In this document: positions 1 to 64,000 of the stretch, in pieces
Numbering within the stretch: position 1 is the stretch's first letter
Layout of the letters: every line of letters starts with the position of its first letter
Assembly (NCBI GenBank): GCA_043228905.1
Contig: JBHGNT010000001.1
Location: 11,656,001 to 11,720,000, forward strand
Length of the DNA stretch: 64,000 nt
Source of the DNA: Azolla caroliniana
Lineage: Eukaryota; Plantae; Polypodiophyta
Direction of reading: 5' to 3'
The notes under the pieces: generated by a model
The model's database searches: none
What the model was told of the DNA's origin: nothing
What the model saw: the letters and a program-made list of their open reading frames with translations, nothing else
Position numbers and translations under genes: made by a program

Positions 1-890
1 CACACCAGCCGATTCTTCCGTTGGACCCATTTCAAAAATGGGGTTTGGATTTTGTAGGCCCTTTCAAACCACCCGCGGCCCGAACAAGGAATAGGTATAT
101 TATCGTTGCCACGGATTACTGCACCAAATGGGTCGAGGCTAAGGCACTCCGAGATAACACGACGGCATCCACGACTAAATTTGTGTATGAGCACCTCTGG
201 TGCCGTTACGGATGTCCAATCGAGCTCGTTAGTGACCAAGGTGGGCACTTCATCAATCATATAATACGTGAGCTTACACACCACTACGCGGTGGTGCACA
301 AGAAAAGCACACCATACTACCCGCAGACGAACGGCTTGGCCGAATCGACCAATAAAATCCTCCAAACCATACTGAAGAAGATCGTCAATGAAAACAGGAC
401 CGATTGGGATGACAAACTCCAGAGCGCGTTGTGGGCGTATTGTACGACTTTCAAAACAAGCATCCAATCGACCCCCTTTCGAATGGCGTTCGGGTTAGAA
501 GTCGTAATGCCCGTCGAGTTCCAAGTCCCGAGCCTCCGAGTTCAAGTCAAAGCACGGCTCCCCGAGGCCGAATCCGAGCAATACCGGCTGGAACAACTCC
601 TCGAACTCGGGGAGGATAGGATAGAGAGTATGGCCCAGCTCGAACAACGCCAACGGCAATGCAAGGCTTTCGTGGATTGACATCGACATGGGTTGGAGAA
701 GGAGCTCACCATAGGCAAACCAGTTCTTCTTTTCCAAACACGACTCTGGTCAATGCCGGGAAAATTAAGATTTTGGTGGACTGGTCCATTCTGGATTATC
801 GACGAGTTCAACGGGACGTTCCAGCTCGGCACACTCGCCGGCGACGCGGTCAAAAGTTGGGCCAATGGTTTTCGACTTCGACCATATTGA
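1..890 (+). pseudogene. Ty3/Gypsy integrase (rve core and C-terminal GPF region), one in-frame stop
   Basis: ORF 21-680 has WGLDFVGP, ATDYCTKWVEA, SDQGGHF, PQTNGLAESTN (D,D35E). The same frame resumes after TGA 678-680 with KLRFWWTGPF and ends at TGA 888-890. No chromodomain. Confidence 0.92.
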
Positions 891-1514
891 GGGACTACAC
901 CACCCAACCCGTTTACCAAGCCACACGGCACAAACAAGTTTCGGGAGACCACCACGGAGGACGCCACGTGTCCCCCTAAATAAGGACTCACCCACCTTCT
1001 TGAAATTAATAAAAGTAGTAGTAGGTAGGATTAACCATAGTTTAGCCACTGATTAGCTACACCTACACCACCCACCTAGGCACCCACAATTTTAGGAGCA
1101 CCCCTCGCCACCACTCAGTTAGTACCTATTTAAGCTGTTCACACATGCAAAGCACATGCAAAGCACTAGAAGCACCCCACTCACCTTCAGGACACGTGGT
1201 GTTAGTCACTTATTATGGCACACACGACTCAGAATCTTCAGGATTCACTTCAGGCACAAAACCCTAGGAATAAGTTACTAAAACCGTTTCCAAAACGCAG
1301 CACAGACCATTATCGCTCCCCATCTCCATCGCTCTCAAGATCAGAAACCCCGTCTCACCCTCATCACGCTAAGCGCTCTTGCTCTCAAGCCCTCTTTCGC
1401 TCTCATAACCTCTCTGCTGGACTTCCCCTTCCTGTTGTTCCTCTTGTGGCTCGCCCTCGCCTCATCACTTTGCTTCACGCTTCCACACAGTCGAACCCCG
1501 TCTCCATCTCCACC

Positions 1515-3318
1515 ATGCCTCTTACCGCCTCAACAGAAACCCGCGCCTGGCTCCAGGAACGAGGAATGGGCGGTTACCTAAAGATCATCGATGCCCCCGC
1601 GCACCCAGATGCCCAAACTGTGGCTAAACGTATAAGTCCCGAAGCCATCACCATTCGACAGCCAACGTCGCGCCCCTCGGTAACGTCCCCAGGACCTAGC
1701 CCACGCCCCAACACACAGCAAGCTGCACCACCACGACCCCAGAAAAGGAAGCAGGCGGAGGAAACGACACTATCGGCCCCGGAACCCCAAACACACCCAA
1801 GCAAGAGAAGACGACTCAACCGCGAGTCCTCGGAAGAACAGAAGGAGCCACAACAGGAGCAAGCCTTAGTGGTTAGATAGAGCAACCTAGCCATCACCCC
1901 TGCGGAGGCATCGCTGAACCAGGGAACGATCAAGCATGGGTAGACAACACAGATCTCGGAGGATGAAGTCCTCGGGTATAAGGACCTCCCCGTGGAGGCT
2001 TACGAATTTAGTGCGCTCCTACTCCTTGGTACGTCATTCGAGCTGGTTGACTTCCTCGCCAGAGCCCAAGTCGCAGCAGCCGCTCGAATGGCGGAAGAGT
2101 ACGCCGAAACAAAAATGATTCAACGCGCGGTAATAGGTGAAATTGAGCCCCAGGAGGACAGGGGTTTACAAAAAATAGGGAGGAAGAAGCAGGCAAAATA
2201 GGCCGCTCTCCTCATGGAGGTCCCCGAGTTGAACACGGCTCTTATCGAGGCATATCGGGACCTGGATCGCACTACGCGGGCAGCCAAAGACATGGCCCGA
2301 AAGATAAAAATAGCCCAAAAACAGGCTAAGATGGCTACAGAACTATGGCACGCTGCGAACCAGAAGCTGGCAGCCTGGGAGCAAAACCGGCCGGAACAAC
2401 AACTCCTAAGACTTCCGGTAACGACCACCGAGGCCCTCCCAGCGCCTCCACGCATAACAATGATGTATGAAAGCACCATCACCGACTCAATCCTGAAGGT
2501 GCAGGCCAGTACACAAATGGACTCGTTACAAATGGTCGATGCCTGCACAACAACCGAGGCGGCCACGCCCATGGAGCAGACCGAGATACCCCCACCTCGT
2601 GCACCCAAGGAGGTGGCAACCTAGACAGAACCCCTGCTCCGGGATTACCGTGCGGAGCTTAAAGAAGAACAACGGCGAACCGAGAGACACGAACAACGAT
2701 ATCAAGAGGCGATGACTCGCCTAAAAGAAGAAGCTTCCAAGCAGATGGCCGAGATAAGAGCCCAGGCCGACCAAAGGATACACGAGCAGAACGAAGCACT
2801 GGACCGGGTACAAGCGCAAGCCGCGGGCAAGGAAGCCAAACTCAAAAGCAAGCTGGAGGAATACGCAGTCACAATGGTGAAGAAAGAGAAGGAGGTTCTA
2901 GACCTACAGGCCGCGCTCGACAATGCAAAAGACTGGAACCAGCGGCAGTAGGAAAGAAATCGCCAATGGGAGGAGAGGATGAATGCGGAGAATGCTGAGC
3001 TGTAGAGTCAGCGTACAACCCTTAAAGAGATGGCTGACGAGTTTTTCATCAAATGCAAGCTACTTTCAGAGCAAAAAGACCCCTTATCGGATTCCTACTT
3101 CGCCCTACAAGAAGAGAGAATCGTCGAACGGGAACAAATCCGGGCCACGTGTCAGAAAGAACGGGAGCAGGCCACCGAAGAACTTACCAAGCGTTACGAG
3201 CAGGCTCTCCAGCTCGTAACCGCGGATGCAAAGAACACTCAGGCCATCTATGAGCTAAGAACACAGAAGATTCAGGCCGAGGTCGACGGCTTAAAACAGG
3301 AATTAGCAGCCATCCGAG
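1515..3318 (+). pseudogene. Additional ORF downstream of Gypsy pol (Pro-rich N-terminus, long Q/E/K/A coiled coil), decayed and interrupted by the Copia insertion
   Basis: ORF pieces at 1215, 1992, 2214, 2712 and 3030 share one frame. From ATG 1515 the frame is broken only by six TAG codons (1878, 1941, 2199, 2622, 2949, 3003). Confidence 0.7.
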
Positions 3319-3598
3319 TGTTGGAAGCAATGTCGTCTGTGCGGAAGATCGAGAAGCACTCGATTCCTGTTTATTCCCTGTGTATGACAGAATGTAGGTC
3401 GTTGCACAGAGAGAGAGAGAGAGAGACACAAAAGACTTTCTTATTGCATAAAGTAATAATACAACAGCCAACCTTACAAAGAGGTTACAAGGTCACTATA
3501 TATAGTGACCGACTTAGGGCAACTACCCTTTATGCTAATTACATAAATGGCCAAAACGGGATAGTGTGAATACGTCCATTATACACATGTATTCGACA
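3319..3598 (-). repeat. 3' LTR of the intact Copia (280 bp)
   Basis: Termini TGTTGGAA...TTCGACA (imperfect inverted repeat), adjacent PPT, internal (AG)n at about 3409-3426. Confidence 0.85.
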
Positions 3599-3791
3599 CT
3601 CCCCCGTAATGGGCGTATACATGGGTTATCTAAGATTACAGGTATAGACTTAGGTTCTCGGACATATCAGCTTTGTTCGAGTCGGCAGGATCCGAAGACA
3701 GAAGACCGAACTGGTCGGGTCGGAACAGTTGAAGCCGATCATTAAGGAGCTGATGTCGGTTGTCGGGGACCATCCTGCTCTGTGTCCGGCT

Positions 3792-6700
3792 CTAACCGGA
3801 CTGGTTTGTCGTTACGCCCATCTGATGCCGAAGAGACCGAAAACGGTCTGCCGAGAGACATTTGGTCATTCCATCTGCGACATTATCGGTTGTAGATATT
3901 TTCTCTAGACCGATTTTCCCTGAAATGACGCAGTCCCGAACGAAGTGATATCGAACGTCGATATGTTTGGAGGCGTTGTGGTGAACCGGATTTTTCGACA
4001 AGGCAACAGCACCTTGACTGTCGCTGTAGACAACTGGAGCCGAGTCATGTTCGACTTGTCGAAACGTGTGCGCCAGCCGACCGAGCCACAAAGCTTCTTT
4101 TGCCGTGTCGGACGCAGCTACATATTCTGCTTCGGTCGTTGAGGTCGCTGTGCACTCCTGAAGTTTCGACTTCCACGAGATTGCTCCATTGCCGAATTTG
4201 AAGCAGTATCCGGTTGTTGATTTCCGACTGTCTATACAGCCGGCGAAGTCCGAGTCGGTGTAACCGACTACGCCTGAGGTTCGGTTCGGTCCGAAAAGAA
4301 TGCCATGGTCTTTTGTGCCAACCAGATATCTGAACACATGCTTGACTACGTTCCAATGCGATCGGCCAGGGTTGTGCATAAATCTGCTAACGACTCCTAC
4401 GGCATGAGAGATGTCAGGCCGTGTCGCGACCATCAGGTACATAAGGGAGCCGACTGCCGGTGCATACGGTACCGACTTCATATCTTCCCCCTCCGAACCG
4501 GATGTCGGGCAGTCTCGCTGAGAGAGCCGAAGATTCATGGGGAGCGGGGTTGAAGCAGATTTGGCTGATTGCATGTTGAAGCGTTCCAAGACACGTCCGA
4601 TATAGTCGGTCTGAGACAAAAAAAGATGTCGTTTATCGCGATGCCGACTAATTTTCATGCCAAGGATGTGTCGTGCCGGACCGAGGTCCTTCATGGCAAA
4701 CTTCAACCGCAGTTGCCGAACTAGATCGGAAAGTTCGCCCGCGTGGCGTCCAGAAATTAGCATGTCGTCCACGTAAATGATGAGGAAGATGGGTGATCCA
4801 TCTCGAGCTGTGTTGGTGAAGAGACAATGGTCCTCATCGCTTTTGGAGAAGCCGATTGATTGGATGAAGTCGTCGAACTTCTTGTACCATTGTCGCGGTG
4901 CCTGTTTGAGGCCGTATAGACTCTTCCTGAGTCGGCAGACTAGATGTTCTTGGCCAGTTGCCACGAAGCCTTTTGGCTGCTCCATATAAATTTCCTCCTC
5001 GAGATCACCATGGAGGAAGGCTGTTTTGACATCTAGCTGAATCAGCTCCAAGTTGTCGGCTGCCACGACGCCGAGCAGAAGACGAAGGGTTGTCATTTTC
5101 ACCACTGGTGAAAAAATCTCGTCGAAGTCGACGCCATATTCTTGTCGGAAGCCCTTCGCAACTAATCTGGCCTTGTACTTTGGGGTGGTCGAATCAGACG
5201 TCTCTTTTAGTCGATAAACCCACTTGCAAGGAAGAGCACGTCGGTTCCTAGGTAATTCGACCAGATCCCAAGTCTTGTTTGCCCGGATGGAGTGCATTTC
5301 CGACTCCATCGCCAGATGCCAGGTGGCCGAATCGACAGATGTCGATGCTTCTTCGTAAGACGTCGGTTCGCCGGCGTCGGTGAAGAAAATTCCAGGAGAA
5401 TACCTCTCCGGAGGTTGCGACAGTCTCTCGGATCGTCGAGGTATGATTGGACTGGTCGCATCGGGTATCGTGGTCGGATGGTCCGAAACCGAATCATTCG
5501 GCTGTGCCGAGTCAGAGTTGTCCGAGTCGGTAGTATAAGGGTCAGCTACCCGTGAAGCTGACCGTGTGTTGAGAGCGGGGCCTTCTTGAAGGGTCGGCAC
5601 ATCGGAGAATGTTACCCTTCGGACTTCGATCGGTTTGTCGACCGATGGATTCATAGCCGACTCGTTGAACACAACGTCCGAACTTCGAACGATTTGTCTG
5701 CGTTCGGGGTCCCAGAGTCGGTATCCCATTTCGCCGTCGGATCCATATCCAAGGAAAATGCATTTCCTGGACCGAGGTGCAAGTTTTCGGCGATCATCTT
5801 TCGGAATAAGGGCGTACGCCTCGCATCCGAAGATCCTCAGCTTGTCGTAATTCGGCTTGCTGCCGATCCATAATTCCTGAGGAATTTGAAGTCCTAGAGG
5901 TCTACTTGGCGACATATTGATTATGTGTACTGCCGTGAGTAGAGCCTCTGCCCAGAAGCCATCCGACAGTCGGGAGTGTTGGAGCATGGAAACTATCCGT
6001 TCTTGGATTGTCCGATTCATTCGTTCTGCAATCCCGTTTTGCTCCGGACTGTGTGGTGCCGTAAGTTCACGTCGGATGCCGCGTTGTCGGCAGAATTTGA
6101 CGAATTCTTCGGATTTGAACTCTCCCCCATTGTCTGTCCGAAAGCATTTCAGCTTTCGGTCGGTTTGATTTTCCACCATAGCGAGCCAATCTGAAAAGAT
6201 CGAGAAGACACGATCTTTGGTGCGAATTGGATACGCCCACACCTTTCGAGTCGAGTCGTCAATGAAAGTGACGAAGTAAGATGCACCGCCTAGAGACTGA
6301 TGCGGCATTGGGCCGCAGACGTCCGAGTGGACCAAATCGAGAGGTCTCGTTTCTCTTGGTGCTGATGTCGGGTGTGATGCGGCGGCTTGTTTGCCATACT
6401 GGCAATGCTCGCAGAATTGATGGTCGGAGAAGGAGAGTTTGGGGATGTATCCGGCTCTAGATAGATGCGTGATGCCGGCCTTGCTGAGGTGTCCCAATCG
6501 TCGGTGCCATAGTGATGACACAGGAATATCCACCAAAAACAGGTTACCCTCTCTGAGCGTAACATGTAACGGATACAGTGAGTGTATCTTGGGTCCTCTA
6601 GCAAGCAGGAGGTTCCCCCTGTGGAGTGTCCACCCTCCCGAAGAGAAACCGGCACGAATGCCGTCTTCATCTAGTTGTCCGACTGAGATCAATGGCCTTG

Positions 6701-7805
6701 AGAGCTCGGGTACATGTCGGACATTGTGGAGTACAAGTGTAGAGCCACCTGCAAGGTTGAGCTCTACTGTGCCGATTCCGATGATGTCACAGTGTTGTGA
6801 GTTGCCGACCCGAACTGAGTCGGAGTGACGGATCGTATATTGCCGAAATTGGGATCGATGAGGAGTCACGTGAAATGACGCGCCCGAATCTAAGAGCCAT
6901 GTGCTCGATTCTTCAGTCGTGAGCAGAACTTCTGAGCCGACTGGATTTTCGATTGATAGTATATTCGGGTCGTCTGGTAGCACATCAGCTGAGAAGCTGA
7001 CGTAATTGATCTCCTCATGCCGGCCACTCTTCTTGTTGTTCTTGTTCTTGAGTGCGCGGCAGTCGGCTTTGATGTGTCCGGGTTTCTTGCAATAGTTGCA
7101 GATTCGGTTATCCCGTGACTGGCTCCGTCTTCGCTGATTGTTCGGCGGTCGTGAGGAATCTCTTCCTCGTATGTTTGATCGGTCTGTCGAACCTTGTACT
7201 ACGTAGGCGTCGTCTGTTGAGTCTTTGGCGAAAGACTTTCTCCGAGCTGCTTCGGTCAGGATTGCGCTCGTGACTTCGGAGTATTTAACAGCCGTGGTTG
7301 ACGCGTTGCACACGGTTGTGACGAAAGTTTCCCATGATGGGGGAAGGCTGCTCATGAGTATCATTGCTCTGAGTTCATCCTCGATTGCCGTCCCCTGTGA
7401 CGAGATTTGGGAGCTTATGCTTTCGTACTCATTGAGGTGTGCTTGGACCGAGTCGGATTCTTTCATCCGCAAGTTGTAGAGGCGCCGGATCAGAAACATT
7501 TTCGTTGCGGCGACCTTCTTTTCGTAAGTGTCCGACAGTGTTTTCCACAGTTCGAATGCTGTTGTACACGATTGCACCGTGAAGTATACCGATTCCGATA
7601 GGTGCATCCGAATCGTGGCGCGGACGATTCTGTCCAGCTTCTGCCACTCAATTGGTTTGTATCCTTCTGGAGGTTCTTCATTTTCGATGGGATCGATTTG
7701 CCCCTTGACTATGAGATAGTCCTGCATTTGTTCCTTCCAGAAGTTGAAGTTCGATCCATCGAACTTGCGTAGACTCATTTCTGACGAGCCGGATGTTGAT
7801 GCCAT
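3792..7805 (-). CDS. Copia gag-pol polyprotein (~1337 aa): Gag, CCHC, protease, integrase, RT, RNase H
   Basis: FDGSNFNFWK, CNYCKKPGHIKADC, WLLDSGAS, WHRRLGH, VHSDVCGP, RTDNGGEF, QLDVKTAFLHG, YVDDML, YTDSDFAG, KHIDVRYHF. PR-IN-RT-RH order, no stops. First ATG is at 7805. Confidence 0.97.
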   Translation of the reverse strand: MASTSGSSEMSLRKFDGSNFNFWKEQMQDYLIVKGQIDPIENEEPPEGYKPIEWQKLDRIVRATIRMHLSESVYFTVQSCTTAFELWKTLSDTYEKKVAATKMFLIRRLYNLRMKESDSVQAHLNEYESISSQISSQGTAIEDELRAMILMSSLPPSWETFVTTVCNASTTAVKYSEVTSAILTEAARRKSFAKDSTDDAYVVQGSTDRSNIRGRDSSRPPNNQRRRSQSRDNRICNYCKKPGHIKADCRALKNKNNKKSGRHEEINYVSFSADVLPDDPNILSIENPVGSEVLLTTEESSTWLLDSGASFHVTPHRSQFRQYTIRHSDSVRVGNSQHCDIIGIGTVELNLAGGSTLVLHNVRHVPELSRPLISVGQLDEDGIRAGFSSGGWTLHRGNLLLARGPKIHSLYPLHVTLREGNLFLVDIPVSSLWHRRLGHLSKAGITHLSRAGYIPKLSFSDHQFCEHCQYGKQAAASHPTSAPRETRPLDLVHSDVCGPMPHQSLGGASYFVTFIDDSTRKVWAYPIRTKDRVFSIFSDWLAMVENQTDRKLKCFRTDNGGEFKSEEFVKFCRQRGIRRELTAPHSPEQNGIAERMNRTIQERIVSMLQHSRLSDGFWAEALLTAVHIINMSPSRPLGLQIPQELWIGSKPNYDKLRIFGCEAYALIPKDDRRKLAPRSRKCIFLGYGSDGEMGYRLWDPERRQIVRSSDVVFNESAMNPSVDKPIEVRRVTFSDVPTLQEGPALNTRSASRVADPYTTDSDNSDSAQPNDSVSDHPTTIPDATSPIIPRRSERLSQPPERYSPGIFFTDAGEPTSYEEASTSVDSATWHLAMESEMHSIRANKTWDLVELPRNRRALPCKWVYRLKETSDSTTPKYKARLVAKGFRQEYGVDFDEIFSPVVKMTTLRLLLGVVAADNLELIQLDVKTAFLHGDLEEEIYMEQPKGFVATGQEHLVCRLRKSLYGLKQAPRQWYKKFDDFIQSIGFSKSDEDHCLFTNTARDGSPIFLIIYVDDMLISGRHAGELSDLVRQLRLKFAMKDLGPARHILGMKISRHRDKRHLFLSQTDYIGRVLERFNMQSAKSASTPLPMNLRLSQRDCPTSGSEGEDMKSVPYAPAVGSLMYLMVATRPDISHAVGVVSRFMHNPGRSHWNVVKHVFRYLVGTKDHGILFGPNRTSGVVGYTDSDFAGCIDSRKSTTGYCFKFGNGAISWKSKLQECTATSTTEAEYVAASDTAKEALWLGRLAHTFRQVEHDSAPVVYSDSQGAVALSKNPVHHNASKHIDVRYHFVRDCVISGKIGLEKISTTDNVADGMTKCLSADRFRSLRHQMGVTTNQSG

Positions 7806-8151
7806 CAAATTCGGTTTCGTTTGACGAAGCTCGGTTCGGAGTTGACTACGAACCTTGTTGGAGTGCAGCCGGTAGGCTCACCCGATATCGTTCTAGTCGA
7901 ATTTGAACCCGAGTCGGTTCGGCTTCGGAACTTGCTCGAATTGACTCCGGTAGCTTGAGGGACAGAGCCGACTGGTCTTCCCGAATGTTGCCGAGTCGGA
8001 GTGAGCCCGGTTCGCTTCGGATATATATGCCGAATACCGATTATTAAAACCGATTATCTGGGCCGATTTTGCTTCGGTTGACTGCAGCGACGAGAGAGAT
8101 GGATCCGACTGATCCTCCCGAATGTCGATCAGCCAGATGAAGCACGAATTT

Positions 8152-8251
8152 NNNNNNNNNNNNNNNNNNNNNNNNNNNNNNNNNNNNNNNNNNNNNNNNN
8201 NNNNNNNNNNNNNNNNNNNNNNNNNNNNNNNNNNNNNNNNNNNNNNNNNNN
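8152..8251. other. Assembly gap (100 N)
   Basis: Run of exactly 100 N. The sequence on either side belongs to different elements. Confidence 0.99.
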
Positions 8252-8297
8252 GTTCAAATCTAGAGTTTAGCAAAAGAAAAGTCGAATCTTGTGATCG

Positions 8298-8985
8298 ACT
8301 ATTTAGTCGATTGGCTAGGATATAGTCCGAGCGAGCGTACTTGGGAACCAATAGAGAATGTGATCAATGCTCGTGCTCTTCTTGTCTCCTCGAACCCTAT
8401 CAAGATAGCATTATCCCAAGTCGTATTAAACAACCTCCACCCCCGATCCAACTTGAAGATGGACCTGAGTACGAGATTGCCACCATCCTCGATTCCAAGA
8501 TAGTTCGCAACAAGCTCTACTATTTAGTCGATTGGCTAGGATATAGGCCCAACGAGCGTACTTGAGAACCAATAGAGAATGTGACCAATGCTCGTGCTCT
8601 TCTTGAAGACTTCCATCGTCAATATCCAAACAAACCGGGTCCTCAATCCAAAACAACTCGTGACACTCGTTGTTTTAAAGGGGAGATATTTTCATGATAA
8701 TATGATAAGACTCGAACCATGACCTTATGTTACACGGGTCGAGCTCTTAACCATTAGACTATATGTTGTAATACAAAGGATATTATTTTCATTTAAGTTT
8801 TACTATAGAAAATTGATGTATATTCCAGATTTCTCTAGAACATTCTAGAAACTTCAGGAGTACTCCTGAGAACACTATAAAAGGAGGCACAAGGTATTAT
8901 TTCAAACCAAATTGGTTCAACGTCAGTCTTAAGCCTCCTAGCTACTATTGTATATTCTCTTAACATAATATATCCTTTGTTATCG

Positions 8986-9041
<56 letters not shown>

Positions 9042-9157
9042 TCTCTCGAGAGTTCTACACCTCCCTTAGTACTAATCCTCATCTTTTAGTACTAGTTCCT
9101 TCTCTGTCTTAGTACTGTTCTTGAAAGTACTTCTTTTTCTTAGTATTGTTCCTGACA
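8298..9157 (+). mobile_element. 3' end of a chromovirus: chromodomain, PPT and 3' LTR (~8690-9157), inserted in a Copia protease region
   Basis: PPPIQLEDGPEYEIATILDSKIVRNKLYYLVDWLGY...ERT*EP...DFHRQYP. PPT AAAGGGGAGATA at about 8677-8688. LTR ends CCTGACA at 9157, has TATAAAA near 8876 and (CT)n at about 8991-9038. Confidence 0.85.
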
Positions 9158-10474
9158 TATGAAGTCGGGTCGGTCCGGTGTCCATAAGTCATGAAACCAC
9201 TATTGGTGTGATGTCATATGATGTGAGGCACCGGAATTGACGAACCACACGTCTTCCGAGTTGGAAGTGCTGGTGGAGTCAGAGGTCTTCATAGAGTTCG
9301 CTCTATGCCTCATTACGAATAGTCCATCGTAGTCATCGTATTCGGAGTTGGTGGCGTAATTCGTGAGTTGTCGACTTGTCTAAGCCGACTCGCTTCTTCT
9401 TTTTCGGCACTCCTCCTTGCGGTGACCAATTTTTTCGCAATAGTTGCTAGTTACGGGCCTCATTTCCCAACCTTGTTCGGCATGGAAGGTCCCCCTTCTT
9501 CCGAAGGTTCCTCGATGGCTTCTGTGAAGGTTTGAGTTCCCTTCGTGTGATGAACCAAATTGACCTCTTCTACTGTCGTGACCTCGTCCGTGGCCACCGT
9601 CTGAACTTGAGAAGAACATTTGTCCTTTTGACGTCTTTGTCTTGATTCAAATGTGGTTCTCTTCGACCAATAACATTGATTGGAGGTCGACGAACGAAGG
9701 GGGGTTTTCTCTCACCAAGATTGTCGTCTGTAATGGATCGAATCATTGTGTAAGGCCGCCCAAACATAATTGAACCATCTTGTTTTCATCGAGATTTATG
9801 TTGATGGAGCGAAGTGAGTCACAAATGCTCTTGATTTTGGTGGTGTAGTCCGGCATAGACATATCTTTTGGCCAAATGTTGTTCAACTCTTGTCGGAGTT
9901 GAAGCTTTCGGGTGGTCGTGTTGGTGGCGAACATCTTCTTCAAGTTCCGGCGTTTCTTGTCGGCGTTTCGAACACACAATTACGAATAAGCAGATGGGCT
10001 TAGTGGATGTGTTAAACCACACACTCTGATACCATGTTAATAATTATTAGGTAATTAACTACAGGTTAATTAGTACCTAATTATGTGATCAAGCTAAGCG
10101 GAAGATTATGTGATATGTGTGTGTATGTGTGTGAGAGGAAGAGAGAGAGGAAGTTACACTTATGAACAACACAAGATGGGGGATGATTAACTCTACATTA
10201 AATTAGCATCATCATCATCAAATACAAAAATACCCACAATGAGGTATATATACATCTCATGTGCAAAGGTGCACATGTGTGAGTAGAATATAGGTACTAA
10301 GGTGTAAGTCCTATATTAAATGTACTTAGGAGTGGAGGATCTAGAATATCCCACTTAAGCAAGGTCATATTTAAGGCGTTATAGTAAACACTCCTAACTA
10401 GATTCTATCTAGGTAACTACGAAGTTACATAGTTGACTAAATAGCTAAACTAAGTTGAGCTTGATCTCTCAACA
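9158..10474 (-). mobile_element. Decayed Copia 5' part: LTR 10035-10474, tRNA-iMet PBS, gag/CCHC/protease remnants
   Basis: LTR TG...CA. Minus-strand TGGTATCAGAG at 10034-10024. Gag-like RKLQLRQELNNI, knuckle remnant NYCEKIGHRKEEC, protease VWFVNSGASHHMT near 9200-9250. Confidence 0.85.
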
Positions 10475-10719
10475 TGGAATACAGATCTATTTTGCCTAAG
10501 TTTTTGTGTCTCTGATCTATGTTGAGTGTGTCTGTGTTGAGTCGTGTACTCTGTATGTGTTAAGTACGGAACGTGTCGATTGTAGCCGTCATCGTAATCT
10601 CCACAGTCTCCACAATCAAGATAACTATTACGATTCTAGTATACAGCCACCCGAGTTATGGGTACGACTTGAGCATCCTTCCCTAACCACGATTCCCTTG
10701 ACCCGAAGGTGTTCTTTAC

Positions 10720-12499
10720 CTCCATCAAATGGACGTAAAGAACACCTTCCTTCAAGGGGAATTAGAAGAGGTGTACATGGTACAACCACCCGACGTCAAA
10801 TTGAGCATCCATCCAAAAGCAGTCTACCGACTGAAGAAGCCACTCTACGGCCTTAAGGAAGGCCCCGGTGCTTGGCACTCGAAGATAACACAATATCTTC
10901 ATCGAATTGGCTTTCAAATGTCGAAATCCGACAACTCCCTCTACGTACAAAACGACTAGAAAAACCTGATCATCATCATCCTATATGTGGATGATCTAGT
11001 CATTGGAGGTGAAAGTCTAGTCGAAATCAACAAGGTCAAGTCCCTCCTCTCCAGCAAATTCGAGATGAAGGACATGAAGGAGCTCCATTACTTCCTCGGC
11101 ATCGAGGTAATTCGGACTCCAACCAACATTATGATCTCTCAACGGCACTACATCCTCAATTTGTTATATAAGTTTGGGATGACTGATTGAAAAGTTGTGG
11201 CAACCCCTCTCGATCGAAACCTCAAACTGGATGCCGGCTCTGGCACGAAAGAGTGTGAGCCGACTCAGTACCAACAACTAATCATGAGTCTCATCTACCT
11301 CACGATCACTCGGCCCGACCTCAGCTATCTTGTCGGTCTCCTTAGCGAATTCATGCAAACTCCACAAAATATTCACTTAGATTGTGCTAAGCGAGTGTTG
11401 CGATACATGAGCGGCACAATGGACTATGGCATTCTCTACAAAGCAGCAATGCCAATTCGACTCAAAGGGTACTCAGATGCCGACTAGACCGGCTACAAAG
11501 CCAACCGACGATCGACCTCCAGATTCATTTTCTCCCTCGGCAGCAGAGCAATTTCGTGGAGTAGCAAGAAGTAGTCGAATGTCGCCCTTTCAAGCATAGA
11601 GTCTGAGTACAGGGGCGCAGATGTGGTTGCATGTTAAGCCATATGGCTCAAGCAGATTTTGAAGGATCTGGGCGTTCCCATCAAGGATCCGACTCCCCTT
11701 TATGGTCACAGCATGAGCAATATTTATATGGCTGGGAACCCAGTGTTCCACGTGCACACGAAGCATATCGAAGTGCATTATCACTTCATTCGAGAGCGCA
11801 TTCAGGCAAGAGATGTCGACCTTCAACACATCAATACGAATCTTCTAACGGCCGACATCTTCACCAAAGCCCTAGGAGGCAACAAGCTTCGGCAATTCAT
11901 GTCAGACCTTGGATTGATGATCCCTGACTTGCCAAGCTTGAGGGGGAGTACAAGAGAGAACCGGATACCGTCCCAACCGGGTACCAACCGAAGCGGATAC
12001 CAGCCGAAGCGGACATCAATTAAAAGGAACCGACCCAAGTTGAGCTTGAGGGGGCATGTGGAGAATCAAGCTCAACCTACCCTTATGTGTGAACACACCC
12101 TTTGAGAATATATGAGCACTCAAAGGTCAAAAGTCACACCACTACTCTCTACACATTAACTATGTGTCATAGAAGCATATCCTATGACACATAGCTAATG
12201 AGTTTCATATTCCCCATGACTAATGAGTCTTCACATTCCCCAAGAGAGAGTGGTTGTTATAGTTAGCTAATGAAGAGAGAGGGTGACTATATATAAAGCA
12301 CCTCCTCCTACTTCATTAAGTGTCGGTTGTGACTCCTTGTAATGCTACATTTTGGTATCTCATATTCTCCTTGTGAATATACACCTTCTTGAGTATTCTA
12401 TCTTCCATTCTATCTAATCTATCTTGTGTTCTCTCCTCTCTTTCCTCTCACACATACACATCTCTTCCATTGCACAATAATCATATCCATTTCTTTACA
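10720..12499 (+). mobile_element. Decayed Copia 3' part: RT and RNase H remnants, PPT, 3' LTR 12057-12499
   Basis: QMDVKNTFLQG, LKKPLYGLK, YVDDLV, TRPDLSY, YSDAD, TKHIEVHYHF, ADIFTKAL with many stops. PPT TTGAGGGGGCA before TGTGGAG. LTR ends CTTTACA and resembles the LTRs at 10035 and 34731. Confidence 0.88.
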
Positions 12500-12929
12500 A
12501 TCACAAATGTAGTTAATGTATTGTGAAATGCACATAAGAGATCAAAACCAGCCTACTTAGCTTCTTACTTCTTGCTCAATTTATAGTTGATACAAAGGTA
12601 CCCATTTGGGTTGGCTTAGCTAAAAAGGGTGTGCTAAAAGGGTGGCACAAAGGAACACATGCACACCACATTTCCCCTGAGAGAAACAAGAGACTAAGGA
12701 ACATGAACATGAACAGGGGCAATGGTTTGTTGAAGGAGGGGGAGCATCTATTGGAGATAGAGCTCCCAAGTGGCACTATCCATGTTGGCAGGTTTCGAAT
12801 GGACATCAATGGACGATTCTAGTGGGAAGCGAGGGTTACGCCCATAGAGTGCTCGAAAAGGGTTTATCAGTGTCGACGCCTGTACGGATGTATTGTGGGC
12901 ATGGGTGACGAAATGCAAGATTTGATCCC

Positions 12930-13949
12930 AGATTTTGTTGCATGATTTTCATTTTCTATCTACATTTCGCTCCACTTTCTTTTGACAATGATCGATTTCG
13001 ATTGCTCACCTTCTAGTTCCAATGGGGGTCACACCCGCTCACTTTCTTGGTGGGGATTGCGTCGGCTTCTCGCTAGTGCTACTGTTTGTGCCGTGTTTTG
13101 GGTCAACCTTGACTATTTACCCTCTCATGATAGAAGAAGTCGAGTTGACCGCTTCACCAAAACTCCTTCCCCATTGTTGTTCCAGATCTTGGTGAGGACT
13201 CCACATGGTCACTCAAGTTCCAATTTCCGGTGAGAGCCGCACATGGTCGCTCACGCTCATTCGTGTTCCAGTTCTTGGTGAGAACCGCACATGGTCGCTC
13301 GCTCTCGTTCGTGTTCCAGTTCCCAGTGAGGACCACATGGTCGCTCATGCCCGTTCGTGTTCCCAATGAGGACCGCACATGGTCGCTCATGTCCATTGGT
13401 GTTCGTGTCTCTGGTGAGGAAAACACATGGTTTCGCACGCCCGTCAGTTCTCCACTTCTCGCTCACCCTTACACAACACTTTCGTAAAGGTGGTCGTAAA
13501 AGGGAGGATAATGTCACGACACAGTGACATAAAATACATAGTTAGTGAGGATTGAACCTACAACCTCACATCAACAAGATGGCATGCTCAACCATTTTGA
13601 TATGAGCATGTATTTGTATATAATGGTTTAGTATTGTATAGTCTAGCATATAATACATTTCAGAATCAGAATATTCTAGTCGTTAGTATATTCTAGAGAT
13701 ATTTCTCGAGTATATTCTAGAGATATTCAATCTCAGAACTTGTATAAATACTTGTAACCTCCTTGGTCCTTTTCAAGGGATTCAATGTCAGTCATTGACA
13801 CATCAATCTAGTATTCTCATTCCATTCCATCCTATCTCCTTCTTCATCTATGTCTTCATGCTCTTGTGTCATTCCTAGCTTCTTAAGTTCCACCTCGTAG
13901 CCCCATTATCCGTGCTTTGTCCGAGTCCACAGTTGGTGTGTTTGTGACA
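12930..13949 (+). mobile_element. Truncated non-autonomous chromovirus-derived LTR element (internal tandem array, PPT, 3' LTR 13512-13949)
   Basis: Internal sequence is homologous to about 36580-37560. PPT AAAAGGGAGGATAA. LTR TGTCACG...GTGACA shares TATAAATACTTGTAACCTC with the 35864 element. No 5' LTR seen. Confidence 0.85.
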
Positions 13950-14790
13950 CTTGCTAGGGAGGATACTTCTTACTACTACTTTGCCCAATAATGTTTTGCT
14001 CTAAGTTTTCAAATCAATGAGTGGAAGTCCTCCCTCTTTCTTGCATCGTGTTATTTTCTTCCATGCAATGGTTGCCTTTACCATCTAATTTCTTGCCCAT
14101 AGAAATTTGTAAATATTAGATTATACTAGTTATACCTTTCCTGTCAAAGATCCAACATGAGAGTGTATGCCACATGGTTGCAAGCAATATTTGATTTGCT
14201 ATTGCCTACTAGTGAGAACTAGGCAAAATTCCAGTATTTCAATTTGTTTCTTATTGAGTGTTGCAACTCCTAAGAATCTTAATTCGAATCCAGAAACGTA
14301 AGTATCTAGTTGTAACATTTTCTTGTAGCCAGCAAAACGAAGGGTTTGGGCACCACTCTGGTTTCTTGCCTCCAATCCACCAACCTTTGGACTTGTGCCA
14401 ATTTATCTTGGCCTTTGAAACTCTACAGAAACTGTTAAATAGATTTTTCACATCTGCAAAGGTTTTCTTGCATCCCATTGACAAAAACATTGTATCATCA
14501 GCGAAGGTTGATTTAAAAATCAATTCTTTATCATGCTATGGAATCTGCATGCCTTTAATCCGTGGCTCAATAGCTCGTAAACTTGCTAAAAGATACTGTA
14601 CATATCAAATGAATAGGTACGGGGCAAGTGGGCATCCTTGCCTTACCGAACGTGTTATTTCGAAACTTCTCCCATATTTCTTGCAATTAGTACATAGCTT
14701 CTTGCATATCTTACAACACCCACACCCCTCAGATCCACCTATCTGGGAATTCCATTGTTTTCAATATTTTATCTAGAAACAACCAATTGA
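13950..14790 (-). mobile_element. L1-type LINE RT fragment (second, diverged copy)
   Basis: Minus strand gives RQGCPLAPYLF (near 14615-14650), STFADDT, AKINWHKS, TRYL and GGLPLIDL. Confidence 0.8.
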
Positions 14791-17700
14791 CCTTGATTTT
14801 ACAATTCATCATTATAAAGCTAGACTTTTTTCTTTTCTTTTCCAAAAAGAATATACTCCATTAGTTAAAATATACACAACTCTGATCCCTTTCTCGTGTA
14901 GTCCTTGCCTAAACTATCCTATCATTCATGAGTGATCTCACTTATTTATCTTACACTTTCGCATGTGTCTCTAGCCAACCTTTCATGTAACACATCACGT
15001 GCATTCAATATCTCACATGACATCTCGTTCATGCCCCTCTTTCAACTAATAGGAGGGGTGAACAACCATCTGGGTACTACATACTGCCATCGTATATCCA
15101 TTCCATTTGTTGAGGCCATCGGTATAGTACACCAACATTCTCTGAAATTCGGCCTCATTAATTCTGAAGCATCATCAATACCATCAATCCACTCATATTG
15201 AGCTCTTAGTGTAGTTATTAGTGTGTGCCATATTAGCTTAATCGATTCAAATGGAGGGCGTTTGTTTGCTGAAAATACCCTAGTACACCTTGTTGTCCAT
15301 ATGCGCCATATGGTAATGTGTGCAAGCAGTGTCCATAGATCTCCAAATTTTTGCTCCCGCACAATAACTGCAGGTACCCTATTGTCAGTTATCAGCCAAA
15401 TAGTTCCATTCTCCCCTCTATACATAGCTTTACATGTGCTATCGTATTTCGCCACATCATCCTCAAGACAGTTCCAACAAGCATGTCCCCACTTGAGGGT
15501 GAACGAACTAGAGACATGGCAAAGCAAACATAATGCCCTTCCCCCATACAGTCGTTGCCTCGCGGCATTCCCATAGACAATGGGAAATGTTTTCTAAATG
15601 TCCACATGCAGTACATCTAGGGTCTACATTGGGCCTTTACCCCACGTCCCTACTGGCAAGGCTCTATGCGCAATAAGCCATAAACACATCATTATCTTGC
15701 GGTCATTACTGTCATGCCATATCATTTTCCAGAATTTATCTAGTCTCCTTTTCCTAATGCCCTCTTGTATCCAAAATTTATATGTTGCAATCTTGTCATG
15801 TTCTTGTTCTAGAATAATTTGCCTCCCAATTTTCGTGTTATACCTGAAAAATTGAACTAGCTTTGCCCCCTCAATTCATCCTTGAGTTCTCCAGAAATAC
15901 ATCGATGGGTCCCATGATAATTGATCTGAATGCCCCTCTATTGGCCAACACACTGTCGTCGATGTGATCTCCCTTGGCTTAGGTTCAATACTCATATCCT
16001 TTCCATTTTTTGCAATCAACCTAATCGGTCATTTGCTTTGATATGTTGGTTGCTCACCCCTTGCCATTCCTAGCTCTATTTTGTAGTAGTATGCCTCATT
16101 CGATTCTGCTTTCATTCCCTTAATTCCAATTAAACAATTCTCAACATGTATAAGACTTCCTGTCTGTGCAATTTCAGAGGTAATTATATCTTCATCTTCC
16201 AAGGTATGCTTGTTGCATGCAATGGCATCTGTAATTCTCTTGAGCATGCCTTTACCCCTGCTTATTCTCCATATTCTAGCCTTTTGAGTGCCCACATCAT
16301 TGGACAAAAATCTCTACAACTCCACTAATGCATTCCCTTGGGCATTGATTAAGTCAGCCCATTTGAAGCCTGCTTTTTGTCCTATCATCAACCATCCATA
16401 TCTCTAATCAGTGGGTTCCACACAATTGGCATGTACATCCGGGCATATGCATCATTTCTCCACCTACATGTGATCCCCTTTCTGATTTCTTGCCATGCTT
16501 TCATAATTCCAATAGCACATAGACTCTGCATACTTCCCCAATATTTGGGTCGCATTTCTAGCACAAAACCCCAAAAAGGTTGCTTGGACAACTTCCGCCT
16601 TGTCTCGGCAACCACATCTTCCATCTACGTCTCCATAGAATATTCTAAGGTGCATCAGGTGGTTGTAAGATCCTGACCACCAGTTTTCCTAGCAAGACCT
16701 TCGTTTGCACCATGAGATCTATCAATCCCACCCCGGCTTCACTTTTTCCTTTTATAAGCGTGGTCGAAGCAACCTTTGCACGAGCTTGTTTTTCCTCTGC
16801 GCCCCTCCTTAAGAAATTTTTGATAATCCTTTTTATCAATTTCATCGACTTGGGCATGATTATCTAGCATGCAGCAATATGCCATATAGTGGCCATTAGA
16901 ATCTAATTTGCAATCACAATCTTGCTCCTAAAGGATAGTTTTCTTGCATTCCACCATATTTGCTTCGCTTTTATTTTGTCCACTAGTAGATTGTAGTGTT
17001 CTACTCGATCGATGTCCATACCAATTTTGAAGCCCAAATATCTATTAGCTTCTCCTCTCCTCAACCATTTGAAATTGGGGTCAGGGGCCCAATTTAAATG
17101 GGCTTATTACTAATCCAAAGGCCCACTTATTTATTCCAATTTATTTTAGCATCTAATCCCCTACAAAACTCATCAATTTCACTTTGCAATCTGCCAAGTT
17201 GTTTGCATCACCCTTGACATAGGTCGTTGTGTCATCAGCATATGTTGTATCAAGCACCATTCCTACATCATAGGCAAGGTAAGGCCTTATATTTGCCAAG
17301 ATCTATCAGCAATTTGATAATGCAAAGCTTCTGATGCAATGATGTATAGGTATGAGGCCAATGGGCATCCTTGGCATACCGAACGTAGCATCTAAAAGTT
17401 CTTCCCCATACTTCCAGCCATTAAAACCTGGTTGGATGCACTTCTGTAAAAGACACTCGTTCCAAGGATCCATTGGTGTTCAAAGCCTAGGGTTGCCATC
17501 ACTACTTCTAGGAATTCCCATGAGATCCTGTCATATTCTTTTTCGAAGTCGAGTAGCATTACTACTAGGTCCACTTCTTGCTCCTCCACCCATGCTGAGT
17601 ATTCCCAGAAAGTTATCACATTGTCAACAATGCTCCGGTTTTCCAAGAAGCCAGTAGTTTGCATTGTATGTATAATATCCCCTAATATCGTTTTCAATCT

Positions 17701-18159
17701 CTTACTTACAACTTTGACCATTATCTTATAAGCATTGGTGAGAATCGTCAATGGTCACCAATTATCAAGTGTTGTCAGGTCTTTTCCATCCTTGGGTATT
17801 AAATGAATCATTCCTCTACACATTGTTGTGGGCATTAATCCTTCTGCCATAATGTACTGCATCCCTACCAACATGTCATCCGTAATTAGGTCCCAATATT
17901 TGATGTAAAAGTATATAGAAAGTCCGTCAATTCCTGCACAACTTTGTTTGTTCATATCCCCAATTTCATCCCACAATTATTGCATACCTATAGGGGTATT
18001 TAGTCAGCCCGTCATCTAAGCAGTAACATTCCTTAGTATCCTACTTATTATATTCTGAAGCCAGCTTGATCAATCTGTTCCTCTTTGCATACATTTATTA
18101 GTTGAGTATAATAGCTTGTGGTTATTTCAAGCATTTCCTCCTTGCATTTGGTCATTGTG

Positions 18160-18618
18160 CCATCTGTCTTTTTAAACATGAAGGTTGAGTCTCGGATACT
18201 CTACCTTTGACAGCTTCAAAAAAACCTTTAGTAACCCGGTCTCCAACCCTCATCCAGCTTGTTTCCTTACTTCGATAGGCATAGGTAATCCTTAGTTTCT
18301 GGTACATATCTAATTTGCTTTTGGCCTCCTCTAGTCGGGCCTCAATCCATACATTATGTGGGTATAATTCTCTTAGTCGGTGCATAGACCATCTGTCTTT
18401 TTTAAACATGAAGGTTGAGTTCCAAATCCTTTGCATTTGACAGCTTCAAAAAAACCTTTAGTAACCCAGTTTCCAACCCTCATCTAGCTTGTTGCCTTTC
18501 TTCGATAGGCATAGGTAATCCTTAGTTTCTGGTACATATCTAATTTTCTTTTGGCATCCTCTAGTTGGGCCTCAATGCGTACATTATGTGGGTATAATTC
18601 TCTTAATCGTTGCATAGA
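18160..18618. repeat. ~230-bp tandem duplication inside LINE ORF2
   Basis: CCATCTGTCTTTTTAAACATGAAGG...TGCATAGA at 18160-18388 and 18389-18618. Confidence 0.9.
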
Positions 18619-18926
18619 AACGAGTGTCCATTTCATTCTCTGCATTTTCTCTCGTATCTCTTCTCTAATTTCAATCGCTTTCTTCCGAAAAAAACATGCA
18701 CATTCCTCAAGTTTCCTAGCCAGCCTATGAGCAAGATCAAGGTACCTCCATTTGATAATAGACCATATTTTTCGTATATCATTAGTTCATTTATTATCCA
18801 GAACCAATTCCTTGCTCACCTTCACATTTTGTGGCTTGCATCCATTGTTTTCTTGTATATGCAATAGAACAGGTGCATGATCTGAGAACATTGTTCCAGG
18901 ACAAATAATGCATCTGCCTTTCCTAT

Positions 18927-19266
18927 TGTTACCCGTAAGAATATACGGGGAGGCATAACGGTATGTGTAACGATGTGGTTGATGTGTATGTGTAAAGTAA
19001 ATGAGTGTGTGAGGATGAGTATGTGTATGGACACATGCACAATTATCTGCATGTGTACAAGAATGTGTAACGGTCTTATTTATAATGGTCATGTAACCGT
19101 TACATTGGATGTATTATATAAACCCCCTATGGGGTATGTAATGACATATACATTTTTCCCCTCTCATTTTGTGTCATTTTCAATTTGTCTTTCTCTCTAG
19201 CTCTCTCACTATCGTAACCCCCTTGGGAGGGGGGTGAAGCCAGGCTTCACCCCCACCCCAACAACA
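18927..19266. mobile_element. Solo LTR (340 bp) in the LINE endonuclease region
   Basis: TGTT...AACA termini flanked by the 5-bp TSD CCTAT (18922-18926, 19267-19271). TATATAAA near 19115. Confidence 0.85.
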
Positions 19267-19522
19267 CCTATCAATGAGCCGAGGATCCAAATACCAGATG
19301 TCCAGGCTGGCTTCACCCCCACCCCAACAACACCTATCAATGAGCCGAGGATCCAAATACCATTTGTCCAGCCTGGACATCGTCCTCCCATGCACGCTTC
19401 CTCCTACTCTAGAGTATAGAAAAGATTTTTCTTTTTGCATTTGAAAGTTAGGTGCATTCCAACAGTCTATCACATTATATGCTAAACAAAACTTATTCCA
19501 TGCATACTTCTCCGCCCCCTAC

Positions 19523-19869
19523 TGTCACGGATAGATCATAAGCTCAAGAGACAAGAAAGAAGATAGACAAATGGATTAGTATTAACGGAAAGACTCCATA
19601 ACTGGTGTTGTGCATCTTGAATTCCTTCAAGGTGAACTCCTCTATTTATACTACATGGCATGCATACTTGTTGCACGCGTGTGAATCTACAATAGAGCAT
19701 GTAGGTATGCATGCATCTGCCAAGTGTAAATACTACAAGGGAGCAACTATGCACATGATGCTAGCAAAACAATAAGGACCAATTACATACATAACTGTGT
19801 ACTAGATATATTGGTTAACCCATGATACTATATTATAACATGGTCGTGTCAAGAGTTCGAATCTTGACA
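19523..19869 (-). repeat. 3' LTR of the chromovirus
   Basis: Direct repeat of 24470-24819 with TGTCA...TGACA termini. Confidence 0.95.
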
Positions 19870-22800
19870 TTATTCCCCCTCCGACGCCGCCTTCCCAAAT
19901 CGGCCGCTGGTTTGTGGGGATATCGGTGATGAAAATCTTGGACGACCTTTGGGGCATTTTTTAAATTTTCCGATGGTTCCCACGTGGCCTCAGACATGGG
20001 GTAACCCCTCCATAGGACAAGGTATTGCAAGTGTCGACGGTGCCAACGCAAGTCAAGGATTTGGTCAACCTCGTATTCCTCCCCTGTCGTCAATTGCACA
20101 GGTGGTGGTGGAGGGGCCTGACGTCCTGGGAGTTGTGAAGCATAATGGGGTTCGAGGAGGGAGACATGAAAAACATCATGAATCCGGAAGTGGGATGGAA
20201 GGGCGAGCCGGAAGGCGATGGGATTGATGCACTCGATGATACGGAATGGTCCCAACTTCTTGTAATCAAGTTTCGCACATGGACGAGTAGTAGAGATGTG
20301 TCAACGTAACAACCAGACCATGTCTCCAACGAAAAAGTGTGGAGTGGCAGATTGATGGCGATCAGCCTATTACTTGTATCGTTCACTAGCAAGACTAAGC
20401 TCCAAGGATAAATCATGATGTAGTTCTTCCAAAATGCGAGCACGATCCTCCGCCGAAGGGTTCACGGAAGTGGTAGGAAGGGAAATGTTGAAGCGAGGAT
20501 GTAAACCATAGTTGGCAAAGAAGGGAGTGACGCCAGTCGATGCATGGAGAGAATTATTGTAGGCGAATTCCGCGAGCGAAAGTAAGTTGACCCAATCATC
20601 TTGTTGGTAACTAACAGAGCACCGAAGATACTGCTCAAGGATTTGGTTGACACGCTCCGTTTGCCCGTCAGTTTGGGGGTGATAAGCGGATGACAACTTG
20701 ACAGAGATGCCTAAAGTTTGTAGTAGGCGCTGCCAGAAGTGAGAGACAAACTGGGGTCCGCAATCGGAGATGACATCATTGGGGAGTCCATGCAAGCGTA
20801 CCACATTGTTGAGTAGTAGATGCACCATTCCTTCTCCGGAAATGGTTTTGGAGCATGGAGTGAAGTGAGCCATCTTCGTAAACCGATCGACAATGACCAA
20901 CACCGAGTCATAGCTATTGACCAAGGGTAGGTCAGTTATCAGGTCCATAGAGATAGAGGCCCAAGGATGACGAGGACATGGAAGCGGTTGTAGTAAGCCG
21001 TATGGCCGATGATGAATGGCTTTGGAGCGAGCACAAACCTCATAACTCTTTATGTATTCTTTGACCAACTTCCATGGTTGTGGCCACCAATACCCCCGAG
21101 AGAGTAGCTCGAGGGTTTTCACGACCCCGAAATGACCTGCAAGTGGGTCATCGTGGCATTCCCGCAACACCCGGGTGCAACATGGGCCCTCTGGGACGTA
21201 TAAGAGATGATCTCGGAACAACAAACCCTCTTGTATGGTGAAGGTGTCAAGATCCTTCCTTTTGGTCGCCTTGGAGGGGTTTTGCAAACTATCTCGAATC
21301 TCGTTGGCGAACGTATCGGTCTTGGACGCATCAGTGATCTGTTGGAGTAATGAATCATCCTGCAACATACAAGTGGCAAAAAGATGCAATTGGTCGGGTT
21401 TGAACAAACGTCTAGATTGTTGAGCATAAGCAGCATCCCCAGGGCAGAGTGCACGGTCGGCTTGGCGAGAAAGTGCATCGGCCTTCCCATGTTGGTCACC
21501 AAGTTGAAATACGATCTCAAAATCGTAGTCGGCGAGAAATGTCGACCAACAGGCCTGCCTTCGATTCAAAGTACGAGTGGTGGAAAAATAAACTAAATTT
21601 TTATGATTAGTCACTACCTAGACACGATGTTGTGCGCCGGCCAAGTAGGGTCGCCATTCTTCAAAGGCAACAATGATAGCAGCAAGCTCCTTGTCGTATA
21701 TGGGATAATTGATTTCGGATGCCGTGAATTTCCGGGAGTAGTAAGCCACTGGGTGCATTAGGTTGGTGTCGTCTGCCTAGGATAAGATGGCACCAATGGC
21801 GAAGTCAAAGGCATCGGTGTCGACTTGGAAGGGTTTTGTGGGGTCGGCATGTAGCAGCACTGGGGCAGTGATGAATGCGTGTTTGAGAGAGTCGAACGCA
21901 TTTTGCGCCTCCGAGGTCCATAAAAATGGATTGCCTTTACGGGTGAGAGTGATAAGAGGTTGTGCTAGGGTGGAAAACCCCTTGATGAAGCGACAGTAAA
22001 AATTCGCGAAGCCGAGGAAGGATTGCACATCTTTAAGTCGCCTTGGAGTCGCCCACACCTGAATGACAGAGACCTTCTTCATATCCATGGTGATGCCAGT
22101 GGGTGAGATGATGTAGCCCAGAAATTCAATCGAGGTACAGTCGAACTCGTATTTCTCGCCTTTGGCATAAAGGCCATGCTCGCGAAGTTTGGCAAGAACT
22201 AATCAGACTTGGCGAGTGTGCTCCTCCATGTTTGGCGAGAAAATGAGAATATCATCGAGGTAAATGACAACAAAATGATCAAGATATTCCCGGAATATAT
22301 CGTTCATCATATGTTGAAAAACTGTTGGAGCGTTAGTAAGACCAAAAGGCATTACCTTGTATTCGAAATGCCTATACCGTGTTCGAAATGCGGTTTTCCA
22401 TTCATCCCCCGGCTTGATGCGTACTAGATTGTACGCTCCACGCAGATCAACTTTGGAGAAGACACGCGCAACTCAAAGCCGATCAAGGAGTTCGGGGATC
22501 AGAGGTAGCGGATAGCGGTTGCGCACAATGAGTTTGTTGAGACCTCGGTAGTCGACGCATAAGCGTAGAGAGCCGTCCTTCTTCTTCACAAATAAAATGG
22601 GGGGCCCGGCTAATGACTTAGAAGGTTGAATAAATCCTTTCTCGAGGTTCTCATCGAGATACACACGAAGGGCCTTCAACTCTGGTGCAAACAATGCATA
22701 TAGAGGACCAAAGGGTGGACACGCACCTTCTTGAAGATCAATCGGATAGTCGTAGAGCCGGTGTTTAGGCAAACGATCAGCATTACATTTTTCAAATACG

Positions 22801-24469
22801 TCGGAGAAGTGTTGGTATTTGTCGGGAATAACATGGAGTGTGTTAGAAACGACGCCACAAACAAACCCATCCTGGACCGATGATGGGGTAGTCAAATCGG
22901 AATCGACCTTCTCCGAAGGATGGGAAACTGAATTTACCTTCATACTTTTGCACGAGCATCCTGGCTTGCTAAATGTGATCGAGCAGTTGCACCAATCCAC
23001 TATTGGATTGTGCGCCTCCAACCATGTTAGTCCTAAGACGATCGGATGACGAGGAGATGCGAAGAGGTAAAAGGCGAGCTCCTCCTGGTGTGAGCCCACA
23101 CAAAGCCCTAATGGGATTGTAGCTTGAGTAATTGCACCTGACAAGAGGACGCACCCGTCGATGGCTTCAACGGGAATGGTTTTTGAGAGGCCAATGACAG
23201 GTACGCCATGTGCTTGGGCAAACACGATGTCGATGAAGCAAGAAGATGCCCCAGAATCAAGTAAAGCAACAGACTGAATGGAACTAGTGTTAAATGAAAG
23301 CCATACCTCCAATGTGAAATTGCCTGATGGTCCGGCAATGGAACCAAGAGAATGTGGGCGAGGGGAGATGTCTAGTTGCATGGCTCCTACTGCAACCGAA
23401 CGATGTCGTTTTCTGGATGGTGGGGTCCGTTAGCTCGATGGAATTGTGGGCGATTACTCCTAGGACAATGGCGAACGACATGACCGGAGGCGCCACAATA
23501 CATGCACAAGCCATTAGCCCGCCGAAATTGTCGTTCGGCATCAGTCAATGGCCAAAATCAGGCTTGATCAATTTCCATGGGGACAGGAGCATCTGCCAAA
23601 GTAGGGGAGTGTGACGCAGTTGATGGGGGGGTATGGTTGGGGTTGTATGACCGGGGTGTGTCGTGGAAGTGAAGGAGGTGGAACCCAAGTACGGCGCTCT
23701 TCCTGGCGAAATTCAAATAGACGATTGTCACAATGGACTGCTTGTGAAATCGCTTGGGATAACGAGGTAGGCTCCGGAAAGTTTAAGAGAAGATTCTTGA
23801 CATTGCTTCGAAGGCCACGCCAAAAGTGATCAACTAAAGCTTGATCATCCCAATTGACGTCACATGCTAGTTGTCGAAATTCTGAAGCATAGACCGAAGT
23901 TGCACGCGAACCTTGTTCAAGTGCATAAATCTTGTTAAGAGTTGTACGTCGTCGGTCCGTCTCTCCAAATGTGGCCTCTAACTCGGCGAGGAAGGCGGGA
24001 AAGTCCTCCAATAGAGGTGAAGAGGTTTCTACCAATGGTGCAAACCAAGCTTGGGTCGGACCGGAGAGAAGGGTACTCATAAGGCCGACTTGTCGAAGAC
24101 CATCTCCATAGCGTTAAGGTTGTAGCCGAATGATAAGTTGAACTTGGTTGATGAACCCTCGGAAACGTGACCTCGTTCCATCAAATTTTTCTGGGAGGCT
24201 AACCTTAGGCTCAAGAAAATGTGACGAAGTTAGGCTAGATGTTGGTAGAAGATCGGGCTCTAGGCTAGGTTGTTGTGGGAGACTAGGCTTCGGGGGTTGT
24301 GAGGATAGGGAGGCACCGACTTGAAGTTCTTGTAAAGAATTTCGAAGAGCTTCATTTTTAAGCTGGAGTTGTCGTAAGGCTACCATTATTTGGCCTAACT
24401 CACTAGTTGAGTCAGACATAGCTATGGCTTATGAGAGGGAGAGCTATGAGGATGGGAAGGTGAACAAAC

Positions 24470-24819
24470 TGTCACGGATAGATCATAAGCTCAAGAGACA
24501 AGAAAGAATATAGACAAATGGATGAGTAGTATGAACGGAAAGACTCCATAACTGGTGTTGTGCACCTTGAATTCCTTCAAGGTGAACTCCTCTATTTATA
24601 CTACATGGCATGCATACTTGTTGCACGCATGTGAATCTACAATAGAGCATGTAGGTATGCATGCATGTGCCAAGTGTAAATACTACAAGGGAGCAACTAT
24701 GCACATGATGCTAGCAAAACAATAAGGACCAATTACATACATAACTGTGTACTAGATATATTGGTTAACCCATGATACTATATTATAACATGGTCGTGTC
24801 AAGAGTTCGAAACTTGACA
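24470..24819 (-). repeat. 5' LTR of the chromovirus
   Basis: TGTCA...TGACA termini, TATAAATA on the minus strand at 24600-24593, gag ATG at 24419. Confidence 0.95.
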
Positions 24820-27429
24820 CCTACACCGTGCCATTTGCATTTCCTTTTCTATCTTCTGGTTGCTCCACCATATTAAAGTTTCCTCCAATGATCCACAACT
24901 CAACCTCTAGTTTCTCATCCACTAGTTGCAAACAAAATTCTTTTCTTTCGGCAGCTGAATTTTGGGGCATATATGTTTAGTATGCCCAAGTGCCCACATC
25001 TATGTTTTATCCTTATATAGACACCACGACCCTCTATTAAACTCCCCTTATTTGTGCATGCAACAGTAAACTTAGCTTTCACAACTATAAGTACTCCCCC
25101 ATGAATCTGTCTATCCCTCGTAGTTGATGACCATGTATTGGTCCAATTCAAAGGGCAAATGCTTCCAATTTTATCTATCTTATCCCCATCTAGATGGTGC
25201 TCCTCCACCATGATAACATTAGGCACCACTGCCTCAGTGCAATGCTGAATTTCAATAGCCAATACATTCTTTTTCATCTAGAATTGGGTGCCACCAATTC
25301 CATGTATATTCGAAGTTAGCCAGCTAAGATTCATATAACCTGCATCTTCTATGGCCAGGCCAATGCATTTTCAGCTTCCAATATGGTAGTTAATATCCTA
25401 TCTTGGAGATTTTCCTCATCCAATTGTGTTAACACTTTAGGGAGGTATAACATGAATTATGTGATCATTTTAGGAAGCTTCTTAAATTTCACATTTATGT
25501 AGCATATGCCTTGCTCATTCACCTTGCCCAAACTCCAGATCATGGCATCTTTCCATTGTCTTCATGAACACCCATATTGCAGTACCATATGGTGAGTCTA
25601 CATGAACACCCATTTGTTGTTCCAACCATCCGAGTGCTTCTTCTCTGCTATGTGGTTCCTTATTTCCAATGGCCAGAATATAGGACAATCCAACGATCCG
25701 TCCTTCATCAATACAATTACCATATATTGACTCTAGACATGTTGTCCTTCTTCATATCACTTCCACACATTTCTTTGAACCACTTTTTGCCAGTCAGTTT
25801 CAATTTGATCTATTGTCTAGTATTCGATAAGGGGATCGCTTTGTATTGAAGATTCCAATTCACTCTCGGCCATTTACGCATACCTTTATTTTTCTCCATC
25901 CCCTTCCCCTCCTCTTTTCTAGCACGCATGTGCCTTTTCATTTTTGCTATCCCCTTAATATATTGGGTTGTCACCAGTGACTTAGCTTGCTCTTTGAAGG
26001 GGCTTACGACCTTTCCTAAATTGAATTATCCTTCCTCATCCATACTTTCATGATGCATCTAGTAGAATCATCCACTAACAAGTTGTCTTCCTATTGTAGT
26101 ATATGCATATCATTAATAGCTTCCTCATAGTTGCTCTTGTGATTTGCCTTCATTCTTGCTTCCCTTTCATTAGTTTTGTTTTCATTGTCCTCTAAGGTTA
26201 AGAGTGCGTATTTGTTGCTAACTGGGAGACATTCTTGTCCGACCATAATTTTTTGTTTTCCTTTATTGTTGTTATATTTCCACCCATCTTCATTCATACA
26301 CATTGCATGGTTTATTCGCTAATTATTTTGTTGCATCAAGACTTTGTTGTACTTTTCCATCCTTGCTTCCCATTTCTATGATGCATGTTCTCCTTACCTC
26401 TCGGGCATTCTCAGGCCCTATGCCCCATCTATCTACATGCAAAGCATTGCCCTAGGAGTCCATCATATTCCATTGTTTGTACATGGTCATGCATTTGTTT
26501 GCTGTTAAGCAACATCAATTGCGGTCTAAGGCCTTTACATTTGAGACAATTAATTTGATCTTCGGTGTTTCACTTATTCTCTCTACTAGAGTTTTTTCCA
26601 AGCATTGTCCTCCCAAACTTTTGCCAATGGCCGGGAGAAAGGACTCACATTGCTTAGGTAAACCATGGAAAAAGGTCGTTATCGCTGTTGGATTGCCTAT
26701 ACAAGCATCTACTTTACACATGTCAAAGTCTACATCCCAATTGAATACATAGGCTCTTGCATTGTGCCATGTCAGTGGGCTTCTCTCGATAATTTTGCAT
26801 ATATTTGTTTCAGGCATCACAATGACATGATAGAACCCCTTTCCCATCAATGTGATTTCCTTCATTTTGCCAAGGTCTTGTTGTAAATAGCTTTGTAGCC
26901 AGTCACGCAACAATGCTCTGTTAGGTCGACTACCCACCACTTTCACCACAAAGGATTCCCGTCTAAGACGTATTATTTCACTCTCCATAAGGCACTCTTC
27001 TTCCGGGGAGAGAACGAAGGCTCCCATTGCTTGCATAGAGGTACCATTCCGACTGTCCATCCCTTCTATTTCCTGTCTTGGAATAGCATCAATGCAATTA
27101 TACCTAAGTTCTTGACATACCTGCGTCCAGAGGGTTTTGGGTTGTTGTTCGTGCAGGTCTATTGCATCTGAGTCATCGTTCGATGACCCCTCTGCAGCCA
27201 TCACTCCTCTCATCCCCTTTGACGTCAGTTTCCCTCTGTTGTCGTCATTCGATCCTCCCTCTGCTATCGTTGCTCTTGCTCCTATTGCAAAAGGCTATGC
27301 ACAAACTTTATAAAATACTTTATATGAATATGAAACAAGTATTTATAAAATATAAGTTTTAAGCAAACTATAGCAAAATGTATACAAACTTGGTTTATGT
27401 TTAATGCTTTCATAATGATACGCACGGGC

Positions 27430-27850
27430 CAATGCTTGTAAACAAATGTTAATAAAGAAATGGCATGTGACTTTGAGATTAAATCTCTTGGAGAATTATG
27501 GTATTTTCTTGGTTTGGAAGTTGTGGAATGCCCTAATGGTCGTATGTTATGTCAGAAAAAATATGTAATGGATGATTTGAAAGCATTTGGTATACATGAT
27601 TGTAAAGTCATTAAAATACCAATGGAAAAAAATGCAAATCTTGGAGGAAAAAAGGAAAATCATTATGTTTGTGAAAAGGTAATTGCAGGGGTTATAGATT
27701 TAAAGTATGTATATCAAACATAACCCCTGCAATTACCTTTTCACAAACATAATGATTAATATTTCACTAAGGCCCTTCCAACATATGAATTATTCAAATT
27801 TTGAAAAAAGCAAGACTTAATTATATAAATATATGTTGAAGTGGAGAAGT
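27430..27850 (+). pseudogene. Highly decayed Copia RT/RNase H remnant with an internal deletion
   Basis: FEIKSLGELWYFLGLEV...CQKKYV joined to HYVCEKV..G.IDLKYV and IFTKAL. Purine tract near 27838-27849. Confidence 0.75.
27658..27757. repeat. Perfect 38-bp inverted repeat with a 24-nt spacer
   Basis: AATCATTATGTTTGTGAAAAGGTAATTGCAGGGGTTAT at 27658-27695 and its exact reverse complement at 27720-27757. Confidence 0.95.
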
Positions 27851-28440
27851 TGAATTAAGCATACAAGCACAAGTTTGGTAAGCTTAGACTTGAACCATAG
27901 ACCTCTTACATTGAGGTTATTGGTCATAGTAGTGACCATACCTCTCAGTGCCACTCATGTGACAACTTGTCACGTTTCATTGAGTAGGTGAGAAACAATA
28001 TGTGAAAAATATCATAGACGCATTATCATGAGTAAGATTATGGTAAACAAATAATATGAAGCTTTGATTAAAAATTTTAAGATTGAGATCCTTCTCTTTT
28101 TGTGTCTTGTGTTTTCTCAAACTTCCATGGAAAAATATAACCACCAAAACATGTATAATCTTACCGTCTTTCAATCTTGAATACTTCTAGCCTACTATCA
28201 TTCTTTCGATTGTATCTAAGAATCCTTTCATTTCCATGCATGTTGGCCATATCATTTGCATTAACATGACACTTCAAATTGATTATTACTCATATGCTAT
28301 GGCGAGGGTTGTAACATGTTCATAATCGCATTGGGCATCATTTCATAATGCTTCTATTATAATGTTGCAAATCGATATTTCATAATGCCGCTATAATAAT
28401 GTTGTGAATCAATATTCGGTCACCTACATGAAACAAGGCA

Positions 28441-28638
28441 TTGACTTTGAAACGGCATTAGTAAAGAGAACTTAAGCACAAGGTTCACATCTATCAGTCA
28501 CTAGTTAAGATGTTGACTTTGAAACGACATTCATAAAGAGAACTTCTGCACAAGGTTCACATCTATCAGTCACTAGTTAAGATGTTGACTTTGAAACAAC
28601 TTTCGTAAAGAGAACTTATGCACAAGGTTCACATCTAT
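28441..28638. repeat. 72-bp tandem repeat, ~2.7 copies
   Basis: TTGACTTTGAAAC...GCACAAGGTTCACATCTATC at 28441, 28513 and 28585. Confidence 0.92.
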
Positions 28639-29328
28639 CTCACTCATTAGTTGGAAGGTCTCTTTTCATCAACTAAACTTACACCCAAGTTTTCCCTTGA
28701 GAAGGTTGGCTAGCAATTTTCTAATGTGTCATCCACCAGAAGTATATATCAATTCACAATTTTTGAAGAAAAGCAAAAGAGCATTTCAACCGATGCATAG
28801 CTTAACAATTGCGGAAAGGGATTTGGCTTTGGAAAAAAATCGAGCGAAGCCTTATTTTGAGTTCCTCATCTACAAAGACCTATTAAATATCAAAGCTCAT
28901 AATTTTTGTGGAAATATGGGAGCCTTTTAAATAGGCTGGCTTAAGCTATTAACATTTGAACATACGGAGGATGTAAAGGCAAAAGAAGAAAACTCAAAGC
29001 TATGAGTGAATACATAATTTACCTTTTAGTATATACATATATCCCCATCCATATCTTATCTTTACATGAGAAGAGCTAAAGCATGGTGGACATTAGCATC
29101 CAACCACGAAAGGTCTTGCTTTTGGAGGATGGAGAACATATTCTACGTCTAGAGGATATACGTACTAGAATAGATGAGATAGATTTACATGGGGAATGGC
29201 TTGATAAAACTGAAGGTTTCACATAGAAGTTCGCAATGTTTGAGTTATCACCTACGATTATTATGATCGTAATAATCGTATGCCTTTCGCGAACAAAAGA
29301 CAACCTTTCCAGTATACGGAAGCTCACT

Positions 29329-31179
29329 TCAGCTCTCCTGACATGCATTTTTTTGGCGCATACGTGAGGCCCACGAGTCATTTCTCCGTTCCTTCATGAA
29401 GCTCCGAAGCTTAAGCTCAGAGAGTTGGATCTCCCAATGTGACCTCCAATCGGAAGGCTGTGCCTCCTGAGTAACACAAGAGAATAAAGGAACCATTCAA
29501 AAATTATGATGGGACCCAGACACTCAATTCTTTCTACAAAGTAAGCTCTTTTTTTTTTTTAAGAAGGAGAGTCCTCCTCACATTATTTCTATTAGGAGAA
29601 AGAAACTATACAATACTAGGATGGACTGGATCGACCCCATTTAACTAAATGTCAACACATTATTTTGATTACAAAGTTTTAATAGTCTCCCATGGCTTGG
29701 CTTGCTTGACACCTTATTTCTAATTCGAAAAGTTGTAAGGCACCCCGAAAGGATCGGACTCCTTATCTGCACTCCAAATAAGAGTGCTTTCATATGGTCG
29801 CGGTTCTTTGAACACATAGCCTTGCTCGTACCTAAGCATATAAAAATTGACCACCATGTTCCCTAAATTTTTACTAGCTTCCCAAAATAACCCTAAACCC
29901 ACTTTCGGACACTATGTGTAGCTACCCATGGTTAACCAAACCTCTTATCTCTAATTCTATGTGCTAAACCATGGTTAACATTTAGAATAGCATCATAAGC
30001 TAACTATGGTTAGTCCAACCAAGTAACCTTCACACCTATGTACTGTCACTGGTTAACTCAACCACTTTGACCTTCAAACTCTATGTGTAGTTAACCATGG
30101 TTAACCTTGACCTCATGTGCTAACCATAGTGACTGAACCTTCAACATCTATGTCCTAGGCATAGTAAAACCCAACCATTGAACCTTCAATCTATGTGCTT
30201 GGCATGGTAAAACCCAACCACTTAACCGTAATCTCTATGCGCTAACCGTGGATAACATTCGAATGGCACATGACCTAACTAGTAACCATGGTGAAACCAA
30301 TTACTTATAATAACGCTCTATGAGCTAATCATGGTTAACCCCACAATTAACACCAACTCTATGTGGAGCCAAGTAATTTTCAAGCTCGACATCTAGCCAA
30401 CCATGGTTAAATGAAACCCATTAACCTTTGATCTCTTATTTGTAGCTAACCATGGTTAAAGAAAGAACCCGAATTAACCTTTGATCTCTTATGTGTAGCA
30501 AACCATGGTTAGACTCCAACCACCTAAACCTAAATATAACCTCTATTAGAAGAAGCTAACCATGGATAACCAGAAACTAAACCTTAACCATTAGAGTCTG
30601 ACAGAAAACCGATCAATAGGAGGAGAAGGAAAAGAAGTAAAGGAATGGTACCTTATATATCTTTCCTGTGGCTCTGCCCATACTCGTGGCATGATCGTAG
30701 ATAGCTCTTCTTCTTGGGTCAGAGAGGGTTTCATAAGCCTCTTGTATTTCAATAAACCTTCGGGTGGACTCCTCTGTTAGATGAGAGGAGCAGACATCTG
30801 GATGATATCTGAGAGCAAGCTGCCTGTATGCTTGCTTTATATCAGAAAGACCCACATGGGGCGGGATCTCTAGCAGGTCATAGAGTGTTGAGGAGGGGGA
30901 GGATCGAGCACACACCAATCTCATGGATTGGTCCTCCTTCTTCGTCTTCGTCTTCGTCTTCTTCCAAGGGGAGGTGTTGGTATGTGCAGAGTGAAAGAGC
31001 TTCGTATCAGAAGGAGAAGAAAAGGAGGAGGAGAAGGAGGAGAAGGGGATAGCGTGTGGGAGAGAGGAGGACATCAGAGAAGAAGAAGAAGAAGAAGAAG
31101 AAGAGGAGGAGGGGGAAGGTTGAGAGCTCTTTGTTTGGATCACTTTGGTATTAAATATGTATGTAAAGGCTAAAGCCAT
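29329..31179 (-). CDS. Chloroplast DnaJ (type C J-protein), J20/DJC26-like, 221 aa; exons 31179-30652 and 29466-29329
   Basis: Ser-rich transit peptide. J-domain LYDLLEI...IKQAYRQLALRYHPD...YETLSDP. Phase-0 GT-AG intron. Exon 2 gives WRSHWEIQLSELKLRS...SWASRMR, which resembles the C-terminus of plant J20. Confidence 0.92.
29911..30590. repeat. Degenerate intronic minisatellite with palindromic core TAACCATGGTTA (~15 cores)
   Basis: CTATGTG(T/C)..TAACCATGGTTAACC variants recur every ~30-75 bp within the DnaJ intron. Confidence 0.8.
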
Positions 31180-34100
31180 TCCTCGCTAGAACTCAATTCA
31201 CTCACTCTGACTCACCTTTACCTCACCGAGTCAAAAAGCATCTTCTGGAGAAAACAAAAGGAAGACCTCCTATTGAGGCTCAGGCTCTCGGTTTAGGCTC
31301 AGGCTCTCGGCTCAGGATTTCAGCGGCTTGATCTGATTTTTACGCTCTGGCATGCTACTATTGCCATAATGCACCCCTTTTTTTTAACCCATCAAACCAT
31401 TCACCCAACATTGTATAAACACCCGGCTTTCCGAATTCGGGCGTTACCTAGATAGAGCAACCAAACTCTCGATGCACATTCTCTAGGTATGGTTAAGAAA
31501 AGATTATTGCCCTCGCAACATATACATGGCATAGAGCGATCGTTTTGCATGAAAAGAACGTCGAGCCGCATGAGTTTTTAGCTCGCGGAAAAATAGGAGG
31601 TAGTGTGTATTTCACTGCGAAACAATGTGAGAATCCGCCATTCCAAATAGTCTTTATTGCATCCAATTTTCAAATAAGTTATAGGTTCTATTCGCACGTA
31701 ATGGTTGAACAACTTTGAAAGTATGCCTCATGCATGCTACTGTAATGAATGAAGAGACAAATATTTGTTCAATATGATTACTCCAAACAAAAACCATTTT
31801 GTGCCCAAAGCATTGACATTTTCCGTAGCCATTTGTAACTTCCAATTCCTTCAATGGCAAGTAAATATTTTGTGGTGGAAACTTCTAAGAAACTTGACAC
31901 CTTTTTAGTCATGCTCATCAACACAATATATACTAGAGATAGGTCATTAGGGGTTCTAAGTCAGGGTGATGCTTTTGTTTTCTTAATGTAATATATCATT
32001 AGTAACTACCAAAAGGTGTTTTGTCATTGTTATTATTACCATTTAGCATGAGCCTTCAATGTTTCTAGAGAATAACACATTCGATGAGGTGTGTTTTTCA
32101 ACATCTTGACACTTGTTGAAGCCATTTCTGTTTATGGATATTATGTTTTGTTTAATAAAACTTCCAAAATGGAAGGTTAAACAAGAGAAAAAAAACTTTG
32201 TGGCGGAAAGGGTTACATAATCCAACTCGAGAGGCCATATATTTATGTTTTCATGGAGTGTCTCATTTTTGTCAACATTGTTATCTGTCTTTGCTCTACT
32301 CAACGAGAAAGCTAAATCGAAATGAAAGGGGGGAAAAATCTTAGTAGATGGTATTGCGTGTGTTTAAGCCTTATCGTTCTCGTTATTCTTAACCACTAAC
32401 TCTCATAGCATTGTCCCACATAAAAATCCACCTTTTTTAAGAATTGTCAATCCACACATCCATCTAGTTCATGCATCTTATATGGTCCATCTTGTTGATC
32501 CCTTACACTATTTCCACAATAATTAGTTTGGTACGCATCGTGATCTTTTATTTTTTGTGGTGTCAAGAAAATTATATTATGAATTATTATTTGATACCCT
32601 ACATATACAAATGGACCATAAGGCAATATGAATCCTCGTTAATTTTGAAAGGAATGTGAGTTGCATTGGAAGTCAAAGCAAAGAAATATCATAAAAGAGT
32701 TGCACAATAAGGAGGCCTAACTTATTTTCGTAAAGATAAACCCAATTCTTTTGTGTGGTAACCTTCTCAAGGGCTACATATGGACATTCGAATATGACAA
32801 AAGACGTTCTCATATGGGTTTCTTTTGTGTGTGTAGTTATGGAGAAGGATATGAGCAATATACTTCAACATTCCACATCTCTGATTACGACAAATTTATG
32901 GGTACATATATCTACAAATGTTTATTTTTGCTTGCATGTATGGATATCACATCAATTGATGGATAGGCCATTTTCTATTTTCCTTCTTAATATCAATATG
33001 ATGATTTTGAAATATTTTCCGACCTCATTGATTCCCTTTTGTACAAAAATGAGTCATCTCTTCTACAAAGGAAATAGGAGGGAACAATGCACCTCTCGAG
33101 TCTCTCCCCTCTTCATTTCTTCCAAGATTTGCATGATTACTTTAGTAGTTCAATACTAAGAAAGTTTACCACAAAAGTTTGTCCTTAGACTTGAGTCTTG
33201 ATTAACAATAACTACCATACATACCAATTTACCTTTTGGGAAAGTTTCACAAAAACCATCCAAATTTTGAAGCTCACCAAAGCAATGGCATTAAGACGTG
33301 CATAATGATTATGGAGCCAAAAGGAAATGCTTGTTCACCTTTGGACCATTCGAATGCTAATAGGCCCCAATCAAGCTTTAATGACCCTAATCATCCTTGT
33401 AATCAATTGCTATTAGTAAGTATGGACATATATAATCAACCAACAATCATCATGACAATCAAGTAGAAATCCCCACTATTTGAATCCCCTTCACCCAAAT
33501 TCAATGCGATTATAATCTACCACATATCCAACAAAAAGAAAAAGCATAAACATCTCAATAATTTGTCATTTTATGTTGAATCATATTATTATTTTTCCCA
33601 TGTCACAATAATATATGAGTCATGTTTGTTTGTTTTCTTCTATGTACTTATGTACATTTATTAGAAAAAGCTATCTTTCTTATGCTCTCTCTAGCTAATT
33701 ACTTGGGAACTTATATTGCTACTCATCATAGAGGTACTTTATTCAACGAGATTGGTTGCATGAGTTTTTTGGTGGCATGGCACAAATAATGATGGTAAAA
33801 GTAGTTTAAACTAATTTGCCTTTTTCTTTGAAGAATTTGAAATAGTTTTCATTTTTGGAAGCTTTTATGATTTTTCGAGTATATGATTTGAGCCAACATT
33901 GTCCTATTTTTTTATCAATTGTTGCATATTTTTGTTGTTCTTTTGGAAAAAACAAACAATTGAACATGAAAAAAAGTTAAAAGACGGGAGAAGCTTTGAA
34001 AAATAAACATCCCCCTCGATTCTTCATCATTGGTAAATCTCAAAGGCGTAAGCAATAGAGACATTTTGTCAAGCAATCACGATCTGCAAACATTTACATT

Positions 34101-35863
34101 TGCATGCACTATGAAGAAGAGACTCAAAAAGTTCTTGAGTCCCCACAAGTGTGAAATGGAACAAAAACTAATGCAATCAAATTTTAAATAAATATAAACC
34201 CAATAACTTGGCTTCTCTTAGAGGATCACTCACTCTGTCTGGCTTTTCGTAATTAGCTTACCCTAATGGCAAGCTATTAGACTACTAATCGTAGTCTCAA
34301 TTACTACATATATATTCTATTAATTTACTAAATGCCACTATGGAATGCAGTGGTTGAACATATGACCTTCTTGTTTCTTTATTGTCTCCATCAAGCAAAA
34401 TTACCAACGAAGCTACATCCATCTAGTCTCTCTCTCTCTCTAACCAATTGAAATCATGGCCATGGAAAGGGGTCGTCAAATACATGCTTAAGGTTCGAAA
34501 AAAGTTCCTCAACTCAACTTCCTAGAGTCGCATGGGAAGCAAACTAAAAGATCCAAAATACACTAGAACATAAAATTTTGCGTTCTAGAGTCATAATGTG
34601 GCATGTTCAAAGGTAGAAAACAGGGGAAAAGGGGATAGTCACAAAGTTTGAATATGTACATACCAAAAAAATACCTAATGGTTGTTGCCATTGCAGAATT
34701 TGAATCTTCACCATCACAATTATAAAGGAATCTTGAGAATCAAACTCAACTTCCCTAGGGTGGGAACACACCTTAGGAATAACCAAATGTGTGAACATCC
34801 CACCACTTTGTATCATAACTAACGTGTCATAAAGTTAAGTCCTATGACACATAGTTACGAGGTAGTTAAGTCTACACCTCCTTCCCAATAGGTGGTTGTA
34901 GTGAGAGAACATAGAGAGAAGGTGACTACATAAGCACCTTCTCCACTTGTTGTTGTTGGTTGTTTATTCTATTGTTAATGTAACAAATTTATTGTTTTCT
35001 GTATACGTTGTGTTTTATTTCTCTCTCTCTCTCACACACACACATCTCTTCCGCTGCACAAGATCACACCCAATTCTTTACATGGTATCAAAGCGATTGG
35101 TAACTTGATCCAAGCCCGCCTGCGCGTGTTGTGCTTACGCTGATGTTCACGAAGAACCGACTTATCGTTGTAGCAACAACCCTGCACAATTCGTATCACA
35201 AAGAAGAAAAAATCACAAGTTGACCACCATGAACACTCAGATTGACAACTCTCTCCCCAATGAAAAGCGGGACAAAAACAACTTCATATATTGGAAATAC
35301 AAGATGCACCAATACCTTGTCAACCAAGGTTATTGGAGTTATATCGAGGGAGCACAAGAAACGCAAGTCAACCCAACACACGCCGACTACCCAGCATGGG
35401 AGCAAGTGTCAAGCCATGTGTTGTATTACCTTGCATCATGTGTTCATTATCACATGTTCGACTACATTCGAGAGGCCAAAACGCCAAAGGAGGCGTGGGG
35501 GAACCTCAAAAAGATATTTGTGGCCAACACAACTGTATGAAAACTTCAACTTTGTTAGAGTTGAACAATATCCAACCGAGGGATATGTCAATCGACCGCT
35601 ACACCTTGAAGATCAAGGATTTGTGCGACTCCCTCGGGTAAATCAATGTCAACATTGATGACGATGAAATGGTGCAAATATGCCTCAGTGGCATAGCACC
35701 ACGGTTCGGCTACGCAATAAGGTCGTCATCCTCACAAGGAGAAATCGTCCTTCCTTCTTTGATCTCCAGTCGATGCTACTGGTCGAAGAAAATCATGTCC
35801 GAATAAGGAGCAATGCCCAAGAAGGTCACATGCCCTATTCGAACTCGGATGGAAGAAGGGGAC

Positions 35864-38067
35864 TACCACAAGAGACATGACAACAATTATGTCAAGATTC
35901 AAACTCTTGACCTCTTGTATTATAGTCAAGTGTTATATAGTAACCACACATTCAAGTACATGGTTGTGCTATGTATATTTTCGTAGATTATCTATTCACA
36001 TTCTAGGAGTTTTTAGAAAGTTCTAGAACTAGAAGGTTCAAGAGGGTTCTAGAATATTCTCCAAAATATTATAATCCATGTACTTCAACTCACAGTATAA
36101 ATACTTGTAACCTCCTCGGTCCCTTTCAAGGGATTCAACACCAGTCATTGACACATCAATCTAGTATTCTCACTTCGCCTCATCTTTGTCTCCTTGACCT
36201 CTATTTTTGTCTTCATGCTCTCATGTCGCTCACAACATCTAGAGTTCCTAGCCTTGTCACATCTAGCTCCAAGTTCATCCGTCACTCGTAGCCCCATCAT
36301 ATGTGCTCCGTCCTTGTTTGCGCTTGGTGTGTCTGTGCCAATTCGAATCCCTTCCAACTGGAAGCATCACCCGTATTCGTCATCACCCTTGATTCTAGAG
36401 TTACCATCATCACCGTCCTTACTTCCAGAGTTACCGTCATCAACATCCTTGTCTTTGACATCATCATTTTCAGCACATCTTCGCCCAACCTTCATCGTCA
36501 TCAACATTACTTCACATGATCTTTCATTATCATCATTGTTCCGCTCTCCTCATTATCATTGTTATCATTTATAGGTATCATTTTGCATCATGATTTTGGT
36601 GAGGATTGCTTTCAATCGCTCACCTTCACAGTTTCGTTGGGGGTTACAACCGCTCACTCTCCTGGTGGGGATCAAATCATTGCTCACTTGCACTCCATTT
36701 TCATTTTAGTTAAGTTTCACACTACTTCCTGTTGGCGAGGACCGATTTTGATCGCTCACTTTCTCGTTTCAGTGGGGGTCACAATCGCTCACTTTCTTGG
36801 TGGGGATCGCTTTGGTTTCTCGCTAGCACTACCGTTTCTACCGTGTTTTGGGTCAACGTCGACTATTTACCCTCTCATAATAGAAGAAGTCAAGTTGACC
36901 GCTTCACGCACTCCTTCACCCATTTGTGTTCTAGTTCTCGATGAGGACCGCATGATCGCTCACATCGTTCGTGTTCCAGTTCCCGATGAGGACCGCATGG
37001 TCGCTCATGCCCGTTCGTGTTCCAGTTCCCAGTGAGGGCCGCATGGTCACTCACTCCCATTTGTGTTGTAGTTTTCGGTGAGGACCGCATGGTCGCTCAT
37101 GCCTATTCGTGTTCCAGTTCCCAGTGAGGGCCGCATGGTCACTCACTCCCATTTGTGTTCTAGATTTCGGTGAGGACCACATGGTCGCTCACTCCCTTTC
37201 GTGTTCCAGTTCTCGGTGAGGAACACATGGTCGCTCGCGCTCATTCATGTTTCCGATGAGGACCGCACATGGTCACTCATGTTCCGATTCCCAATGAGGG
37301 CCACACATGGTTGCTCACACCCGCTCGTGTTCAAGTTCTCAGTGAGAACCGCATGGTCGCTCACTCTCGTTCGTGTTTCTGTTTTCGGTGAGGACCACAT
37401 GGTCACTCACTATTGTTCGTGTTCCAGTTCCCTCACTCTCGTTCATGTTCCAGTTCCTGGTGAGGACCGCATGGTCACTCACGCCCTTTCATGTTCCTGA
37501 TGAGGACCACACATGGTTTCTCATGCCCACCACTTCTTGTTCACCCCTACACCATGCTTTCGAAAAGGCGCCCGTAAAGGGGAGGATAATGTCACAAGAG
37601 ACATGACAACAACTATGTCAAGGTTCAAACTCTTGAACTCTTGTATTATAGTCAAGTGTTATATTGTAACCAACACATTCAAGTACATGGTTGTGCTATG
37701 TATATCTTTGTAGATTATCTATTCACATTCTAGGAGTTTTTAGAAAGTTCTAGAACTAGAAGGTTCAAGAGGGTTCTAGAATATTCTCCAAAATATTCTA
37801 ATCCATGTACTTCAACTCACAGTATAAATACTTGTAACCTTCTTGGTCCCTTTCAAGGGATTCAACACCAGTCATTGACACATCAATCTAGTATTCTTGC
37901 TTCGCCTCATCTTTGTCTCCTTGACCTCTATTTTTGTCTTCATGCTCTCATGTCGCTCACAACATCTAGAGTTCCTAGCCTTGTCACATCTAGCTCCAAG
38001 TTCATCCGTCACTCGTAGCCCCATCATTTGTGCTCCGTCCTAGTCCACACTTGGTGTGTCCGTGACA
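35864..38067 (+). mobile_element. Complete non-autonomous chromovirus-type LTR element (2.2 kb, no gag/pol)
   Basis: LTRs 35864-36340 and 37590-38067 (~478 bp). TSD GGGAC (35859-35863, 38068-38072). PPT AAAGGGGAGGATAA. Non-coding interior with a tandem array. Confidence 0.93.
36940..37525 (+). repeat. Internal tandem array, ~40-46-bp unit (core GAGGACCGCATGGTCGCTCA), ~13 copies
   Basis: Cores at about 36943, 36988, 37034, 37080, 37126, 37172, 37217, 37257, 37296, 37344, 37390, 37462 and 37502. About 6 copies in the paralog at 13190-13440. Confidence 0.9.
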
Positions 38068-41000
38068 GGGACATGATTGTGGAAGAAGAGGCCGATTCGG
38101 CCAAGGATGATATAACCAAGAACAACCCCATTTAAACACAACTTCTACTACCAACAAGATGTCTCAAACACACGAGGAAGAGCGTCTGGAAGAAGGGGGG
38201 GGGGGCAATCATGCCGGTCATGCCGGACCAAGCCGACAAAACAACTACCAATGTGGATATTGTGGCAAATTCGGCCACTATAAGGCAAAGTGTCAAAAGA
38301 AGAAACGTGAGTCAGCTTTCACAAGCCGACAACTTACCAACTTTACCTCAAACTCCGACTACGATGCTCATGGCAGAATGTTTGTGATGCAGCATAGCGC
38401 AAAATCTATGACGGCCTCCAGCCCGACTAGTACGTCCAACACAGAAGATGTATGGTTTGTCGATTCGGGCACCTTGGACCACATGACGCCTCATCAAGAA
38501 TGGTTTCGAGACCTGAGAGAGCCCGAACGACCAATCTATGTGGAAATAGGGGATGGTACAATTCACCCCATTCAACATGTCGGCAATGTCCCATTCGGCG
38601 AAGAGGGCAACCAGACCTACATCAAGAATGTTTTGCATGTTCCAACAATAATGAAGAATCTAGTCTCGATTGGCCAGATCATGGAGAAAGGCATGCAAGT
38701 CCAGTTCAATCATGGAGGTTGCATCATTGAAAAGGAAGGTTGAATTATTGCTCGCAGACGAAGAGAAGGCCGGATGTTCATTCTCGATTATCACGAGATG
38801 GAGTCGACAATGTTTGCTAAGGGCCACAAAGCCGACACAGACATAGAGTCATAAAAGGATCGGCCACATCAATCTTCAGAAACTCAAAAGAATGCAGACG
38901 AAAGGAACTGTCACGATGGGCAATGGGCAACGATGATGTGATGGAGTGTGCTTGACATATACATACGTACATAGATAAGATACATATATCAACATAGTAT
39001 GAACCATACTTACCATACGTGCATTCGCATTTGAGAATGTTTCAATCATTTAAGTATGGTAAACACCCTCAAAGTATGGTAAATACCATACATTTGTATT
39101 CATTATTTAATATAAGGTTTTTTTTTTTACAAGGTAAGAAGGTTAAGGTAAACAGTGTAAAAAAAAAAAACATAAGAATGATTTTATAACATACGCATTC
39201 GTTTGCATTCATATGAAAAAGACTGTTTGCCAATGCATTCGAGTATATTACTTACTTACTATGCATATATGTATGTACTTAAGGGTTTGGAGTGGGGTAA
39301 GGAAGGGGGGGGGGGCATTTGTAGAAATAAAGAAAGTGCGAGGGCATTTCGGGAAATAGCCAAAACCGAATTGATTTGTTATGATTTTAGTTTTTTCTTG
39401 GGAGATCAATCATTCGATTTGATGTGTTCGCCAGCCTCAGTGTGAGTGTGCGTGTGCGCGCGTAGAAAGAAAAAGAAAGAGAGAAAGAGAATAACGGAAG
39501 CGGAAGTCTTGCCTGCTGCTGCTCTTCTTCCTCTTCCTCCTCCTCCTCCTCCTGCTGCTGCGCGGAAGCTCAGAAAGAAAAAGAAAAAGAAAAACCAGGG
39601 GACGCAGTGTCATTAGGGTTACTTCTTTCATCGCAGGGATCAGGAGTTTCTCAATTCATCGACGAAGTCATCAGCGTTACTCACTTCTTTTCTTTCTTTC
39701 TTTCTTCGTCTTCATCTGCAACTCCGTCTTCGTCATCGCCGTCCTCATCTTCTCCTTCTTCCTCTTCAGGTTAGCTTTCCATGGTTCCTTTGTCTCGTTA
39801 GTTCCCCCATTCTGTTTGCTGTGCTGGAAAAATAATACGCAGAAGTTTGTAGTTTTTACTTCGATCTGCTATTTCAGTTAAGCTTTCCAAGGCTCCCTTT
39901 TTTTTGTCTCTTTTTTTCTCATAATTCTCGTTCTTTACTGTGTAAGGAGAATGCACACTTGAGGGAAGCACAGGTAATCTGATTTGATTGATTCATTCTC
40001 TCTTTCCGTGTTTGTCTTTGTTTCCTGAGTGATTTGTGCTTCAGGTAAGATTTCCACGGTTTATTTTCCTCCCTAATTCTCCGTCATTACTAGGTGGGAG
40101 CAAATACGCCAATAGAGGATCACAGATCGTATGTTTTCATTTCATTTATTTTATCGTCTATTCTTATATGTACCTCTCACAGTTCAGTATCATCATCGTC
40201 GTCATCGTTATCATCTTCTTCTTTAGGAAATCCTTCTGCGATTCTTTTGTTTCTTAACTCTCTTGCATTGCTAATTTAGAAAAGAGAGGGAAACACACAT
40301 CACGCATTTTAATTCTGCTTCAGGTAATTCCCCCTCTTCATGCTTCACGGTCTTCCTTAAATTTCCCCTCACTATATATAGAAAGAAATGCACTAGAAAG
40401 AGAAGCACATATCATCTGCTTTCTATTTCATGCTCTCTCTTTCTACGTTTTGCTTTGGTCACTGAATGATGTAGTCATCTTATTAGTCTGCTCCATCCAA
40501 ACTTTCCATGGTTGCTTTTCTTCATTAGTTCTCCTTTGGCTCTCTTGGAAAATAATATGCAGAAAGAGAAGCACATATCATATGCTTCCATTCCATCATT
40601 TTTTTTTCTCTTTGTGTGGTTTTCGTTTATTCCTGAGTTATACCATTTTGTACAGGATGAAGTATCAGAGGCGGCCGCTAGTTTCTCCCTCAGATAGTCC
40701 AGATCGATTCTTTGTATTCATTATTTCTCTTTTTTTTGTGTTTTTCTTTTAATTCTTGAAGAATGCGACTTTTAATGAAAGATCAATCAAGATGATATGG
40801 AAAAATCAACATTTGTTGTTTCCACAGACAGTCTGTACGTAACAAAGATATATTGTTTTTTCCATCGTTGCGGTCTTTTTCTTGTGCATTTCTTTCGTCC
40901 AGAGTGATCATCATTTAGGTCAAGAATAAACGGATGTTCAGGCTATTTGTTTCGTCCGCACATAGAGTGTACTGATTTCATTGTTTTCCTTTCTACGTTC

Positions 41001-42904
41001 TTCTGGATCTAAGTGATTGTGCATTTATGGTTTACAAGAAAAAGGGAAAATCAGGCTTCCCACATCTTTGTCAGACGCTCTATACTTTGGCAAACTTATT
41101 TTGATTATTTCTTTCATTTTTTCTGTGCTTTGCTGTGCTTTGCTGTGGTTCCTGAGTGATTGTGCATTTAAACCAAGAAGACCTAAAACAGAAGAATAGA
41201 TCGGTGCTGAGCTTTCCATGCTTTCGTATATTCCTTATTTCTCCTCCTTTACTGTGTTGAAATATGCAGAGAAGCACACATAATCTGTTTCATTTATTCA
41301 TTCTCTCATTCTGTGCATTTCTTTGTCTTCTGAGTAAAGAGTTATTCTCTAAATCAGCTAACCTAAATAAATGTTTTTTCATAATTTCTGTCTCTCTTTT
41401 TGCGTATTACTTTGCTTCCTGCTTGCTTGTGCATGTAGCCCAAGAGGAAATCAAACTACACTAGTCTGTTCTTCAGCAGCCATGGATAGTATATACCCTT
41501 TTGTTCATTGCTTCTTCTGTGCTTTTCTTTGGTATCTGGATAAAAAGAACCAGATAATTCAGGCTGTCGATTTCTCCCTGTGATGTTCTCTATTTCAGTG
41601 TTTTTTTTTGGTTCCTGAATAATATGCTTTCCCGTCAAAGAAGTAATGGAAAATTGAGATTGTTCATTTTATTCTCAGATGTTCTCCACTTCGGCAAGCA
41701 AAACACATCAATTTCAAATACAACTCTCACTTGCATGATTAAGGAGAACTTATCACTTGTTACATGATGCCTTGTAGTTGCAAGAGGTCACTATACCTGT
41801 TCAGGCTTGGGAGGAAAAAGCATATTTTCTAAAAGGTAATGAACATATATCTCAATGTTCAATTCAAGGGTATACAACATCTCATAATGTAGATGCCTTC
41901 ATATTTGAAGGTGCTTCTGTTTATAAAATCTCATAATATGAAGGTTTTTGTACACATATTTCAAAATTCGAACATAGTTTCCGTTTGATGAAGTTCAAAT
42001 CACTCTTAAGTCAGGATTTTTTTGAACATTGCTGTCCAACAGGTAGAAGAACTGTTAAAATTAATATAAGATTTTGTGTCCAAGCTAGGAGAAAGGAATT
42101 CATACTGTAAATTTGTGAATATTAGACATGGCCCAACCCTCTGTTGCTTGATACAGCTTTGCTCGTTTAAATGGATCTTTATTCTTTGTACAAATATGTA
42201 GTATGTCTATGATGCTGGGCACCATGAGTCCAATATATACTTCTGGGGAGGCCACACTCCCTCCCAGAAGATCCATGGATTTGTGGATGCCTAATATGTA
42301 TTTTTGATTCCTCTATCCAGTAGTATTCCTCATCGATAAGATGATTTAGCAGGGTCTATATAGAAATTGTGAACTGGTATCATGTTACTTGGGAACTGAT
42401 TTAATTCTTTTTTTTGTGAACTGCTGGAGCATACTTTCAAGGTACACTAGATACGGTATTATTCACAGATACAGTGGTATAGTGTCGGAACGAGATGGTA
42501 TAGTTTGGGATTGAGACTGTAATTTGAGTATATGAACCTATTTTCTAGTCTTCATATATTGCTCAAGTTAGGAAATGACAATGACCTGTATGTTGGCTGA
42601 GCGTTTCGTTTCTTCTCGACATCCATCAATGGCATTATAATTCTTCTCCTTGGCTGCTTGCGTGCTCTACCATCTTGATCATGTAGTGAATACCTTTTTT
42701 GTTATTCTCATTGTGCCACCTATGGGGTTTTTGCATCCTTAATAGAGTAAGATGATAGTTTTTGGTCATTTGAAAAAAGAGTCATCTACCGCATAAGCTG
42801 TCTTGTTGCTACCTGAAACCTAGTCGGAACAAATGTTTTTATTTACTTGTGAAAGTTTCCAATACTTTGCAGGTAGATATAGCGTCTGAAGGTTAGTATA
42901 ACGC

Positions 42905-45900
42905 ATGGCACACAGTTCTGGGTGCTTTGACAGTACCCCATGTCAATGGTCTTCACCACCAAAGCCATCAGTCTCTGGAATTAGTAAAACAGTTGGTTTT
43001 AGTAATCCACTTGCAACAAGTGTGATTGATGAACCAGAACATCCAGGAAGCTCCAGTGGTCCACAGATGTCCAACAGAGTTCTATCAACCAATTATAGAG
43101 ATTCAAGTCCTGTATCTGCTAACCATCATCCTCTCCTTCGAGTTGGAAGCCGCTCCAAACTTGAAGCTTTGATTACACCTCCGGCTGCAGATGCTGCAAC
43201 ACTGCGCAGGAGTGTGGAATCCCTACAGCTAGATCTCGAAGCACACATCGAAAGTGAACACCGATTACAAGGCATTAACCAGGAACTCCGAGACAGGTGC
43301 ATTTATATATTACCATATTAATTCAAACCAATTGACGATAATTTTCGTCTCAAATTCTTGTTAAGTTTTCAAAAATTATATGCTATTCAGCTTATGTTTA
43401 TGTTTGTTGTAAAGGCAGACTTGAAACATATATGAAACAGAACCATGAAAATGTTGAGCGCGCAGAAGCTGAGTTCAACACACTCCATGAAGACATGGAA
43501 AAAACACTGGAATTGCAACGCCGTTTGGCCGAAAGGTACATCCATAAGGTGTAATTGACCTTTGAAAACTAAAGTTGAAAGAGAGAAAGTAATATGCACA
43601 TTATAATTCAAATCTTGACATCTAGAATTCTATGACGTGGCTGCTGCACACTTGCAAATCTTTATAGAAAGACTATATTCTGATAAATAAATCATGATGC
43701 TAGAGTGAGCTCTTGATCTCTTATGATAACTAACTCAGATCAGCATCACTTGAGACGGAGAAAAAGCAACTAGATCAAGCTTTGAAAACAAAAATGCAAG
43801 AATTTGAAGAGGAAAGATCACTGCTACAAGCGCAAATTGCAAAAATGTCAGAAGATCTTCAAGTGCGGATAAATGCACAAGTGAAAGTTAAGGCTATCCA
43901 GGTGCACTTATTTCTGAAAATGTACTAGTAGATGAAAGTATATTATGATATTTTCGAGATGTTACCATGGGTGTAGTGTGGGCATTTTATAGGTTGCTCC
44001 TTCTGTATAATTAAATCCTGTTGTGATCCTGATATGACACAATCATAGATTGACACATGCGTGATATTCGTCATATTCTCCATGCGCAATATTCTCCATA
44101 TTCGAGAATACAAAATGGCCCCAAGAATATTAAAAAACCATTCGTTTTGTAAAATAAATATAAAAAAATTATATATTTATTTAAATAAATGTATTTCACC
44201 AAAAAAAACAATTATTTATTAATAGATTATAGTGTCAAGAGAGTTTATGAAACTTATTTTAATTAATTAATTAATTGTTTAAAAACGAATATTTTAAAAT
44301 TTATTATACAAATATGATTACTAATTAATATGAACTTTGAAGATATGATTAGTTTGAAGTACTATTTTTAATTTTAAGATAAAAATATCCATAAATTTTG
44401 AGGAAATAAAAAGTGAGAAATTAATGAGCCTTTATTTTATTTTATTTATTTATTAAAAATAAAACGAATACTTATAAGTTATACATTTATTATAAAAATT
44501 TAGAATTGTCAAGTCCCCAAAGTTCCTCTTTTATTATCCCTATTTATTGTTAAGTTCCTTTCTTTTTATCCTAGGAATTTTTTTAATTTTTTAATTTTTT
44601 TTTTTTTGGGAGGGGGGTTTAAACGAATACTTGACTACCCATTCGTATTCGTATTCGTTTGCATTCGAATGGGAAACCCGACGAATGCGAATATGTCAAT
44701 CTATGGACACAATATGTCCTCTAGCCTGCAGAACATAGATGCATCATAACATCAGCCAGTAATTTCTGCTTTTTATGGTGGAAGGGAAGTAGATAAGCTA
44801 CTTTGTTTAGGTTCTATAGTCATCTAAATGTGAGATATAATGCACTTAGCCAATGGTCATAAGTGAATAAAATTACATAACCCAAAGATGCGATGCTGTG
44901 TATCTCTTTTGGGTGACGTTAATGAAAAATCTTTGTGACTACCATTTTGACAAAACTGTTATAACCAGTACCTGAATAACCTAAAGTTGATGATAATAGT
45001 ATTAAGTCTATGCATGTTGATGTGTAGGCAGAACTTGAAGCTACTCTAGCTGCAAAGAAGAAGCTTGATTATGAGCTCCAGGATAGTATGGGTAAAGCTG
45101 AGTTCCTTAGATGCAGAGTGGAGAATTTGAATTCTGATCTTTCCAAATTTATAGCAAAGGTAATAAACAACTTCTCTGTATTTCAAGAAATAACTGAATA
45201 AGCAAGTTTGTTGTTGAAGCCTAGAGTCTGGCAGCTGGAAATGAGCTTGTTTATTGAATTTTATTTTTTGACCTGAACTGAAGCTTCGGCATTTTATAAC
45301 ATGGGCATGAATGTCATAGTGTAACACATAATGTTTTGATGTTACTTCAATATGGAGATGTTGTAGTATTTGCACATGTTAAATGAATCCCCTTTCTTGT
45401 TTGTTCCTTGATTTAACTTTGCTTATTGTCACCACCTGGAATGTTAAATATTCCTGCATCTCCAAAGAAAGGAAATGTGCTAGATTAAAAACAAAGGACA
45501 CTCAAGTTGACTTGTTACTACTTGAAGCAGCATATCTTTAATGATGCCATGGTTTAGTACAATTGAACCCTGGAAGGTGTAATTTCGCTTCCACATATTA
45601 GGACTGGGCTATCAATATGTGAACATCAAGGAATATTCATGCACTTAGAATAATAACCCTTGGTGTTGGCCTACTTTTGATATGGTTGCTCCAGGTATTA
45701 TTTTTAGTATGCAGCATGTGAATCCTAGAAGTATGGCATAAAGGGAAATGTCGTTGAACAGACTGGGCATGATACTTTCCGCTTCTGGAAACATTGATGT
45801 TTTCAAGGCTTATCTGTTCATGCTGTTAAAAAATACCATATTCCACTTTATAATGAGAAACAGGCTAGCATTTTGGGTCAGAAGGGTATCTGTCGACTTT

Positions 45901-48900
45901 CCTTTTGGGTTTCTTCTAAGTTAGTGAAACTGAAACAGGAGAAGAAGGATCAAATTCTGGAACGAACTCATAGGAAATGTCTATTGAGAAGATGTTATCA
46001 CGCTCTTATAGAAGCTGTTAGGGAACAACAAATCTTGGATGCGAAAAGGAACTCAGCCATTTCCTTTGCAAAATCAAATTGTTGCAGACGTGGATTGTAT
46101 TTCTTGCAAACTGCTGCATGTCGTTCAAAACAGATACGCCTAGGATACAATCGATATGCTCAGGTAATACATTTTTAGTCATTTGAAGGTAGTTTTAATG
46201 TGTTGTTCTGTTTTCGGTTCTAAGTTGCGTCCTTCAGGAATTCTTGATGTAAGAAAATTGCTATTCTATGTAGGCATGCTTGGAAAATTGTTTCCGCGCT
46301 TGGAGATTGTACTACATTTCTAGCAAGAAATATAAGCAAGCCATACTAAAAAGACAGAAGACTTGTATCTATCAAATGTTTTCTAACTGGTGGGAGACTC
46401 TACAGGCAAGCAAAATGACTGAGGGGGAAGAGAATCGTCTGACATTAAAATCAAGGAACTTCCGGTCAATGGCTCTTAAGAGATGCATGTGGAAGCATTG
46501 GACAGGATGGATTCAGCATTGGGTAAAGCCTTCGCGAAAGAAACTCAAATATGCTAAGGTTTATCTAGAAAATCTGTTATTTAGGCAGGTCTTGTCCTCC
46601 TGGAAATTCTTTGTTCGTCTAAGGGAAATGAAACAGCTCAGGATGGTTCAAGCATATACTCATGAAAGGATATGGTGTCAAAAGCGGGCTTTTTGCAGGT
46701 TATGATTTTAGAGTGAAAGTGTATTAATACAATGACTCTCTCTAAATGAGATACTTAAATTGATTTGGTTTATTATAGGTGGAGAAAATTTGTGATGTGT
46801 AAATTGTCAGAAAGTCTAATGGATCTCAACAGTTTGCAATTTCGAAAATCACAAATGTACATCAAGTCTTTCAAAGGCTGGTCATGGTATGTTCAACACA
46901 GACGCCAGAGGCAGACATCAAAAGTTTTGGCATTCAGCCATTATCTCAATGTTTTGCAAGCCAAGGTAATAAATGTTTTGTATTCTTTTTAATGAAATAG
47001 TTCACATCATGAAATTGAAGTCAATAATGTGGTCATACTAGAAAACTTGTAAAGTCATCATCTTATTCTTTGTTAACTTTTAAGACCTCTTCAGTGAAAC
47101 TGTCTATTTCGTTTTTATTAGGGCATTGAATCGTGGAAAACTTGTGTGAAACAACAAGAAGCAGAAGCCAGGGCCTTGCAAGAAGTAAACCGTGCCTTGA
47201 TAAAGGCAGCAATGCTCCTTTGGCAGGATTTCCGCTCTCTAGTTTCTATGAAGTATAATCCAAAACTCCAAATAGTGTCAACAATTTAAATTATAAAATA
47301 ACAAGCCATATAGAACTTTGATTGTACATACAATTTTCCTAATACATTAAAATATTATGTTTTACATTTTCTAATTTTCTTCAGCCATACAGTATTTTTT
47401 AGGGATTTTCTACTCCCATTGAGATTTCCCATCACTCTCAAATGATTCGTGATGATGACAGCCATTGCTCTTTGTCATGGACATCTGTCATACCAACTGG
47501 GACCAAGAATCTGATGTGCATATCTTTATAAGATCAAAGCCATCATTACATGACATCAGATATTCCCTGTTTGCTCCATTGACCTATTTATGTTGGAGTA
47601 CTTTATGATGGATATATTCAGAAGCAGCTATTTCAGTTTCCTTATTGGATTTCATGACATCTTGTTTTACAAAACTAACATGGAAATAAAGTTTTCTTCT
47701 ACATTAGAATATTATGTTTTATATTTTCTAATTTTCTTCAGCCATATAGTAATTTTTATGGATTTTCTCCTCCCATTGAGGTTTACCATCACTCTCAAAC
47801 GATTCGTGATGATGACAGCCATTGCTCTTTGTCATGGACATCTGTCACACCAATTGAGACCAAGAATCTGATGTGCGTATCTTCATAAGATCAAAGCCAT
47901 CATTGCATGGCATCAGGGATTCCCTGTTTGCTTCATTGACCTATTTATGTTGGAATACTTTATGATGGATATATTCAGAAGCAGCTATTTCAGTTCCTTA
48001 TTGGATTTCATGACTTCTTGTTTGACAAAGCCAACATGGAAATAAAATTTCCTTCTGTTCCTTACATTGACATGTGTGTGGGAAGTGTGTGCATGAGCTT
48101 CACGTGCTTTTCATAACATGATTTCAACTCTTCTAGATCTTGTTTAATGTTTCGATCATACCTTAGTGGCATAGTCATCATCATCCATATACCAGGCCTC
48201 CAACCATCATCGCTTTTGTGTATTTTCCCATCTTCATTTTTCCTCATCAATCACGGAACTCAGGCTGGAACACAAGTGGTCATGCTCATCAGGTGAGCAG
48301 CTAATGACTGCTGAGAGGGAAGTCATATCCATGGACTCAGCTCTACAGGATGCCCAACTGCAGGCAGAGAGGCTGGAACTACAACTCCATTGCAGTCTTT
48401 TGGGATGGTGCAATGCCACTTTCTGTACCCAGGACTCACATTGCATCCACATCTCTACCATAGTACTACTTTTTCCTCAAGTAATCTTCTTCTGAATCAG
48501 TGGTGGTGATCACCATTAGATCCATGGTGCAATCTGTTTGATCTGCCACGTGGTCTATCAATCCAGCTTTATGAATCCCTTTGATACACTGTTGTTGTTG
48601 AATTGGAATTCTTCAAGCTTCTCCTTACGGCGGGTATTAGTGTTAAATCCTATTCTGACTCATCTTCCCTTCCATTGAGTTAATTTATTTGTTGGGGATG
48701 ATTTTTTACTCAGCTAGCTTATGATTGTCCCAGGTAAAGAGTAAGAGTTGCATTCTACTCTCTAGAAATTCTACTGTATCAAAACCTATTCTTCCCAGAA
48801 CAATCATTCAAACTGAATAGTTTGAGAGAGGCTTTACCGTTTAGTATCGTCCCTCTTTCTATTACAGGAATCTATCTGTATATGTATCTATATCTAGATA

Positions 48901-51900
48901 CATATTGTTGAGAGTCACATTTGAAAGGACCACATTGATCCCCAAAAAATGCGTCTACAGGCAGATTCTCTTGAGGCTATGCAACTTGAGAACACTCGGG
49001 TGCCAATGTACTTATGCACAGCCCCAAGAACTGTGCCCCCAAACTATGGTGATTCAATACGCCAGTCACACCCTTCTTCTTGTGTGGACTGAGCCTGCAC
49101 AAGTCAGAAGATTGGAAAAATATGGGAAAACGACTACTTACAATCATTTCCACATGATGAGAAAAACTTCCATACCACTCAACATAGTTAAAAGCTCAGA
49201 TGGAAACACCAAGGAGCTTGCCAAAATCATGATTGTTGGGGCTGCTACTCAGTCTAGGCATCACTATCCATAACTGGCTCTTGCCTCATCTATATGGCTA
49301 GCAGAGAGGTGAAACAAATTAATCATAGATCAGAGAAACATGGGAAGTTCACTGTCTTTGATGATTATCTGATTGATAAGGAGAACCATCTTAGTAGCCT
49401 ATGAAAGAACCGAGTTGGGAACCATCCCAATAGTCATCAAGGAAACATGTAATTAGTGGGTTTCTTCATCTACAGATATCATTGTCCATAATTGGATATT
49501 GCCTCATCTACACAACTACCTGAGGATGGAGAAACAATTTCAATTCTAGTGATGTGGCACAAAACTTGATTAGTGTTCGTTATTCATGATTAAAGGAATT
49601 CGTCTTGGTTATGTCTCACATACCAGTATGATCTTTTAGCGTCGTTATATTTTCTCCGTTTCTTTCTTAATTATAAAACAGATCATAAGTTTTATGATGG
49701 GCAATGAGACTTAATCTTAGATTACATTTGCTGCTGGACTTGTCATAAAATGATATATGCTAACATCAACTGCTAAAATGTAGTAAATACCTTAACAAAT
49801 CGATGGATGGGCAATATAACCAATCAATAGATATATAAATAGGTTTTATTTTCTTTATTCAAGGTCGGTCATGACCTATTGTACCAATGTAAAACATCAT
49901 TATGTAGTTTGTGTGGAATTAGAGGCTTACACAAAGTATATGATATCACGCATGCAGATTTGAGATGAGTGATTTGTGACATAGGTTTACATATCTGCAG
50001 GAAACAAAAATTGAAGATGGCAGATGTATTTAAAGAAAGGCAACTGCGTAAGGTGGGGTCTTTTGGATCATGAAGCTAACATTAGTAGACTGAAAATATA
50101 GAAGGTCGTTTTGTAATTATTTTGTATTACACCATTCTAAAGTAATTGATGTGTAGTTTTAATCATTAGATTACAATCTCCTGAATGGTATTATATGTAT
50201 ACATATGCAAATTTACATGGATTATTACTGTTTTATAAAAAATATGTAATGATGGACAAAATCAATTTGTATTGCTCAGTGTTAGTTTATCTGTAGCATT
50301 TCTTGTACGTAAATGCTGTACTTCATATCGAAGTACAATTTTCATCTGACATCCAGAGTTGTCACTTATGTTAGTTTAGGAAGAGTTGACGCCATGTGCA
50401 CATCATGTGTATGTGTAAGAAAATAATACATTTTCAAGGCTTTACTGAAGTCTCTGCATGAAATAAAAATAGGTGGCAAAACAACTGCTGCTATTTTGGT
50501 GGGAAGATATGAAATGGAAAAGAAGTACTTCCCATTTTATTGGTGTCATGCAATCTCAACGAAGGCGCAGTCTTCTCAAAACTGCGTTTTACTGCTGGAT
50601 GCATTTTACTTTTGACAGTTTGCTAATCACAAATGCTAAAAGTCAAAGTGAACTTCTTGATGCCAAGGTGATGTTTGTTGCAAGCTCAAATTTATTTATC
50701 TTTTCTAATGAAGAATTTGCTTCTCAATTTAATTTCCTATTCCAATGAAGGTAGTACATGAAAAACGTTTCTTACATTTTCTTACGAGGGATCATTGGTG
50801 CTATGTGAGACTGTGTCATTGTATACTGGTTTAACACTTAAATGATATAAGAGTCAAACGTGTACACCTTCAGAAGTGTTTTGTAATTGAATGAGTCACA
50901 CTCTTTTAGAGTATATGAATCAAAAGTGCTTCGTAATCCCATGTGAATCAGCAAGGACTGCCATGCAAGGCTAAATACTCCCATATAAAGGATGAGCAAT
51001 ATTAAGTGAGACAAGAGTTGTGTAGGTCAAGGGGTCAATGTTGGGTTTCCTCAGAATCATTTCCAAATTCCATGAGTGGCAACCTTTTAGAGTAGCTTCT
51101 TCCTTAGACCTCTCATGTGGGTATAGTTTCTTACATATATATGCTCTAAAGTAACAGTAATTAGGGTATTCTATTGACAAGGTCTTGTTACATTTACTTA
51201 TCATCTGAGAAGTTGGAGTAGCAATCCTTCTCTATCATGGCATATATGATACTACTGATGTTCTTATACCCATGTCAAAGTCCTTACTTATGCTATGAGT
51301 AACAACACATCTACATGTGATAATTATCTCTTCAGGAATGACAAAGCTCATTCATATTTGTTGTTATTACATCGACACCAAATACAATGGGCATATCACC
51401 TTTCTTTACGTCTTGTTTCTGAAACTGTCCTAAAGTGTATAGTTTGTATAAAGTGTAAGCCCAAAATGAGTACTAATGGTTCATTATGATCAGGATGCAT
51501 CGAAATGCATTGTCTTCTTACTCTTTTTCTAAGAGAGGGATTCACTGGTTTTGCAGGCACAATATGAAACACAAAAGAAACAAACAACAGCAGTTGATGT
51601 GGAAAACCTTCAACTTATTGATCGGTTGCATGCCATGTCATCTGAAATAGCGCATTTAAAAATTGCCATTTCTGAGAAGGGACGCCAAGAAGAGGATTTG
51701 CATCGGTCCCTTGAAGATACTGCGACTATTGAAAGCTCTATGAAGGCAGAGCTTGAGCAGCAACATATTCATATAGAAGAACTTGAAATGGAAACCATAA
51801 AATTGCAGGTATATTTCGTGGTTTGCTGTAGTAGTTTGATGTTTTATTTGTTTGTGAACTAAAATGGAGTGAATATTTCTGCAGAAGAAGCTTCAACTCC

Positions 51901-53978
51901 AAAATGTAGAGGATAGTGTTGGTGAGGCTCAACATGGTGCAGTCATAGGTCGCTTAGAAAACACCATCAAAGAGTTGCACACTCAAATTGAACAGAAATC
52001 AAATCAAATAGAATCCTATGCAAAGGTTATCTTTTGTTTTCTCCCTTGTTAATTGATTGACATAGATGAGATGGTCTTCCACTATGTGTACATTTTTGTC
52101 TACATTATATTTATAAATTATAATTAACTGTCAAAAGGCAACAGCAATGGTGTAGAAGTCAGAGTATTTTGAAGACAGAAACTACAATATATCTAGGTTG
52201 AGAATCTTTGATGTTTAGATGACGAAATTCTTTAATCACATCCTAATTGTATTTCTATTTAATTTTTTCCTGAGTTAATTTTATTTTGGTTTGTGTGTTC
52301 AAAGACAGACAACATTTTATGATGTAATCTCTTCTTTGGTCTTTTAGGCCATTTTGCCCTCTTAAAAGACATCAATATATCTTTCTTTCTCCCTTTAAAA
52401 CATGTAGTTTCTCTCATCAAATGGAAATGTGAAATAGAAAGTACATGTGATTAGTTGGAATAATCAAGCAATGCTTGTGTTGATAATTGCTTGCAGACAC
52501 TCAAAGATACAGCAGAGAAGCTAGAAGGAGCTTCCGACGAATCACAAGAACAACTTAGCAATGCATTCGAGATTGCTGCATCATTAAGAAAAATCCTTGA
52601 CGATCGTGAAAGTCAATTTGCTACCGTTGAAGGAAACCTTCGAGTATGATTTCTCAAGTATTTATGAACCTTTATCTAGTTTTATGAGAATCATTCTTCA
52701 TACATACCTTTTTTATTATCAGAGGAGAGAGCTAGAACTTGGGGAAATGCAACGGAAACTAGATCTTGCCAACAATGCATTTTCAGAAACTATAGAGACA
52801 CGCAATGCCAGAATACGGGAACTGGAAAGCAGAATTTCTCAAAAGCAGAATGAAGTAAGTTAATCTTATTTCCTTTTTATCATTTTTTCAGGAATAATGT
52901 TCTTCATTCAACTATACAGGCACGAGATGCACACCGAGAAATGCAAGATTTGCGGATAGCATTTGATGCCAAAGAATCTCTTGTAAGACGTCTGGAATAC
53001 GATACAAAGCTGAAGTCAGGTATGCATTATGATAAAAAGATTTGATATCATGTTGACTTATATTCTATTCTAAACTGACCATTGGTTTATTGCAGACAGG
53101 GATTCATCAAGGACAAAGACTTTTGTCTCCAGTTTGAGTTCATGGTCATCATCTGCTAGCCAACTTGATGCCATGTCAGGATTTAGGAGTAATGCACATT
53201 CCATACAGCTGGAATCAATGAAGCATGTATACATGCAGACAAAAGCTGCATTAAATGAAGGGAGAAGCCCGGAGCACTGCCTTTCAGGTTACAGATTATC
53301 AGCATTCAAAGTACAGTCTAAGACACCTTATGATCGGTGGAAAGTTCATGGATTATCATCACAAGACGACACAAAGTATAACTGTCTTTCTCCATACAAT
53401 TCTGGTAAGGATCCTGCTCAACCAAAGTGTTTAACAGATTATGGTAAAGGCCCAGAAGATGTTGCCTGTGAACATACCGACAATGAAGGAGAGAATGGAA
53501 GTGCTATGAATCCCCGAACTCAAGATTCATTTCCCCATCTAGGGCATCATCAACTTCTAGGCTCTGGATATTCTCATGATGAAAGCAGCAATATGAACAT
53601 CACTGAACGGACTGCCTTTCCAATTGTAAGACCCATGTTGAAGGAAAGAAACAGTTCTGGTGCCTCATCACCCTCTATGACAAACCTGAAAACCCAGGAT
53701 GTTTCAAGGTCATGTAATGATGCTAAGCAATCAAAACCAGAACTTAGCGAGTCAGCTAATATCAAGATATTCCTAGAGCCGGTTGACAGCTTGCATGTAG
53801 AAATACAGCAATTGCAAGCTCGAATATTGAACCGCATTAAGGCCTCTTCAAACCTAAAAGTGATTACAAATATCTCTTTCATGTCATTATAAATCTGTTT
53901 CAGCAGGTGATCCTCCAGTTGAAAAATTCTAATGTGATGTTTGAATTATTTGCTTGATACCAGGATAGGGAAAGCTGA
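42905..53978 (+). CDS. Large coiled-coil protein with Trp-containing SFI1-like (centrin-binding) repeats, ~1214 aa, 17 coding exons
   Basis: GT-AG exons: 42905-43296, 43419-43535, 43739-43901, 45028-45159, 45864-46163, 46274-46698, 46779-46965, 47122-47252, 50001-50052, 50473-50667, 51557-51808, 51885-52025, 52497-52643, 52723-52854, 52920-53019, 53096-53859, 53964-53978. Total 3645 nt with consistent phases. The F/L-x-x-W motif recurs at ~33-aa spacing. The gene model is firmer than the family call. Confidence 0.8.
44044..44705. mobile_element. hAT-type MITE in intron 3
   Basis: 12-bp perfect TIR CATAGATTGACA / TGTCAATCTATG, 8-bp TSD GACACAAT (44036-44043, 44706-44713), subterminal ATTCGT repeats, AT-rich interior. 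Confidence 0.93.
47343..48052. repeat. ~357-bp tandem duplication within an intron
   Basis: TACATTA(A/G)AATATTATGTTTT...AACATGGAAATAAA starts at 47343 and again at 47700. Confidence 0.9.
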
Positions 53979-56900
53979 AGTGGAGATTTATAACTTCCTC
54001 AAACAGGTAATAATGCATTAATGAAAATCTTCTTTGAATTTTGTGTTAAAGGTAGTCATTTTGCTGCTTGAGCCAGATGGTATTATATAGCTGAAGGTGG
54101 TTTCCATTTTTCATGTATGATTGACAGCACCATGTATCTCTATCTCTAAGTGTGAGTGTGATGCAATTGAGTGTGGGTGGTTTCCATTGTTCATGTCCAG
54201 GCTGAAAGTGTGGGTGTGATGCAATTGAAGATCCCCACACATCAGTTCCAGGATGAACAAGTATCTCTGCCTTAGTTCCAGATTATTCCTTCTCTTTGAT
54301 ACTCTTGTGTTATCCCCTTTTCTTAGGTAGTAGTGCTCCACACTACTTAATAGAAGGTGACTTGTAATCCTTAATATTTAGGGGGAAATCAGCTTGTCGT
54401 TAAATCAGCTGCATTATTCTTGGTGTTGAGTTATCATGTGAGGTCAAAAAATCATGTGTATCAAGTATTCAGTCACATTATTGGAAGTTGAACTTTGGTT
54501 ACACGACAATCCATAATCAATGTCGACAGCAAGATATATGAAATCCACATCACTATGTTCAAATGCTGCTTTCCTGCATCGTCAACGTTCTTTGCTTAAT
54601 TATTAGAACGAATAATGGATCTGGCAATACCAATTTGCCGTGCTGGCCATCTTCTTTGATTCTAAACCCCAAAACATAAACCCACCTTTGGAGTAGTCAA
54701 GGAAGACGCATTCTTTTGACTTAGCCTCTTTGTTCACTCATCGCATGATATATGCTTTTAGGGTGGTCAACTGGCCTTCCTGTCCAAACCTGCTTGGGAA
54801 CCTTAAAATTGATGGCCGAGCATGGGAACTGATAAATCAAATGGGCGGCTGTGCTCACTGCCTTCATCTAGATCCTGTATTGAGCCTCTACAGTGAGCTG
54901 TTTACAGAAAGATTATTTTAGTCTCTGAGCGATTCCATTCTGTTGTAGAGTCCTCCGCAAGCAAATTCTAGAAAGGTATTTTATTTAAACTTCATCTTTC
55001 TGCCCGTCTGATTTTTAATGGGACACCTCAGATATTTGTAGAGTAATCATTGATAAAACTAAATGAATAGGAGGAGCATTCAATTGTTGCGAATTGGCCA
55101 CATCCTTGGGAGGGAGACTATTGTTTCCAGCAGGAAGATTACAAGTGACGTACGAGAAAACTCTCAATTCACGGTCAACCTTAGTTCTCTAATCTTTCTG
55201 TTTCTATGCGCTCTCAGACTCGGCTATTTGTTAAGCACATCACAAACACTCAAGATAACTTATTCCTTAATCTTTTTCTCTTGTTCTTAGTGTTGACTTG
55301 AAAAGGAATGCCTACTTATAGGCCTTAGAAACATAATATGCATGAGATATCTCTTTAACATGCGTAAGATAAGCCAAACTGCCTTATATCCGTTAGCCTG
55401 CAGTGGTTTACTCCATATAAAAAGACCCTTGGTTAATTGAAAACATATTAGGAGCATCAACTAACAGGTGTCTACACTACTGTAGTGTACATGATGATTA
55501 GGACGACCAATGCATCAAACTGCCACCTTTAGTAGTACATGAGGATTGGGATGACTAGAAGAGATGCTTCCTATACATTACATCGAACATGCTATATATT
55601 GCGATCTATGCAAGTGAGTGTATCAAGGGGTGGATTGGGGTTTATCTGGTAGAACCTTCATGCTCAAAATAATATACACATGGGCAAGCTTCTGCGTAGT
55701 TATGTATTGTAGTTATGTATTGTTAGTCGAGCTGGGATTAGGGGCTTCTATCTATTGACTGTTGTAGGTTGAACTTAGAACGTCAGGTTAGGACCTGGAA
55801 TTGGTTTGTCCAGCACTTACAATAGTAAATATGGGTTATAGGGATACGAGATACCTGTGGTAGGTACTAGTTTTAATTTGCTGTTTGTAAAGTGTTTAGT
55901 GTTGTCTCCTCTAATTGGTTCTTTTGGAATTATGAGAAGAAACTAATATGGTCTTTTGGTTAATATGGCAGGTAAGCTATGAAGAGCAGAGCTGAAGACC
56001 TCATATATCAAAGGAACCAGATAGTGAAGTTTTTGATCTTACCCAAGCTATTCCCTCTTTTCAACCCATTTTGTACTCGAATTTGAAGTTGATATGATGC
56101 CTGATGTCGAGGTTCTTGTAACATTTTCCTTTTGTATAGTAACATTGCCTTGTTGACATAGAGGATAGTTTATTGACATGGATTATTCACATCTAATCCA
56201 TAGGATTTACTGGTTGTAAGATATCACATTCTGATCAAGGTTTGTACCCATATTGATTTATGGGGTTGTCCTCGTGACATGGATTATTTTATTTATATAT
56301 AGACATGCCGTGATCAACTCCATAAATTGGATACTTGTAAAAACAGCACCTTCTGGGTAACAAGGTTATACTTCAAAAGTTGAGATACTTTGCCCCGTCT
56401 ATGTGGTCTCCCAGTATATGAAAGCAACCATGAAATGAAAATTAGCTTAATGCTAAATATACTGATCATCAGATAACAGAGATGATTTGTTATTGTATCT
56501 TCTTAGATGTGCAAGGAATATGTGGTAATAGTTTCCACAACCCCGAAGATGCTCATTCTCTTAAGGTGAGATGAGTAAAGTGAAATATTGCATGTAGGTT
56601 CTTGTTGTAACAAATTTATGGAGCTATTACCATCAGATACAGTCAAAGCTATCGTGCTTGTAATTGTGATGAATAATATGAACTCTTGAATTTTGATTTC
56701 CAGTCTCAGAATCCAAACCTATCAAGAAGGATATTTGAAAGGTTCAAAGTTGTCTTTTATGCAATTCAACAGCAAGTAAATAGTGATGATGATGTTTGGT
56801 CATAGCATGGAAGTAATCAAGTCATCGTGCCTTTGTATGGATGTAGTTAATTCATAGATTTATATCATGAGTTTGATTGTAGCATTACATTTGCAGCATA

Positions 56901-57019
56901 GAGCTTTAATTGGACACATTATGCTAGTTTCTTCACGTGATATTCTTACATGTTTAGTTCAAAAGTCTTTTTATTAACCTAGCTTTGTTTGAGTTCTCGT
57001 GGAAATTAATATTTGTTTA

Positions 57020-57475
57020 TACCACTTTTACGTACAAGGGAGAACCAATACAGGTGGTGCAAAAGTATTTTGGTATTAATATCGCATTGACAAATAGGTG
57101 GAATGTATGTCATGGGTCTAGACTCCAAGCATGTTGGAATAGTTATTATATGTTTGAGAATCGATACAACCAAAGTCATACTAGCGGGTGGGAAGTGATT
57201 GATGCTACTCAATGCTATGGTGGTCCAACTATTGCTCTATGGAGTGGAAGTTTGGGGTGGCACTATCTTACTAAGTGCAAGGAAGAGAATAGAGAAAATC
57301 CAGAAAGTGTTCTTATGTAGGCAATTGGGGTTTAAATCCTCAACATCTTATTTTATCATGCTAGTAGAAATATGTGCTTGACCAAGTGCTAACCATGCAA
57401 AAAAGTATACAAGTATATCACAAAAGTCAAGAATATACATGATCATAGATTGCCCAAGCAAGCTTGGAACATGAG
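57020..57475 (+). mobile_element. Decayed 3' fragment of an RTE-like LINE
   Basis: FTYKGEPIQVVQKYFGI, LLLYGVEVWG, IEKIQKVFL, DHRLPKQAW; frameshifted. Confidence 0.7.
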
Positions 57476-58965
57476 ATTTTATTTTATTCTACTCTACTCT
57501 CTCTTGCTTATTTCAAAGGTAAAGGGGAATTTATTGTCTTATGTGACATGAATGTATGCACAATAAGTTTGTAACATGATGAACAACAATCTTTAATGCC
57601 ATATATCTCAAGGATACAAGAGGATATACAAATGTGTAGTTGCTTTTTTATTGATGAAAAAGATCTAGATCAAATCGAGAAGTTATTCCTATAAATGTGC
57701 AATAGTACGGAAACTTATTGCTAACGAGGCACCATCTCCCTATGAATGTAAGGGAAGAAGGCTCATTTTGGGCTCTCTTGGCTGATTTTGTTCTTCTTCG
57801 ACTTTGGGCTTCGAGGGTTTTCTTTTCTTCTTCACATCTTCTTTGTTTAGTTTTTCGACATTTTGGAGGAGGAGCTCCCCATTCCCGACGTTTGGTTTTC
57901 AACATTTGGAGCTCGATCTCTTATTTTTCTAACATGAAGGGATTTCTTCTTCTCAATCTCCTCTTCTACTTAGGTGGTCGTCGTGATCTCCAACATCACC
58001 AAGCTTGTTACATGTGGCGGCATAAAAAAGGGGAGTTTGGCTAGTGTGCATACCGGTTGTTTGAAGGGAGAATGGATTGGCCGAGAACACTACTCTGAAC
58101 CAAGGCATCATAGTGATTGGAAATAGTCGTGGCCGGTTCCCCACTTGACTCACCATTGGAAATGCCACCATCGTAAGCTTCAACCCTCCCCTACCTCAGA
58201 TTTCCATTCTATGCTAGTGGTTAACTCTTAATTACCATTGTTCTAATCATTCACCTTGGACATTGGTATATACCATATAGCGTACTTTATAAAGGGGTTT
58301 TGCGTAATCTAGCGTTTTGGCCTAAAAAGAGGCTTCTTTTGGTCTCAATATTGCGTAAACACTTCATAATATCGTGTTCGTTATATTAGTTACATGTTTT
58401 GACCCTAACATTGCCCGTTAATTGTTAAACACATAATTGTTGTTTCTACGTAGTCCTAGGGCGTTCAAGTCCTTTGAAGTGTCGACTCATTGGGGCCTTC
58501 AACTTGTGGGAGCTTTTGACTTAGAGTTCGGAATCGAGATCTAAAAATTCCATCCCAATGTTATTCATCCGCACGCTATTCTTCACAATATCTAGATGGG
58601 AGATTTTGTGGAGCTTTGAGAGGAAATTCTCAAGTTTTGGTGTCTCATTTTATCTCCCTCTTATCTTACTGGTGCCCTATCCTTCAAACTTTTATATATA
58701 CAACATACTTAGTTTGACTTATTTCCACATGTACGCTTCCCACATCATGACATGGCTAAAACAAAGATTATCCTTGTGAACAACCCAAAAAAAGATAACC
58801 CATGCATTATGTACATATAATGAGCCACTAAAATGTGTAGAATGCTTCAAATACCTTGGCATTTTGGTCTTATTATGGAGACATTTTGGTTGTAATCTCG
58901 TGTACTTTCCATTGAAAAAGTGTATTAAGCCTAATCTAATTTGTTAATCACTCCCAAACCTTTGT

Positions 58966-58985
58966 TTGTGTGTGTGTGTGTGTGT

Positions 58986-59026
<41 letters not shown>

Positions 59027-59172
59027 CTACAAGGTCACATATAATCATATTCGCCATTTGAATTGGTGTGTAGGGTGGCATTGAGTTTGATGTCATAGTT
59101 TTCTTTAGATCCCTAGATAGAAGGGGTTCTATAGTCATGGTGGTGTTTTTTCTTTAGTAATGAAAGCCATTA

Positions 59173-59202
<30 letters not shown>
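58966..59202. repeat. (TG)n(AG)n and (AG)n microsatellites upstream of the DUF155 gene
   Basis: Visible dinucleotide runs at about 58966-59022 and 59178-59202. Confidence 0.9.
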
Positions 59203-59203
<1 letters not shown>

Positions 59204-59880
59204 AGGGAAGTCACAAAGGCTCAAGTTTTGCCTCCCTGGAACGTTCACCTCCTTGGAACGCTCTCCTCCTCAAGCATTTGCCTCATTTGAATGTTCACCT
59301 CGTTGGAGCCTTGTCTTCACCTTGACTCGATCGTTGAGCAATAATCATATAAAAGGGGATTCACAGAAGGAGATCTCCACGGTGGTTGGAAGAATCTTCT
59401 CACAAGACATCACGGTTCAGGTTCTCATGGTCCTGCTCGAGTAGCAACATGCATGCACGTTTACGCAAACAACAGTAGAGGTCATGAGCAAATAAATAAG
59501 ATGGATACGTAGTAGATGGATGATGGGAGCATGTTGTGCAAGGGCCAAATGAAGCGGAAGCTCTCGCTATACATATAATATATGTACATACAGAAAAGAT
59601 GAAGCGCAGAGAAGATGTGAAATGGGGTAGTAGCGTGAGATTTTGAACCCACGAAAGGACCCCCCCCCCCCGCCCCCCTTAGGGATATGTATGTATATGG
59701 CTCTTTTTCGGAAGAGAGAGAGAGTGTGTGTGTTTTAATAACAATGATGAGAGAATAGAATAGAATGGTATGTATATGGGCGTCTGAACACAATCAATAT
59801 GTACATAAGAGAAGAGAAGGGAAGAGAAGAGAAGAGAAGAGAAGCGAAGAGCGATAGACAGACGTGCTTTGTTTCTTCTG

Positions 59881-59955
59881 ATGGTGGTGCTGAGGAGGCT
59901 TTCTTCTTCTTCTTCTCCTCCTCCTCCGCATTTTCTCAGAGTAATTCGTTGCTTC

Positions 59956-59986
<31 letters not shown>

Positions 59987-62900
59987 CTCCTCTCTATTCC
60001 TCCTCCCCCTCAGCAACAACAACGACAGAAACAAGACGCGACCTGGACCATGCTGTTGATAGTAATGACGCATCATCAGATTTACAGAAGCAGCTTCTCC
60101 TTCATGAGGCTAACACCACTAGATTAAGTCATGTGTCTGATCAACAGAAGAAAAAGAAGCTTCTTCGTGATGCGACAAGATCAATCCATAGTGATCATGC
60201 TTGTGTTCCTTCATCTTCGTCTGCTTTTGCTTCCGCTTCTGCCTCATCCCCGAAGGGCATGGAACCACGTTTCCAAAACTTCAACAAAGCAGCCATGGCT
60301 GAAGAGAGCCCTCCCAGGCATAACAGAATGCAGCTGAGGCTCTCTCACCTTCAGAAAGGAGATCAGTGCATTCCAATGAAAGCATTTTACCTTTCCAGAA
60401 GGTACTTATCTCTCATTTTGCCCTTTTTATGGACATTGAAGTGGTTTTTGGCCCAGGTCTTGGTATCAGCCTCTTTTATAATAATGGGAAAGAAACATGA
60501 ATAGATTCATCGCACAATACTTGATCAGGAGTGGAAGATGTCATGTCTATATTACACCCTTCAAAGAAACTTTGTGCCATAACCCTACTGTGTAGAAGGT
60601 CTCGAGAAGATCTCTCTGTCTCTTTTTGATTGTCATTTCAAATTTTTTAGAAGCTCTATCACTCTTTCAATCGTTGTTAGTTTAAAAATATTTAAAAGCA
60701 TTTGGAGCACATCAGCAAGGGAATGTGAGACACACTTTTGGACCATATAGCAAAGGACAAGCTTTTAGAACATGAAATCAATGGAGAAGGATTGGAGGAT
60801 ATAGTCAAGGTCAAAGCTTTTGGAACATAAAAACAAGGGAGAAGCTTTTGAATCATATTATCAAAGGAAAAATCATATAGACTTTGGAGCATATACCAAA
60901 AGAGAATCTTTTAGAGAATATATTCCAGCTAGAAGCTTTTTTGGAGCATATAGTCTAAGTAGAAGCCTTTGGATCATATAATCACAAAGTAGAAAATTTT
61001 GGATCATATGAAAGATTTTGAAGCCTATGGGTATGGTAAGCACTCTGGATCATGAAATCAGAATAGGAGGTTTTGGGGCATACAATCAAGGTTGTAGGGT
61101 TTTGAACAATAGGGAAGCTTCTAGGAGCATAAAATTAAGTCTTGCGTCTATTTCTTATTAAAAAAATAGACCATGTCAGTATATACCTGGGAATGCAAAT
61201 ATGCAACTTTGTTTTAGCTCTACTGTGCTGTCACCAAAACATTTGGAGCATGTGATTGAAGGAAGAGCATGATCAGTTGATTCAATGTGGAGATAGAGAT
61301 AGGAGAGAAAACTGCAAGAGCACAAAATAACATTTCCTCTATGTACCTTTAGTATAGTATTCGAAAAATTAAAAATAATATATCTTAGTATTGCAATAGC
61401 TACAGTCAATGGTCATGATGCAGTATCTGCTATATACCATTGATCAACCGATAAGTGCAATCTTGGTTCCTTGTTTCATTGATTGTTTATGTGTGGGCTT
61501 AATGGGCTTCACAACAAGCATTAACTTTATCAAGGAAAAATTCAGATGAAAGAATGTACTTCTAGGATATTTTTCTTCTCATGATAGGGCATTACATAGC
61601 TCTAAGATCACTTTAGTCATGATGTGGTATCTAGGTTTGACAATTCAGCAGGAGATGGATACAACTTAGTCTTGTCGTTTCACAGACCAAGTTGAATGTG
61701 GAGATGTAAAACATTAGCTTTATCAACGTTAAATATAAGAAGAGGTTTTGACTTGGTGTGTATTGCATCCTACAATAATGGCATTAAATAGTTCTAAATC
61801 ATTGCATCAATTAATTTCTGGTCCATCTTTCGTCGTTATACGGCTTGTTGGTGAACAGTTTAATGATCCTATTAATGAGTGCTTTTGCCAATGTGTCATA
61901 TTGTTTATCCCAGTCAGGAAGATAGCATTTGAATGTATTATTTTAATTTCTGAGTGACTTGGTTTTGCTCTGGATGCTAATCCATATTGACATGTATATA
62001 TGTCTCAGTGTTGATTTAAAAGCTCTGAAGGATGATGCACTTCTGGAAACTATTAACTATTCTCGAACTACTTTAGTTGCAAGATGCAAATTCTGCGCAA
62101 TTGGTCCTCCATATCATCAAGACAATCTTGTAAGGAACCTATACCGTGTTATATTTTTTGCTGAGCTCTCTGTTTATCTCTTGCATGATTATAGTCAAGT
62201 TTAGCATACAATACAATGCATGTGAAAAGTTTTGGATTAAGAAGAAAAATCTGTTTTCTACCCTATATGTTCAGATACAAGTGTAAGCAAAAACAATTGT
62301 ACTTTGTTGATAGAAGTTTAAGATTTTTTTAATGTTTTCTTTTGCTACCAATATGTGTATTTTAGCATTTTGAGTCCAATGGTTCCAATCTCCTTTTTTC
62401 CGCATCCAATGGCCGTCCTCTCATATGGAGCAAATCTCTTCACCATTAGTCACTTCACTTAATTTTCTACCGAATATTACATAGTTTCAAGGGATTAAAT
62501 TGGTGTCAACTAGACAAGGATTGATAAGTTGTTAACATCATCATAAAGGTTTATACCATTTGTTTTTGAAACTGGTTATCTTTTAAAGTGGCAGGTTGGA
62601 AGAACTTGGACAGCAGGCCCCTTTTTGGTTGTATTTCATTATGGAGGAGCTGTCTTGGTTAATTTTAGGTTACAAGATGATGAAGAACTTTATTTGAACC
62701 TTGTTAAGAAGCATTGTTTGGAATCATTGGATCACACTGAAGAATCTAGAAAAGACGGTATGTTGTGTGTCCCTGTAGAGAAATTTGTCCTTATTGCAAT
62801 TGTTGCTTCCAGAGAAGGGTCATAATATCACAATTCATGGATGTGTTTGTAAATAGAAATATAGAAAAGCTGAATTCTCACCTTATTGGCAATAGATGTA

Positions 62901-63573
62901 CTGACTGAAATAGTTACAAACTTGAAAGAGTTTAATAATTCTTTTGGATATCCAACCTGAGTCATGAGCCAAGTATCATGATTTCAATGCATGTAATAGT
63001 CAAAAGAACTCGTTCAGACTATTTATCTTACTTTGGCATGCAGTCACTCTTGTTGTATTTTGGCCATGAAGTTTATCGAACTCGAACAACCTTGACAATA
63101 CGTTTTGACTTCTTTTTTATGATTGAATGATGAGTATGAAATCTTCTAGCACTAGATTTCATTAAAACTCCACAAATATTGTACATTTGCAGATTACAAG
63201 ATAGTTGTGCGACCCAGTCTTGCAACATGGAGTCAAGCAGGTTACGATACCATTTTCCTTCAGAAATTGGACTTGGACAACATTAGAGTTGTGTGCAGTA
63301 TCCTAGCACAAAGTGTGTCATTAGAACATCATCTTAGAAAGGTGAAGTCAAATCTTCGCTATCGTATTGCACAAATTAGACTTGACAATAACATTAAAAG
63401 AAGGGTGTAACCATATTGCAGGCAGATGGTATGGTTAATATTTTCAGTAAGTTAAACAGTGGAATGGAGGAAACTGGTGACTTCACCATGTCTAGAAAGG
63501 AGCTTTTCCAGCTTGTTGCATCTGCCAACACGACACTTGCTGATCTTGTTCTCCGAGTGCGCCTTTTGGACAG
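59881..63573 (+). CDS. DUF155/RMND1-family protein (plant RETARDED ROOT GROWTH-like, probably mitochondrial); partial, continues beyond the window
   Basis: Exons 59881-60401, 62009-62129, 62595-62757, 63193-63341, 63422-63573 with consistent phases. Motifs PMKAFYLSRSVDLK, VVFHYGGAVLVNF, KDDY, IRVVCSILAQSVSLE, GMEETGDFTMSRKELFQLV. Arg/Ser-rich presequence. Confidence 0.9.
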
Positions 63574-64000
63574 GTAATGTCTAAACACATTTAATGGCGC
63601 CATGTGTACTCAGTCATAAAAAAACTAAACTAAAATACATATTTATTCTTTCCACATGCTTTCTTGGATTAAAAGAAAGATGATAAACTCTAGCCTATGT
63701 GAATTGCTAAGTTCAACAATTGTTTTAAAGGTGACCTTAGATATGCAGTTATCATGAGTTGTGTTCATATTGGGAAACATATGAAGCTATACAAGATAAG
63801 TATGTGCAGTATTGACTGGAGAGGTTGCCACTGATACACCGCAGTATCATCATTCCTTTCTAACACATCTTTCAACGAGGTTGCCGCAGAAAGAGAGAAA
63901 GATGTATTAATGTCCTTTAAGAAGCCAAAGTGGCCTAAAAGACCAAACAAGAGATTACATCTTAAGTGTTGTCTCTTCTTTGAGAACAACATATCAAAAT

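Follow-up and report, generated by a model that had tools for sequence, protein, structure and literature searches.

The closest described analogues of the cassette reported here are Helenus, a TRIMp3 element (Kojima 2024, PMC10886601), and the Cassandra TRIMs. In the sections of PMC10886601 that treat Helenus, its LTRs carry tRNA-derived sequence in which conservation is centered on boxes A and B with no functional tRNA fold, its host is given as one plant family, Selaginella, and the elements are non-autonomous TRIMs of 311-1263 bp with a tRNA PBS. The template RNA is proposed to come from their promoter, from which we take a sense orientation to follow (neither “antisense” nor “opposite” occurs in the available text), and such LTR sequence is expected not to be common to autonomous elements (PMC10886601). 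The cited sections on Cassandra TRIMs also describe plant LTRs, ferns included, with an internal Pol III promoter; it is of type 1, derives from 5S, takes the place of the Pol II promoter and drives transcription of the element (PMC10886601, 10.1101/2023.07.14.548913, PMC12786077).

The elements considered here resemble the Tcn1 clade of chromoviruses in domain order with a chromodomain, self-priming PBS and 5-bp TSD, and the clade's protein relatives are reported from fungi and non-seed plants (PMC2864245, PMC6317226, PMC3350952). The accessible portions of these papers make no mention of a Pol III promoter (“polymerase III” occurs 0 times in PMC2864245 and PMC6317226). The clade is listed for mosses and club-mosses in the available text of Neumann et al., and the host here is a fern. 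The window, meaning the whole 64-kb stretch of DNA analysed, contains the following elements and signals:

8690..9157, + strand: LTR 8690, the 3' LTR of a truncated Tcn1-type element, with a chromodomain remnant and PPT before it and Copia gag after it
13512..13949, + strand: LTR 13512, the 3' LTR of a 5'-truncated element
19523..24819, - strand: full-length Tcn1-type chromovirus (gag, PR, RT, RH, IN, chromodomain), its frame interrupted by stops
35864..38067, + strand: 2.2-kb non-autonomous element with LTRs at 35864-36340 and 37590-38067, sitting in Copia gag-pol
24457..24467, - strand: self-priming PBS of the 19523 element, 11 nt complementary to the LTR with 1 mismatch, ~30 nt past the TATA
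36345..36353, + strand: self-priming PBS of the 35864 element, a perfect 9-nt complement to the LTR, 32 nt past the TATA
8838..8855, + strand: three overlapping units (TTCnnGAA/GAAnnTTC) that resemble heat-shock elements (HSE), upstream of the TATA box at 8876 in LTR 8690

The 5.3-kb coding element at 19523-24819 has LTRs (19523-19869 and 24470-24819) that are 97-98% identical and a 5-bp TSD, and its host site is a LINE remnant. It encodes the Tcn1 / Tf1-sushi set of gag-PR-RT-RH-IN plus a C-terminal chromodomain, whose cage positions are occupied by aromatic residues (read by eye). A chromodomain remnant also lies before LTR 8690. The 35864 element (LTR identity 96%, internal repeats of 46 bp, 5-bp TSD) is akin in R/U5 and internal region to the element of LTR 13512. 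A self-priming complement of 9-12 nt lies ~30 nt past the TATA in all five elements tested. The Tcn1-type class rests on domains and self-priming, as the RT/IN tree of 65 rows includes no named Tcn1 reference; named integrase matches are to Closterium, fungi and Anolis. The copies in the window are inserted in other transposons (Copia and LINE remnants).

The first-pass annotation proposed that every chromovirus-type LTR in the window carries an antisense A-box/B-box pair. This holds for all six LTRs of the four elements, and no other Tcn1-type LTR was found within the 64 kb. With the patterns TRGYNNANNGG (A-box) and RGTTCRANNC (B-box), the boxes score as follows:

8751..8761, - strand: A-box of LTR 8690, 0 mismatches
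8709..8718, - strand: B-box of LTR 8690, 0 mismatches, offset 43
13592..13602, - strand: A-box of LTR 13512, 1 mismatch
13549..13558, - strand: B-box of LTR 13512, 0 mismatches, offset 44, a T4 next, inside the LTR
19803..19814, + strand: A-box, 3' LTR of the 19523 element, 2 mismatches
19854..19863, + strand: B-box, 3' LTR of the 19523 element, 0 mismatches, within an 8-bp terminal hairpin, offset 51
24753..24764, + strand: A-box, 5' LTR of the 19523 element (24470-24819), 2 mismatches
24804..24813, + strand: B-box, 5' LTR of the 19523 element, 0 mismatches
35944..35955, - strand: weak A-box, 5' LTR of the 35864 element, 2 mismatches
35896..35905, - strand: B-box, 5' LTR of the 35864 element, conserved C replaced by T
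37670..37682, - strand: weak A-box, 3' LTR of the 35864 element, 2 mismatches
37622..37631, - strand: B-box, 3' LTR of the 35864 element, conserved C replaced by T, as in the 5' LTR

All eight motif coordinates given earlier match by position, and the motifs of LTRs 35864 and 37590, the weakest pair among the six, were located at 35955/35905 and 37682/37631. The sequence is that of a type 2 Pol III promoter, perfect in LTR 8690 and in one outside family (L012) and weak in 35864/37590 and in another (L017); the cited passage defines this type by an A-box TRGYNNARNNG and a B-box GGTTCRANYCY, 30-60 nt apart (PMC12498455). The cassette does occupy the outer U3 edge in antisense, but the LTR does not literally start with it, since the end of the B-box lies 6-37 nt within it. 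Enhancer-like arrays and a TATA, which make up the Pol II module, lie ~115-155 nt further into the LTR. The LTRs had also been called otherwise divergent; the boxes do recur across families, but the U3 ends of LTRs 19523 and 35864 can be aligned (70% over 88 nt), so the window LTRs are not all independent. A lone similar A/B unit occurs at 27947-27896, outside any recognised LTR.

Raw counts within the window are at chance, with five strict A+B sites compared with 4.0 over 12 dinucleotide shuffles, so the pair is not over-represented. The signal is position and strand: four of the five strict sites are antisense and ≤50 nt from an LTR 5' end. The cassette is absent from all five Copia LTR ends, which score 4, 6, 7, none and none (two boundaries are approximate). 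Chance matches, aided by the terminal inverted repeat, would fit the raw count and the overlap of the 19523/24470 B-box with the LTR terminal hairpin. This explanation is largely refuted and we consider it very improbable, given its conflict with families from outside the window, with the strand specificity and with the variable-loop letters described below. Among independent contigs of one metagenome series, seven of nine LTRs have both boxes, one has the B-box only and one has neither; the sites are antisense in all cases, and the sense strand has none in any of the nine. Just one LTR among 46 from other chromoviruses reaches an equal score.

With the B-box as sole anchor, the A-boxes of six outside families show 7 mismatches in all at offset 43-44, versus 23.5 ± 2.6 in shuffled sequence, and none of 5000 shuffles equals that fit at the tRNA offset; one subgroup has an offset of about 50. 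Three letters outside the search pattern, A at -8, G at -6 and T at -5, occur in 28 of 30 cells (shuffle mean 8.5, maximum 19; 36 of 123 in other LTRs). We take these positions to be tRNA 44, 46 and 47, in the variable loop. The proposed tRNA type of the cassette is thus upheld by both its offset and its variable-loop letters, and it recurs beyond the window. Pairwise identity across eight families is 0.42 for the A-box, 0.69 for the variable loop, 0.69 for the B-box (the anchor), 0.28 for the spacer and 0.31-0.32 for the flanks, so the boxes are, as predicted, better kept between families than neighbouring U3. The cassette is maintained while enhancer and R/U5 modules vary, and it appears at the same place and strand in two separate clades of the 65-row tree.

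The distribution has gaps. A high-cover contig that is sister to cassette-bearing clade A (L001) lacks the cassette; it shows the three variable-loop letters without a B-box, so the pattern may arise by chance in CATG-rich U3. The B-box has two mismatches in high-cover L017 and is decayed in L013 and L030. The cassette is missing from two related Tcn1 clades that come from other hosts. In L076, a distant chromovirus, the 3' UTR contains a tRNA-like unit in antisense. For two relatives of low GC content (L094, L097), too little LTR is available for box scoring. Viral contigs gave no matches in one search, one weak match in another and four in the pattern search; the one of these four inspected (L100) is a tRNA cluster, not an LTR. 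A plant-type upstream CAA is not consistently present at a fixed position (by eye).

The cassette is not a tRNA gene. ARAGORN finds none in the 64-kb window, and the Rfam tRNA model does not match the cassettes even across a 201-nt stretch. In place of a cloverleaf (acceptor, D, anticodon and T stems) there are partial stems, with 1-4 of 5 pairs kept in the T-stem and 1-4 of 5 in the anticodon stem. Spacers are at random identity, and no common fold is found across families (z from -3.2 to +1.3). The lack of both an Rfam match and a common fold implies constraint on the DNA. Together with the offset and the variable-loop letters, it suggests a promoter that derives from a tRNA and is maintained as DNA. 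It may have originated from a tRNA gene or tRNA-SINE and spread between families by exchange of a U3 5' module.

Could it be a passenger? Pieces of tRNA or tRNA-SINE may have been copied into U3 once or more, perhaps by mis-priming (antisense, as at the PBS), and now be decaying with no role. Capture of different tRNAs would likewise yield common boxes and unlike spacers, decayed B-boxes are common (35864-type copies, L013, L030), successful families lack the cassette (L001) or carry a weakened one (L017), and the lone unit outside recognised LTRs also fits. Yet the A-box, variable loop and B-box remain in register where the stems are lost, and place and strand are repeated in separate clades. 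The B-box CpG is intact in five of ten families and replaced by a consensus-compatible CpA in three, while other CpGs of these U3s are depleted. We regard a passenger as unlikely.

Similarly unlikely, in our estimate, is that the cassette works as a Pol III gene and regulates the element through a short antisense RNA. Such an RNA would cover the U3 end, often with the PPT and the 3' end of integrase, and might serve as a self-limiting antisense or to trigger siRNAs. The first T4+ runs do fall near the places reported earlier (8653, 19957, 37566), and antisense reading would cross the PPT in three of four 3' LTRs, the run of LTR 13512 falling inside the LTR. Both boxes are held at tRNA spacing, foamy viruses are described as producing U3 Pol III RNAs (PMC3993851), and the cassette body is T4-free in ten of ten families versus 5.4 expected from base shuffles (upstream U3, five of ten). 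However, the T4 deficit drops to P 0.016-0.12 under dinucleotide shuffles, and other LTRs are T4-poor too (4 of 46 versus 11.4). The 3' end is unconserved, with the first T4 22-142 nt after the B-box start or absent, and fold and spacer show no conservation, so that the defined short antisense RNA once envisaged looks less likely. In possible RNA runs, two contigs of one align, to R/U5 only, and none of another; contigs show neither strand nor level, and this weighs neither for nor against such an RNA. Use of such an RNA as a DNA-strand primer is excluded by geometry: as plus-strand primer it has the wrong polarity, and as minus-strand primer it would skip the 3' LTR.

The reading we favor, tentatively and short of calling it probable, is that the antisense pair is selected as a putative TFIIIC/TFIIIB site and would set up a chromatin boundary shielding the Pol II promoter of the element itself; an insulator had also been suggested in the first-pass annotation. 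Yeast tRNA genes and TFIIIC sites are described as barriers and Pol II roadblocks (PMC12409998, PMC4228148); ETC sites, in the passage available, have a B-box only (PMC12409998), and the A-box also kept here counts in favor of this reading. The MAGGY group I chromodomain is reported to target H3K9me heterochromatin (PMC3350952). Here the chromodomain would steer new copies into heterochromatin, where TFIIIC between the flank and the 5' LTR enhancer would slow silencing and block read-in transcription. Copies so shielded would leave more offspring, with selection acting on transposing master copies. To our knowledge, direct evidence for TFIIIC barriers in plants is little. The broader proposal, which we hold with slightly less confidence still, is that heterochromatin-targeting retrotransposons in a fern lineage carry a portable tRNA-gene insulator, a Pol III promoter module exchanged among families, and with it keep their 5' LTR active once they are in silent chromatin.

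Some points count against a boundary or its necessity. Assembled on the 3' LTR, a Pol III complex might impede the element's own full-length transcript. About one third of the depth of one family carries a decayed B-box, and high-cover L001 has no cassette. At 37627, in the 3' LTR B-box, the canonical C accounts for 65-70% of aligned contig depth and the decayed base for about 30-35% (three DNA runs). The 35864 element probably transposed with the decayed base, because both its LTRs carry it. In yeast, C56G lowers TFIIIC binding 370-fold (PMC11811891; the passage concerns C56G, and the change here is C-to-T). Within 37627-37679 only, variable places number 2 of 5 in the B-box, 8 of 38 in the spacer and 2 of 10 in the A-box, among copies biased to reference-like ones.

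A further alternative is integration or transcription traffic: a site that serves Pol III-targeting elements as landing pad or decoy, a tether of the cDNA end to TFIIIC, or a Pol II roadblock tuning 3' read-through. Sources in part describe tRNA genes as targets of Ty3, DGLT-A, Skipper-2 and TRE5 (PMC5006619) and tDNAs as blocks to Pol II read-through (PMC4228148), and the L076 unit, in a 3' UTR, is unable to shield a 5' LTR. Against this, no insertion is present upstream of the A-box in any of the six window LTRs, the only nested insertion seen, in L030, lies between the boxes, and the window elements are embedded in remnants of Copia and LINE elements, in a 64-kb stretch that contains no tRNA gene. 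We judge it a little less likely than either the passenger or the Pol III gene. The boundary reading bears on how chromoviruses stay expressible once the chromodomain places them in heterochromatin, and it offers in the cassette a concrete cis-element open to mutation. If bound, the cassettes would add many mobile TFIIIC sites across a plant host genome; if the portable insulator is real, it would be a recurrent chromovirus strategy.

How, then, does the cassette compare with known Pol III elements? Foamy virus (PMC3993851) and BLV (PMC12498455) are likewise described with type 2 Pol III promoters within an autonomous retroelement, in U3 in the foamy case, but theirs make defined hairpin RNAs with terminators, whereas the cassette conserves neither a hairpin nor a 3' end. 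Yeast tDNA barriers and ETC sites share TFIIIC-binding boxes acting as boundary or roadblock, a role only proposed here; in the parts of those accounts available they are fixed host loci with demonstrated activity (PMC12409998, PMC4228148), whereas the cassette is mobile. In contrast to that of Cassandra, it is tRNA-type, points away from the element and coexists with Pol II signals. Relative to Helenus, it is antisense, lies at the edge of U3 next to an intact Pol II TATA, and is found in full-length self-priming chromoviruses. Nor do its carriers belong with TRIMp3 (Helenus/Cassandra/Ajax): they are a 5.3-kb coding element and a 2.2-kb derivative, both self-priming, and an orientation that is antisense throughout departs from a Pol III promoter that transcribes the element. 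The cassette would carry LTR Pol III promoters beyond non-autonomous TRIMs into autonomous elements, where they face the other way and lie next to a Pol II promoter.

The window holds six Tcn1-type chromovirus LTRs from four elements, and a scan of the window by shared R motif, PPT junctions and LTR similarity gave no further LTR of this type.

Tcn1-type elements of the window (window positions)
8690: lone 3' LTR, preceded by a chromodomain remnant
13512: lone 3' LTR
19523-24819, minus strand: full-length chromovirus with gag, PR, RT, RH, IN and chromodomain, 5-bp TSD
35864-38067: non-autonomous element of 2.2 kb with flanking TSD

In 5/5 elements tested, the PBS pairs with the LTR ~30 nt past the TATA, the self-priming mark of Tcn1/Tf1-sushi elements (PMC6317226). 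Copia and LINE remnants enclose or adjoin the chromovirus elements, and a near-perfect, MITE-like 94-bp inverted repeat (27661-27754) adjoins a Copia RT remnant. In the non-autonomous family, the 3' part of the internal region (36920-37530 and 13170-13460) is filled with tandem repeats of 46 bp. Among named sequences, those nearest to the DnaJ gene in the window come from Adiantum and Ceratopteris, which makes a fern host likely.

The first-pass annotation had assigned an antisense tRNA-like A-box and B-box pair (the cassette) to the outer U3 edge of every chromovirus-type LTR. The motifs are all present where it placed them, the first T4 runs agree with its values, and the generalization holds for 6/6 LTRs. 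The number of strict A+B sites is not above chance (5 in the window vs 4.0 in shuffles), but their placement is: 4/5 are antisense and ≤50 nt from an LTR 5' end. No tRNA gene occurs within the window. Outside recognised LTRs, a lone A/B-like unit (27947-27887, minus strand) has the variable-loop letters, a perfect B-box and an offset of 51; it may be a tRNA pseudogene or what is left of a SINE.

The comparison set, with an SH3-chromodomain alignment, drew 80 loci from the 554 confirmed in metagenomes and a further 18 from a genome collection; an LTR start was called in 57/98, with sufficient sequence in 55. Matches to chromovirus integrase-chromodomain in eighteen contigs filed in prokaryote genome records (L082-L099) probably reflect contamination with eukaryotic DNA. 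One ENA contig series contributes 9 of the 55 LTRs and includes close kin of the window elements (L030 shares 84% identity with the 19523 element, and L003 shares 74% with the 35864 LTR). An antisense score of 3 or better was reached by 6/9 LTRs of this series, a group defined post hoc after an early look at the data, vs 1/46 others (Fisher P 2e-5); on the sense strand, 0/9 score. The L030 A-box comes from a Copia-like solo LTR (661-1099) that interrupts the cassette ~16 nt upstream of the B-box, so the valid count at this cut-off is five. By inspection, both boxes are kept in 7/9, extending the pattern beyond the window; L030 has B only and L001 neither. Three other loci (L009, L011, L040) have in their U3 repeats an antisense B-box-like word that is missing the conserved A and has no variable-loop letters beside it; it is probably unrelated. 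In L076, a distant chromovirus, an antisense tRNA-like A/B unit (3037-3097) lies in the 3' UTR, with the PPT some 160-220 nt further downstream.

Conservation was measured by anchoring on the B-box alone in six families outside the window, leaving out L001 (no B-box) and L003 and L030 (U3 families in common with window LTRs). At offset 43-44, A-box mismatches total 7 vs 23.5 ± 2.6 in shuffles, with 0/5000 as low. Three letters that were not part of the search (-8A, -6G and -5T) agree in 28/30 cells across 10 families (shuffle mean 8.5, maximum 19 among 20000); we take them to line up with AGGTC, the tRNA variable loop. Other LTRs match in 36/123, and L001 has all three letters. Chance origin of the motifs is very improbable. 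Pairwise identity across the eight families at offset 43-44 is 0.42 for A, 0.69 for the variable loop and 0.69 for B (the anchor), vs 0.28-0.32 for spacer and flanks, so between families the boxes exceed neighbouring U3.

In a fast IQ-TREE phylogeny (SH-aLRT support only; 65/100 rows, with 22 thinned from large clades and the remainder too short), cassette-bearing elements fall into two groups: the 19523 element with L030, L002, L003 and L020 (support 97.4), and the 8690 element with L012, L013, L017 and L036 (98.8). The first is nearer to L001 and a cassette-free clade from other hosts (100) than it is to the second. The cassette is alignable between 19523 and 35864, with unlike enhancer-like arrays and R/U5; 13512 and 35864 have R/U5 and internal sequence in common, but not the cassette. 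U3 is modular. The pattern fits exchange of U3 ends between families within one host lineage, and ancestral presence followed by losses may also account for it. Ahead of the TATA, TTCnnGAA/GAAnnTTC arrays, presumably heat-shock-element-like, occur at 8838-8855, 36016-36059 and 13669 and in L013, which suggests heat-inducible LTRs. They are replaced by CATGCA repeats, which we take to be RY-like, in LTRs 19523/24470, L001, L002, L017 and L036.

What the cassette might do is read from sequence throughout. TFIIIC-TFIIIB would assemble fully on it, unlike at a B-box-only site, and retention of the A-box argues for this. Its location in the 5' LTR, between host flank and enhancer-TATA module, suits a role in which it would act as a boundary. 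Yeast tDNAs and TFIIIC sites serve as barriers and roadblocks (PMC12409998, PMC4228148). We tentatively favour a chromatin boundary, with less than even confidence; integration or roadblock roles seem rather improbable. A regulatory antisense RNA is unlikely: its 3' end (T4) is not conserved, lying 22-142 nt past B or absent within reach, which argues against a specific product. T4 within the cassette occurs in 0/10 families, after controls only suggestive.

Decay, expected for most copies, bears on whether the cassette is simply a passenger, which we consider doubtful. At 37627, the canonical B-box base accounts for 65-70% of aligned depth in three DNA runs and the decayed base for the rest. 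In the 35864 element, the decayed base is present in both LTRs, so the element probably transposed with the B-box already decayed. Among high-cover contigs, L001 has no cassette and L017 a weak B-box. Summed depth over R is about 10-100x that over the U3 end of the 35864/37590 family which, although depth is not copy number, suggests an abundant element group with diverse U3. Loose contig ends at 37599-37616 point to two kinds of LTR variant, one beginning at the B-box hairpin and one with ~26 more bases, suggesting that the LTR 5' end has shifted within the family.

The antisense A/B pair is real and recurrent in further families. Identity as a tRNA gene is rejected: ARAGORN and Rfam detect no tRNA, stems are only partial and folds differ among families. 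The cassette retains promoter letters, with RNA structure lost. A full-text literature search, mostly of papers available without subscription, found no account of chromovirus LTRs with a Pol III promoter in antisense orientation. The cassette-bearing LTRs are not TRIMp3 elements; the cassette looks like an outward-turned, predicted type 2 Pol III promoter in autonomous-type LTRs.
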